Part shown: one piece after another, positions 1 through 64,000 of the stretch
Layout of the letters: the number at the start of each line of letters is the position of its first letter
Numbering within the stretch: position 1 is the stretch's first letter
NCBI GenBank assembly: GCA_038087875.1
Contig: CM075995.1
Span: 6,574,001-6,638,000 of the forward strand
From: Malacoraja senta
Lineage: Eukaryota
Reading direction: 5' to 3'
DNA length: 64,000 bases
Notes under the pieces: model-generated
The model's database searches: none
Told to the model about the DNA's origin: nothing
The model's input: only the letters and a program-made list of their open reading frames with translations
Position numbers and translations under genes: made by a program

Positions 1-1185
1 ACCTTTAGCCCTTTCAGTTTCCCAAGCACCTTCTCCCCAGTAATAGCCACTCCACTAACTTCCACCCCCTGACTCTCTTGAATTTTGGGCATTTTGCTGG
101 TGTCTTCCACTGTGAAGCTGATGCAAAAAAGTTATTCAACTCCACTGCCATTTCTTTATTTCCCCATTACCACTTCTCCTGCATCATTCTCCAGCAGGTC
201 CAATGTCCACTCTTGCCTCTTTCTTACTCTTTAAATAACTGAAGAAACTCTTGCTATCCTCTTTTACATTTATGGCGAGCTTACCTTCGTAGTTCATCTT
301 TTCTCCCCGTATTGCTTTTTTAGTTACCTTCTGTTGTTCTTTAAAAGCTTCCCAATCCTCTGGCTTCCCACTAATCTTTGCCACATTGTACGCCTTCTGT
401 TTTAGTTTTATACTGTCCTTGAATTCCCTTGTTAAAGCCCTGTCCCACAGTACGAGTTCATTCCAAGAGATCTCCCGAGTTTAAAAAAAATCAAACTCGT
501 GGTAAGCACGGAGAATGAACGTAGCGGGTACATCGGAGCTCGGGGACGTCTCTTAGCGCTAACGGCAGGTACTCGGGAAGACTCACTAACGGCAGGTAAG
601 CACGGGAATACTCATGAGGATTTTTCAACATGATGAAAAATGTCCACAAGAGCCCCGAGTACCGACGAGTGGCCATTACCGTAAATCTCCGAGTTCGAAT
701 CAGGGCAACCTCGGGAGAACTCTTGGAATGAACTCGTACCGTGGGACAGGGGTTTTAGCCACAGTTGCCTCTTTCTTCCCCTAGAATTATTCTTCCTCTT
801 TGGAATGAAAAGATCCTGCATCTTCCGGATTATTCCCAGAAATTCCTGCCATTGTTCTTCCACCGGCACCCTTGCCAGGGTATCTTTCCAGTCGACTTTG
901 GCCGGCTCCTCCCTGATGTCTCTGTGGTCCCCTTTGCTCAGTTGCAATATGGACACATCCGGTATCACCTTCTCCTTCTCCAATTGCAGATTAAAACTTA
1001 TCATGTTGTGGTCGCTACCTCCTAATGGTTCCTATACCTTGAGTTCCCTTTATCAAATCCGGTTCATTACATAACACTAAATTCAGAATTGCCATTTCTC
1101 TGGTAGGCTCCAGTACAAGCTGCTCTAAGAATCCATCTCGGAGGCACTCCACAAATTCCCTTTCTTGGGGTTGAGTACCAACACA
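1..1185 (-). mobile_element. CR1 LINE fragment (ORF2 endonuclease/linker region), split by a MITE
   Basis: Minus ORFs ...KAIRGEKMNYEGKLAINVKEDSKSFFSY... and ...VDWKDTLA...EQWQEFLGII... Confidence 0.85.
435..754. mobile_element. Harbinger-type MITE, type A
   Basis: ~45-50 bp TIRs (AAGCCCTGTCCCAC.../...GTGGGACAGGGGTT) with TTA TSD, interrupting a CR1 fragment. Confidence 0.85.
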
Positions 1186-1554
1186 TTCTATCTTCTTTTA
1201 ACCTAATGCCATGCATAATCATGAATAGTTTTTTTGGTTTAGAGATACAGCACGGAAACAGGCCTTCAGCCCACCAAGTCCGCACCGACCAGCGATCCCA
1301 ACACATTAACACAAGCCTACACACACTAGGGACAATTTACACTTATACCAAGTGTACAAACTCAAGTCAATTCATCTACAAACCTGCACGTCTTTGGAGT
1401 GTGGGAGGAAACCGAAGATCTCGGAGAAAACCCACATCGTCACAGGGAGAACGTACAAACTCCGTACAGACAGCACCTGTAGTTGGGATCGAACCCGGGT
1501 CTCTGGCGCTGCAAAATTTCTTTTCCCCGGAAGTTTTTATTTCTTAGTCGAAAT

Positions 1555-2102
1555 GCAGTTAGTGCAGTTTTGGTCTCCCAATTTGAGGAAGGACATTCTT
1601 GCTATTGAGGGAGTGCAGCGTAGGTTCACCAGGTTAATTCCCGGGATGGCGGGAATGTCATATGTTGATAGAATGGAGCGGCTGGGCTTGTGTACTCTGG
1701 AATTTAGAAGGATGAGAGGGAATCTTATTGAAACATATAAGATTATTAAGGTTTTGGACATGCTAGACGCAAGAAACATGTTCCCGATGTTGGGGGAATC
1801 CAGAACCAGGGGCCATAGTTTAAGAATAATAGGTAAGCCATTTAGAACGGAGATGAGGAAAAACATTTTCACACAGAGAGTTGTGAGTCTGTGGAATTCT
1901 CTGCCTCAGAGGGCAGTGGAGGCTGGTTCTCTAGATGCTTTCAAAAGAGAGCTAGACAGAGCTCTTAAAGATAGCGGCGTCAAGGGATATGGGGAGAAGG
2001 CAGGAACAGGCTACTGATTGTGGATGATCAGCCATGATCACATTGAATGGCGGTGCTGGTTCGAGGGGCTGAATGGCCTACTCCTGCACCTATTGTCTAT
2101 TG
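1555..2102 (+). mobile_element. CR1 LINE 3' fragment
   Basis: VQFWSPNLRKDILAIEGVQRRFTRLIPG...RTRGHSLRI...WNSLP followed by the 3' tail. Confidence 0.9.
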
Positions 2103-5100
2103 AATCGTGTAATTTTTGAGAATGATGAATTATCATTAAATATGAATTATCATTAAATTATCATTAAATATAATTTAAAAAAATTGGATAGGTATATGGA
2201 TGGGAAAGGAATGGAGGGTTATGGTCTGAGTGCAGGTAGATGGGACTAGGTGAGAGTAAGTGTTCGGCACGGACTAGAAGGGCCGAGATGGCCTGTTTCC
2301 GTGCTGTAATTGTTGTATGGTTATATGGTTATATATTTGCCATCGTTATCTATTGTCACTTAATATCTCGCTCAGCTTTAATCATTAGGGTCCAGATACT
2401 AATGTAATTGGCAACATTAGCAGGTGCATGGTTCCTTGAAGGTGGAGTCGCAGGTAGTCAAAAAGGGTGGTCCAAAAGGATTTTGGCACATTGTCCCCAT
2501 CAGTCAGAGTATTGAGTAAAGAAGTTGGGAGGTCATGTTGCACTATGACTCTAGTCTGAAGTCAGCCGGAGGATTAATTGAACGTTGTGCCAAAACTGGT
2601 TCCTATCTACCTCAGTGAGTTGAGCATTATATCAAATATGTTAAACACAGAACACTTTAGTTGTTTGATAACAAGAAATTATCCCTGAATCTGGAGGCGT
2701 CTGTATCTCCTGCGGGGAGAAGAGGGATTGACCGGGGGTGAGACTGGTCCTTGATTAATGCTGCTGGCCTTGCTGAGGCAGCGTGAGGTGTAGACAAAGT
2801 CAATGGAAGGGAGGATGGTTTGTGTGATGGTCTGGGCTGCTGCATCCACAATTCTCTGCACTTTCCTGTGGTCTTGGATGGAGCTGTTCCGATAAAATGC
2901 TTTCTATGGTACATCTGTGGAAGTTGGGCAGAGATGTTGGGGACTTGCCAAATTTCCTACGCCTCCTGAGGAAGTAGAGGACGTTGGTGCGCTTTCTTGG
3001 CTACTCTAGATGTGGCTGGTTAGAGACAAATTACTGGTGATATTTTAGTTTAGTTTAGAGATACAACTAACGTGGAAATCGACCCCAATGGTCCACTGAG
3101 TCCATGCCGACCATCGATCACCCATACACTACTTCCATGTTATCCCACTTGTCGCATCCTACACACTAGGGGCAATTTATAGAAGCCAATTAACCTAAAT
3201 ACCACATTGTCCATGGAATGTGGGGGGAAACCAGAGCACCCGTAAGAAACCCACGCGGTCACGGGGAGAACGTACAAATTCAATATCGACAGCACCCGCG
3301 GTCAGTATAAAACCTGGGTCTCTGGTGCTGCGAGGCAGCAACTCTACCGCTGCACCACTGTACCACCTTGTCAGGCAATCCTTGCTCAGATCACACAAAT
3401 AAAGTTTATTCCTAAGTGTTAGACAATAGACAATAGGTGCAGGAGTTGGCCATTCGGCCCTTCGAGCCAGCACCGCCATTCAATGTGATCATGGCTGATC
3501 ATCCCCAATCAGTACCCCGTTCCTGCCTTCTCCCCATATCCCCTGACTCCGCTATTTTTAAGAGCCCTATCTAGCTCTCTCTTGAAAGCATCCAGAGAAC
3601 CTGCCTCCACCACCCTCTGAAGCAGAGAATTCCACAGACTCACCACTCTCTGTGAGAAAAAGTGTTTCCTTGTCTCCGTTCTAAATGGCTTACTCCTTAT
3701 TCTTAAACTGTGGCCCCTGGTTCTGGACTCCCCCAACATCGGGAACATGTTTTCTGCCACCAGCGTGTTAGAGGCACACGGCATGGAAACAGGCCCTTCT
3801 GACAAAGAGGCCCCATCTAAGTAATCCCATTTGCCAGCGTTTGGCCCATATCCCTCAAAATCCTTTCTACAAGTACCTATAAGAGTACCTATACAGGGAC
3901 AGTTTCCTCCCAGCTGTTATCAGGCAACTGAACCATTCTTACAATAGAAACTTACAAAATTCTTAAGTGGTTGGACAGGCTAGACGCAGGAAGATTGTTC
4001 CCGATGTTGGGGAAGTCCAGAACAAGGGGTCACAGTTTAAGGATAAAGGGGAAATCTTTTAGGACTGAGATGAGAAAACCATTTTTTACACAGAGAGCGG
4101 TGAATCTCTGGAATTCTCTGCCACAGAATGTAGTTGAGGCCAGTTCATTGGCTATATTTAAGAGGGAGTTAGATGTGGCCCTTGTGGCTAAAGGGATCAG
4201 GGGGTATGGAGAGAAGGCAGGTACAGGATACTGAGTTGGATGATCAGCCATGATCATATTGAATGGCGGTGCAGGCTCGAAGGGCCGAATGGCCTACTCC
4301 TGCACCTATTTTCTATGTGTCTATGTTTCTGTTTCTATCAACAACAAGGGAGTCGTCCTGACCTACCATCTACCTCATTGGAGACCCTCGGACAATCTTT
4401 GATTTGACTTTACCGGACTTTATCTTGCACTAAATGTTATTCACGTTATCCCCTTTATCATGTATCTGCACACAGTGGACGGCTCAATTGTAATCATGTA
4501 TTGTCTTTCCGCTGTACACAAAAATGCTGGAGAAACACTTGGGTTTCGGCCCGAAACGTTGCCTATTTCCTTCGCTCCATAGATGCTGCTGCACCCGCTG
4601 AGTTTCTCCAGCATTTTTGTGTACCTGGGATTTTCCAGCATCTGCAGTACCTTCTTAAACATATTGCCTTTCCGCTGACTGGTTAGCACGCAACAAAAAG
4701 CTTTTCACTGTACCTCTGTACACGTGACGAGAAACTAAACTGATCTCTAACCTGTTGGAAAAAGTAAAAAGCTGGCAGGCTTGGAAAGGACTATGCTAAA
4801 ATGGGCTTTGTGAAGTGAATGTTTCTGGACGCGGTCCACAACCTACCATTTGGGTGGTTGGATAGAGAGCAGTAGACGTGCAGGGAAATTATATTCAGGT
4901 GCGAGAATCATGGAGCTATGATACGGATAGGAAAGAAGAACAATAATTGGATGTGTCACGGTGGCACAGCGGTAGAGTTGCTGCCTTACAGCACCAGAGA
5001 CCAGGGTTTTATCCTGATTAATCCCTACGAACCCCATTCTCCTGCCTTCTCCCCATAACCTCTGACACCTGTACAATAGGTGACATTTTGGGTCGAGACC

Positions 5101-5750
5101 CTTCTTCACACGGTTCGTTCCTACGTACGGCAGAGTTTAATTTGACAGTTGAAGGGTAATGGTTCTGCAGTGCTCTCTTGCATTCTCTGAGCCATTGACA
5201 TAGAGTCATAGAGTGATACAGTGTGGAAACAGGCTCTTCGGCCCAACTTGCCCACACCGGCCAACATGCCCCATCTACACTAGTTCCACCTGCCTGTGTT
5301 TGGTCCATATCCCTCCAAACCTGCCCTATCCCTGTACTTGTCTAACTGTTTCATAAATGTTGGGATAGTCCCAGCTTCAACTACCTTCTCTGGCAGCTCG
5401 TTCCATACACCCACCACCCTTTGTGTGAAAAGTTACCCCTCAGATTCCTATTAAATCTTTTCTCCTTCACCTTGAACCTGTGTCCTCTGGTCCTCGATTC
5501 CCCTACTCTGGGCAAGAGATCCTGCGCAATTACCTGATTTATTCCTCTCATGATTTTGTACACCTCTATAAGATCACCCCTCATTCTCCTGCGCTCCAAG
5601 GAATGGAGACAGAGCCTGCTCAACCTCCTTCGATAGCTCAGGCCCTGAACTGAACACAATACTCTAAATGCGGCCTCACCAACATCTTACACAACTGCAA
5701 CATGACCTCCCAACATCTTAACGTCCTCTTTGTTTTCCTCCTCGTTACAG

Positions 5751-5869
5751 CAAGAATACTGGAGGGCGGTGGAGCAGAAGGATTCCCATGTGGCGGTGCA
5801 CTCTGGCAAAGTGGACACGAAAGCACACGGGAGCGGATTCCCAGTTGCCAAATCCGAACCTTTTTCAAG
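5751..5869 (+). CDS. JARID2: JARID2 coding exon (~exon 10), 119 nt
   Basis: ttacag|CAAGAATAC...TCAAG|gtaatg; encodes [39 protein letters not shown](R), matching JARID2 just before the JmjC domain. Confidence 0.96.
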
Positions 5870-7084
5870 GTAATGACACCCGGACGGACACCCGCCTAAG
5901 CCAGAAGATGGCAGCGAATTGAGGTTGCAGCCCACAAGCCCATCACACGAAACGACTTCCCTTCCATCGACTCCATCTACACCACACGCTGCCTCGGCAA
6001 GGCCAGCTATTCAATCATCGCTGATCTATCTCTCCTTCTTAACCCCATTCTCCTGCCTTCTCCCCATAACCTCTGACACCCATACTAATCAAGAATCTCT
6101 ATCTCTGCCTTAAAAATATCCACTGACGGCATCCACAGCCTTCTGCGGCAAAGAATTCCACAGATTCTCCACCCTCTGACTAAAGACATTTCTCCTCATC
6201 TTCCTAAAAGAATATCCTTTATTTCAGAGGCTATAGCCTCTAGTCCTAGACTCTCCCACTAAGTGGAAACATCGTCTCCACATCCACTCTATCCAAACCT
6301 TTCACTATTCTGTATGTTTCAGTGATGTCCCCCCCCCCCTCATTCTTTTAAACTCCAGCGAGTACAGGCCCAGTGCCGTCAAACGCTCATCATACGTTAA
6401 CCTACTCATTCCTGGGAGCATTCTTGTAAACGCGCAAGTCAGCGTGCGCCAAATGATTTTCACTGTACCTCGGTGCACGTGATAATAAACTGAACTGAAC
6501 TGAAGACAGGATGGTCCCATCCCGACCTGCCTGTCCCAGTTACTCTGTGGGCTGAGCCAGTAGCATCGGTAGATCCAACTGGATACAGGATGATGTTGGT
6601 GACTTTTTGCCTGCTCTTCCCAGAGCAGGTTTAGTCTAGATTTTAGTTCAGTTCAAGTTTAGAATTCATGTTTGTGGTTTATGTTTGGAGATTAGCTTGC
6701 GATATAGTTTGCAGTGTAGTTTGGGGTTTAAGATGAGGTTTAGATTGGAGTAGTTTGAGATGTAGTTTAGAGTGTAGTTTGGAGTTTAGGATGGAGTTGA
6801 GGATGAGGCTTAGTTGAGTGTTCAGTTTAGTGATACAAGGTAGAAACAGGCCCTTCAGCCCACCGAGTCCACGCCGACCATCGATCACCCATACACTGGT
6901 GCTATGTTATCCCAATTTCGCATCCTACACACTAGAGGCAATCGACAGAAGCCAAAGAACCTACAGACCTGCACATCTTTAGAGTGTGGGAGGAAACCCG
7001 ATCACCCGGAGAAAACCCATGTGGTCACGGGGTCAACACCGTAGTCGGGATCGAACCTGGGTCTCTGACGTTGTGAGGAAATCT

Positions 7085-7351
7085 ACGTGGTCATTTTACC
7101 TCGTTGTGACTTCCGCGGCCAATCGGCGAGTCGAATTTGCCCCCTGCGGCCAGGGTTCTGGAACACCGTTCCCGTAGCCGACTTCCGAGGCCGACTTTGT
7201 GGGCCGGCATCTCGGCCCCTCGGCGGCCTACCCGTAATGTTCCGGTACTGTTGGACTCCTCTCGGAGGCCGTGACCTCTGTTGGACCGGCAAAACGGATA
7301 ATCCAGAAAGGCTCTGGAACCAAGGGTGCCGGAAAACCGATGGTGGAGCTG
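7085..7351. mobile_element. Truncated Tc1/mariner (Tigger-like) non-autonomous fragment
   Basis: GC-rich block ending ...GGAAAACCGATGGTGGAGCTG|TA; only one end is visible. Confidence 0.45.
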
Positions 7352-7401
7352 TAGTTGCTAAGGTTTATTTTCACAAGGTTTTTCTTTCTTTCTTTCACTA
7401 G

Positions 7402-7472
7402 GCATGGATGGAACCTCACAGTCCTTCCTAATAATTCAGGGTCCATCCTGCGATATTTTGGTGCTTTGTCAG
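7402..7472 (+). CDS. JARID2: JARID2 coding exon (~exon 11), 71 nt
   Basis: cactag|GCATGGATGG...TCAG|gtaagg; (R)[23 protein letters not shown](G); phase fits both neighbours. Confidence 0.96.
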
Positions 7473-9134
7473 GTAAGGAATGTGTTTAGTTTAGAGATAC
7501 AGGGCGGAAACAGGCCCTTCGGCCCACCGAGTCCGCGCCGACCAGCGATCACTCCGTACACGAGCACTATCCTGCACACATACTAGGGACAGTTTACAAT
7601 CTTTACCAAAGCCAATTAACCTCCAAACCTGTACGTCTTTGGAGTGTGGGAGGAAACCGGAGCACCCGAAGAAAACTCATGCAGGTCACAGGGGTGAACA
7701 TACAAACTCTGTATAGACAGCTCCCGTTGTCAGGATCGAAGCTGGGTTTCTGGCGCTGTAAAGCAGCAACTCTACCACTGCCTTAGTAACCACCTACCTG
7801 CCTTAGTAACCACCCAGCATGCTTTGGTAAACCAGCATCTTATAGAGGTGTACAATATCATGATTAGAATAGGTCGGGTAGATGCACAGAGTCTCTTGCC
7901 AAGCGTAGGGGCCTCGAGAACCAGAGGACATAGATTTAAGGCAAGGGGTGAAAGATATAATAAAAATCTGAGGGGTAACGTTTCACACAAATTGTGGTGG
8001 GTGTATGGAATGAGTTGCTGGAGGAGGTAGGTGATGCAGGGACTATTACAACATTTTAGGAACCATTTAGACAGGGACATAGGACAGGTTTGGAAAGAAC
8101 TGCAGATGCTGGTTTACACTGAAGCCAGACACAAAAAGCTGGAGTAACTCAACGGGTCGGGCAGCATTTCTGGAGAAATGGGTTCGGTTGAGACCCTTCA
8201 GACTGAGAGTCAGGGGAGAGGGAAATGAGATATGAAAAGGTACATAGAACAAATGAATGAAAGATATGAATGAAAGAATGATATGGATATGAATAATAGA
8301 AGATTAGATAGATATGAGCCAAACGCAGGTAGGTGGGACAAGTGTAGATGGGACGTCACATGTTGGTCGGTGTGGGCAAGTTGGGCCGAAGGGCCTGTTT
8401 TCATGCTGTAAGACTCTATGAGAGGATGAGCAGGCTGGGACTCTATTCCTTGAAGCGCAGGAGGATGGGGGATGATCTTACAGAGGTGTATAAAATCATG
8501 AGAGGAATAGATCGGGTAAACGCACACTCTTGCCCAGAGCAGGCAGGTGGGACAAGTGTAGATGGGTCATGTTGGCTTACAATGTTAATGCCGACCATTT
8601 TTCCACCTCCAGTAGCTATTAGGTTTACCTCTCTTTCCTCCTTCCCATCTTTGCGAAAGAGAGTATTGAGTATAGAAGTTGGACGGTCATGTTGCAGTTG
8701 TATAAGAAGTTGGTGAGGCTGCATTCAGAGTATTGTGTTCAGTATTGGGCACCGTGTTAGAGGAAAGATGTCAAGATGTTGGAAAAGGTGCAGAGAAGAT
8801 TTACGAGGATGTTGCCAGGACTCGAGGGCCTGAGCTACAGCGAGAGGTTGAGCAGGCTGGGACTCTATTCCTTGGAGCGCAGGAGGATGAGCGATGATCT
8901 TATAGAGGCGTAAAAAATCATGAGAGGAATAGATCGGGTAAACGCACAGAGTCTCTTTCCCAGAGTAGGCAGGTGGGACTAGTGTAGATGGGACATGTTG
9001 ACCGGCGTGGGCAAGTTGGTCCGGTGGGCCTGTTTCCACGCTGTATGACTCCATCTCTATCTGCAGTTCTTTGTTATTACCAGAGGGGTGGGTGATTTCT
9101 GAAGAAAATCTTAAATTCCCAAGTCAAATTTTAA

Positions 9135-9281
<147 letters not shown>

Positions 9282-10359
9282 TAAGTTCAAGGTCTGGGAC
9301 AGGAATGGGGAGAGGAATTGTTGTCACCACTGCTGGAAAAAGGTTCAGATCAACTTCTGTCCGTGCTTTAAAAAAAAAAGATGAAGGAAGGGTCACGACC
9401 CGAAACGTTATCTATTCCTTTTCTCCAGAGAGGCTGCCTGTTTACAAGAATGATCCCGGGAATGAGTAGGTTAACCTATGATGAGTGTTTGTCGGCACTG
9501 GGCCTGTACTCACTGGAGTTTAGAAGAATGAGGGGGGACCTCATTGAAACATACAGAATAGTGAAAGGCTTGGATAGAGCGGACGTGGTCAGGATGTTTC
9601 CACTAGTGGGACCGTCTGGGACTAGAGGTCACAGCCTCAGAATGAAAGGACATTCTTTTAGGAAGTAGATGTGGAGCAATTTCTTCAGTCAGAGGGTGGT
9701 GAATCTGTGGAATTCTTTCCCACAGAAAGCTGTGGAGGCCAAGTCAACTCAGTGGATATTTTTAAGGCAGAGATAGATAGATTCTTGATTAATACGGATG
9801 TCAGGGGTTATGGGGAGAAGGCAGGAGAATGAGGTTAGGAGGGATATTTAGATCAGCCATGATTGAATGGCGGAGTAGACTTGATGGGCTGAATGGCCTA
9901 ATTCTACTCCTATCACCTATGATTCTGCTCCTATCACCTCATGACCTGCTGAGTGACTCCAGCAGTTTGTGTCTATCTTTGGTGTCTGTCTATCTTCTGT
10001 CACCCAACACACACAAGGTTGATCCTAGTTCTTGTTGCATCTCCTGCTTTGACGTTGCAACGCTGCGTGGCGGTCCAGGAAAGATTGGACTTTACTGACT
10101 TTTCCTTGCACTAAACAGTCATTCCCTGATCGTGTATCTGCACACTGTAAATGGCTCGATTGTAATCATGTATTGTCTTTCCGCTGACTGGTTAGCATGC
10201 AACAAAAGCTTTTCACTGTACCTCGGTACACATGACAATAAACTAAACTGAAAATCTTCGTCAAGGTCATTCATCAGTTGTGTTTTCGTTCCAGAGAACC
10301 GATTCAGGAAATTGAACCATCATCCCAACTGGGTCCATGTAGTTTTTTTGTTTAGTCGG

Positions 10360-10684
10360 AACGGCGGTACGGTGGCACAGCGGTAGAGTTGCTGCCTTAT
10401 AGCGCTTGCAGCGCCAGAGACCCAGGTTCGATCCCAACTACGGGCGCTGTCTGTATGGTGTTTGCACCTTCTCCACGTGACCTGCGTGGGTTTTCTCCGA
10501 GATCTTTGGTTTCCTCCCACGCTCCAAAGACGTGCAGGTTTGTAGGTTAATTGGCTTGGTGTATGTGTAAATTGTCCCTAGTGTGTGTAGGTAGGATTGT
10601 GTTAATGTGCGTGGATCGCTGGACGATGCGGACTCGGTGGGCCGAAGGGCCAGTTTCCACGCTGTGTCTCTAAACTAAACTAAA
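10360..10684 (+). mobile_element. HE1-type tRNA-derived SINE, full length
   Basis: A box TGGCACAGCGG, B box GGTTCGATCCC, conserved centre, CR1-like tail GGGCCGAAGGGCC...(TAAAC)n. Confidence 0.88.
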
Positions 10685-13092
10685 GTCTGACGAAGGGTCT
10701 CGACCCAAAACGTCACCCATTCCTTCTCTCCTGAGATGCTGCCTGTCCCGCTGAGTTACTCCACCATTTTGTGTCTATCTTCGATATAAACCAGCATCTG
10801 CAGTTCCTTCCTACACATTTTTTCTTTAAGATTTGAATTCACCTTTGAGATAAAGTCACCCCTTCCCTGCCTGTTCTGGAATTTGCAAGAAACAGGTTTT
10901 AGTTGTAAACGTGGCTGATAACTGAATTCACTACCTCAGTGTAATTGGACCTAGTTGTGACAAGTCCTCCTAAATTCAGCATTTGGTCATCAAGTGTCTC
11001 CCAAGTACTGGATTGCTAAGATAACATGTGTAGGAAGGAACTGCAGGCGCTGGTTTAAATCGAAGAGAGACACAAAAAGCTGGAGTAACTCAGCGGTACA
11101 GACAGTATCTCTGGAGAGAAGGAACAGGTGACGTTTCAGGTGCGAAGAAAGATCTGTTAAGATAATAGTTCTTTTTAATTCTTCCACCAGATTGACCTGA
11201 AGACCTGCTTCACTGACACAGAAGTGAGTTAAATCTTTTGTCCATATCCTTAAATGACCTTTAAAACTGCTTTAACCAAATGACCAGTTAAGCCAGCATG
11301 GACAGAGCTAAGTATATCTGTGTCAGACCAGCAGTGTGTTCAGGAATTAAAGGACAGCTAAAACTAAATGGAATTTTCCTTTAGTTTTTTTTGTTTTAGA
11401 GATACAGCGTTGAAACAGGCCCTTCGGCCCACCGCGTCCGCGACGACCACTAGTTCTATCCTACACACTAAGATTGGCTTCGGTAAAGATTGTAAATTGC
11501 CCCTAGTGTGTAGGACAGTGCTATTATACGGGTGTGATCACTGGTCGGCGCGGACTCGGTGGGCCGAAGGGCCTGTTTCCGCGCTGTATCTCTACACTAA
11601 ACTCCACATTAAACTAAACTAGAGACCACAGATGCCAATTAACCTACAAACCTGTACGTCTTTGGATACATAGATACATAGACAATAGGTGCAGGAGTAG
11701 GCCATTCGGCCCTTCGAGCCAGCACCGCCATTCAATGTGATCATGGCTGATCATCCCCAATTAGTACCCCGTTCCTGCCTTCTCCCCATATCCCTTGACT
11801 CCACTATCTTTAAGAGCTCTGTCTAGCTCTCTCTTGAAAGCATCCAGAGGACCAGCCTTCTGAGGCAGAGAATTCCACAAATTTACAACTCTCTGGGTGA
11901 AAAAGTTTTTCCTCATCTCAGTTCTAAATGGCCTATCCCTTATTCTTAAACTGTGGCCTCTGGTTCTGGACTCCCTCAACATCGGGAACATGTTTCCTGC
12001 ATCAAGCTTGTCCAATCCATTAATAATTTTATGTGTTTCTATAAGATATCCTCTCATCCTTCTCAATTCCAGTGAATACAAGCCCAGTCTCACCATTCTT
12101 TCATCATATGTCAGCCTAGGATCACCAGAATTAATCTGGTGAACCTATGCTGGACTCCCTCAATAGCAAGAATGTTTTTCCTCAAATTTGGAGTGTGGGA
12201 GGAAACCCTAGCGTCTGGAGAAAACCCACGCAGGTCATGGGGAGAACGTACAAACACCACCCTTGGTCAGGATTGAACCTGGAGATGTAAGGCAGCAACT
12301 CTACCGCTGTGCCACCATGACGCATCCAATTATCGCTCTTTTTGTCCTATCTGTATCATAGCTCCATGATTCTCGCACCTGAATATAATTTCCCTGCACA
12401 TCTACTGCTCTATATCCGACCACCCAAATGGTAGTTTGTGGACCGCATCCAGAAACATCACAGTTTCAAAGTAATCACAGTTACTGATTTTTAGGATTAG
12501 CTTCAGGATCAACTACCAAGTGAACATCTTTGGAGGGTGGGAAGGAAACCGGTGCACCCGGAGACAACCCACGCAGGTCACGGGGAGAACGTACAAATTC
12601 CGCACAGACAGCACCCATAGTCAGGTTGGAACCTGGGTCTCTGGCGCTGTGAGGCAGCAACTCGACCACTGCGCCACCGTAGACTTGATGCCTCGTCACT
12701 TTCCCAAAACTCCTCCCCCTCCTTCCAAATTTCAGTTCTCCGAACAGTTTTTTCTCCTGAATTGTTTCTCATTTTTGTTTGCAATCTGCTCACGTGTGAC
12801 TCACTGCAGTTGACAGCGTCTTTGTCTTAATTCAGTGCTTATTGATATGCATGTGGGTGGAAAGTGGCTTCCTGGTCAGACCTGACGCCAGAATCGTAAG
12901 GTCCGATAAGGCTCAGTGCTGCGGAGATTTGCCGATTTGATCCTTAGAGTCGCACAGGGTGGAAACAGGCCCTTCGGCCCAACCTGCCCACACTGGCCGG
13001 CCAACTTGCCCCATCTACACAAGTCCCACCTGCCTTCAGTTGGTCCATATCCCTCCAAACCTGCTCTATCTATGTACCTATCTTAATTGGTT

Positions 13093-13543
13093 TGGGATAA
13101 GGGAAACGAGAGATATACACGGTGACGTGGAGAGATAAAGAACAATGAATGAAAGATATGCAAAAAATTAACGTTGCTTACAGCCCAGTGGTATGACTAT
13201 TGATTTCTCTCACTTCAGGTAGCCCCGGCATTCCCTCTCTCTCTATCCCTCGCCCACCAAAGTCACACTAGCTTCTCAATTTCACCCAACAAACAGCTAA
13301 CAATGGCCCGTTTACTTTATCATCGTTACTTTCTTGCATATCTTTCATTCATTGTTCTTTATCTCTCCACATCATCGTCTATATCTCTCGTTTCCCTTAT
13401 CCCTAACCAGTCTGAAGAAGGGTCTCGACCCAAAACGTCACCCAGTCTTTCTCTCCGGAGATGCTGCCTGTCCCGCTGAGTTACTCCAGCTTTGTGTTTC
13501 TATCTTCTGTTTAGACCAACATCTGCAGTTCCTTCTTACACAT
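13093..13543 (+). mobile_element. Penelope-like element 3' end with inverted partial LTR
   Basis: 13178-13222 encodes LQPSGMTIDFSHFR* (GIY-YIG endonuclease C-terminus); hammerhead-like core at 13412; 5' part is an inverted copy of the UTR; TSD TATCTTAATTG. Confidence 0.85.
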
Positions 13544-14439
13544 GCCTATATCTTAATTGCTTCTTAAACGTTGTGATAGACCCAGCCTCAACTACCTCCT
13601 CTGACAACTTGTTCCATACACCCACTTCCCTTTGTGTGAAATGGAAGTGGGTGTATGGAACAAGTTGCCAGATTCCTATTAAATATTTCCCTCTTCGTGT
13701 TAAACCTATGTTCTCTGGTCCTCTATTCCCCTACTCTGGGCAAGAGACTCTGCGTCTTACCCGTTTTATTCCTCTCTTGATTTTATATACTTCTATAAGA
13801 TCAATTTTGTGCCATCCTAGCAAGTTGCTAGGCATCAAACCCAGGTATATTTACAAAATCTTTTTTTTTAATCTGAAATTTTTTTTTTAGAACAAGTGCT
13901 TTTTTAGATCCCCACTTAATTTTTTTTTTCATTGTGAATAGTTTCAGCTCCCTTCAAGACTGACGTTCAGCTTAGTTTTGTGTAGTTTACAGATACAGCA
14001 TGGACACAGGTCCTTTGGCCCACCGAGTCCACGCCGACCAACGATCCCCGCACATTGACATTATCCAACACACACAAGGGACAATGTAAAAACCCACAGG
14101 CCTTTGTGTTTTTGACGTGGGCAAAGTGTGCATTCCTGAGGTCGTGATGAACATAAAATGGATTCAGCGAGCATTTCTCATCTTGGCCCTCTGCCCTCAC
14201 TCTTAGTTGCCTTTGCTCGATGGGGAAACAAGGGTCTTTCAATGAACTTTGTCCGATGCCCACAACTTCAAAGATGTCCAGCGACATTTGGGAACCACAA
14301 CTTGAAACACTTCCAATGTTTTATGTAAACAAAGTAAACATTAATAATACATTCACGTGGTTGATCATGAGATAGTGAACATTTACACTCGCTTGTCTCA
14401 GCAATTCAGATTATGTTAATGACATGCCAACTATAAATG

Positions 14440-14480
14440 TTATATATATATATAGATATATAATATTTATATATATCATG

Positions 14481-14513
<33 letters not shown>

Positions 14514-14895
14514 TCACATCTGAAGGTTTCGACCCGAAATGTCACCCATTCCTTCACTCCAGAGATGCTGCCTGTCCCGCTGAGTTACTCCAGCTTTTTG
14601 TGTCTATACATATACACACACATACAAATATATATATATATATACATATATACATACACATACACACACATATACCTCCCCTGATATCAGTCTGAAAAAG
14701 GCTCTCGACCCGAAACGTCGCCTATTCCTTCTCTCCATAGATGCTGCCTCACCCGCTGAGTTACTCCAGCATTTTGTGTAGAACTACACATATATATAGT
14801 GTGTGGGTGGGTGGTTGGGTGTGTGTGCGTGTGGGGGTGGGTGTGGTTATGTGTGTGTATGTGTATGTGTGGGTGTGTGTGTGGGTGTGTGTGTT
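14440..14895. repeat. TA/CA/GT microsatellite patchwork with two Penelope-derived inserts
   Basis: Dinucleotide runs visible directly. Confidence 0.85.
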
Positions 14896-15244
14896 TTCTG
14901 CAGAGGATGAAGGCTTTTGGTAGAATTTTCACCTGAAATAATGCCCAGGTGAAATAAATGTGGTCAGGTCGGGGAGAGTTCCCCCCGCCACGGGTGAGGA
15001 GGAGGCTGTAGACCCCCACCAGCAGGACCAAAAACAAGACCTGTCAAAGGGCAGATGTGCTCCTAGCGAGCCAACGGCCACCCACACCTCAGTAGAAGTT
15101 GGGATCACTGTCGCACACAGCATTGTAAGGCACCGTGCCCGTTGATGTTTTCAACGATGATGATGATGATGGTTATAAAATAGCCCTTTTACAAACTACG
15201 TTGAGAAAATTGCAAGTTTTCTTGCCCTTTAAAAAAAAAGACTC

Positions 15245-15432
15245 TGTGTGTATGGGCATGTGTTTGTGCGTGTGTGTTGCGAGTGTGTGTGTGCATGTGT
15301 TTGCGCGTGTGTGTATCAGTGCATGTGTGTGCCTGAGTGTGTGTGTGCATGTGTTTGCACGAGTGCATCTTCGCATGTGTATCTGTGTGTGTGTGCATGT
15401 GTTGGTGTGTGTGCGTGTGTCTGTGTGTGTGC
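15245..15432. repeat. Degenerate (GT)n microsatellite
   Basis: Visible directly. Confidence 0.9.
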
Positions 15433-15700
15433 GCAGCATTCAATGACAAAAACTGTCACCAGTCTTCGAGTCGGGCCTACAGGGATTCGGGGCGGGTTGT
15501 CGCTGGCTGGTGTTCCTGCAGGTTTGATGAGACGATGTGAACCGTGGCTGCTGCGGGGGATACAGAGATAGATGGCTGCAGCCTTCGCCAGCACCACAGG
15601 CAGAGAGGGGGTGTGCAGAGCTGCACTGGTACACTTGTGTCCTGTTACCTGCGGGTGTTGGACCGTGACATTTGCAGCTGTCTTCCTTTCTCATATTCAG

Positions 15701-15806
15701 GTATTGTATTCCTGCTGAGGAGAAGACCAAACTCGATGAAGTGGTGCACACCCTACTCCAAGCTAACGGCACGTCAGGGCTCGACATGCTTGAAAGTAAT
15801 ATCATG
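15701..15806 (+). CDS. JARID2: JARID2 coding exon (~exon 13), 106 nt, JmjC
   Basis: ttcag|GTATTGT...ATCATG|gtaaga; (W)[35 protein letters not shown]. Confidence 0.96.
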
Positions 15807-16620
15807 GTAAGAGACGGTCTATCGCTGGTACCTGCCTCTGACTAGTTCAGAGATACAGCACGGAAATAGGCCCGTACACTAACACTATCCCACACACTAG
15901 GGACAATTTACAATTTTTACCGAGACCAATTAACTTACAAACCTTCATAAGTGATAGGATGAGAATTAGGCCATTCGGCCCATCAAGTTTACTCTGCCAT
16001 TCAATCATGGCTGATCTATCTCTCTCTCAACCCCATTCTCCTACCTTTTCCCCATAACCCTACACCCGTACTAACCAATAATCTATCTCTCTGCCTTAAA
16101 AATATCCATTTAAGCCTCCACAGCCGTTTGTGGCAATGAATTCCACAGATTCACCACCCACTGACTAAATACATTTCTCCTCATCTCCTTCCTAAAAGAA
16201 CGTCCTTTAATTCTGAGGCTGTGACCTCTAGTCCTAGACTCTCCCACTAGTGGAAACATCCTCTCCACATCCACTCTATCCAAGCCTTTCACTATTCTAA
16301 TGAAGAATATTATAATTATAATATATTATACAATAAATTATAATATACAACACACCATTGACCTCCATTGTTCTAATGTGTAGGAAGGAACTGCTTAAAA
16401 TGAAGATAGACACGAAAAGCTGGAGTAACTCAGCGGGGCAGGCAGCGGCTCATGGGAGAAGGAATGGGTGACATTTTGGGTTGAAACCCTTCTTCAGACT
16501 GAAGAAGAGTCTCGACCCGCAAAACGTCACCCAATCCTTCTCCCCCGAGATGCTGCCAGTCCCGCTGAGTTACTCCTTGTTGTGTCCTATCATCCATTGT
16601 TGTGATGTTTGCTTTGGCAG

Positions 16621-16803
16621 ATTTCTCCTGAGGTGCTATGCAAGGAAGGGATCAGGGTATGTCGCACTGTGCAGCAGAGTGGGCAGTTCATCGTGTGCGC
16701 TCCTGGGGCATTCGTCTCCAAAGTCTGCTGTGGGTACAGTGTGTCGGAAGCCGTGCACTTTGCAACCACACAGTGGCTGAAAACGGGCTTCGAAGCTGCT
16801 AAG
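16621..16803 (+). CDS. JARID2: JARID2 coding exon (~exon 14), 183 nt, JmjC
   Basis: ggcag|ATTTCT...GCTAAG|gtaaag; [61 protein letters not shown]. Confidence 0.97.
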
Positions 16804-17454
16804 GTAAAGAGTTTGCGTCCCCGTACACCCAACTCCAACCGCAAAGTGACCGTATGTGTGTGTGTGTGTGTTAGGTGCACGAGTCATACTATAGACTTTA
16901 ACAGAGATACTTCGCGGAAACTGGCCCTTCGGCCCACCGGGTCCGCGCCGACCAGCGATCACCCCGTGCACTAACAACAATCCTCCACGCACCAGGGACA
17001 ATTTACAATTTTACCGAAGCCAATTGACAACTGGCAACTCGTTCCATACACCCACCACCCTTTGTGTAAAAAAAGTTACCCCATAGTGTCCTATTGAATA
17101 TTTCACCCCTCTCCTTAAACCTATGCCCTCTGGTCCTCGATTTCCCCTACTCTGGGCAAGAGACTCTGCGTTTACCCGATCTATTCCTGCAATGATTTTT
17201 TGATCCATCACAGTCTGGTGGTGATGAGAGGCTGGTGTTAATCCTTGCTCTGGTCAAAGGAGGAGAAGGAATGGGCCAGGTAGGGTGTGGTGAGATGGCG
17301 AGAGAGGATGCTGTTGATCCTGACTACTGTGAGATGGGGGCAGGACGGGCGCTGTGCCAGTGAGACGGGTACGTGGGGGAACAGCCCCGGCCCCATAGGT
17401 GTGAGGGGAGATGGCCCTTGCCATGCCGTGGGGAGTGTTCAGGTCAGCCCTAGT

Positions 17455-18105
17455 TCACAAGTTATAGGAGTAGAATTAGGCCATTCGGCCCATTGAGTCT
17501 ACTCCGCCATTCAATCATGGCTGATCTCTGCCTCCTCGTCCCATTTTCCTGCCTTCTCCCCATAACCCTTGACACCCGTTCTAATCAAGAATCTATCTAT
17601 CTGCCTTAAAAATATCCACTGACTTGGCCTCCACAGCCCTCTGTAGCAATGAGTTCCACAGATTAACTACCCTCTGACTAAAGAGGTTACTCCTCACCTC
17701 CTTTCTAAAAGAACACCCTTCAATTCTCAGGCTGTGACCTCTGGTCCTAGACTCTCCCACCGGTGGAAACATCCTCTCCACATCCACTCAATCCAAGCCT
17801 TTCATTATTCTGTAAGTTTCAATGAGGTCCCCCCTCAACCTTCTAAACTCCAGCGAGTACAGGCCCAGTGCTGTCAAGCGCTCATCATATGTTAACCCAC
17901 TCATTCCTGGAATCATTCTTGTAAATCTCCTTGGGACCCTCTCCAGAGCCAGCACATCCTTCCTCAGATATGGGGCCCGAATTTGCTTACAGTATTCCAA
18001 ATGCGGCCTGACCAGCGCCTTATAGAGCCTCAGCGTTACATCTCTGTTTTTGTATTCCAGTCCTCAATATAAATGCTAGCATTGGATTTGCCTTCCTTAC
18101 TATTG
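17455..18105 (-). mobile_element. CR1 LINE 3' fragment
   Basis: ORF2 C-terminal motifs on minus. Confidence 0.88.
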
Positions 18106-18617
18106 ATAGTGGCATAGTGGTGGGTAGAGCTGCTGCTTCACAGCGCCAGAGTTCAACAACAGTCATAGAGTTATACTGCGTGGAAACTGGACATTTGGCC
18201 CAACTTGTCAATGCCCACCAACATGTCCCTGAATCTGGACGTGTGCACTTTCGCACTTCTGTACCTCTTCCCCGATGGGAGAGGGGAGAAGAGGGAGTGA
18301 GACTGGTCCTTGATTATGCTGCCGGCCTTGCCGAGGCAACGTGAAGTGTAAATGGAGTCAATGGAAGGGAGTTTGGTTTGTGTGATGGTCTGGTGTGGGC
18401 TGCGTTCACAATTCTCTGCAATTTCCTGCGGTCTTGGATGGAGCTGTTCCCAAAGCCAAGCTGTGATGCGTCCCGATACAATGAATTTCCACGGCGCATC
18501 TGCAGAAGTTGGCGAGTGTTGTCGGGGACATGCCGAACTTCCTCAGCCTTCTCAGGAAGTTGCTGTGTTTTTTTCCTCATCAGGGCTAAAGCAAGTGTTG
18601 TTGTTCTGCCCACACAG

Positions 18618-18748
18618 GACTTGAAACGACGATATATCGCTAACGCTTTCTCGATGGAAAAACTACTTTACCTTATGGCGACTGCGGAGTCAAAGCGGGA
18701 CTGTGGAACAACACTAAGCCACATCTCTTCACTTTTGCAAGAACTCAG
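18618..18748 (+). CDS. JARID2: JARID2 coding exon (~exon 15), 131 nt
   Basis: cacag|GACTTG...CTCAG|gtaggt; DLKRRYIANAFSMEKLLYLMATAESKRDCGTTLSHISSLLQEL(R). Confidence 0.95.
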
Positions 18749-19855
18749 GTAGGTCCTGGGAATTCAGAGCCATTCAGGAATCGAGGGCCTGAGCTACAGG
18801 GAGAGGTTGGGCAGGCTGGGGCGCAGGAGGATGAGGGGTGATCTTATAGAGGTCACCCCTCATTGACCTCTATAAGATCACCCCTCCTTGGAGCGCAGGA
18901 GGATGAGGGGTGATCTTATAGAGGTGTACCAAAGGAATAGATAGATGCACAGAGTTTTAGAGTGATACAATGTGGAAACAGGCCCAACTGCACTAGTCCC
19001 ACCTGCCTGCGCTTGGTCCATATCCCTCCAAACTTGTCCTATCCATGTACCTGTCTAACTTTTTTAAAACTAAATATTGGGATAGTCCCCGCCTCAACTA
19101 CCTCCACTGGCAGCTTGTTCCATACACCCGCCACCCTTTGTACCTCTGCCCCCCCCCCCCTCTGTGAATCCTCCTCCCCCCAACTTTACGTACACCTCCC
19201 CCTCACCCCTCTAAGTCTCCTGCCCAGAGCAGGGGAATCGAGAACCAGAGGACCTAGGTTTAAGAAAGAACTGCAAATGATGGTTTAAATCGAAGGTAGA
19301 CACAAAATGCTAGAGTAAGTCAACGGGGTGTGCAGGATCTCTGGAGAGAAGGAATGGGCGACGTTTCTGAAGAAGGGTCTCGACCCGAAACGCACCCATT
19401 CCTTCTCTCCAGAGATGCTGCCTGTCCCGGTGAGTTACGCCAGCATTTTGTGTCTACCTTAGGTTTAAGGTAAGGTGGAAAGATTTAATAGGAACCCAAG
19501 GAGTAACTTTTTCACACAAAGGGTGGCGTTGAGTTGAGTTTATTGCACTTATACACAAGGTACAGTGAGAAGCTTTGATAAGTGGGCGTATGGAACAAGC
19601 TGCCGAGGAGGTTCCTTCGAGGGATGCTGCCTCATCCACTAGGATTTTCCAGGGCTGTTTGGTTCCATCACAGCCTTGGGGTTCCGAACACTGACCAAAG
19701 AGCTGACTTCCAGATCTTGATGTGAGAGGTAGTTCCCTTAACATCAAGGTGGTCTTTGGCCAAGTTTGGCATCTAGAAACCTTGGTTAAGCTGATGACCA
19801 ATTCTTTTTGAATGGGCATCAATGGGAAAGCCACCCCCAAAACGAGTCACGCCTT

Positions 19856-20790
19856 AATAATAATAATAATATTTCATTTTATTTGCTGGCGCCTTTCTGA
19901 AACACCCCAAGGACACCTTACAGGACATAAAATCACAAAAAATACCAAGGGTCTCAAGGACACCTTACAGAGACCAACAAATAAGAAAACACATAATCGG
20001 AATAAAATAAATTATAAAGACACCACAATACGCAAATCAAGGACAGAATTCATTCCAAAGGCACAAAAAAGAAAATCAGAAACACAATTTGAGGAGAGAG
20101 CAGCGGCAGCCAAACCGCGCCAGCCGTCCACTCTCCCCTCCGACCGCCATCTTGACACAGACCAACAAAGACACAGCAGCACAGAAATCATCCCCCCCAC
20201 AATGACCACCACTGTGGGGGAAGGCACAATGTCCAGTCCCCAACCCCAGTTCACCCAAAGTCAGGCCCAATGAGGCCTCCGCCATTGCCTCTACGGAGGC
20301 CCGATGTTCCTGGCCGTTCTCACCGGGTGATGTTGCCCCCGGCGTCGGGAGAGTCCTCTAGCGGCTGGGCCCACCTGGAACGGCCGCATCCCTCACCGGA
20401 GGCCCGCAGCTTCCGAAGCCGACAAGGCCGCGCCGGTTTGGAGCTCCAGGCTCCCAATGTTAAAATCGGCGCCCGCCCGATCCTCTCCGCAGTCCCGCAG
20501 CCCGGAGGTGTTGACCTCGGCGGTCACAGCTCACCGGAGCTCCAGCGCGGCGACCCAGGCAAGGCATCGCCCGCTCCGCTCCGCGACAGCGCTCCAGCGC
20601 TGTGCCGCCACCGAAGCCGATGTGCGGGGCGGTCCCCACCAGGAAACGCCGCGCCAGGCCCGCTGGTAGGCCACGAGGACGGGTCGACGGGGCAGCCCGG
20701 AGAAAAGCTGCCTCACCAACCAGGTAGGGACCTAGAAGTGTCGTTGCCCCCTTCACCCAACATTAAAAGAACAATAGCTCCTTGCGGACA
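19856..20790 (-). mobile_element. Non-coding element with a GC-rich head and an L2-type 3' tail
   Basis: Minus end TGTAAGGTGTCCTTGGGG...GAAAGGCGCC...AATAAAATG..(ATT)n. Confidence 0.55.
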
Positions 20791-20941
20791 TTTGGACTTT
20801 GTCTCCGGCTGATAACAGCTGGGAAAGAAACCCTCCTGAATCTGGAGGTGTGAGTTTACACCAGGCACAGACACAGCATGCTGGAGTAACTCAGCGGGTC
20901 ATGCAGCATCTCTGGAGAAAAGGAATTGGTGACGTTTTGAA

Positions 20942-22113
20942 CAGCGGTTCTTAACTTGGGGGCTGTGACCCCCATGGGGTTCGTTTGGGGGGTTTTCAGG
21001 GATCATGACGGGGTCATAAATAACATATCAATTTGTTGAGCCCATGTTTAGGAACCTCGACAAGCCCAGTCGATCCATTCTTTCATCATATGTCAGTCCC
21101 CGCCATCCCAGGAACTAACCTGGTGAACCTACGCTGCACTCCATCAATAGCAAGAATGTCCTTGCATTTGGCTTGATTGTATTCATAAATAATATTATCC
21201 GACTTGTTTGGATATTACATCCAGGGGTGTCAGGGGTTAAGGGGAGAAGGTAGGAGAATGTGGTTAGGAGGGAGAGATAGATCAGCCATGATTGAATGGC
21301 GGAGTAGACGTGATGGGCCAAATGGCCTAATTCTGCTCTTATCACGTATGATCACGTATGAACCTAGGTACATACACAGTATTTTGTTTACGTATGCGCG
21401 TACGTATACGCACACAAACTGTCCCTGGATCATGTGCGATCGTTCCGGCTTTGTAGTTCTAACTATACACACGTACACACGTCACTGCAAATCAAGCAAA
21501 AGTGTACAGTCACAATAGGTTTTGGTTGGGAGGTGTTGATGGGATAAGAATTTCTAGTTCCAAGATGCCGACGGTAAATCTTAACCATTCATATTGCTTT
21601 TTACGACAGTTATAGAAGATACCTGACATTGTATTTTGCCGTGATAACTAAACAATTCTGTTGTGTGGTTTTTGAACAGCGCTCGTGTAAACATGGCCAA
21701 GCGTTCCACGGGGATTGTTTTCTGCGACCGCTCACCGTTGATCGCACACAATAGAATTCTTGATCGCTCATCAAACTGTCCCGTTCTTTCGAAGAGAGCC
21801 CTGACCCTGTTGGTCCAGTCCCCCTCAACCTATCGCTGTGAGGCTGGATTCTCAACCACGGTAACTCTGAAGACCAAGGCACGCAATAGGCTTGTGATCG
21901 TCGCTGACATGAGGTGCTGCCTGTCGAGCATTCGTCCTCGTTTTGATCGCCTGATGGCTGCCAAGCAATTTCAGCCATCCCATTGACTGAGTATTGGCAG
22001 ACATGTTTTAATAAATCGGGATGTTTTTTTTTTTCAATTTTTGCTTCGGGGGTCACGGTACTGACCAAGAATGTCTGATGGGGTCGTGGGGCCAAAAAGG
22101 TTACGAACCACAG
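20942..22113 (+). mobile_element. Internally deleted hAT (Charlie/Buster-like) transposon with a transposase C-terminal remnant
   Basis: TIRs CAGCGGTTCTTAAC / GTTACGAACCACAG; ~21780-21986 encodes ...STYRCEAGFSTTVTLKTKARNRL...MRCCLSSIRPRFDRLMAAKQFQPSH*, typical of the hAT dimerisation region; CR1 pieces nested inside. Confidence 0.85.
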
Positions 22114-22360
22114 TTTTAGACCCTGTGCCTGCAACCAGCATTTGCAATTCACTCTTATGCGTTTTGACACTTCTGTACCTCTTGCCTCTTGGCATTCCTT
22201 CTGTACGTCGGGCAGAAGGTACAGAAGTTATAAGCACGCACCACCAGACTCGGGTGTGGGAAGCAACTGCAGATGCTGGTTTAAACCAAAGTTAGACATA
22301 AAATGCTGGAGTAACTCTGCAGGACAGGCAGCATCTCTGGAGAGAAGCAATGGGTGACGT

Positions 22361-22388
22361 CTGAAGAAGGGTCTCGACCCGAAACGTC
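22361..22388 (+). ncRNA. Minimal hammerhead ribozyme core (Penelope-associated)
   Basis: CTGAAGAAGGGTCTCGACCCGAAACGTC at the centre of a fold-back insert (~22254-22452). Confidence 0.65.
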
Positions 22389-22764
22389 ACCCATTCCTTC
22401 TTTCCAGAGATGCTGCCTGTCCCGCAGAGTTACTTCAGCTTTTTGTGTCTAACACCAGACTTAGGAACAGCTCCTTCCCCTCTGTAATCAGGCTTCTGAA
22501 GCTAGTATCCTTCCATAAGCTAGGATACTGTCCGATTCACCTTTACCCTATTGCGGACATTGGACTTTGTCTATGGAACTGATGTACTACAATGCTGAGA
22601 ACTAGATTCTGACTGCTGTATCTTCCCCTCTGCGCTACCTATAGTTGTTGTGACTCGATTATGTTCATTTATGGTATTATTAGCTGATCTGATTGGATTG
22701 CATGCAAAGCAAAGCTTTTCACTGTACCTCAGTACACGTGACAATAATAAACCTGAGCCACAAA

Positions 22765-23540
22765 GAAAGGCGTAGACTATTTTCTAAATGGGGAGAGAAT
22801 CCAGAAATCGGGGGTGCAAAGGGACTTGGGAGAGCTGGTGCAGGATTCCCAAAAGGTTAATTTGCAAGTCAAATCGGTAGTAAGGAAGGCAATTGCAGTG
22901 CTGGCATTTATTTCGAGAGGACTAAAATACAAAAACAGGGATGTAATGCTGCGGCTCTATAAGCCGCTGGTGGGGCCACATTTTGAATATTGTGAGCCAT
23001 TTTGGGCCCCATATCTGAGGAAGGATGTGCTGGCTCTGGAGAGGGTCCAGAGGAGGTTTACAAGAATGATCCCAGGAATGAGTAGGTTAATATACATTGA
23101 ACACTAGACCTGTACTCCCTGGAGTTTAGAAGGTTGAGGGGGGATCTCATTGAAACTTGCCGAATAGTGAAAGGCCTGGATAGAGTGGATGTGGAGAGGA
23201 TGTTTCCACTAGTGGGAGAGTCTAGGACCAGAGGCCACAGGCTCAGAACAAAAGGACGTTGTCTTCTTTAGTAAGGAGATGAGTAAGGCCTAAATTTCTT
23301 TAGCCCGGAGGGTGGTGAATCTGTGGAATTCTTTGCCACTGACGGCTGCGGAGGCCAAGTCAATGGATATTTTTAAGGCGGAGATTGATAGATTCTTGAT
23401 TAGTACGGGTGTCAGGGGTTATGGGGAGAAGGCAAGAGAATGGGGTTGGGAGGGAAAGATAGATTAGTCATGATTGAATGGAGTAGTAGACTTGATAGGC
23501 TGAATGGCCTAATTTTGCTCTATAACCTATGAACATGAAC
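22765..23540 (+). mobile_element. CR1 LINE 3' fragment
   Basis: QRDLG...LYKPLVGPHFEYC...ERVQRRFTRMIPG. Confidence 0.88.
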
Positions 23541-24423
23541 TGATGGGAAAGATGGTTGTTGTTGGTGGGGATTGATCGGATTGGCCCCGGGATCATCACA
23601 GCTGATGCTTGTAACTCACCCGAGGCTCCACTGTGCTGTAAACTTGAACAAAGATAACTGTTACTGAAGAAGGGTCTCGACCCGAAATGTCCCCCATTCT
23701 TTCTCTCCAGAGATGCTGCCTGTCCCGCTGAGTTACTCCAGCATTTTGTGTCTTCGATTTAAACCAGCATCTGCAGTTCTTTCCTATGATCTCCTCTGGT
23801 TTATCCCCATGAAGAGCTAGATAGGGCTCTTAAAAATAGCAGAGTCAGGGGATATGGGGAGAAGGTAGGAACCGGATACTGATTGGGGATGATCAGCCCT
23901 GATCACATTGAATGGCGGTGCTGGCTCGTAGGGCCGAATGGCCTACTCCTGCACCAATTGTCTGTTGAATGGTGATCCTGTAGTCCCTCTACTGGTGAGA
24001 GGTTGTACCTGCAGTAGCAACTTTGTACAATAGGAATTGAAGTGTTGAACTTGTAAATTGGTTTAACACATTTTTCTGAACTTCAACCGTCTGAAGAAGG
24101 GTCTCGACCCAAAACATCACCTATTCCTTCTCTCCAGAGACGCTGCCTGTCCCACTGAGTTACTCCACCACTTTGTGTATTTAACATTTTTTTATATGTA
24201 TCAGCCATGATCACATTGAATGGCGGTGCTGGCACGAAGGGCCGAATGGCCTACTCCTGCACCTATTGTCTGTTGTCTAATACCTTATTTTTTTCCAAAA
24301 ATAGATCTATTAAATTATTGACAACAAAAATATTTACAAAATAAGCAATCCTAACTCACCGAAGATAGACACAAAAAGCTGGAGCAACTCAGCGGGACAG
24401 GCAGCATCTCTGGAGAGAAGGAA

Positions 24424-24461
24424 TGGGTGACGTTTCGGGTCGAGACCCTTCTTCAGACCCA
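24424..24461 (-). ncRNA. Minimal type I hammerhead ribozyme motif (Penelope-associated)
   Basis: UGGGU-CUGAAGA-A-GGGU(CUCG)ACCC-GAAA-CG-UC-ACCCA: intact core, 4-bp stem II, 5-bp stem I, palindromic ACGU stem III. Confidence 0.7.
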
Positions 24462-24589
24462 AAACATCACCCATTCCTTCTCTCCGGAGATGCTGCCTGT
24501 CCCGCTGAGTTACTCGAGCATTTTGTGCCTATCTTCGGTTTAAATCAGCATCTGCAGTTCCTTCCCACACATTCCCAACTCACCTACCA

Positions 24590-24865
24590 CCATAACACAA
24601 ACAATAACTAAATATTCTTAATACTAAATATTAAATGACTACATTACAATCCTGGTCCAGGATGCATTCGACTCCCCCGCGGTGCCCATAGCTCCCGGAA
24701 CCCCTCCATGGTGACCGTGGGCATCGCATGTTCCTGTTCGAGGGACACCCGGGCGCGGACGTAACCCGGAAAAGGGGCAGGCAGCCCCTTCCGCCTGGCT
24801 CCGTGACTCGCAGATGGCCAGCTTGGCCAGGCCCAGGAGCAACCCAACCAGGACATCCTCTGCTC
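24590..24865 (-). mobile_element. Tx1/L1-like LINE 3' fragment
   Basis: LLGLAKLAI...GYVRARVSLE...FRELWAP, resembling Tx1-clade ORF2 C-termini. Confidence 0.6.
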
Positions 24866-25859
24866 TAATTAGTTTGGTTTATTGTCACGTGTACCGAGGT
24901 ACAGTGAAAAGCTTTTGTTGCGTGCTAACCAGTCAGCAGAAAGACAATACATGATTACAATCAATGCATTTACAGTGTACAGATACATGATAAGGGAATA
25001 ACGTTCAATGCACAGTGAAGCCTGTACAGTCGGATCAAGGATAGTCTGAGGGTCACCAAAGAGGTAGATAGTAGTTCAGGACTGCTCTCTGGTTGTGGTA
25101 GGATGGTTCAGTTGCCTGATAACAGCTGGGAAGAAACTGTCACTGAATCTGGAGGTGTGCGTTTTCACACTTTGCCTGATGGGAGAGGGGAGAAGAGGGA
25201 GTGGCCAGGGTGTGACTGGTCCTTGATTATGCTGCTGGCCTTGCCGAGGCAGCGTGAGGTGTAGATGGAGTCGACGGAAGGGTGGTTGGTTTGTGTGACG
25301 GTCTGGGCTGCGTCCACAATTCTACCCACTCTCCTGCACCAAAGATGAGGATGGTGGGACTGAAGTGCAGCCAGAACGCGAGGAGCAGCCTCTTCAAACA
25401 CTCAGACAGGGGCTGCAACCTCACACACTCACATACATGTGCAACACAGACTCATCCAGCCCACAGAAGTGGCAGGCGGCTGGCGAGTCTGTCAACCTGT
25501 GAGGAATGAGAAGGCTCTGGAGGCCAAGTCAGTGGATATTTTTTAGGCAAAGATAGATAGATTCTTGATTGATACAGGTTGCAGAGGTTATGGAGAGAAG
25601 GCAGGAAAATGGGATTAGGAGGGAGAGGTAGATCAGCCATGATTGAATGGCGGAGTAAACTTGATGGGCCGAATGGCCTAATGCTACTATTCCTTATGAC
25701 CGGCTCAGGAATTGGTTGCATGGGACTCCCCGATTTCGTGCACTCCGCCCCCAGGTCCCTAATATAAAGGGGAAGAATCCCGTGTAGAGAGACCTGCACT
25801 GGTGGTGCATATGTAAAGTTCACAAGAAGAATAATCCTCATCTTACACTCCCCTCTCCA

Positions 25860-27128
25860 TAGGATTGCCAACTTTCTCACACTCCCAAATAAGGGACAAA
25901 AGGTCAACATACGGGACAAATTCCCGACGGCAATTCGTTGACCGACTGGGCCGTGGCTGGGTGAATGATGAGTTGGCCCGGGTGCTGGACTGCACACAAA
26001 GCCCAGCCGGCGGGCCAGCTGAGGGGTCTTGGCCTGGGCTGCGCGACGTCGCGCGCAAAATTCCGGCACCCCATCCAACTCGTGAACCGATGATCGGCCA
26101 TGAGAAGGAGGGGTGGTGGTGGTGTCGGTGGTAAGCGAAGGTCCGAAGGTCGGACAGCTGGCCGGGCTGCTGACCGACGGGGCCACGGGCGAGGTGCTGC
26201 TGCACTCCATGGGCTGCACTACGTCGGGACGGGTGAGGCAGGGTTGGATGCGACGCTATGACCCGGCAGTCCCTTCGACCAGAGTAGTAGCAGTCAAATA
26301 CGGGACAAGGGCGGTCCCATATGGGACAAACCAAGTTAGCCCAATATACGGGATGTCCGGCTAATAGGAAAAGGGGAGATGCAACGAGACCTGGGTGTCA
26401 TGGTACACCAGTCATTGAAAGTAGGCATGCAGATCCAGCAGGCAGTGAAGAAAGCGAATGATATGTTAGCATTCATAGCAAAAGGATTTGAGTATAGGAG
26501 CAGGGAGGTTCTACTGCAGTTGTACAGGGTCTTGGTGAGACCACACCTGGAGTATTGCGTACAGTTTTGGTCTCCTAATCTGAGGAAAGACATTCTTGCC
26601 ATAGAGGGAGTACAGAGAAGGTTCACCAGACTGATTCCTGGGATGTCACGACTTTCATATGAGGAAAGACTGGATAGACTCGGCTTGTACTCGCTAGAAT
26701 TTAGAAGATTGAGGGGGGATCTTATAGAAACTTACAACATTCTTAAGGGGTTGGACAGGCTAGATGCAGGAAGATTGTTCCCGATGTTGGGGAAGTCCAG
26801 AACAAGGGGTCACAGTTTAAGGATAAGGGGAAGTCTTTTAGGACCGAGATGAAAAAAACGTTTTTCACACAGAGAGTGGTGAATCTGTGGAATTCTCTGC
26901 CACAGAAGGTAGTTGAGGCCAGTTCATTGGCTATATTTAAGAGGGAGTTAGATGTGGCCCTTGTGGCTAAAGGTATCAGGGGGTATGGAGAGAAGGCAGG
27001 TACGGGATACTGTTGGATGATCAGCCATGATCATATTGAATGGTGGTGCAGGCTCGAAGGGCCGAATGGCCTACTCCTGCACCTATTTTCTATGTTTTCT
27101 ATGTAATACGGGACAGTTGGCAACCCTA
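25860..27128. mobile_element. Non-autonomous hAT-like element with a nested CR1
   Basis: TIRs TAGGATTGCCAAC / GTTGGCAACCCTA; subterminal CGGGACA repeats; GC-rich core. Confidence 0.7.
26367..27103 (+). mobile_element. CR1 LINE 3' fragment nested in the hAT-like element
   Basis: Near-intact ORF2 C-terminus, TTCTATGT-type tail, flanking TAATA duplication. Confidence 0.9.
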
Positions 27129-28620
27129 CTTGAAATCATCAGTGGCTGGCCCTGATTGTTCCTGGTCTTTTCTCATCTCCAGCTCATCACCCCCCCCCCC
27201 CCCCCATCCTGAAGTTGCATCCTCCATCCTTTGTCATTTCCACCTTAGGGGGGAGAAAAGGTTTGACTGTCTACCCTAGCTATAATTTTGCAATTATAAA
27301 ATAATGTGTGGTGAAGATGGGGTGAACATGCTGTGTATTTTACCCAGAGTTGGGGAAATTAAAAACCAGAGGACGTGGGTTTAAAGTGAGAGGAGAAAGA
27401 TTCAATAGGAACCCGATGGGCAACGTTTTCACACAGCGGATGGCGGGTACATGGAACGTGCTGCTGGAGGAGGTAGTTGAGGCAGGTATTATAACAATGT
27501 TTTAAAGAGACTTACTTGGACAGGTACATCGGTAGGAAAGATTTGGAGGGATATGTGCCAATCGGAGGCAGGTGGGACTAGTGGAGATGGGGCATCTTAG
27601 TCGGCGTGGGCAAGGTGGCACGAAGGGCTTGTTTAGACTATACAGTGCAGAAACAGGCCCTTCGGCCAGTCGAGTCTGTGCTAACCAGCAATTCCTGTAC
27701 ACTACAAGGGACAATGTGCCATTTACGGAGGCCAGTTAACCTACAAATTGTGTGGGAAGGCACTGCAGATGCTGGTTTTAACCAAAGATAGACACAAAAT
27801 GCTGGAGTATCTCTGCAGGACAGGCAGCATCGCTGGAGAGAAGGAATGGGTGACGTTTCAGGTTGAAGTTTCAGTCTGAAGAAGGGTCTCACAAGTTCTC
27901 GAGTCAAGAGTGTTTTATTGTCATATGTCCCAGATAGAACAATGACATTCTTACTTCATTCTTGGTTCACAAGTTATCAGAGTCTACTCCGCCATTCAAT
28001 AATGGCTGATCTCTGCCTCCTATTCCATTCTCCTGCCTTCTCCCCATAACCCTTGACGCCCGTTCTAATCAAGAATTTGTCTTACTCTGCCTTAAAAATA
28101 TCCACTGACTTGGCCTCCACAACCCTCTGTGGCAATGAGTTCCACAGATTCACTACCCTTTGACTAAAGAAGTTCCTCCTCACCCCTTTAGTTTCTGAGG
28201 CTGTGACCTCTGGTCCGAGACTCGCCCACCAGTGGAAATGTCCTTTCCACGTCCACTCTATCCAGGCCTTCCATTATTCTGTAAGTCTTGTTCAGTGTTT
28301 GGAGATACAGTGTGGAGACAGGCGCTTTGGCCCAGTGACCTTGTGAGGTTCCCCCTTAACCTTCTAAACTCCAGTGCTGCCAAACGCTCATCATATGCTG
28401 ACCTACTCATTCCTGGGATCATTCTAGTAATTCACCCTCTCCAGAGCCTCCTCTAGACTCTCCCACCAGTGGATACATCCTTTCCACCTCCACTCTATCT
28501 GTGCCTTTCATTATTCTGTAAGTCCTGTTCAGTGTTTAGAGATACATTGTGGAGACAGGCGGTGGTGCGAGTCGGTCGGTGCGTGGGCTCAGGGTATTAA
28601 CGCCTCCGTTGTCCCCTCAG

Positions 28621-28804
28621 GGATACAGAGTCGAGGCAGCGACAGCAGCTGCTTGATGCCGGCCTACACTCGTCCGCCCGGTACGGCAGCCACGAGAGCA
28701 ACTTGTCCACCATGGAGATGAAGAAGAAACCACGTAAGTGGTTGGGATCTGAGACGTCGGAGAGGAGGTGTCAGGTCTGCCAGCAGCTATGTTACCTGTC
28801 CATG
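28621..28804 (+). CDS. JARID2: JARID2 coding exon (~exon 16), 184 nt, start of C5HC2 zinc finger
   Basis: cctcag|GGATACA...TCCATG|gtgagt; (R)[61 protein letters not shown]. Confidence 0.96.
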
Positions 28805-28979
28805 GTGAGTACCTGCCCTGGTGGCATCTTCTGTACATGGATGGTGTGCTTAGCGAGATACAGCGCGGAAACAGACCCTGCAGCCCAACGTTTCCACACC
28901 GACCAGTGATCCCCGCACATTAACACTACCCTACACACACTGAGGACAATTTATAATTTTACCAAAGCCAATTAACAAT

Positions 28980-30560
28980 AGACATTAGGTGCAGGAGGAG
29001 GCCATTCGGCCCTTCGAGCCAATATCACCATTCACTGTGATCATGGCTGATCATCCACAATCAGTACCCCATTCCTGCCTGCTCACCATATCCCTTGACT
29101 CCGCTATCTTTAAGAGCTCGATCTAACTCTCTTGAAAGCATCCAGAGCATCGGCCTTCACTGCCTTCTGAGGCAGAGAATTTCACAGATTCACAATTCTC
29201 TGGGTGGAAATGTTTTTCCTCATCTCTGTTCTAAATGGCCTACCCCCTTATTTTTAAACTGTGGCCCCTGGTTCTGGACTCCCCCAACATCGGGAACATG
29301 TTTCCTGCCTCTAGGGTGTCCAATCCTTTAATAATCTTATATGTTTCAATGAGATCCCCCCCTCCAGAGTATACAAGCCCAGCCGCTCCATTCTTCCAAC
29401 ATATGACAGCCCCGCCATGTTTCCACTAGTGGGAGAGTCTAGGACTAGAGGTCAGCCTCAGAATTAAAGGACATTCCTTTAGGAATTAAAGGGAATTAAC
29501 CTGGTGAACCTACGCTGCACTCCCTCAATAGCAAGAATGTCCTTCCTCAAATTTGGAGACCAAAACTGCACACAATACTCCAGGTGTAGTCTCATTAGGG
29601 TCCTGTACAACTGCAGAAGGACCTCTTTGCTCCTATACTCAACTCCTCTTATGAAGGCCAACATGCCATTCGCTTTCTTCACTGCCTGTTGTACCTGCAT
29701 GCTTACTTTCAGTGACTGATGTACAAGGACGCCCAGATCTTGTTGTACTTCCCCATTTCCCAACCATTCAGATAATAATCTGCCTTCCTGTTCTTGCCAC
29801 CAAAGTGGATAACCTCACATCTATCCACATTAAACTGCATCTGCCCACTCACCCAACCTGTCCAAGTCAACCTGCATCCTCATAGCATCCTCCTCACAGT
29901 TCACAAAAATCTGCTTTCTGAAAGTCCAGGTACACTACATCCACTGGCTCTCCCTTGTCCATTTTCCTAGTTACATCCTTAAAAAATTCCAGAAGATTAG
30001 TCAAGCATGTACGTCTTTGGAGTGTGGGATGAAACCGGAGCATTCGCAGGTCCCGGGGAGAACATCCAAACTCCGTACAGCCAACACAGGAGGCCATTCG
30101 GCCCTTCAAGTCAGCACCGCCATTCATTGTGATCATGGCTGATCGTCCCCAATCAATAACCCGTGCCTGCCTTCTCCCCATATCCCTTGACTCCATTAGC
30201 CCCTAGAGCTCTATCTAACTCTCTCTTAAATCCATCCATGAATTTGGCCTCCACTGCCCTCTGTGGCAGGGAATTCCACAAATTCACAACTCTCTGGGTG
30301 AAAAAGTTTTTTCTCACCTCAGTCTTAAATGACCTCCGCTTTATTCTAAGACTGTGGCCCCTGGTTCTGGACTCGCCCAACATTGGGAACATTTTTCCTG
30401 CATCTAGCTTGTCCAGTCCTTTTATAATTTTATATGTTTCTATAAGATTCCCCCTCATCCTTCTAAACTCCAGTGAATACAAGCCTAGTCTTTTCAATCT
30501 TTCCTCATATGACAGTCCCGCCATCCCAGGGATGAATCTCGTGAACCTACGCTGCACTGT
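28980..30560 (-). mobile_element. Cluster of CR1 LINE fragments
   Basis: Several minus ORFs with CR1 RT and C-terminal motifs (VDVVYLDFQKA; RTRGHSLRI). Confidence 0.85.
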
Positions 30561-30974
30561 CTCAAGATAGATCAGCCATGATTGAATGGCGGAGTAGACT
30601 AGATGGGCCAAATGGCCTAATTATACTATCAAGTATGATCTTATGACTCTTTGTGTGCTGGTCACACAAGTGGATCTGTAATCGCGCGTTACAATCATTC
30701 CCCATTTTTCTGTACACTGTGGATTGTTTGATTGCAAGGCAGCAACTCTACCGCTGCACGCTGTGCCGCCCAATCTTTGCCCGGCTGTGTGGGTGAATGT
30801 ACACTTTTAAATGAGCTGGGCAGTAAAGAGGATGGGAGCATCAGCTGAATTGGGAAAACGTCAAGGGAATCGTTAGGGAGATGAAACAAATGGTTTATTT
30901 TAAGGAAAAAACATTGAGAAGTCTTAAAATCATTGAAGCCTGCCCGTTGTATAAGTGTCAGACCAGACGCTGTG

Positions 30975-31536
<562 letters not shown>

Positions 31537-32151
31537 TAAGAAAGATATTATCAAGCTTGAAAGGGTTCAAAGAAGGATGTTGCCAGGTCTAGAGGGTGTG
31601 AGCTATAGGGAGAGGTTGAGCAGGCTGGGTCTCTATTCCTTACAGCACAGGAGGATGAGGGGTGATCTTATAGAGGTGTATAAAATCATGAGAGGAATAG
31701 ATCGGGTAGACGCAGAATCTCTTACCCAGAGTAGGGGAATCGAGGACCAGGGGACATAGGTTCAAGGTGAAGAGGAAAAGATTTAATAGGAATCTGAGGG
31801 GTAACGTTTTCACACAAAGGGCGGTGGGTGTATGGAACGAGCTGCCGGAGGAGGTAGTTGAGGCTGGGACTATCCCATCATTTAAGAAACAGTTGGACAG
31901 GTACATGGATAAGGATAGGTTTAGAAGGATATGGACCAAACTCAAGCAGATGGGACTAGTGTAGATGGGACATTGTTGGCCGGTGTGGGCAAGTTGGGCT
32001 GAAGGGGCCTGTCTCCACACTGTATCACTCTATGACTCTATCTGCACATTGGGATTACAGACCTCAATGATAGTTAATAATTCTCAATAATTCCATAATT
32101 CCACTAAGAAATAATAAAACTTCCTGGGAACAGAAATGCATTCATGATTAT

Positions 32152-32530
32152 GCATGGCATAAGGCAGATGGGGCTCGTCAGTCTGGGAAGGCAGTCCATC
32201 TAGGAGAGGGAAAACTCTGATTTAAAACCTCCACTGCCTTGTGGCCATATTCAGTCATGGAAAAGGCTCCGGGAGTAAACCTCAAGTAAATCCGGAGTCG
32301 GAGCCCCTAAGGCAGTTCGTCGTTGTCTACAACCTCGCTCCGGCAGCTCCTGCGACGGCGCTGGTGCCAAACTGTAACGGCCCTGCTGTTCCTTTGGATC
32401 GATCAGCGACGTGGAGAGGGGGGACGTGCTGCATGGGCAACAGCCTGTCCTCCATATGACATCGCCCAGGCTTGCATCCGACCAGGATACCTCACCCATG
32501 GTCAGTCATGACCGAGGGGGGCCGACTACT
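32152..32530 (+). mobile_element. RTE 5'-UTR-like non-autonomous element
   Basis: GGCAGTCCATCTAGGAGAGGGAAAACTCTGATTTAAAACC motif recalled from RTE-derived repeats. Confidence 0.5.
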
Positions 32531-33204
32531 CAGGTTAAAATAAGACAAAAAGTGCAGAAACAACATCTGATAGGATCAGAAATAGGCCATTCGGCCCATC
32601 ATGTCTACTACACCATTCAATCATGGCTGATCTATATCTCCCACGTAACCCCATTCTCCTGCCTCCTCCCCGTAATCCCCGATGCCCGTGCTAATCAAGA
32701 ATCATGACAATCTAGTCATGGTAACATATTAGTTAGGAAACATGAATCATTTGATATTGGTTGAGGTTTATTGTAAGGGTTTGGAGATGAAGGAATATAT
32801 GGAACAAGCTGCCAGAGGAGGTTTGGTTTTCATTTAGTGTGACAGTGTGAAGCAGGCCCTTCGGCCCACAGAGCCCGTGCCGACCAACAACCCACCTGCA
32901 CTAGTTCAGTTGAGAGATACAGCGCCGAAACAGGCCCTTCGGCCCACCAAGTCCACGCCGACCAGAGATTCTGTACATTTTAACACTATTCTACACACAC
33001 TTGGGACACTTTACAATTATACCAAGCCAACTAGCCTACAAGCCTGCACGTCTTTGGAGTGTGGGAGGTATCCGAAGAACTTGGAGAAAATCCACGCAGG
33101 TCATGGGGAGAAGGTACAAACTCCGTACAGACAGCGCCCGTAGTCAGGATTGAACCCGGGTCTCCGACGCTGTGAGGCAGCTACTCTACCGCTGTGCTAC
33201 CCTA

Positions 33205-33487
33205 AGGTGATAATGAGTATACAGACAGTGGAAGTCAACAGGATGACAGTGAAACTAAACCGACAACTCGGGTGGGGGAGGGAGGGAGAGAGAAGGGATG
33301 CAAGGGTTACTTGAAGTTAGAGAAGTCAATATTCATACCGCTGGGGTGTAAACAACCCAAGCGAAATATGAGATGCTGTTCCTCCAATTTGCGCTGGGCC
33401 TCACTCTGACAGTGGAGGAGGCCGAGGACAGGAAGGTCAGTGTGGGAATGGGAGGGGGAGTTGAAGTGTTTGGGCAACCGGGAGATC
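33205..33487 (-). mobile_element. Penelope-like element fragment (GIY-YIG endonuclease C-terminus)
   Basis: Minus translation (K)HFNSPSHSHTDLPVLGLLHCQSEAQRKLEEQHLIFRLGCLHPSGMNIDFSNFK*, stop at 33307-33309. Confidence 0.85.
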
Positions 33488-33538
33488 CAACTCGCGTAAG
33501 CAACATTTTTTTTTTTGTCTTTCGATTCATTGCTACAG

Positions 33539-33730
33539 GATCAAATGAACATCTTAGTCAATCAGATCTGTGGGAAAGCGGCGGCAAAGAGCGGCAGCAA
33601 CAGTAACAGCAACAGTAACACCAGTACCAGCAAGCCTGCACTGAAGCGCGGGCCGCGGAAACGAGCCACGATCGACGTGCCAGCAACTAGACTCTCATCC
33701 CTGTCCAGAAGTGCTACAAGTCCCCCCTGA
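33539..33730 (+). CDS. JARID2: JARID2 terminal coding exon
   Basis: ctacag|GATCAA...[69 protein letters not shown]. Confidence 0.95.
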
Positions 33731-33889
33731 AGTTGCCAAGTCTTGTACTCAGTCGGGTTTTTTTCTTTTTGTACTATAATTTTGTGAGTACTTGCTAGAA
33801 AATGCAAGCTGTCTTTGCACTAGCTCTAAAGATGACTTCTGTTTTTGTTTTTTTTGTTAGGAAGGAAAAAAAAATAGCAGTTTTGTTTT

Positions 33890-33897
33890 AGCATTAA
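33890..33897 (+). promoter_or_regulatory. miR-155 8mer seed match
   Basis: AGCATTAA in the JARID2 3' UTR. Confidence 0.65.
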
Positions 33898-34732
33898 ACT
33901 TGTTGGCTTATTTCTTTTTTGAACACCAGACGCTGCAATTGCCAGTGTTCACTTGGACTGCAGTTAGCGGGTGTTTTCATTCACTGTTTTAAACAAAAAC
34001 CAAGTCAAAAGGGCTGAACAGTAATACCGAGTTTGCAATGGCTCTTGTGGTCGAAGCAAACCTCTTGTATCTGATTTTCTTTTTCGTTACTGTGAACAGG
34101 TTGGGGATGTTTTGAACCCATTTGAACTCGGCTGAAGGAGTGCTGTGTTTTTTGTTTTTAAATGTTCAGATCTTGCAATTTCAATCAGGCGAGCAGCTTT
34201 TTGGAGGAAGCAAGGAGGAAAAACTTGAAAGAAACTGCTTCATTTTGGCGACGTTTAATTTTTATTTTGTCGTTTAATTATTATTTTTTTTCCGGTTGTC
34301 TAAAAGGTTTAAATAAAAAAAAATTTTTTTGCTTTTCTATTTAGGAAATTATACTATTGTTTTTATTTAGTCACGGCAGCTGATGCTCGATCTGGTTTAC
34401 AAAAAAGTATAGAAAATGGTGATTTTGAAAGTTGAAGTAAAGGTGAAATGTTTCTCCTTACCAGCATATCACTATGCATCTGTATTAATGTCTGTCTGTC
34501 TGGAGAAAATGGTGCCTGACTATCATTAGCAGATTCGTAACGTTTTTTGGTGCTGTCAAAAAATCATTTTATCGGAAAAGGATAAAAACCTATCAAATTT
34601 ACCGAGGCAGGAACTTACCTCTTGTTTCGGCTTTGTAGACGTGCAATCTTTGTAACATTCCATTTTTAATTCCACGTTCATCTCTCATGTTGCGTTTCTC
34701 CCCCCCCAACCCCCCCACCCCGACACAGAATC

Positions 34733-34740
34733 AGCATTAA
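34733..34740 (+). promoter_or_regulatory. miR-155 8mer seed match
   Basis: Second AGCATTAA in the JARID2 3' UTR. Confidence 0.65.
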
Positions 34741-35697
34741 AACTAAACCGTTCAGTTCATCGACGCAAGGCGGTGACAATGGAGAGCCACTAAGAGGAGT
34801 GCATATTTCTTTGTAGAAATGTGAAAATGCACCTCCTTCATTTCTATTTTACTTTCCATATTTGTAAAAAAAAACGGCGAAAAGGAAAAGAGACAAAAAA
34901 AAATGGAAGAGGAGAAAAAAAAAGACTTTGTACATATGCCTGTAAATTGTTTTAAATACTTGAGCCTTTCGTGAGGGGGGGGGAGGGAGGGAGGGGAGGA
35001 GGAGGAGAGGTGAGGGGGAAGCGGGGGGGAGGGAGGGATCAAGCCACAGATGAAGAAAAGCCTTATGTTTTCAGTGTCTTCATCGGTTTTGGAAGCTTAC
35101 AGGGTTTCTTGTAACAATTAAGTGCTGCTTACACCCTTGAACAATTTATGGAGTAGCTAAATGCCCCCCCCCCCTCCCCTCCCCCTACCCCCCCTCCCCC
35201 CCCCCGCCACCACCACCCCCCCTTCCAGTGTATTTTATTAAAAAACAAAAAAAGGGAAACCATTGTTCATTATAACTAGTTTTCATTGTTGAAAATGCAA
35301 CATTACGCGTAGCTACTCATGTTGCACTGAGCTTGCCAGTATGACTGTCAAGTAGTCATTTATTTTTTCCTTCCTTCCTTCCTTCCTTCCCCCACACACA
35401 CCCCTTCCCCACCCCCTTTGTTAGTTGGTTGATGTTACTGCAGAGGACTGACCTGATTCGGATTATTTAAAACAACATTACTGATTTCAAAAGTGTTTTT
35501 TCAAAATGTGGTTGTCCAGTTTTTATGGCCTTACTATGTATTTTTGTTTCTTCTTTGAGAGCAGACATATTTGACTATTGCTTACGGATTGACATTTAAT
35601 TTATTAGTGCCGCTCTGCACCCATACCTTCTCTGTGCAGAAAGAGTCCACATTGTAATTGCGAGTTTTTTACTTTTCAGGTTTGTACTTAAAAGTTT

Positions 35698-35703
35698 AAT
35701 AAA
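35698..35703 (+). terminator. Putative JARID2 polyadenylation signal
   Basis: AATAAA at the end of the repeat-free UTR with TG/T-rich sequence downstream; a second AATAAA lies at 34312-34317. Confidence 0.7.
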
Positions 35704-36364
35704 ACTTTTGAGCAGTTTGCTTGCGAGGTCGAGTTATTGTTCACTAGATGCGATGGGGCTTGGCTATCTCTCTTGGGGGAAGGAGGGAGTGCACTAGTTT
35801 ATTGTTGTCACGTCTACTGCGGTGCACTGACATTTTTTTTGTTTGCCTGCTATCCAGTCAAAGATTACACATTGTCACAATCAGGTTCGATCCCGACTAC
35901 GGGCGCTGAGTGTACGGAGTTTGTACGTTCTCCCCGTGACCGCGTGGGTTTACTCCGAGATCTTCGGTTTCCTCCCACACTCCAAAGACGTACAGGTTTG
36001 TAGGTTAATTGGCTTGGTGTATGTGTAAAATTGTGCCAAGAGTGTGTAGGATAGTGTTAATGAATTGTAGGTAGGACAGTGTTCGTGTGCGGGGATCGCT
36101 GTTCGGTGCACTCGATGGGCCGAAGGGCCTGTTTCCGCACTGTATCTCTAAACTAAACTAAAAAAAGCTTTTGTTTGCGTGCTATCCAGTCACACATAAA
36201 TCCGATAGAGCTGTATTTAGCAATACTATAAAACATAGAACTGAACCATCCTACCAACAACTAGAGAGCAGTCACGAACTACTAACAACCTCATTGGAGA
36301 CTCTTGGACTATCTTTGATCTGACTTTACTGGCTTTATCTTGCACTAAATGTTATTTACATTAT

Positions 36365-36541
36365 GTTCAAGAAGGAACTGCAGATGCTGGAAAATCGAAG
36401 GTAGACAAAAATGCCAGAGAAACTCAGCGGGTGCGGCAGCATCTATGGAGCGAAGGAAATAGGCAACGTTTCGGGCCGAAACATCGCCTATTTCCTTCGC
36501 TCCATAGATGCTGCCGCACCCGTTGAGTTTCTCTGGCATTT
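36365..36541. mobile_element. Palindromic Penelope-derived insert (second subfamily)
   Basis: ~67-bp inverted arms; flanked by the 13-bp direct repeat TTATTTACATTAT. Confidence 0.8.
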
Positions 36542-36732
36542 TTATTTACATTATTCCCTTTATCATGTATCTGTTCACTGTGGACGGCTTGATTGTAATC
36601 ATGTATCGTCTTTCCGCTGACTGGTTAGCACGCAACAAAAGCTTTCCACTGTATTTCACACGACAATAAACTGAACTCAATCTTATACTAAAAAAAAATG
36701 GAATAGCGGCAAAGCAGTATAGCAAAACTCTT

Positions 36733-36738
36733 TTTATT
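36733..36738 (-). terminator. Putative DTNBP1 polyadenylation signal
   Basis: AATAAA on minus, ~420 nt past the stop codon, at the end of unique sequence. Confidence 0.65.
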
Positions 36739-37160
36739 TACTGATTGTTAAAGTGCACAACTTTTTTCAGAATTTTAACAGTTAGTTCTAAACCATATAG
36801 TTTAGGGTGGGGGAGTGGGAAACTCAGGCAGGCAGGATCATTTTGTACAACATTTAAGTTGAAAATGCCTTGTTATTAGAATGCATAACTCAAATGTTGA
36901 AAGAAAGAGAGAGAGAGAAGATTCATTCTGCAAGCCTTAGAAAATGAGCTGAACGACGAAAACAGGTAATCAGCTATAATTTGTCACAGAATATGTTTAT
37001 ATAATCGTTGATGTTAATCTCCAGTGGCACTGGGTAATAGGAATCTGCTTGTTCAAATTAGAAAAGGGAAAAGGCTCTGGATTAGATGTTTAAGTCTGTT
37101 CTGTGATATTGGGCTGATTCTGTGATATTGGTGGCCCAGCAGAAGTAGCATTCCACACCG

Positions 37161-37393
37161 TTATGCAGAGTCACTGTCAAAGATCTCCTTGGGGTTTGAG
37201 TTTACTGCTGCGAGGCAGGTGTCTATTTGAACTTCCTCTTCATCAGACTGGACCAGTGGGGTGGTGTTTTCACTGGCGCTGTGGCAGACCGAGTCAGCGG
37301 AGGTGGAAGAGACGGAGGATAACTTTAACCTCAGCTCGGCCTGGCTTGGCACTTGCAGCGTTATTTCGCTTTGATAGGAATCAGACTCGGACA
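37161..37393 (-). CDS. DTNBP1: DTNBP1 terminal coding exon
   Basis: ttacag|TGTCCGAG...GCATAA; (V)SESDSYQSEITLQVPSQAELRLKLSS...PLVQSDEEEVQIDTCLAAVNSNPKEIFDSDSA*. Confidence 0.95.
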
Positions 37394-38939
37394 CTGTAAA
37401 AAAACAGAACGACAGCATGAGTTATCGATAGACCGATACAGCGTGGAAACAGGCCCAACCTGCCCACACCGACCAACATGCCCCATCTACACTAGTCCCA
37501 CCTGTCTGCGTTTGGCCCATATCCCTCTAGTCATAGAGTGGTACAGCATGGAAACAGCCCCTTCAGCCCAACTTGCCCACGCCGGCCACAATATCCGATC
37601 TACACTAGTCCCACCTGCCTGCGTTTGGTCCATATCCTTCATAACCCTTTATACCTCCTCCAGTAGCTTGGTCCATACACCCACCACCCTTTGTGTGAAA
37701 AAGCTACCCGTTTAATCTTCCTCTCCCTCTCCCTCCCCCCCCCCCACCTTAAACCTATGTCCTCTGGTTCTCCATTCCCCTGTCCCCTAACGTGCGTCGA
37801 CCCGATCTATTCCTCATGATTTTGTACACCTATAAGATCACCCCTCATCCTCCTGCGCTCCAAGGAATAAAGTCTCAGCCTGCTCAACCTCTCCCTATAG
37901 CTCAGTCCCTTGAGTTCTGGCAACATCCTCGTAAATCTTCTCTGCACCCTTTCCAGGGTGGTTAGCAAGCAAGCTTGTCTCAGCAAGACATCCAAACATT
38001 TCATACCATAAGACAGGAGCAGGATTAGGCCATTCAGCCCATCATGAATGCTCCGCCATCATGGCTGATCTATTTTTCCCCTCAACCCCATCCTCCCCAT
38101 ATCATTTGACCCGTACCAATCAAGAACCTATCAATCTCCGCTTTAAAAATACCCATTGACTTGGCCTCCACAGCCGTCTGTGGCAATGAAGAGGAGTCTC
38201 GCCTATCCATGTTCTCCAGAGATGCTGCCTGACCTGTTGTGTTACTCCAGCACTCAGTGTCCACAGATTCAACATTGAGTCTATGGAAGCTATAGACTTT
38301 ATAGGAAAGAAGGGTATAGAAAAGATGATGTTAAGCTGGAAAGAGTTACAAGGATGTTGCCAGGACTTGAGGGCCTGAGCTATAGAGAGAGGTTGGGCAG
38401 GCTTGGACTTTATTTCTTGGAGCGTAGTAAGCTAAGAGATGATTACCCAGAGTTGGGGAATCAAGAACCAGGGAACATAGGTGGAAGGTGAGGGGATACA
38501 TGTAACAGGAATCTGAGGGGCAACCTTTTCACACAGAAGATGAACAAGCTACAAAAGGAGATTGATGAGGCAAGGACTTTAACAATATTTAAAAGACATT
38601 TGGATAGTTGCATGGACTGGAAAGTTTAGAGTAATATGGGCCAAAAGCAGGCAGGACTACTATGGATAGGGCAGCTTGATCAGCATGGGCCTGTTTCTGT
38701 GTTTTATGATTATGACAACCCTCTGGCTAAAGAAATTCCTCCTCATTTCCTTTCTAAAGGAACGTCCTTTTATTCTGAGGCTGCGCCCTCTAGTCCTAGA
38801 CTCTCCCACTACTGGAAACATCCTCTCCACATCCACTCTATCTAGGCCTTTCATTATTCCAACAGTGCAGAACTCTACAGTAATATTTTAATATTTCAAA
38901 GTGCTAAATTACATTGTACACAGTGCTGTATTAGACTTC

Positions 38940-39243
38940 AGAGTTTAGAGATACAGTGCAGAAACAGGCCCTTGGCCCACCAAGTCTGCGCCGACCAGCG
39001 ATCACCCCGTACACTAGCACCATCCTACACACTAGGGACCATTTACAATATTTACCGAAGCCAATTAACCTACAAACCTGTACGTCTTTGGATTGTGGGA
39101 GGAAACCGGAGCACCCGGAGAAAACCCACGCAGGTCACGGGGACAACGTACAAACTCGGTACAGACAGCACCCGTAGTCGGGATGGAACCCGGATCTGTG
39201 GCGCTGTAAGGCAGCGACTCTACCGCTGCACCACTGTGCCGCC
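38940..39243 (-). mobile_element. HE1-type SINE
   Basis: Full-length copy on minus. Confidence 0.88.
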
Positions 39244-42200
39244 ATCTTATTGCCAAGATGGAAGCAATGCTGATAAGTGATGGGGATCATGGATCATTCC
39301 ACATTCAATCATGTGCCAATGGGCAAGTAGCTCTTTCATTTTAGATTCCAGCACAGATTCTTTCGAAAACGCACAAAGTTAGTTTGCAGTTAATAATAAA
39401 TTGTCGTTGACTGTGATAAAAAGACCACGCAACAACAATGTGATCTTTTGCCAGATTTTAGTCAGAGGGTGGTGAATCTGTGGAATTCTTTGCCACAGAA
39501 GGCTGTGGAGGCCAAGTCAGTGGATATTTTTAAGGCAGAGATAAATAGAAAGATTCTTGTTTATTATGGGTGTCCGAGGTTATGGGGAGAAGGCAGGAGA
39601 ATGGGGTTTTAGAAGGGAGCGATAGATCAGCCATGATTGAATGGCGGAGTAGACTTGATTTGCCAAATGGCCTAATTCTATTCCTATCACATGATCTATG
39701 ATCCTATTATTTAAGCTGCATCTTTAAACTCTGGGTGATATATCCTGCTATCAATGCCTAAAACCTTACTGGATTCAGGCTAGAGGTGCTGATGGGCCTG
39801 ACCCACTGAGTTTCTCCAGCACATTGTTAAGGTTCCAGCCTTGGGCAAGTTAACCACTCTCCAATCTACTTGAAAGCAGTGAAAGTGTTCAAAAACAAGC
39901 ACTGATATTATTAAGGCAGAGATTGACAAGTTCTTGATTAGTAACCTGATATTCAAAGATTATGGGGAGAAGGCAAGAAAATATGGTTCATTGGGAAAAC
40001 TGGATCAACCATGATCGAATGGTGGAGCAGACTCGATGGGCCGAAGGGACTAATTCTGATCCTATGTCTTATACTCTTATGGCACAGTGGCGCAGCGATA
40101 AAGAGTGCCAGAGAACCCGGGTTCAATCCTGACTACGGGTGCTGTCTGTACGGAGTTTGTACGTTCTCCCCATAAACTGAAGTTACAGGGAGAAGGCAGG
40201 AGAACGGGATTCATTGGTAAAAGCAAATCAAATAACAGCACACACTTGATGGGCCGAATGGCCTAATTCTGAACTTCTCTTATGGTCTTATAGATTACAT
40301 CAGAGAGCAGGATTCCAGATGCCCATGCAGCTACAGAGAACTATTGTCATACAGCAGTACAGGTGGAAATAGGCACTGCAACCCAACTTTCCCACACCGG
40401 CCAACATGTCCCATCTACACTAGTCCCACCTGCCCATTTGGCCCATATTAAATAAATGGTGTTGATGTAAAATGCCTTCCAGTGTCAGAATCTGGTTCAA
40501 AATATTAATGGCATTTTAATTTGCCCATTTGGCCATGCTGTGCTTTAATCCTTTGTTGAATATTCCCCAATTATATTATGATGCCTCTGCCTTAATTTAT
40601 ATGTAGTCCCACTTCAACCTCCTTTCCACATGAGATTGGCTTGAATATCATAGAGTGATACAGAATGAAACAGGTCCTTTGGCCCAACTTGCCCACAGCG
40701 ACCAACATGCCCCATCTACAGTGGTCCCACCTCCCTGTGTTTGACCATATCCTTCCAAACCTGTCCTAATGTTTCTTACACATTGCGATAGTTCCTGTCT
40801 CAACTACTTCCTCCAGCAGCTCGTTCCATACACCGACTTTTCAAAGCTTTTCACTGTACCTCGGTACATGTGACAATAAACTAAACTCAATTCAACACAA
40901 CCCTTTGTGTGAAAAAGTTATCCCTCAGGTTCCTATTAAATCCCGCCTCATCTTTAACCTATGTCCTCTGGTTCTTGATTCCCCTACTCTGGGCAAGAGA
41001 CTGCGTCTACCCGATCTATTCCTCTCATGATTTTGTAGACTTGAGATGGACAAAATAGCCACAAATGACTAAAAAGCGCATTCTTTCACTTGTGGTACTA
41101 CACTTGTGAATTGTGTACTTGCTTGCTCTCCAGTGTATTATAGAGATAATCATTCCTTGAGGCAATCTATTTCCTATGCAGATTTAACTTGGCTCCTCTC
41201 TGCTCAATTCTGCCTGTTTACTTATTTCATGGCTTATTAACTTTGCTGAAAGTCGCTATAAGTAATGTGTTTATCTCTCTTTTAAGTTGGCAGTGTCCTC
41301 CATGTTCACAGCTTGATAGATCAATTCCAACTCAAAAGGTGAGGTGGTACGGTGGCGCAGCGGTAGAGTTGCTGCCTTACAGCGCCAGAGACCTGGGTTC
41401 CAACCTGACTACTGCCGCTGTCTGTACGGAGTTTGTACGTTCTCCCCATGATCCGAGTTGGTTTCTCCGGTGTCCTCCCACACTCCAAAGACGTACAGGT
41501 TTGGACGTTAAATGGCCTCGGTAAAAATTGTAACTTGTCCCTAGTGTGTGGGATAGACTATAGACAATAGGTGCAGGAGTAGGCCATTCGGCCCTTCGAG
41601 CCAGCACCGCCATTCAATGTGATCATGGCTGATCATCCCCAATCAGTACCCCGTTCCTGCCTTCTCCCCATATCCCCTGACTCCGCTATTTTTAAGAGCC
41701 CTATCTAGCTCTCTCTTGAAAGCATCCAGAGAACCTGCCTCCACCGCCCTCTGAGGGATAGTGCTAGTGGACGGGGTGATCACTGGTTGGAGTGTACTCA
41801 GTGGGCCGAAGGGCCTGTTTCCACACTAAATCTCTAAAGTGCAGATAGTAAAATGACACTGCACATCTTCGATGCATTTCTGAGTAATTGTCACATCGTC
41901 TGCTCATTAGTGTGCAGACTGATGCACACATCCACCACACGGAGGCAGACCCGAGCTGTCACAAGCACGCACAAGGGTTGGATGAGTTGCTTTGACATCG
42001 ACCAGTGGAGTCCTATCACCAGTCCCATCTTTCCCTATTTTTCCCCCCCTTCCCTCAACTTTCTGCAGCGACCGGGCTCACTGTGACCCACCCCCTCCCC
42101 AGGTCCTCCCATCCACTCCTGTCATAGAGTCATACAGTGTGGAAACAGGCCCTTCAACCCAAACCGACCAACATGTCCCATCTACACTAGTCCCACCTGC

Positions 42201-42970
42201 TTGCGTTTGGCCCATAATCCCTCTAAACCTGTCATATCCATGAAGAAACTGTCCCTGACACTTTTATAATGTAATTTATAACAGGCAGACCTGTGAGACT
42301 ATTTTGTGACCAGTATAATTCACAAATCACTTTTCACGCAGTTAATTTGGTCTCTGGACGCCTACATGCAGGAACAGAACATCACAGCTCCAAAGACCTC
42401 GGTCTCTATCTGGACTACGGGTGCTCTCTGTACGGAGTTTGTACCTTCTCCCTGTGACTGAGTTTTCTCTGGTTGCTCTGGTTTCATCAGTTCTAGGAGC
42501 AGAATTAGGTCATCAAGTCTACTCCGCCATTCAAACATGGATGATCTATCTCTCCCTCCCAACCCCATTCTCCTGCCTTCTCCCCATAACCCCTGACACC
42601 CGTACTAATCGCCACCTTAAAATTATCCATTGACTTGGCCTCCACAGCCTTCAGTGGTAATGAATTCCAGATTCACCACCCTCTAAAGAAATTCCTCCTC
42701 ATTTCCTTTCTAAAGGTTCGTCCTTTATTTTGAGGCTGTGACCTCTGGTCCTAGACTCTCCCACAAGTGGAAACATCCTCTCCACATCCACTCTTTCGCT
42801 ATTCGGCAAGTTTCAATGCAGTTTCCTCCCATGCTCCAAAGACCAGCCGGTTTGTACATTGCCCCTGGTGTGTGTAGGATTGAACTAGTGATCGCTGGTC
42901 TGCATGGACTCGTTGGGCCGAAGGGCCTGTTTCCGTGCTCTATCTCTACACTAAACTAAGTAAACATTAC

Positions 42971-43114
42971 CGAACACTGGAGAATTTTCATTGTTATCAT
43001 CTCCACTCGAGTTGAGAAATACGTCCAAAGCTTCCTGATCAGACACGTCCATGAGATCCATCTGTTCCAGCATGTCCACGTTGACCTCCATGGAGGACAT
43101 GCTGCCAATGGGCT
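42971..43114 (-). CDS. DTNBP1: DTNBP1 coding exon (~exon 9), 144 nt
   Basis: ttgcag|AGCCCATT...GTGTTCG|gtaatg; (E)[47 protein letters not shown]. Confidence 0.96.
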
Positions 43115-43899
43115 CTGCAAAAATGATCAACATCAAACACATTAAAACCACAGCAGAACACAAAAGATTGATGCACGTGATGGTGAGGCCACATTTGGAG
43201 TACTGTCAGTGGGTCAGGCAGCATCTGTGGAGACAAAGAATGGGTGACGTTTCCGGTCTAGGCCCTTCTTCAGAATGAGAGTCCAGTCTCAGTTTGATGA
43301 TGGGTCTTGGATTCTCAGTCTGTTCTACATTTTCCTTGACCTTTGATCTCTCGTTTTCACACCTTACCCTTCCATATCTCTGTCTCCCTCTCCCCTGACT
43401 CTCAGTCTGGCGAAACATCACCCATTCCTTCTCTGCAGAGATGCTGCCTGTCCCGCTGAGTTACTCCAGCTTGTGTCTATCAAAAGGATAACTAGGTTGC
43501 TTTACATACCACTGCCTCCCTGTCAGAAGGATGCGGCAAGCGGTGATTACAGTCACAATCCCTTGGCGTTAATGTGTCAAGCGCTGCTTCTGAAAAATAT
43601 TAACCAACCCACCAAACGCTGCCTCACTAGCACTATCCTGCACTGTCCTAGGGACAACTTACAATTTTTACTGAAGCTAAATCAATGTACAAGCCTGTCC
43701 GTTTTTGGAGTGCAGCACCCGGGGAAATCCCACGCAGGTCACGGGGAGAACATACAAACTCCGTACCGACAGCACCCGTAGTCAGGATCAAACCCGGGTC
43801 TCTGGCGCTGTGAGGCAGCAGCTATACCGCTGTGCCAGCATGCCACCTAATCTCTTATCGTGGCTTTTGTTCATCCATCCATCACTGGGAACCTTCTCT

Positions 43900-44870
43900 T
43901 ACAGTATATTTACAATATACATCAATGATTTAGACGAAGGGATTAAAAGTAACATTAGCAAATTTGCAGATGACACAAAGCTGGGTGGCAGTGTGAACTG
44001 TGAGGAGGATGCTATGAGAATGCAGGGTGACTTGGACAGGTTGGGTAAGTGGGCAGATGCATGGCAGATGAAGTTTAATGTGGATAAATGTGAGGTTATC
44101 CACTTTTGTAGCAAAAACAGGAAGGCAGATTATTATCTAAAAGGTGTCGTTGGGAAAAGGGGAAGTACAACGGGATCTGGGGTCCTTGTTCATCAGTCAA
44201 TGAAAGTAAGCATGCAGGTACAGCAGGCAGTGAAGAAGGCGAATGGCATGTTGGCCTTCATAACAAGAGGAGTTGAGTATAGGAGCAAAGAGGTCCTTCT
44301 GTAGTTGTATAGGGGCCCAGTGAGACCACACCTGGAGTATTGTGTGAAGTTTTGGTCCCAACTTGAGAAAGGACATTCTTGCTATTGGGGGAGTGCAGCA
44401 TAGGTTAATTCCCGGGATGGCGGGACTGTCATATGCTGAGAGAATGGAGCGGCTGGGCTTGTACACTCTGGAGTTTAGAAGGATGAGAAGGTATCTCATT
44501 GAAACATATAAGATTGTTAAGGGTTTGGACATACTAGAGGCAGGAAACATGTTTACCGATGTTGGGGGAGTCCAGAACCAGGGGCCACAGTTTAAGAATA
44601 AGAGGTAAGCCATTTAGAACCGAGACGAGGAAACACTTTTTCTCACAGAGAGTGGTGAGTCTGTGGAATTCTCTGCCTCAGAGGGCGGTGGAGGCCGGTT
44701 CTCTGGATGCTTTCAAGAGAGAGCTAGATAGGGCTCTTAAAGATAGCGGAGTCAGGGGATATGGGGAGAAGGCAGGAACGGGGTACTGATTGGGGATGAT
44801 CAGCCATGATCACATTGAATGGCGGTGCTGGCTCGAAGGGCCTACTCCTGCACCTATTGTCTATTGTCTA
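43900..44870 (+). mobile_element. CR1 LINE fragment including the RT core
   Basis: FTIYINDLDEGIKSNISKFADDTKLGG continuing to the 3' tail, with frameshifts. Confidence 0.92.
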
Positions 44871-46111
44871 CAGTGTGCTCGCGTTACAGCAGTGGTGCAA
44901 GACTGAAGGATAGTGAACTTGGTTTAGTTTATTGTCACGTGTATCGAGGTACAGTGTGCAGCTTTTGTTGCGTGCTAAGCTAGTCAGCGGAAAAACTGTT
45001 AGCAATATTACCCTTGGGTTGCTGTGCTTTCACTGTGTGCCTGTATAGCCAGTGCCCTCTTAATTATTGGTTAGGTAATGTCTTGAAGCTATTTAGCAAC
45101 AAGGCTCCTCTTCAAAAAGAAAACTATTTTTAGATACGACACGCCGGGTTTAACAGACTGAGCATAAAAATTGTCTGGATTTCAGAAGAAGCAACAATTA
45201 ATTAATGTTGACACACGGACTCTACAAGTTGCCGTTTGGATCGAGAAACAATTTGCTGGGGAAACTCAGCAGCATCATGGAAGGGAAGTGTACAGTCGAC
45301 TGAGGAGAGTTGGTTTTTATTCTAGTTTTAGAGATACAGCGCGGAAACAGGCCCTTCGGCCCACCGAGTCCGTGCCGACATGGAAACATAGAAAATAGGT
45401 GGAGGAGGAGGCCATTCAATATGATTATGGCTGATCATCCAGAATCAGTACCCCGTTCCTGTTTTCTCACCATTTCCCTTGATTCTGTTAGAGAGCTATG
45501 TCTAACTCTCTTGAATACATCCAGTGAATTGGCCCCCACTGCCTTCTGTGACAGAGAATTCCACAGCTCTCTGGGTGAAAAGGTTTTCCTCATCTCAGTC
45601 CAAAATGACCTACCCCTTATTGTTCAACTGAAGAGGTAGTTGAGGCTGGGACTATCCCAACGTTTAAGAGACAGTTAGGCAGGTTCATGGATATAGGCCA
45701 AACGCAGGCAGGTGGGACTAGTGTAGCTGGGACATGTTGGCCAGTGTAGGCATGTTGGGCCGAAGGGCCTGTTTCCACGCTGTATCACTCTAAAAGGGCA
45801 GAATAGTCTATCTTGGATCAGTTTCTGGCAGTGTTACAGTTCTGGTATCAGCTTATGCAATTCTGCAAATTACCCCATAAAATAGCAAAGAACCTGCTTA
45901 TTTCCAGTGCTCTCTGCCACTATTAACTGGAAGATATAGTACGTGATGTCTTAGCAACATTTTTCCTTTGGGTCCTCCACCCCCACCTCCTTTATCTGAT
46001 TTCATGCTTCAGTTTTCTTTCCTATTAGAAGTTAAAGACTTAATGGGAACATGATGGGCAACGTTTCACTCAGTGGGTGGTGGGTATATGAGCTGCTGGG
46101 GGAAACTGCTT

Positions 46112-46490
46112 GTGGAGGAAGGAACTGCAGGTGCTGGTTTACACCGAAGATAGAGACAAAATGCGGGAGTAACTCAGCGGGTCAGGCAGCATCTCGGGAG
46201 AAAAGGAATAGGTGCCGTTTCGGATCGAGACCCTTCTTCAGATTGAGGGTCAGGGGAGGGGGGGACAGAGATATGGAGGGGTAAGGTGTGAAAACACAGA
46301 TCAAAGGGGACGGCGGTCAAGGAAACATTGTTAGTTGAGGGGAAGGTGACAACGAGGCGTACAATCAGTAAATTTTAATCAGGAGGACAGTGGAACTAGT
46401 CGGAGAACTAAATAGGATGAAGAACAAAGAGAGAGAGAGGCAAAGCAAGAGTTACTTGGAGTTAGAGAAACCATATTCGGTGAACCGCTG
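46112..46490 (-). mobile_element. Penelope-like element 3' end
   Basis: Degenerate endonuclease end, UTR, CTGAAGAAGGGTCTCGATCCGAAAC core and the common tail, on minus. Confidence 0.7.
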
Positions 46491-48308
46491 AGTTAGGGGA
46501 GGTAGTTGTTGGTCCTGACCTCCCATCTACCTCATGTAGAAAAGTGTGAAGTCATGCATTTTGGTAGCAGGAATAAAGGCGTAGACTATTTTCTAAATGG
46601 GGAGAGGAACGGATGTCAAGGGTTACGGGGAGAAGGCAGGAAAATGGGATTAGGAGGCAGAGATCAGCCATGAGTGAATGGCGGAGTAGACGCGATGGGC
46701 CGAATGGCCTAATTCTACACCTTTAACTTGTGAACGTGATTCAGAAATTCGGAGTACTGGTGCAGGATTCCCAAAAGGTTAATTTGCAAGTTGAATTGGT
46801 AGTAAGGAAGGCAAATGCAATATTAGCATTTATTTCAAGAGCATAGAGTATAAAAACAGGGATGTAATGCTGAGGCTTTATCAGGCACTAGTCAGACAGC
46901 ATTTGGAGTAATGTGAGAAGTTAGGTATTTTTAAGGTGGAGATGGACAGATACTTGATTAATCTGTGTGTCAGGGGTTATGGGGAGAAGGGTTATGGGGT
47001 TGAGAGGGAAAGTTAGATCAGCCATGATTGAATGGTGGAGTAGACTCAATGTGTACTTCGGAGTAGCGCAATGTCTACTACCAATTCGGAATAATGGCCG
47101 ACATCTGCTCCTATGACTTATGAACATAACTCTTTTATAGGAGAGGCATAGATATGGCAAAAAGACAATCTTTCCCCCCAAAGTAAGAATTTAAAACTAG
47201 TGGGCATAGGTTTAAGTGAGAGGGGGCAGATTTAAAAAGGACCCTAGAGGCAACTTCTTTACACAGAGGGACATTGAGTGCTGGTGAAAGTGGTAGAGTG
47301 GGAGAGTCTAGGACCAGAGGGCACAGCCTCAGAATAAAAGGACGTACCTTTAGAATGGAGATGAGGAAGAATCTCTTCAGTCAGAGGATGGTGAATCTGT
47401 GGAATTCATTGCCATAGACGGCTGTGGAGGCCAAGTCAGTGTCATACACTTGTTAAAGAGGAGATTGATTGGTTGGTGATTAGTAAGGACATTTAGTTTA
47501 CTTTAGTTGATTGTCACGTGTACCGAGGTGCAGTGAAAAGTTTTTTTGTTGCGTGCTAACCAGTCAGCGGAAAGACAATACATGATTACAATCGAGCCAT
47601 TTACAGTCAAAGGTTGCGGGGAGAAGTCAGGAGAATGGAGTTGAGAGGGAAAAATAGATCAGCCATGATCGAATAGCGGAGTAGACTTGATGGGACGAAT
47701 AGTCTAATTCTGCTTTTATGTCTTATGGTACAATTATAACACTTGGGCAGGCTCATGGATAGGATAGGTTTGGAGGGATATGGACCAAGGCAAGTGGGAC
47801 TATCTCAGTTAGGCAATCTGGTCAGCATGGATGAGTTGGGCCAAAGGGCCTGTTTCCATGCTGTATAACTATGGCTTCAGGATACATTGAGGGAAATAAA
47901 AGCACTTTTGCCCTTAACTCCCATTTTGCTTTTTCTTTGAAAATATTTAAGCATGATTTCATTTTTGCAGAGTGCTGGTGCAGGACCATTTTGTGATAAA
48001 ATATAACTTATTCTCCAGATGTTTGTGGAATAAATCTGGTAAAAATAAACTGAAATCTATTCTGCAATGCTCAGATGTGTTTATCCTTGCGATGACCTGC
48101 GGGCATCTCATAAGGTTGAATGCTTTCATCTGGAAGAGCAGAGTCAAAAGTTATTTTTACATTTATGGATGAGGAAAAATAATTGCAGAATTAAAGAAAA
48201 AGAACTGGACTGGAAAGTGGAGAAATAAAAGCCGGAGAGCAGTGCTGAACTACCATCTACCTCTCTGGTGACCCTCGGAGTATCCATGATCGAACTTTAC
48301 TAGCCTTA

Positions 48309-48638
48309 TAGCCCTGTCCCACGGTACGAGTTCATTCCAAGAGCTCTCCCGAGTTTACAAAAAATCAAGCTCGTGGTAAGCACGGAGTTTGAACGTAGCG
48401 GGTACGTCGGAGCTCGGGGACGTCTCTTAGCGGCTCGTAACGCTAACGGCAGGTACTCGGGAAGACTCGCTAATGGCAGGTGAGCACGGGAAGACTCGTG
48501 AAGATTTTTCAACATGATGAAAAATGTCCACGAGAGCCCCACGTACCGGCGAGCGGCCATTACCGTAAATCTCCGAGTTCGAATCAGGGCAAACTCGGGA
48601 GAACTCTTGGAATGAACTCGTACCGTGGGACAGGGCTT
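48309..48638. mobile_element. Harbinger-type MITE, type A (second copy)
   Basis: Colinear with 435-754; flanks TTA/TCA. Confidence 0.85.
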
Positions 48639-48658
48639 TCACCTTGCACTAAACGTTA

Positions 48659-48889
48659 AGGGCCTGTCCCACTTGGCGATTTTTTTGCCGACTGCCGGCA
48701 TTATTGACTGACGTATCAGGTCACCGAAAAATTTGCAGCGTGATGACGTATAGGATGCGCGGTGTTTCCTCAAGTGTCGCAACATTTTTTCTTGTCGCCA
48801 CTGGATTTTGAAATGTTCAATATCTTTTGGCGACACTGATATGACGCCGGCAGTAGCCGAAAAAAAATCGCCAAGTGGGACAGGGCCCT
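48659..48889. mobile_element. Harbinger-type MITE, type B
   Basis: TIR AGGGCCTGTCCCACTTGGCGATTTTTTT with its inverse at the right end; TTA/TAA flanks. Confidence 0.8.
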
Positions 48890-49619
48890 TAAGTCCCTTA
48901 TCTTGTATCTATACACTCAACTAACTGGCTGTTTCCTTTAGTTTAGATGTATTAAAGTAAATTGATTTAAATATATGCCTCTGGTTAAAGCTTTAATATT
49001 AATTTAATGTTAATTCGAACATTAGAGGGGCACTGTGGCTCAGCGTTAGAGTTGCTGCCTCTCAACACCAGAGACCCGTGTTCGATCCTGACTACGGGCG
49101 CTGTCTGAAAGTGGAATCATATACAATCAGGGGAGATCGGATGATCATTGGTCAGTGCGGACTCGGTGGGCCGAAGGGCCCAATTCCTGTATCTCTAAAC
49201 TAAACTAATCACAGCTTTAGAGATGGTGCCGGACTCTCGGAGTTAGTCCAGCACTTTGTGTTGTATGTATGTGACACCTTGTGTTCCCTGACTATAAACT
49301 ATAAGTTGTCCATCCAATATTGGAACATAAAATATTCCACTGAAACTATACTTTCCTTCTCTACATATAGCGATGAATCAAATATCAGGGAGCACGATGG
49401 CACAGCGGTAGAGTTGCTGTCTTGCAACAACCAGAGACCCGGGTCCATCCCGACTGCACGAAGTTTGTACTTTCTCCCCGTGACCAGTGTGACCCGTGCT
49501 CCGGTTTCCTCCCACACTCCAAAGACGGATAGGTTTGTAGGTTTATTAGCTCTGGTAATAATTGTAAATTGTCCCTAGTGTATTTAGGGTAGTGTAGAGT
49601 ACAAGGACACGGTGGGCCA

Positions 49620-50856
49620 AATATAACCATATAACCATATAACCATAACAGCACGGAAACAGGCCATCTCGGCCCTTCACGTCCGTGCCGAACATTTAAA
49701 AAATTTTTTTTTTTTTAAATTAAAAATAAATACTTCCCCCTAGTCCCATCTACCTGCACTCAGACCATAACCCTCCATTCCTTTCCCGTCCATATACCCA
49801 TCCAATCTATTTTTAAAGGATAACATCGAACCTGCCTCCACCACTTCCACTGGAAGCTCATTCCACACAGCTACTACTCTCTGAGTAAAGAAGTTCCCCC
49901 TAATGTTCCCCCTAAACTTCTGTCCCTTAATTCTCAAGTCATGTCCCCTTGTTTGAATCTTCCCTACTCTCAATGGGAAAAGCTTATCCACGTCCACTCG
50001 GTCTAACCCGCTCATAATTTTAAAGACCTCTATCAAGTCCCCTCTTAACCTTCTGCGCTCCAAAGAATAAAGACCTAACTTGTTCAACCTTTCTCTGTAA
50101 CTTAGTTGCTGAAACCCAGGCAACATTCTAGTAAATCTCCTCTGTACTCTCTCTATTTTGTTGACATCCTTCCTATAATTAGGCAACCAAAATTGTACTC
50201 CATACTCCAGAATTGGCCTCACCAATGCCTTGTACAATTTTAACATTACATCCCAACTTCTATATTCAATGCTCTGATTTATAAAGGCCAGCACACCAAA
50301 AGCTTTCTTTACCACCCTATCTACATGAGATTCCACCTTCAGGGAACTATGCAGTTATTCCTAGATCCCTCTGTTCAACTGCATTCCTCAATTCGCTACC
50401 ATTTACCGTGTACGTCCTATTTTGATTTGTCCTGCCGAGATGTAGCACCTCACATTTGTCAGCATTAAACTCCATCTGCCATCTTTCAGCCCACTCTTCC
50501 AAATGGCCTAAATCTCTCTGTAGACTTTGAAAATCTACTTCATTATCCACAACACCACCTATCTTAGTATCTTCTGCATACTTACTAATCCAATTTTCCA
50601 CACCTTCATCCAGATCATTGATGTACATGACAAACAACAGTGGACCCAACACAGACCCCTGAGGCACCCCACTAGTCACCGGCCTCCAACCTGACAAACA
50701 GCCATCCACCATTACTCTCTGGCATCTCCCATTCAGCCACTGTTGAATCCATCTTGCTACTCCACCATTAATACCCAACAATTGAATCTTCTTAACCAAC
50801 CTTCCACGAGGAACCTTGTCAAAGGCCTTACTGAAGTCCATATAGACAACATCCAC
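49620..50856 (-). mobile_element. CR1/HER1-type LINE 3' fragment (best preserved in the window)
   Basis: ORFs 50347-50856 and 49740-50336: DFSKAFDKV...SGVPQGSVLGPLLF...KYAEDTK; (TATATGGT)n-type tail. Confidence 0.93.
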
Positions 50857-53669
50857 TGCTTTGGCCTGAAATGGCCTGTTTCCACGCTGTATCTTCAGAA
50901 ACTAAAATATAAAATCTGCTTTCAACCAGTACCTTGCAATGCAGAATGTTTCTTTGTTAGTGAATTTGACATTAACTTATGGTTTGAACAATTATTCACA
51001 CTTTAGACTTTAGAGATACAATGCGGAAACAGCCACGCCGACCGGTGATCACCCCGTACACTAGAATAATTCGTACACACTCGAGACAATTTATAATTTT
51101 ATCAAAGCCAACTAACCCACAAACCCCCATGTCTTTGGAGTGTGAGGGGAAACCGGAGCATCCTGAGAAAACCCAAGCGGTCACAGTGAGAACGTACCCG
51201 CAGTCAGGATTGAACCTGGGTCTCTGGCGCTGCAAGGCAGCAATTCTACCGCTGCGCCACTATAACACTCAACTGTGTAATTTTTACAATTTACAGTTCA
51301 GTTTAGTTTATTGTCACGTGTACCAGGGTACAGTGAAAAGCTTTTGTTGCGTGCTAACCAGTCAGCGGAAAGACAACACATGATTACAATCGAGATATGT
51401 GATACACGATACACTCCGTTAGCTGTTTACAAGCTGTGGATTAGTTTAGTTTAGAGATACAGGAAACGGGCCCTTCGGCCCACCGAGTCCGCACTGACCA
51501 ACGATAATCCGTTCTCACTGATTCTATATGATTCCACTTTCAGACAGCGCCCGTAGTCAGGATCGAACCCGGGTCTCTGGCGTTGAGAGGCAGCAACTCT
51601 AACGTTGAGCCACCATGCTGCCCTAATGTTGGAATTAACATTATATATTAAAGCTTTAACCAGAGGCATATATTTAAACCAATTTACTTTCATAAATCTA
51701 AACAGCCAAAAACCAATATTGAATAAAATGAGCTTTTCATATTAATTTAACCTGCCTGTTAGGTAGCCAATAATAGAATCTTTAACATTTTCAGCTGTAA
51801 CAATTTGAAGCCAAATTATTTTTAGAGATGCTTTAGACTTTAGACATTAGAGATACAGCGCGGAAGCAGGCCATTTGGCCCATTCGAGTCGGCACTGAAC
51901 AGTAATCAGCCTGTACACTATCCTACACACTAGGGACAATTTTATAACTTACCGAAGCCAATGAACCTACAAACCCGTACGTCTTTGGAGTGTGGGTGGA
52001 AACCGGAGCACCCGGAGAAAACCCACACGGTCACAGGGAGAAGGTACAAACTCCGTACAGACAGCACCCGCAGTCAGGATCGAACCCGGGTCTCTGGCGC
52101 CGTATGGCAGCAACTCTACCTGCCCCTGAAGCTCTGCTATTTTATGAGAATAAGAACATAAGACAGGCCCTTCGGCCACCATGCCTGTGCCGATAAGACT
52201 ATCCCTTATCTGCCTGCACATAATCTATATCCCATACTCCTTGCATATGCATGTGCCTATCCAAAAGTCTATTAAATGCCACTGTTGTGTCTGTCTCAAC
52301 TACCTCCTCCAGCAGCTCGTTCCATACACCTATCACCCCCTGTGTGAAAAAGTTACTCCTCAGGTTCTTATTAAATCTTTCCCCCTTCACCTTAAACCTA
52401 TGTCCTCTGGTTCTCGATACCCCTACGCTGGGCAAGAGACTCTGTGCGTCTACCTGATCTATTCCTCTCATGATTTTGTACACCTCTATAAGATCACCCC
52501 TCGTCCTCCTGTGCTCCAGGGAATAGTTCCAGCCTGTTCAACCTCAGCCCTATAGCTCAGGCTCTCGGAGTCCGGGCAACATCCTTGTAAAATTTCTCTG
52601 CACCCTTTCCAACGTGACTATTTCAAGGTTTGGATGTTTCCACAAGGAGCGATGAGTCACTGACTGTTTCAGTTTATGCCCCAATGCAGACGGCACAGAT
52701 GAAACCTGTTTGGAGATTTGGACAGGCTACCCACAAAGTAGACAGTGGGAAGCAGTCAAAGTTGATGTGCATTCTTCCATGTAATTCAATCCAATGGAGG
52801 TTTTCATTCAATGTGAGATCGAGAAGTATACTTAAAGCAATTTGCAAGTCTGCATCATAACTGCCTCTACATCTCGGTGGAAAATTGCACATTAAATTCA
52901 CTCTTTTGCCTCTGTTGCATGTCCTCCAGGGGACATTAATGATGTTTTGGGAATTTCCTGATCTCTTGGTGTGGGGGGGGGGGGGGGGGGTAGTCTGGAA
53001 GCGAGAGAGGGCCAGGACAAATCAGATGAAGAAGGGTTCCGACCCAAAACGTCACCTATTCCATTTCTCCAGAGAAGCTGCCTGACCCGCTGAGTTACTC
53101 CAGTATTTTGTGTCTATCCAAATATATACAATTCTTCTCCTGACTAACAAAGACATGTATAATTAATTGCCTCTGGGACAATTTACAATTCTACCCAAGC
53201 CCCAAACACACACACACACACACACACCTGGTTGCTTACGTTTTCCCTCATGGGTTTATTAAGCAAAATGACATTATCCATAGGGTTCCATTGATGGAAC
53301 ATCACAGTCAGTAACAAAGCTATTCTCAGATCATATGTCAGTCATAGAGTGATACAGTGTGTGGAAACAGGCCCTCCGGCCCAACGTGCCCACACCGGCC
53401 AACATGTCCCAGCTACACTAGACCCACCTGCCTGCGTTTGGTCCACATCCCTCCAAACCTGTCCTATCCATGTACCTGTCTAACTGACAATACCTAACGC
53501 AACATGGTTGATTCCATGGTCATTACGGTTTAAGAGTTATGAGTTTATTGTCACGTGTACCGACGTGTACAGTGAGGAGCTTTTGTTGCGTGCCAAACGG
53601 CCAGCGGAAAGATAATACATGATTACAATCGGGCCATCCGCAGTGTAGAGATGCATGACAAAGGGTCTT

Positions 53670-53972
53670 ACCTTCCACTACCTGCAACCTCCGGCAACCA
53701 CCTGCAACCTCCGGCAACCACCTTCAACTAGCATCGCAACCGGCTTCGATTAAAAAATTACCAATTTTTTAAACGGCAACCTATTTTTAGTCGCGGCCGG
53801 TTTTGAATTTTTTGAAATAATCGCCGGAACATAGAAGAAGCGGAAACCACTTTCGACCATTAGGGAGACTGACAAAAACCTCCGGGAACCTCTGGGAACC
53901 GCACGGAAACCTTGGGTGGGGCGCAAAGTCTCCAGAGGTTTCCGTTCAGGTTTCCTAAGTGGGACAGGGGCA
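53670..53972. mobile_element. Truncated Harbinger-type MITE, type D
   Basis: Ends in GTGGGACAGGGGCA followed by TAA; internal GCAACCTCCGGCAACC repeats; left TIR absent. Confidence 0.65.
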
Positions 53973-54783
53973 TAAGAAGTGTTGCTGTCAGAGTAGAGGT
54001 TTAACAGTGGAGCGATTGTAATGCGTGATTGCAGTCCCACTTCTGGGGCTAGCACACAAAGAGTGGCCTGGGTTCGTTCTCTCGTGTGTCAGACGATGTC
54101 GCTCGCTGTTGGCGTCTGTCGTTCCGTCGTGGCCTGGGTTAGGCGCCATCTTGGATTCAGCAATAGAGTCTGTTCCATACAGACTATGCATAAAAATCAA
54201 TCTTCCATTCACTGGACTATCTGGAGAAATCGCCCCACTTTAAATTGGAGAGATTGTTGTGGGTCTCGACCCGAAACGTCACCTATTCCTTCCCTCCAGA
54301 GATGTTGCCTCAGAGTCCCGCTGAGTTACTCCAGCAATTGTGACTATCCTCGGTGTAAACCAGCACCTGCCGTTCCTTCCTACACAGTAGTTTCCACTTT
54401 GTTCTAGACGCCTTCATCCTAAATTGGTCTACCTTCTGAGAATGGAATATGTCATTGCCACATGTGACAGGGCACAGTGAAATCCTTTGCTTGCATATCC
54501 AGGGTATGCAAATAGCCGCCATTTACGGCCACGTCACAAGTGCCCCCGCCGGCTCCTCCTTTGTTCTACCCCACCCTCCCCCACAGTGGTTCCCCCACAC
54601 CAGCTTGAAGTTTGTTAGCCGCCCCCTTCCCCCCCGGTCCTCCATTCCCCATTGTTCTTCCCCCTCCCATTTGGTGGTCCCACCACGCCGGGTCCTGCAT
54701 TGTTCATTGGTCTTCCCCCTCACTCATGGCGGTCCCCCCATGCCCATGTTTTGTTCCAAAGACTGATGTTACCTCAGACTTAC

Positions 54784-54810
54784 CATACTGGCTCATCACT
54801 AACTCAAATG
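54784..54810 (-). CDS. DTNBP1: Candidate 27-nt DTNBP1 microexon
   Basis: ttgcag|CATTTGAGTTAGTGATGAGCCAGTATG|gtaagt; keeps phase 1 and has no stop (AFELVMSQY); no transcript evidence available. Confidence 0.35.
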
Positions 54811-54899
54811 CTGCAATGGTGTTGTCAACAAATACAATGAAGATGACAATGCAACGTAAATATTGGTTAAAAATCTACCGATTCACATTGGCACAGTGC

Positions 54900-55640
54900 G
54901 AACTCCATCTTCAAGTTCGCCAACCGCACAACATTGTTGGACGAATCGCAGATGACGCTGAGTCAGGGAATAGAAGTGAGATCGATCGACTGACCATATG
55001 GTGCCAGCACACCAACCCGGCTCTCAGTCACTAAGACCAAGGAACTGATCATGTGGACCTTGGAAGAGGAAGGATGAGGACCCACAAAGCTGTCTGTATT
55101 GACGGGACAATGGTCTAGAGAGTTTATAGCTTCAAATTTCTGGGCGTGCATATTTCTGATCTTTCCTGGACCCTGCACACTGATGCAATTATAAAGAAAC
55201 CCCTTCAACGCCTCTACTTCCTGAGAAGATTACAGAGATTCGGTATGTCAGAGAGGATTCTCTTGAACTTCTACAGGTGTACATTAGAGAGCATATTGAC
55301 TGGTTGCATCACGGCCTGGTTCGGCAACACGAACGCCCAGGAGCGAAGAAGACTGCAAAAGGTGGTGAACCCGGCCCGGTCCATCACAGGTACTGACCTC
55401 CCACCATCGAAGGGACCTACAGGAGTTGCTGCCTCAAAAAGGCAGCCAGCATCATCAGAGACCTACACCACTCTGGCCACACACTCATTTCACCCCTGCC
55501 ATCGGGGAAGAAGGTACAGGAGCCTGAAAACTGTAAAGTCCAGGTTCAGGAGCAGCTTCTCCCCTACAGCCATCAGGTTATTAAACACGACAACCTCCAA
55601 ATAAGCTCTGAACTACATAGACTTGGGAACATTGGCATTG
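54900..55640 (+). mobile_element. Rex1/Babar-like LINE 3' fragment
   Basis: HISDLSWT...QRLYFLRRLQRFG...FYRCTLESILTGCITAWFGN. Confidence 0.85.
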
Positions 55641-56075
55641 TCTTTTTGCAGTATTACATACTTGCAGCAGCACAACAGAATATGTAAACATAGAAAACGA
55701 AATAATAAACAGAATAAGTTCTTTATGAAATATATATATATATAAATGCACACACACATATACACACATGCATACACACACACACACACACATACGATCA
55801 CATTGAATGGCGGTGCTGGCTCGAAGGGCCGAATGGCCTAGTCCTGCACCTATTGTCTATTGTCTACATATTTTGTTGTGCTGCTGCAAGTAAGAATTTA
55901 ATTGTTCTGTTTGGGACATATGACAATAAAGACTCTTGAAATATTGTTGAAGACACAGAAACATTAAAAGTTATACTACAAGGTACACCGACTTGCATTG
56001 TGTGAATATCATAGCAGAGGATATTTGAGGACAATTTGCTTTGATTTCTGATGCTAAAGTAATGGAAAGTCTTGC

Positions 56076-56231
56076 CTCGTCTCTGCGCGATCTGCAAATA
56101 CCCCGTGGACAGGTACTGCTCCAGGTCCTGCTGAAAGGCCTCTTCAAAAAACTTCTGCCGCTCTTTCAATTTCTGTTGCTGCGAGTTCTCCATGTCACGA
56201 ACCTTATGGGCATGTACTTCATCCAACTTAA
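56076..56231 (-). CDS. DTNBP1: DTNBP1 (dysbindin) coding exon (~exon 8), 156 nt
   Basis: Minus strand tttcag|TTAAGTTG...AGACGAG|gcaaga; [51 protein letters not shown](E); GC donor. Confidence 0.93.
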
Positions 56232-57093
56232 CTGAAACAGGAGGAAAAGATCATTGACATGAGCCATGAGCAAAGAAATAGGAACTACAAATTGCCAGGA
56301 CTTCATACAATGCAAACAATTCATAAAAGTTTCAATCGTAACCTGGTTGAGTTGAGTTTATTATTGTCACGTGTACTGAGGTGCAGGGCAAAGCTTTTTG
56401 TTGCGTGCCCTCCGGTCAGCGAAAAGACTAGACATGTTTACCACCCACAGATACAGGATAAAGGGCATAATGTTTAGGGCAGGAACCTGACTAACACTCG
56501 GGCTAAAGAATGGATGAAATGTTATACTCTGAAATGTACGAATATATCTCGAACGAAGTTTTTTATCTTAATAAATGTTTCCATTCTTCTTTAACTATCT
56601 TTTTCTTTTCTGTTTTCTTTTTTTTTGTTTTGTTTTTTTTCTTTCTCTTTTCTTTCTTTACTTCATCTATCTTTTTAGTTCTATCTAGTTTAAAAAAAAA
56701 CAAAAAAAGGCAAAAGGTATTGGAGACAATGTAATAATAATTGACAATATTATCAATTTAAAAATGAAAGACTGGTAATGATGATAATATGTTGTGTACT
56801 TATCTCCAATAAAAAATATTTTCAAAAAAATAATAATGTTTAGTGCAAGATAAAGTCCAATAAAGTCCGATTAAAGATAGGTGTAGAAAGGAACTGCAGA
56901 TGCTGGTTTACACAGAAGATAGACACAAAATGCTGGAGCAACTCAGTGGGTCAGGCGGCAAGTCTGGAGAAAAGGAATAAGAGGTGTTTCGGGACGAGAC
57001 CCTTCCCTGAACCAGAAACACCTCCGATTAAAGATCGTTTGAGGGTTTCCAATGAGGTAGATAGTAGTTCAAGACCGCTCTCTAGTTGTGATG

Positions 57094-57801
57094 AGGGCCT
57101 GTCCCACTTGCGTGTCCTTAGCACGCAAATTACGCGACCTCGTGGTCGCGTTGAGCCGCGACAGTCCCGCGAAGGTCACACGCGACTTCATTCGACCGCG
57201 CAGCCAATTGGAACGCGCGACTTCATTCGACCGCACAGCCAATTGGAGCGCGTGACGTCATTTGAAGATGGACACAAAATGCTGGAGTAACTCAGCGGGA
57301 CAGGCAGCATCTCTGGAGAGAAGGAATGGGTGATGTTTCGTGTCGAAGCTCTTCTTCAGTCTGAAAAGAAGGGTCTTGACCCGAAACGTCACCCGTTGCT
57401 TCTCTCCAAAGATGCTGCCGGTCCCGCTGAGTTACTCCAGCATTTTGTGTCTATCTTCAATTTTCTTGGCCCCGCTCTGGGAGTAGAAGTGGGGGCGGAT
57501 CCAGACCGCAACGGCCGTGAGCCCCAGGCCGAGTTCGGCGATCGTTTGCCTGCTTCTGCTGCTGTTGGAGGTGAGACGTTGCGTCGCGCCAGGGTCTTGG
57601 GCCTGTCCCACTTTGGCCGTCTTCTGCGACAGGCCGTTGGCGTGCGAAGATTTTGTTCGCTACAAAAATTTCGGAGCCCCGCACGATGTCGCGCACAACT
57701 ACATACCCCTCCGCGTTTCTCAGTGGGACCGGCGCCGCGCGGCCACACGATGCCCGTGCGCGTAATTTGCGTGCCAAGAACACGTAAGTGGGACAGGCCC
57801 T
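57094..57801. mobile_element. Harbinger-type MITE, type C, containing a Penelope-derived palindrome
   Basis: ~43 bp TIR AGGGCCTGTCCCACTTRCGTGTYCTTRGCACGCAAATTACGCG; ATG/ATA flanks; interrupts a Rex1-like tail. Confidence 0.8.
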
Positions 57802-59296
57802 ATAGGATAGTTCAGTTGCCTGATAAAAGCTGGGGAAAATCTGGAGGTGTGCGTTTTTGCACTTCTGTACCTCTTGTCTGAAGGGAGAGGGGAGGAGGGA
57901 GTGACCGGGGTGAGACTGATCCTTGATTATGCTGCTAGCCTTGTAGATGGAGTCAATGGAAGGGAGGTTGGTTTGTGTGATGGTCTGGGCTGCTGCGTCC
58001 ACAATTCTCTGCAATTTCTTGCGGTCTTGGAGCCGTTCCAAAACAACACTGTGACGCAACCATCTTCACTATCTACAATGCCACCCACTTTTGTGTCTTC
58101 TGCAAACTTGCTAACCATGCCGTGTACGTTCTCATCCAAAGCCATATTTTCCCCTTACATCCGACCGTCGCCACACACTTGCTGTCATTAAACTCCGTCT
58201 GCCATCTCTCTGCCCATTTGTGCAGCTCCGGAATCACTGGAATGCGAGTGAACAAAACCAACTGCAAGCCATTTAAGGGCACAGCTGACAAGCAGAGAGA
58301 ACTTTTTTCACAAACAATAGAGGGGAAAAGAAGGATGAAAGGTTTGGCGAGAGAATTCCAGAACGGTGATGTAAACAGATAAAGACACAGTTGGGCTGGG
58401 TTAGAGTAAAATTAGCTGCATACATTCAGGCAGAACTGATGGAATCACGACTTTCTCAGACCTTTGGGCTGGAGAAACTGAGAGTGGGAGAGTAATGACA
58501 TGGAAGGAGTTGAAAACAATGATTAGAACTTCAAGACACAGTCGTCATTAGACCAGGAACTAAAATAAATCAGTAGGAACAGGTGACGCGTTTATAGTCA
58601 GAGTGATACAGCGTGGAAACAGGTCCTTCAGCCCAACCTGCCCACACCGGCCAACATGCTCCATCTACACTAGTCCCACATGCCTGCATTTTGCCCATAT
58701 CCCTCTAAACCTATCCTATCCATGTCCCTATCTATATGTTTCTTGAATGCTGTGATAGTCCCAGCCTCAACTACCTCTACCGGCAGCTCACTCCATACAC
58801 CCACCACGTATTGTGTAAAAAAGTTACCCCTCAGATTCCTATTAATCTTTCCTCCCTCAGCTTAAACCTATGTCCTCTGGTTCTCGATTCCCCTTCTCTG
58901 TGCGTTTACCCGATCTATTCCTCTCACGATTTTATACAGCTCTATAGGATCATCTATAAGGTGAGTACGTTCCTGTACAATGTAAAGTGATGGTGCGTTA
59001 GGTGCCCGAATAATAGTCATACATCATGGAAACAGGCCCTTTGGCCCAACTTGCCCACACCGACCAACATGTTTCATCTACACCAGTCCCACCTGCCTGC
59101 GTTTGGCCCATATCCCTCTAAACCTGTCCTAACCATATACCTGTCCAAATGTTTCTTAAACATTGTGATAGTACTTTTGGGACTTTTTGCAAGTTAGGAT
59201 GTGAGCAGCAGCATTTATGAAGGTTGGAAAATGGGAGTCAGAGAGGGAGGAAACAGGCTCCAAGAGGTGGTGGATTTCAATATTAGATAACTGAGG

Positions 59297-59327
<31 letters not shown>

Positions 59328-60282
59328 GGAGGTGTGACACAGAGAATGTTAAGAAAGGGCACAAGGAACTGCAGATGCTGGTTCACTAAAAAAGATGCTT
59401 ATGTCTGCTGTACCATTTCACTATTTTCACTACCCGATTACCATAGAACAGTACAGAACATTAAGTACAGAACGAGAATTATGAAAATTCTTAGTCTAAC
59501 TTGCTAGCTATAAATGCAGATACATTAAGAATACATTAAGAATAAGGGGTTGGCCATTTATGACTGAGATGAGGAAAAACATTTTTACCCAGAGAGTTGT
59601 GAATCTGTGGAATTCTCTGCCTCAGAAGGCAGTGGAGGCCAATTCACTGGATGTTTTCAAGAGAGTTGGATTTAGCTCTTTTAGCTAACGGAATCAAGGG
59701 ATATGGGGGAAAAAGCAGGAACGGGGTACTGATTTTGGATGATCAGCCATGAGCATATTGAATGTCTCGAAGGGCCGAATGGCCTACTCCTGCACCTATT
59801 TTCTATGTTTCTATGATTACAAGCAACTGCAGATGCTGATTTATACAAAAAAGACCCAAAGTGCCAGAGTAACTCAGCGGGTCTGGCAGCAACTCAGGTG
59901 AACATGGATTGGTGATGTTTCAATACATAAATCATTCGTGGAGATAGCTCAATGTTTCATTGGTTATTTTATTGTCACATGTACCAATGGTACAGTGAAA
60001 TACATTTATATCAGTGCAATTTTTGCCATAAATAAAGCCAATAAGTACCCCATGCTTAGAAACAGCCCACTGAGTCCATATGTACTAGTTGCCTTTTTGG
60101 CAACAAGATTTTTTCCCCCAGAATTTCTGGTATGTTTCTATTCAGACTGGGATAATTTTGCTAATTGAAAGATTACATCTGGCATGGGTATAGTGCTGTG
60201 ATTTGCAGTTAAAGCAGCTACATCTAAGAGAGCTAGTCTGAAGATAGGGCCCAACTGGAAACATCACCTACCCACGAGTTTA

Positions 60283-60920
60283 GTTGGCAAACTCAATGCT
60301 AGCATTTATTCCAAGAGGGCTTGTATACAAAAACAGGGATGTAATGTTCTATAAGGAGCTGGTAAGGCCACATTTGGAATATTGTGAACAGTTTTGGGCA
60401 CCATACCTGAGGAAGGATGTGCTGGCTCTGGAGAGGGTCCAGAGGAGGTTTACAAGAATGATCCCAGGAATGAGTAGGTTAACATACGATGAGTGTTTGT
60501 CGGCACTGGGCCTGTACTGGCTGGAGTTCAGAAGAATGAAGGGGGACCTAATTGAAACATCCAGAATAGTGAAAGGCCTGGATAGAGTGGGTGTGGAGAG
60601 GATGTTTCCACTAGTGGGAGAGTCTAGGACTGGAGGTCACGGCCTCAGAATTAACGGACTTTTTTTAGGAAGGAGATGAGGAGAAATTTCTTTAGTCAGA
60701 GGGTGGTGAATCTGTGGAATTCATTGCCGCAGACGGCTGTGGAAGCCAAGTCAATGGATATTTTTAAGGCAGAGATAGATAGATTCTAGATTACTATGGA
60801 TGTCAGGGTTATGGGGAGAAGGCAGGAGAATGGGGTTGAGAAGGAGAGATAGATCAGCCGTGATTGAATGGCGGAGTAGACTTGATGGGCCGAATGGCCT
60901 AATTCTGCTCCTATCACATG
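60283..60920 (+). mobile_element. CR1 LINE 3' fragment
   Basis: [37 protein letters not shown]. Confidence 0.88.
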
Positions 60921-61482
60921 AACATTCTCCAGAGATGCAAGCTGGCTAACCTCCCGAGTTACTCCAGCACTTTGTATCCCTTTTAATGTAAAGAGTGAAC
61001 CTGAGCGATGGAATCAATACAACACCAAAATTACAAGCAGTCCAATTCGGAATCAGAGTTGCTAGGGAGAGGAATGGAGTTGATTATGAACAGAGATGTC
61101 ACAAGGACTGAAAACAATGCCTTTGTATTTCCCACAATCGGCACTCGAGCTACACACTGGGTATAAAACTGTCGGGATGAAAAGGACAGAAATGTCAACA
61201 AAGCCAAATATGAACTGTCACGTTTGACTCAGAGATGAGATTGGATTAAAGAATATAACAAGCTTGTAAATGTGCCCTAGATTCCCTGCCACAGTTATTA
61301 CATAATCCACGTGGTTAGAATAAGATGAGCTCTCTTGATATAAAGGCGAGCCCTAGAAATTGAAATTGTCAGCTGTGAAGCCGCCCACAGCATTATTTTC
61401 TAATTACGTGAATAAGTCTCCATCAGTACGCAGTCATTAGCAGTACGTTTCATCAGCATGACAAAACCTAAAATAGCCGTTT

Positions 61483-61790
61483 GTTTAGTTTGGAGGCACA
61501 GCTCGGAAACAGGCCCTTCGGCCCACCGAGTCTGCACAGACTAGCGATCCCCGCACATTAACATTACCCTACGCACACTAGGGACAATCTTACATTTATA
61601 CCAAGTCAAATAACCTACAAACCTGTACGTCTGAGGAGTGTGGGAGTGAACCGAAGATCTCAGAGAAAACCTCACGCAGGTCACGGGGGGAACGCACAAA
61701 CTCCGTACAGACAGCACCCGTGGTCAGGATCGAACCCGGGTCCCTGGCGCTGGGAGGCAGCAACTCTACCGCTGCGCCACAGTGCCGCCC
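61483..61790 (-). mobile_element. HE1-type SINE
   Basis: Full-length copy on minus; further copies near 1240, 3050, 7490, 32900, 35880, 41345, 51000 and 51840. Confidence 0.88.
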
Positions 61791-63089
61791 AGTGTTGTGA
61801 AGGAGACATGAACTTAAAGGATATAATTGTTCTACATAGATACATAGAAAATAGGTGCAGGAGTAGGCCATTCGGCCCTTCGAGCCGGCCCTTCGAGTTC
61901 TGCATTTAAAGGTACATTATTGATGTGTACGAAGGAACTGCCAATGCTGGTTTACACCGAAGATACACAAAATGCTGGAGTAACTCAGCGGGACAGGCAG
62001 AGAAAAGGAATAGATGAGGCTTCGGGTCCAGAGCCTTCTTCACGGGAGGGGAGGGGAACAGATTCCCTCGCCCCTGACTCTCAGTCTGAAGAAGAGTCTC
62101 GACATGAAACGTCACCTGTTCCTCTTCTCCAGAGATGCTGCCTGACCCGCTGAGTTGCTCCAGCACTTTGTATCCATCTTACTGATGTGTATGTTGCATG
62201 TGCAATTAAACAAAGTTGCGAACTGGAAAATCGATTAATAAATTAAAAATCTCAAGGAATTGCAAACACTAGTTTACAATAAAAAAGACATAAAGTGCTG
62301 GAGTAACTCAGTGCGTCAGGCAGCATTCCTGGAAATCATGAATAGAAACATAGAAACATAGAAAATAGGTGCAGAAGGAGGCCATTCGGCCCTTCGAGCC
62401 AGCACCGCCATTTATTGCGATCATGGCTGATCGTCCCCAATCAATAACCCGTGCCTGCCTTCTCCCCATATCCCTTGATTCCACTAGCCCCTAGACCTCT
62501 ATCTAACTCTCTCTTAAATCCATCCAGTGATTTGGCCTCCACTGCCCTCTGTGGCAGGGAATTCCACAAATTCACAACTCTCTGGGTGAAAACGCTTTTT
62601 CTCACCTCAGTCTTAAATGGCCTCCCCTTTATTCCAAGACTGTGGCCCCTGGTTCTGGACTCGCCCAACATTGGGAAAATTTTTCCTGCATCTAGCTTGT
62701 CCAGTCCTTTGGTGACGTTTCACATCGGAACTCTTAGAGTCATGGAGCCAAACATCGTGGAAATGGGCCCTTTGGCCCAACTTGCCCACACCGACCAACA
62801 TGCCTCATCTACACGAGTCCCACCTGCCTGCATTTGGCCCACATACCTCTAAAGCCCATATCCATGTACCTGTTTCAATGTTTCTTAAACATTGCAATGG
62901 TACCTGCCTCAACTACCTCCACTGGCAGCTTGTTCCATACACCCACTATCCTTAGTGTAATAAAAGATCGCAATCTGAAACTTAGTTTAGTTTATTGTCA
63001 CGTGTACCGAGTTACGGTGAAGAGCCTGTAGCGAGCTACAGTGAAAAGGTACAGTGAAGAAGGATCCTGACCCGCAACATCACCTATCC

Positions 63090-63628
63090 ATGAATGAATG
63101 AATAAGTTTATTGGCCAAGTATGTTCACATACAAGGAACTTGCCTTGGTGCTCCACTCGCATGTAACAACACGTATATACAGTAAACAATTAAGAATAAA
63201 ACATAAAACATGAAAACATTAAGAATAAAACATTATAGTTTGTGAATGAAATAAAATACCAGAGCAAAAGGAGGCTACAGACTTTTGGTTATTGAGTAGA
63301 GCTACTGCTCGTGGAAGAAAGCTGTTTTTATGTCTGGCTGTGGCGGCTTTGACAGTCCGGAGTTGCCTTCCAGAGGAAAATGATTCAAAGAGTTTGTGGC
63401 CAGGGTGAGAGAGGTCAGAGATGATCTTATCCGCTTGCTTCCTGGCCCTTGCAGTGTACAGTTCGTCAATGGGGGGGGGGGGGGGGGGAGGTTGCAGCCA
63501 ACAACCTTCTCAGCTGATCGGACGATTCGCTGGAGCCTCCGGATGTCATGCTTGGTGGCTGAGCCAAACCAGACCATGATGGAGAAGATGAGGACAGACT
63601 CTACGATGGCCGTATAGAATTGGACCAT
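63090..63628 (-). mobile_element. Rex1/Babar-like LINE 3' fragment
   Basis: QFYTAIVESVLIFSIMVWFGSATKHDIRRLQRIVRSAEKVVG; (ATTC)n tail. Confidence 0.85.
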
Positions 63629-64000
63629 CCATGTACATCAGGGATGCTGCCTGACCCGCTGAATTACTCCAGCACTTTGGGAATCCTTTCTCATCTTCTA
63701 TTCATGTTGCTCTCTTACCCTTTGATACCATTGTAATTCAACATATCTACTTTATTTAAAATTCTCTCTAAATATTACACAGCCTCAGAGGCAAAGACCA
63801 CAGTCCACTGATTCTCCATTACATCCTCCCTCTGCTTGCAGACAGTGTGAAGATTTTATAAGCACACCGTTATTTTGCATGTCAGTGTTCACAGCTGCGT
63901 TACAATCCCTCCAGACTTAACTCCTACACTAAATGAGCCTTCAGCTAAGAACTGCAGATTTTCTCGGCTGCAACACATATTTCAGTTTAGTTTATTGTCA

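Follow-up and report, generated by a model that had tools for sequence, protein, structure and literature searches.

Minimal hammerhead ribozymes (min-HHRs) with the consensus CUGANGAH-G..C-GAAA-palindrome-UH are known from the pLTRs of metazoan Penelope-like elements (PLEs) (Cervera and De la Pena, 2014; PMC4209133). The motif dispersed through the 64,000-nt stretch of Malacoraja senta DNA analyzed here (the window) follows the same consensus. It shares with the published ribozymes an extra base between positions 9 and 10.1, the lack of a helix III loop and a place in both pLTRs, and, like them, it occurs mostly as solo copies or as pairs on opposite strands, derived from truncated elements and numbering in the thousands per genome. 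Helix I measures 2 bp and helix II 4 bp here, against a published helix I of 2–6 bp, which puts stem I at the low end of the range and makes it weaker than most. The 1.94-Gb genome contains 18,728 exact matches to the 28-mer (backwards control, 0), compared with about 4,000–9,000 motifs in coelacanth and Xenopus (PMC4209133). The supplement rows covered from that study hold no cartilaginous fish (shark, skate, Callorhinchus, Leucoraja).

The element that carries the motif resembles the Neptune clade (Craig et al., 2021; PMC8557442) in its RT, a CX2-5CxxC linker and, at the C terminus, a GIY-YIG domain with CCHH-type residues, and also in its pLTRs, partial tandems, inverted 5'-truncated arm and optional 30–40-bp tail. 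It differs by a repetitive low-complexity insert in the N-terminal part of the ORF, the likeness being drawn from the linker and the clade's description. For the Poseidon element PAc of Anolis carolinensis, a tail, RT starts at two sites, nicks in both strands and a hammerhead cleavage that is protein-assisted yet dispensable have been reported (Frangieh et al., 2024; PMC11167929). As in PAc, two 3' ends here lie about 35 nt apart, equivalent to two internal RT starts, insert ends do not fall at the hammerhead cut and both strands are used; the PAc observations come from in vitro assays, those on the present element from sequence. The animal non-LTR retrozymes share a type I hammerhead, a proposed origin from PLE pLTRs and dispersed monomers (PMC7229834; bioRxiv 10.64898/2026.07.22.740005), but they consist of tandem units, each with a complete hammerhead, and the window has none. 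Minimal hammerheads of PLEs and their truncated or inverted debris are already published, and standard features of the PLE class include target-site duplications, copies paired head to head and two 3' ends (the tail).

A first-pass annotation had described a dispersed family of about 20 copies in both orientations, with a hammerhead-type core bearing an extra A, a 4-bp stem II and a palindromic stem III. The family is real. A regular expression allowing up to 6 mismatches gives 20 matches in the window (13 +, 7 −), and an nhmmer profile built from 9 natural copies gives 41 (24 +, 17 −) and 169 across 264 kb, with 0 in the reversed sequence; the profile matches at 9385 and 9940 are apparently one copy split in two. 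Every position named for a copy bears the motif, the one at 57361 with a 2-nt insertion in the core, and the high copy number is borne out genome-wide by the 28-mer count. The letters agree with the min-HHR consensus (CUGANGA, GAAA, UH and the extra base before G10.1). The extra A after A9, already in that consensus (PMC4209133), is no new feature. An Rfam scan taken up to E = 1 returned no hammerhead family, and a PDB sequence search no match.

Most copies have decayed, as had been proposed, through CpG loss: G12 is replaced by A in 8 of the 35 window copies spanning it, and the CpG columns of the motif diverge by 17.5–21%, compared with 2–8% for non-CpG core columns. The variable loop also holds (CTCG in 14 of 27 scored window copies, TTCG in 3, TCCG and CACG in 1 each, others in 8). 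Core, 4-bp stem II and palindrome are jointly intact in only 2 of 40 window copies. Those two are the only exact matches in the window (22361, +; 24456, −), and both sit in fold-backs predicted to mask the core. All core letters are kept in 48 of 71 copies with native upstream sequence and in 4 of 40 in the window; 60 of the sampled regions were centered on exact matches, so that young copies are over-represented. Core divergence is below that of the flanks (0.042 vs. 0.074, p = 0.008), a gap not read as selection after insertion because the columns are not base-matched and alignment edges affect the figure.

Full elements read pLTR-HHR-tail, an ORF (RT, CX4CxxC linker, GIY-YIG) and a second pLTR-HHR, and display the features of the PLE class, a single ORF with RT and C-terminal GIY-YIG between pLTRs that each hold a hammerhead. 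The motif stands at both ends of these elements, 3,786–4,361 nt apart (L388–L390), and at 20 of 23 loci with RT and endonuclease it lies less than 600 nt downstream on the same strand, which upholds the suggested tie to a Penelope-like RT/GIY-YIG element. One locus (L041) retains a 568-aa open RT/GIY-YIG frame with the linker CNRKRCNTC; its RT and GIY-YIG scores are under the Pfam gathering cut-offs, while the GIY-YIG of L006 is over it. The L041 element is inserted in an L1-like LINE with a 9-bp duplication, and a 1,318-aa frame there was rejected as a giant PLE, being a truncated PLE in frame within an L1-like ORF2. RT matches 5.4–6 kb apart on small contigs were likewise rejected as PLE tandems; they are composite units with other repeats. 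Judged by the linker motif, the parent is a Neptune-type PLE. The likely start codon lies about 165 nt downstream of the motif, which places motif and tail within the 5' UTR, whereas the ORF of PAc begins inside stem II.

Four subfamilies differ from one another at 19 of the 25 columns from −6 to −30 (positions are relative to the hammerhead core, −3 being 3 nt before it), while from +1 to +31 they differ only at loop base 13, 11.4 (A/G, pairing with U), H17 (C/U) and 1.1 (A/G, pairing with U). All four differences are compatible with the fold. Helix II, of 4 bp closed by G10.1-C11.1, retains its pair through the one A/G change, and palindrome positions 15.2–16.2 are CG in all subfamilies, with CpG decay in old copies. 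Metagenome contigs hold related PLEs with the same core and stem II and a covarying stem I (at least 3 bp in 18 of 37 distinct flank pairs, shuffled mean 8.3, relatedness not being controlled).

The longest window copy, of subfamily B (13088–13545, +), has a pyrimidine-rich pLTR, 3' region and tail. It comprises an inverted pLTR arm (13088–13176), the last 15 GIY-YIG codons with the stop (13178–13222) and the min-HHR at 13412 (G12>A), and an 11-bp duplication flanks the insert. The first-pass annotation had the longest copies joining the end of the endonuclease ORF; this is proven at other loci, but the 13412 copy is the one clear case in the window. A fragment of the same PLE with the last 55 endonuclease codons and the pLTR start (33200–33477, −) is interrupted by another repeat ahead of the hammerhead. 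A subfamily C copy (46111–46480, −) holds about 237 nt of pLTR, the motif at 46241 (U16.1>G) and a long tail. Solo inserts include a short one at 10684–10817 (+), which begins AGT just before the core and has a long tail and G12>A, and two at 23664–23788 and 24091–24179 (+), each with CpG mutations in the motif. Two short direct copies (14523–14607 and 14692–14784, +) lie within a TA/CA microsatellite.

Head-to-head pairs, given without strand, are frequent. At 22254–22454 the + arm has the exact motif (22361–22388), the flanks show a duplication of about 9 bp and, in the predicted fold, the GAAACGUC half of the motif is taken up in pairing with the inverted arm. At 24357–24571 the − arm carries the exact motif from 24456, predicted to be fully buried in one long hairpin with a stem II probability of 0; that this copy gains a 5-bp stem I was rejected, as the predicted fold buries the core. 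The pair at 19258–19468 joins a long-tail and a short arm, and its motif (19367) has a damaged cut triplet; that at 36364–36547 lacks the CUGA half in both arms; that at 43196–43481, which retains part of a pLTR, lies some 80 nt ahead of a DTNBP1 splice acceptor; and 61924–62345 holds a pair (62042, −; 62086, +) with a truncated − copy (62253–62345). Fusion at a palindrome is seen at 16377–16596 (TCAG-T-CTGA, both cores decayed, ending about 25 nt short of a JARID2 splice acceptor) and at 57260–57463 (damaged cores). Other truncated copies, spanning 4529–63681, lie on the + strand at 4529–4661, 9385–9441 with 9940–9985, 38187–38263, 53027–53118, 54261–54386 and 63627–63681, and on the − strand at 5075–5108, 8089–8199, 11027–11141, 20841–20939, 27749–27866, 56881–57005 and 59818–59921, with three weak fragments at 39782, 49215 and 60926.

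How do such copies arise? The 3' ends of inserts form two classes, one near +92 to +103 and the other near +126 to +131, and depth drops at least 15-fold just beyond the optional tail in four sequencing runs. Target-site duplications flank 23 of 64 solos, compared with 5 of 313 shuffled, and measure 10–19 bp in many solos. Head-to-head pairs hold 231 of the 553 sampled copies. Of the 83 pairs with both arms classed, 60 unite a long with a short arm, compared with 40.8 expected (p = 1.5e-5); another 30, in which an arm is unclassed, are omitted. Once 37 rows of a 66-nt tandem derivative are removed, 158 of 516 5' ends fall at −6 to +4, 133 over +5 to +26 and 17 at the cut site (+27 to +31). A second 5'-end peak at +21 was rejected as RT stalling at stem II, since it corresponds to the 66-nt derivative. 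With few starts at the cut site and a pile-up just before the core, uncut element RNA is likely the template of the inserts.

We hold it highly probable that the repeats are 3' end-pieces (the pLTR hammerhead motif plus 60–100 nt) of the Neptune-type PLE, likely produced when its RT, primed at two internal sites of the uncut RNA, stops early, and that the hammerhead in them is, by prediction, inactive. The GIY-YIG domain would nick both target strands, the RT would start at two internal sites, as the anole element's does in vitro, and 1–4-nt microhomology may join the two cDNAs to each other or one cDNA to the target. After insertion the copies decay, CpG fastest. Fold-backs have elsewhere been read as self-priming (PMC3846280), which explains the palindromic junctions no less well than two-strand priming.

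The 5' pile-up admits a reading that would refine this explanation and would also account for the 2-bp stem I. The RNA may begin 3 nt ahead of the core, with the A of TCAGT. The RT, primed at internal 5' UTR sites, would run off the RNA end after 95–135 nt, making short inserts full-length copies of a short 5' piece. Solo 5' ends number about 14 per base at −4 to −1 and at most 1 upstream of −10, all three blunt, duplication-resolved junctions begin at −3, and in contigs of four runs some of the best-supported loose ends, their flanks heterogeneous, lie before −3 and −2, although contigs cannot show starts, strand or expression. TCAGT, which resembles the initiator consensus, is invariant among subfamilies with differing upstream pLTRs, and an Inr-like TCACT has been described in a rotifer pLTR. 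However, blunt junctions number only three, the 133 ends over +5 to +26 are scattered, and a comparable pile-up would result if the RT stalled at the C-rich tract or if annealing took place at the TCAG-T-CTGA palindrome. A cap-derived extra G at insert starts was not supported: a G comes before 1 of the 16 solos that begin AGT and 6 of the 16 that begin GT. We regard run-off as a credible minority reading.

The pile-up could instead reflect a splice acceptor if the pyrimidine-rich pLTR were a spliceosomal intron, as in Drosophila virilis Penelope, with the donor at the ORF stop (AG|GTAG or AA|GTAA) and, a single base ahead of the core, CAG|T as acceptor. GT follows the last codon in most copies examined, CTGAC/CTAAC, pyrimidines and CAG precede the core, the D. 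virilis intron has the same position, and one contig joint (933 to 1044, intervening letters unread; runs X1 and X20) is compatible with a 105-nt loss. Yet the genome holds 0 matches to the spliced junction, none of 16 one-mismatch matches joins the endonuclease end to the motif, and the acceptor AG is still present at resolved blunt junctions. PLEs can keep introns in genomic copies, so the lack of spliced copies is no refutation; an intron nonetheless seems to us rather unlikely.

Is the hammerhead functional? The first-pass annotation was silent on stem I. In 40 of 48 native-context copies this helix consists of 2 bp, a G-C and a U-A or U-G pair. The predicted stem II probability is 0–0.21 for 14 young copies in isolation. 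A competing hairpin is predicted to be favored over the hammerhead fold, and a dimer with stems II and III is predicted to lie 8.4 kcal/mol above the free dimer; self-cleavage of short copies is hence predicted to be weak or absent. With stem I at 2 bp and the competing hairpin favored, the motif in master elements would be a min-HHR that needs a partner copy for stem III and probably also the element's protein. The 2-bp stem I and low stem II probability mean that it may be vestigial even there, kept as a promoter, splice or RT-binding sequence that cleaves under no condition. That insertion of the anole element is unaffected by hammerhead mutants (PMC11167929) fits such a vestige, as do the hairpin and the dimer energy. 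Against it, published PLE hammerheads include 2-bp helices I, every subfamily change (4/4) is fold-compatible, and the core has no fixed differences (0 of 8 columns vs. 27 of 93 others, p = 0.075). A pure vestige strikes us as improbable, if well short of remote.

The short copies are truncated PLE debris and no separate ribozyme retroelement, contrary to the first-pass annotation; they are the 5'-truncated and fold-back ends of an autonomous element, with heterogeneous junctions. A distinct non-autonomous family (retrozyme or SINE-like) that cleaves itself from transcripts and affects the pre-mRNAs of JARID2 and DTNBP1 would fit the great excess of short over ORF-bearing copies, a 66-nt tandem derivative of the 3' part with 14,876 junctions genome-wide, and the 2026 preprint deriving animal retrozymes from PLE pLTRs (bioRxiv 10.64898/2026.07.22.740005). 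But tandem units with complete hammerheads are absent from the window, insert ends avoid the cut site, and the two intact copies among 40 are masked. The 66-nt units carry only the GAAACGUC half, without the CUGA half; completion of stem III in cis by these arrays was rejected, lying 8.4 kcal/mol above the best fold in one array, with first cores intact in 2 of 23.

The host genes are as first named: JmjC and Dysbindin domains were found, with JmjN and ARID upstream. The JARID2 3' exons lie at 15702–33735 (+; JmjC exon about 16620, C5HC2 exons about 28700 and 31385, last exon about 33540) and two DTNBP1 (dysbindin) exons at 42969–56232 (−). Within these genes, at low statistical power, copies show no strand bias (32 of 61 sense, p = 0.80), nor are those with intact core letters depleted on the sense strand (5 of 11). 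With cores almost all broken or masked, an influence on host pre-mRNAs is not supported, and we consider the separate family very improbable.

A bolder proposal, which we judge doubtful, is that the RNA begins 3 nt before the hammerhead, such that tens of thousands of 95–135-nt inserts would have been primed in the 5' UTR as run-off cDNAs, with the ribozyme acting as a protein-gated switch that removes the capped first 30 nt; independently, at least 22 loci, where a fold-back gives an intact core a long stem I, would be better ribozymes than the parent and could cut host transcripts crossing them. The copies are ordinary as a discovery and valuable as a large natural data set. Their junction statistics, from a vertebrate genome, support the in vitro claim that PLEs insert from uncut RNA with two internal sites of initiation, the 5' pile-up predicts precisely where the RNA starts, and the 22 long-stem-I loci offer natural substrates for asking what role the ribozyme may have and whether host transcripts are cut.

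The repeats dispersed through the window are end-pieces, in truncated and fold-back forms, of a Neptune-type Penelope-like element (PLE) that carries a minimal hammerhead motif, and nearly all of them are decayed. The sites cited in the first-pass annotation carry the motif, with 20 matches at six or fewer mismatches in the window, two of them exact. A profile built on nine natural copies gives 41 hits in the window and 169 across the surrounding 264 kb, and none against the reversed sequence. The high copy number proposed for the family is borne out genome-wide, the exact 28-mer occurring 18,728 times in 1.94 Gb. Many other sites in the window belong to what we take to be 3' fragments of a CR1-like LINE ORF2 (e.g. 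1310-2017, 26340-26852, 49740-50901) and a tRNA-like SINE family (e.g. 1444-1534, 7691-7781).

The parent element was reached through locus L006, where an exact motif match lies behind a decayed frame for reverse transcriptase (RT) and GIY-YIG endonuclease; its RT piece has 15,834 first-look candidates genome-wide. Among the best 30 RT loci the endonuclease is present in 23, and 20 of these have a same-strand motif downstream (at 283-340 nt from the probe in most cases), which confirms the suspected link between motif and RT/GIY-YIG elements. Three loci hold whole elements with a motif at both ends (spacing 3,786, 3,790 and 4,361 nt), in the order endonuclease end, stop, pyrimidine-rich pseudo-LTR (pLTR), TCAGT, motif, a stretch of about 100 nt whose end is an optional 3' extension (the tail), likely start codon and ORF. 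Within the N-terminal part of the ORF, short units repeat imperfectly in a variable run that reads as RRLTG-like in one frame (L049:4300-4900 on the minus strand, L015:1-350, L034). One young copy keeps 568 codons open and has a CX4CxxC linker, described as a feature by which Neptune and Nematis elements are recognized (PMC8557442); the closest named proteins, at 63-70% identity over 68-79% of the query, are those of sharks and rays. This truncated copy (L041:2122-7559) sits in frame within an L1-like ORF2, so that the two form a chimeric frame of 1,318 codons, and is flanked by a 9-bp duplication read by eye. Several contigs hold other PLE copies inside composite units of 5.4-6 kb that have been amplified and are 93-98% identical (L042-L047, L055-L058); these units form a satellite-like or segmental array. 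In the window, the proposal that the longest copies join a GIY-YIG end holds clearly for the 13412 copy alone (15 endonuclease codons); a 55-codon endonuclease piece at 33313-33477 has lost the motif.

Insert ends were read in 864 kb, comprising the 264 kb, unselected, and 60 regions, each of 10 kb with an exact match at its centre. This sample holds 553 copies, 231 of them in head-to-head pairs. With +1 as the C of CUGA and the predicted cut directly after +28, 3' ends fall into two classes, one near +92 to +103 and one near +126 to +131; the profile itself stops near +132, and contig depth in four public runs drops at least 15-fold just past about +132. Of the 83 classed pairs, 60 join a long arm to a short one, against an expectation of 40.8 (p=1.5e-5; 30 unclassed pairs are left out). 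Duplications of 10-19 bp surround 23 of 64 short single inserts versus 5 of 313 shuffled ones, with junctions showing microhomology (8), extra bases (12) or blunt joins (3). Tail, inverted arms and duplications are reported as traits of the PLE class (PMC8557442; PMC3846280). The head-to-head pairs may arise by two-strand priming; the published alternative derives inverted arms from self-priming on an antisense template (PMC3846280).

After removal of 37 units of a 66-nt tandem derivative (n=516), 158 5' ends lie at -6 to +4, 133 at +5 to +26, 33 at -28 to -7 and 17 at +27 to +31. The first and last of these counts imply that cut RNA is not the main template, in agreement with the account in PMC11167929. 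What, then, produces the pile-up just before the core? One candidate is an RNA start at the A of TCAGT: this pentamer is invariant, all three blunt junctions begin at -3, loose ends recur at -3 and -2 in the four runs, and 3,602 and 4,479 genome matches leave the native sequence at these points, including inversions and point changes; however, insert starts carry no extra G. Alternatively, the pile-up could be the splice acceptor of an intron in the pLTR, given splice-like signals and a precedent in D. virilis (PMC2377424), although no spliced copy occurs among the genome matches. A third candidate cause is the palindrome TCAG-T-CTGA, through RT stalling and annealing there.

The motif fits the minimal hammerhead consensus of Cervera and De la Pena (PMC4209133), which lists a base between 9 and 10.1 as a conserved feature. 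Between -6 and -30, 19 of 25 columns vary among four subfamilies, whereas between +1 and +31 only four places do, each in a fold-compatible way. Related elements in metagenome contigs agree with it in core and stem II and have a covarying stem I, of at least 3 bp in 92 of 118 matches and in 18 of 37 distinct flank pairs versus a shuffled mean of 8.3, with the search pattern chosen from the M. senta family and kinship among relatives ignored; a PLE frame lies upstream in 21 of the 63 matches with enough flank. The contigs holding such PLEs, with stem I of 3-6 bp (L169-L284), are probably animal host DNA.

In M. senta itself, 40 of the 48 copies that have both their native context and an intact core show a 2-bp stem I. 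For 14 young copies the predicted probability is 0-0.21 for stem II and 0.001 or less for stem I, as the core is instead paired with bases that follow the cut site, and the predicted dimer with stems II and III lies 8.4 kcal/mol above the free dimer. These folding predictions argue against hammerhead activity in the M. senta element. Dimers of minimal hammerheads are reported to cleave weakly (PMC4209133), and an anole PLE hammerhead only with the element's protein (PMC11167929).

At 22 loci elsewhere in the genome (L361-L375), an inverted arm is attached at precisely the point where it is complementary to the bases following the cut site, leaving an intact core and a stem I of up to 67 contiguous pairs; none of them is in the window. 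Fifteen that were folded have predicted probabilities of 0.96 for stem II and 0.61-0.97 for stem I, all with GUC, and may be accidental candidate hammerheads without a monomeric stem III. The 66-nt derivative comprises 2-7 tandem units spanning +21 to +86 of the motif region, with unit start GAAACGUC (L166:7119-7450, L376-L387). It has 14,876 exact junctions genome-wide, dense around C1:2.7-3.4 Mb, and none in the window; the first core is intact in 2 of 23 arrays.

Of 40 window copies, 21 reach the core 5' end, four keep all core letters and two the full motif; the unselected 264 kb gives 88 of 168, 26 and 14. Both intact window copies lie within fold-backs, with predicted pairing to all or half of the core. 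The CpG decay and GAAA to AAAA change noted at first pass are evident, motif CpG columns diverging by 17.5-21% and 8 of 35 window copies having A in place of G12. The host genes are JARID2 (3' exons, plus strand) and DTNBP1 (exons, minus strand). Sense-strand depletion, raised as a check, is not seen (32 of 61 sense, p=0.80; 5 of 11 among copies with intact core letters), both counts having low power. JARID2 introns upstream of the window contain Tc1/mariner-type transposase fragments (HTH, DDE_3; L096:3932-4168, L098:6571-6891). Two fold-back pairs end close to splice acceptors, at 16377-16620 about 25 nt upstream of one in JARID2 and at 43113-43481 about 80 nt upstream of one in DTNBP1, and their long hairpins could affect splicing of these genes.

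A literature search for papers joining at least three of Penelope-like elements, skate, hammerhead ribozyme and cartilaginous found none. Combining hammerhead ribozyme, shark and Penelope yielded no shark element ("shark" in the sole match is a shape), and Penelope-like with twin priming, inverted and tail gave nothing relevant, only one review, unrelated by its listing. A 2026 preprint reports PLE-derived retrozymes in a set of genomes of which one is chondrichthyan, and its supplements may name the M. senta family (bioRxiv 10.64898/2026.07.22.740005). PLEs with a minimal hammerhead are already known as a kind of element, of which the M. senta family is a further member.

Follow-up and report, generated by a model that had tools for sequence, protein, structure and literature searches.

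Short Penelope-derived inserts in Malacoraja senta and an anatomy hinting that both ends of the cut target prime copying

Inserts and their source element

The window analysed here, a 64,000-nt stretch of Malacoraja senta DNA, gave 44 profile hits to a module of Penelope-like elements (PLEs), corresponding to 6.2% of its length. The end module comprises a minimal hammerhead motif and a one-sided tail of about 37 nt. Based on their sequence, the inserts were identified as 5'-truncated end modules (pLTR and tail) of a PLE encoding a reverse transcriptase (RT) and a GIY-YIG endonuclease. The tail arm of the insert at 13k carries the last 14 codons of a PLE ORF, continuous with the 3' UTR, the hammerhead, and the tail, and it matched positions 33271-33356 (82.6% over 86 nt). 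The latter lie in an ORF fragment of the parent type on the minus strand (33271..33495), which contains 62 C-terminal codons (P0001) and the start of the 3' UTR. P0001 by itself gave no Pfam match; it matched the C-termini of P0150 and P0089, in which RVT_1 and GIY-YIG were found at or nearly at the Pfam cut-offs. This continuity and the matches of the 13k tail arm and P0001 established the PLE origin of the inserts, as an earlier note on this DNA had proposed.

The features expected of an endonuclease-positive PLE were observed: continuity with an ORF for RT and C-terminal GIY-YIG, a one-sided 30-40-bp tail with an inverted 5'-truncated copy, a minimal hammerhead in the pLTR (as a motif call), and a variable target-site duplication (TSD) missing from paralogous empty sites. 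The Neptune clade is marked by a Zn-finger-like Cys motif in the RT-EN linker; a linker rich in Cys was seen by eye in P0007, P0008, P0043, P0132, and P0150. An RT of the insert family was not found within the window. As part of the best overall explanation, the source of these dead inserts was probably an endonuclease-positive, Neptune-like PLE. The module did not match the N-terminus of an ORF among 158 proteins. ARAGORN found no tRNA in the window, a search that a decayed tRNA-derived head would escape; bearing on a tRNA-derived SINE reading, the 5' part of the module is PLE UTR and hammerhead.

The hammerhead core, stem II, and cleavage triplet were read off the alignment and were intact in 7 of the 16 arms spanning the motif. 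Since Rfam gave no hammerhead, either at gathering scores or by E-value on 10600-24700 (only sub-threshold hairpin look-alikes), the hammerhead is a motif call and not a library match. The predicted fold of one copy was not unusually stable (z=-1.33).

Copies and their target-site duplications

Arm positions are given with C3 of the hammerhead core as 0; 38 arms were defined within the window. Eight inserts combine a tail arm, an inverted second arm, and a TSD. The first (4500..4677, +), of the minor subfamily, has its TSD at 4500-4514/4663-4677, a 23-nt inverted arm (4515-4537), and a tail arm at 4541-4662. The 13k insert (13079..13559, +; TSD 11 nt) has an inverted arm at 13090-13176, which is a copy of the 3' UTR (-91..-3), and a tail arm at 13176-13542. 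At 16k (16364..16601, -; TSD with a 9-nt core, or 16 nt with 2 mismatches), the tail arm (16378-16501) and the second arm (16497-16594) meet in a palindromic junction at the 5' edge of the core. The 19k insert (19255..19469, -; TSD 10 nt) lies in a LINE ORF end and has a tail arm from +20 (the value of +8 in the 38-arm table is an alignment artefact) and a second arm of -1..+93. The corresponding arms at 22k (22242..22461, -; TSD 9 nt) run from +23 and over -2..+91, and those at 24.4k (24350..24584, +; TSD 11 nt, 1 mismatch) are a tail arm at 24456-24571, starting at +15, and a second arm at 24361-24458 (-2..+95). At 36k (36352..36554, -; exact 13-nt TSD), both arms are of the minor subfamily with 10 derived sites in common, and the palindromic centre lies in stem II. 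Both arms at 62k (61917..62186, -; TSD with an 8-nt core, or 13 nt with tail overlap) extend to about -20.

Two inserts have a TSD and a tail arm with a non-significant inner piece: 11k (11014..11165, -; tail arm 11028-11141; TSD 11014-11024/11155-11165, 11 nt with 1 mismatch, p=0.009 anchored and 0.09 blind; inner piece 13 nt) and 56.9k (56866..57035, -; tail arm 56881-57005; exact 13-nt TSD; inner piece 17 nt, p=0.22). The insert at 27.8k (27750..27890, -) consists of a tail arm and a 19-nt inverted arm (-5..+14), and its TSD was not significant. No TSD was found for a symmetric tail-less head-to-head pair at 57.3k (57264..57458; both arms -4..+95) or for an insert of complex head-to-head structure (43196..43481), in which the sequence restarts repeatedly close to the 5' edge of the core. 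Solitary tailed copies, most of which have no TSD, are represented by 10684..10817 (+; -3..+129; no TSD) and were also found at 8091-8276 (-), 23664-23786 (+), 46112-46473 (-), 54261-54385 (+), 59821-59921 (-), 62254-62345 (-), and 59363-59396 (-). Solitary tail-less copies, typified by 53027..53118 (+; +1..+92), were found at 14519-14607 (end +91), 14678-14779 (+87), 24089-24180 (+87), and 38188-38263 (+88).

The direct repeats that the earlier note had described around six inserts (4.5k, 13k, 19k, 22k, 36k, and 56.9k) were all recovered, with 148, 459, 195, 202, 177, and 144 bp, respectively, between the two copies. Their scores were 9-13, whereas P(score>=9) was 0.008 among 756 mismatched flank pairs. 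All six are true TSDs, as the note had held, with the motif single in paralogous host copies: the empty site was spanned without a second motif copy in 6 of 16 host hits at 4.5k, 12 of 29 at 13k (2 heavily gapped), 14 of 14 at 19k, 3 of 9 at 36k (1 ungapped), and 4 of 5 at 56.9k. At 22k, the count was 0 of 1 at first scoring and 3 of 6 under relaxed scoring. Duplications already present at empty sites were thus not found among the paralogous sites. Contigs from four related runs, of 21 listed, were also compared with 15900-28300 for orthologous empty sites; in tables swamped by repeat paralogues, no cassette was skipped among the joints listed (15 of about 60,600), and no listed piece bridged a cassette by 31 letters on each side.

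TSDs also flank the inserts at 11.0k, 16.4k, 24.4k, and 61.9k. These four inserts and the TSD-less solitary tailed copies were absent from the earlier note. The TSD length was indeed variable; the range measured over these ten inserts, about 8-16 nt, was wider than the 9-14 bp noted, and the repeat at 4.5k reached 15-16 nt. The terminal motif described as one fixed end was present, but it was degenerate, lay on either strand, and was often followed by 0-7 filler nt. An inverted second arm was clear in five of the six inserts of the note, the exception being 56.9k.

The inserts resemble MITEs, and the symmetric hairpin at 57.3k, with its matched ends, would suit a cut-and-paste family that arose from a PLE end. 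Such an origin is extremely improbable and already contradicted, in agreement with the note: neither fixed-length TSDs nor fixed symmetric termini were found, the termini being asymmetric and different among copies, all junctions differed, and the symmetric copy itself had no TSD. MITEs were accordingly rejected.

A blind TSD search (150 nt) placed a TSD at the outer end of the second arm (within 0-9 nt) in eight of nine strong two-arm copies. As for the copies overall, 8 of 9 with a clear second arm had a TSD versus 1 of 10 others (Fisher p=0.001, small n in a single window); the looser second-arm cut-off gave 8/12 versus 1/7 (p=0.057). An earlier tally of 10/11 versus 0/7 was discarded, the boundaries at 11k and 56.9k having been picked with the TSD in view, and the TSD entry for 46k in the junction table, which had wrong coordinates, was left out. 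The exceptions were 56.9k and, weakly, 11k, which had a TSD with no significant second arm, and 27.8k and 57.3k, which had two arms and no TSD.

Arm ends, junctions, and the origin of the second arm

The 5' ends of 23 of the 38 arms fell between -4 and +23, which bears out the earlier observation that inner breakpoints lie near the hammerhead. They were densest at -4..+1, just before the core (11/38; scan P=5e-5), although the 11 ends are not all independent because four of them come from two palindromic junctions. This cluster sits on a heptamer that we take to be initiator-like. Another 12 ends were inside the motif (+3..+23). No arm started at the predicted ribozyme cut site, which 34 of the 38 arms read through, and 22 reached or passed the 5' edge of the core.

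Instead of an RNA start, the 5' pile-up may mark a splice acceptor or a point at which the polymerase stalls on a hammerhead that is folded or bound by protein. The 12 ends within the motif are consistent with this, as are a pyrimidine tract and an AG that directly precede the core in both types of UTR, as is an intron of D. virilis that ends at helix I (PMC4209133). However, the densest cluster lies past the whole motif and on the heptamer, and no upstream exon-like sequence was common to the solitary copies; stalling or splicing is thus possible but not favoured. It would fit either of the priming models considered below.

The 3' ends were bimodal, at 122 or beyond in 18 of the 38 arms and at 85-102 in 15, with none called at 103-121, a gap that is not absolute because the copy at 20.9k may reach about +105 (host overlap). 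The two classes, about +92 (median) and +129, are about 37 nt apart. Nine of 19 tailed copies had a strong inverted arm. In seven of the eight TSD cassettes, the tail-less second arm had its outer end at +83..+98, the zone in which solitary tail-less copies also end (+87..+92), as if priming took place at a second site there.

The arm-arm junction differed in every insert, so that the inserts, described in the note as discrete cassettes, are not pre-formed ones; each was probably put together separately at its own site, which also forms part of the best overall explanation. Both arms were of the same subfamily, with site +31 concordant in 8/8 pairs. Regarding one template or two, arm-arm divergence gave no distinction: except at 36k, the pairs shared 0-2 derived sites, like random pairs. 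The second arm overlapped the TSD by at least 1 nt in 8/8 (sum 14; simulated P 0.006-0.05), with junction microhomologies assigned by hand, whereas Frangieh et al. found initiation without target homology.

We propose, with a probability of roughly 0.6, that the two ends of a staggered cut both prime cDNA and that the cDNAs join head-to-head by microhomology. The GIY-YIG nuclease would make the staggered cut, with one target end priming reverse transcription from the start site at the end of the tail. From the other end, a second cDNA would be started on sense RNA of the same source, usually at the inner start site at +85..+98 and aided by 1-3 nt of pairing. With uncleaved RNA as template, both cDNAs would be extended in the direction of its 5' part, frequently running out at about -4..+1, and be joined via 1-4-nt microhomology or short hammerhead palindromes. 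Gap filling would then produce the TSD; where the second end is unprimed, repair would mostly yield a single arm without one. In favour of this reading are the agreement between second-arm and solitary tail-less ends, the bimodal 3' ends, the second arms that extend further 5' than the tail arm, the TSD association, the overlap with the TSD, and the in vitro activity of a Poseidon protein on both strands (PMC11167929).

The earlier note instead proposed that reverse transcription aborts near the ribozyme hairpin and re-primes in inverted orientation. Spelled out as fold-back, which is close to Arkhipova et al. 2013, a single cDNA would stop near the hammerhead, fold on a short palindrome, copy itself, and join the other target end, with later deletions blurring the centre. 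Self-priming is proposed in PMC3846280, and the palindromic centres at 16k, 36k, and 57.3k and the common subfamily of the arms are as fold-back predicts; both count against priming from two ends. In four related runs, the numbers of contigs with the head-to-head joint at the 5' edge of the core were 23, 51, 53, and 33, which also speaks for fold-back. However, abortion of one cDNA at the hairpin was not well supported, most arms passing the predicted cut site. At 19k, 22k, and 24.4k (3/8 cassettes), the tail-less arm extends 17-25 nt further 5' than its would-be template, so that fold-back requires a later deletion. An asymmetric deletion at a palindromic centre could mimic these three cassettes. 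Fold-back also leaves a copy-back stop at +83..+98, matching the solitary tail-less ends, without a reason, and could not yield 57.3k from a tail-primed strand unless the tail was lost. The inserts at 27.8k and 11k were not used against it because their parses are ambiguous. We regard fold-back as unlikely.

A repair patch, in which a polymerase of the host or the element extends the free target end at a microhomology, using any sense strand and no dedicated second start site, would account for the TSD overlap in 8/8, the gapped similarity beyond it at 19k and 36k, and arms that are short or off-site at 13k, 27.8k, 4.5k, and possibly 46k. The confinement of 7/8 outer ends to one 15-nt zone of a module of about 130-370 nt makes such patching quite improbable. 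For priming from both ends, too, the arms at 13k and 27.8k and the 23-nt arm at 4.5k are a misfit to simple start and run-off, and the exceptions to the TSD association and its weaker p under the looser cut-off also count against it. Two pLTR copies of one mRNA as separate arm templates fail as a strict rule because at 13k and 62k both arms pass -20.

Taken together, the inserts are real and mostly ordinary PLE stumps, whose anatomy hints at copying from both cut ends, a modest mechanistic lead. It is conceivable, though we would put it at somewhat below even, that two-ended priming, using both internal start sites, is normal for PLEs, that the TSD is the footprint of second priming, and that the copies of about 130 bp are run-off products of an RNA whose initiator lies directly ahead of the hammerhead core. 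A single rule would then cover inverted pLTRs, one-sided tails, and patchy TSDs, and supersede the self-priming model. Neither PMC8557442 nor PMC11167929 regards the way in which inverted pLTRs and one-sided tails arise as settled. Its abundance makes this family well suited to counts of junction types, and two-ended priming makes predictions open to the existing in vitro Poseidon assay. The inserts also mimic MITEs and, by their sub-threshold Rfam matches, microRNA hairpins, with a risk of mis-annotation.

Comparison with known systems

L1 twin priming starts an inverted cDNA from the second target end, shows microhomology at the junctions, and keeps the TSD, and its two parts are not known to share any stretch of the RNA. 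As interpreted here, the present inserts resemble it in the first three respects; unlike in L1, one stretch of the RNA is represented in both long arms, and therefore two templates, or one reused, would be needed. Like animal non-LTR retrozymes (bioRxiv 10.64898/2026.07.22.740005), the inserts are short, non-coding, hammerhead-bearing, and PLE-derived; retrozymes form head-to-tail tandem arrays, and none of the module was seen in the window. The minimal type I core, the bulged base before stem II, and the palindromic helix III remnant are shared with metazoan PLE hammerheads (PMC4209133), for which pairs located on opposite strands at distances of 100-700 bp had been described before; in the present inserts, the genomic sequence allows a predicted helix I of only about 2 bp, and the Rfam match is lacking.

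Neither the type of element nor its architecture is new: insertions of endonuclease-positive PLEs are known to carry a 5'-truncated pLTR in inverted orientation and a tail of 30-40 bp on one side only, with a TSD of 8-10 bp (PMC3846280; PMC8557442). Our inserts share the head-to-head inverted tail-less arm, the tail (about 37 nt), the variable TSD, and the palindromes found at some of the junctions, and likewise include a type that lacks a TSD and is joined by microhomology, but are nearly all without an ORF and 130-460 bp long. The passages considered from these papers state neither an association of the TSD with a second arm nor second arms that extend beyond the tail arm.

For the Poseidon element of Anolis (PAc), PMC11167929 shows no joined inverted products and no target homology at initiation, and, unlike PAc, the nearest proteins here have a Neptune-like linker. 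The RT start sites lie 85-92 nt past the cut in PAc versus about 65 and 102 nt for the putative sites here. In vitro, cutting and extension by the Poseidon protein involve both strands, with uncleaved RNA as template; its two internal start sites delimit the tail and lie downstream of the hammerhead, a behaviour to which the present inserts can be likened.

The element and its setting

The window is animal DNA dense in repeats, and counts refer to these 64 kb unless otherwise stated. Its best named protein matches belong to two skates, which makes a skate-like elasmobranch the probable source. The profile of the end module of about 130 bp gave 44 matches, accounting for 6.2% of the window. In the 13k insert, the final 14 codons of an ORF are followed by a 3' UTR and then by the module. 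The ORF/3' UTR part matches a more extensive ORF remnant (33271-33495), whose product in turn matches the C-terminal ends of proteins of 609-816 aa that contain reverse transcriptase (RT) and GIY-YIG domains. The element is a Penelope-like element (PLE) of an already known kind and architecture, and the Cys-rich linker of the nearest proteins, as judged by eye, suggests the Neptune clade. A minimal hammerhead motif was found in the module and was intact in 7 of the 16 arms spanning it; its helix I spans no more than about 2 bp in the DNA, and Rfam did not detect the hammerhead at gathering scores or, on 10600-24700, by E-value.

Two convergent host exons were found, a JmjC-domain exon (16606-16971, + strand), which we take to be JARID2, and a dysbindin exon (55867-56250, - strand), presumably DTNBP1. 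About 40 bp lie between the end of the 16.4k insert and the JmjC exon. Three predicted host proteins (P0002, P0003, and P0012, one of them named neuromedin-U receptor 1) have a PLE endonuclease C-terminus at their end, which is either an annotation artefact or exonisation.

Target-site duplications

The six direct repeats reported in the earlier note, flanking the inserts 4.5k, 13k, 19k, 22k, 36k, and 56.9k, were all present where it had placed them, with scores of 9-13 (P = 0.008 for a score of at least 9 among 756 mismatched flank pairs). They are true target-site duplications (TSDs), as paralogous host-repeat copies cross each site with a single motif copy: 6 of 16 host-repeat matches at 4.5k, 12 of 29 at 13k, 14 of 14 at 19k, 3 of 6 at 22k, 3 of 9 at 36k (1 ungapped), and 4 of 5 at 56.9k. 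At 13k, 36k, and 56.9k, both TSD copies share substitutions absent from the best-aligned paralogues, indicating that the duplication postdates the divergence of the host copies. Four further TSD-flanked inserts (11.0k, 16.4k, 24.4k, and 61.9k) were found. The earlier observation is confirmed and extended. TSD length was about 8-16 nt, the edges being blurred by overlap and filler.

A solitary tail-less copy at 24075-24195 shows a possible duplication of 14 nt (score 8, p = 0.009) along with 13-nt filler. Near the 13k insert, at a distance of 40 bp and within the host LINE copy, lies a near-perfect inverted repeat of about 25 bp with a short loop (13599-13673); it resembles an inverted duplication of local origin and draws sub-threshold miRNA matches. 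A 35-bp tandem repeat (2.3 copies, 57181-57262) adjoins the symmetric tail-less pair at 57264-57458.

Second arms and arm ends

In nineteen copies with a tail arm, which carries the one-sided PLE tail, a blind search looked for two features, an inverted tail-less second arm and a TSD no more than 150 nt away. Strong second arms (score of at least 38) were present in 9 copies, 8 of which had a TSD, versus 1 of the 10 others (Fisher p = 0.001); with a looser second-arm cut-off (p < 0.05), the counts were 8/12 versus 1/7 (p = 0.057). In all eight TSD copies with a strong second arm, the far TSD copy lay 0-9 nt from the outer end of that arm. On a scale with hammerhead C3 as 0 and the predicted cut after +27, seven of these eight outer ends were at +83 to +98, the exception being the 13k arm (-3); solitary tail-less copies end at coinciding positions (+87 to +92).

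Among the 38 arms with an alignment score of at least 50, drawn from the 44 profile matches, 18 had 3' ends at +122 or beyond (13 at +129), 15 at +85 to +102, and 5 earlier, with none called at +103 to +121; the spacing of about 37 nt between the two classes corresponds to the PLE tail. The 5' ends were at -4 to +1 in 11 arms, at +3 to +23 in 12, further upstream in 11, and downstream in 4, and none of the 38 was at the cut site (+24 to +32). Because the 5' ends avoid the cut site, we infer that the RT template was uncleaved RNA. The cluster at -4 to +1 exceeded a uniform null (P = 5e-5), with 4 of its 11 ends coming from two palindromic junctions. This pile-up could mark the start of the RNA, a stalling point, or a splice acceptor; it contains an acceptor-like tract and a heptamer that we take to be initiator-like. 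Across four related runs, 23, 51, 53, and 33 contigs contain a head-to-head joint, defined by its two sides, in which both arms reach -2; it is one of the 15 joints listed out of about 60,600. At 27097 and 27785, in 19-27 contigs per run, the joint leads from the 3' microsatellite tail of a LINE into the module close to its tail-less end, which may reflect microsatellite targeting or merely the point where paralogues stop aligning.

Assembly of the inserts and known systems

The arm-arm junctions were all different, indicating that the cassettes were assembled at insertion rather than copied as units. Twin priming is a process known for L1. The best reading here is two-ended priming, based on the arm, TSD, and end counts together with an in vitro Poseidon study, in which both strands were cut and their extension began at two internal start sites bounding the tail (PMC11167929). 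A staggered cut would be made in the target, one cDNA would be primed at the tail-end start site and a second at the inner start site, both would run off near -3 and be joined head-to-head via microhomology or a palindrome, and gap filling would close the insertion.

In 19k, 22k, and 24.4k, the second arm extends to -1 or -2, the tail arm begins at +20, +23, and +15, respectively, and the joint has 2-3 letters in common. Sequence absent from a strand cannot be copied when that strand folds back on itself. When a palindrome loses sequence asymmetrically, the outcome could resemble these three cases, which counts against two-ended priming, as do three palindromic centres. Fold-back of one strand followed by later deletion is a less probable alternative. 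So does the subfamily common to both arms, the pairs being concordant at site +31 in 8/8, +39 in 7/8, and +59 in 4/8. The second arm overlapped the TSD by 1-3 letters in 8/8 hand-assigned cases (simulated P 0.006-0.05 for the sum); that this arm is a microhomology repair patch appears less probable still than fold-back. Further points against two-ended priming are 56.9k, with a TSD and no significant second arm; the two-arm copy at 27750-27890 (- strand) and the tail-less pair at 57264-57458, both lacking a TSD; and initiation without target homology, as described for Poseidon in the available part of PMC11167929.

The arms of the head-to-head insert at 43196-43481 are separated by two or three brief restarts of hammerhead 5'-edge sequence, a pattern suggestive of repeated template switching. 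The copy at 46112-46473 (- strand) showed, by eye and with weak scores, a possible 15-nt second arm and a possible 5-nt duplication (46093-46110, 46479-46495), and its 7-nt tail-side filler resembles the tail and is perhaps a false start.

No statement of two-ended priming for PLEs or of the TSD-arm link was found in the literature covered, which lacked most subscription papers, among them several core PLE reviews; supplementary figure S2 of PMC11167929, on genomic ends, may bear on novelty. What this single window adds is a small case for two-ended priming that lends itself to testing. As far as the accessible text of each source goes, the general PLE layout (PMC8557442, PMC8969392), minimal hammerheads on opposite strands 100-700 bp apart (PMC4209133), very short PLE insertions with a median of 128 bp (PMC9977147), an internal promoter with Inr and DPE (PMC2377424), and retrozymes as tandem PLE derivatives (bioRxiv 10.64898/2026.07.22.740005) have been described. 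Likewise, the accessible part of PMC3846280 describes inverted 5'-truncated terminal repeats of PLEs with an optional tail, 8-10-bp TSDs, and junction palindromes, as well as a TSD-less insertion joined through microhomology and a self-priming model. In the Anolis Poseidon system in vitro, according to the available text of PMC11167929, the template is likewise uncleaved RNA.
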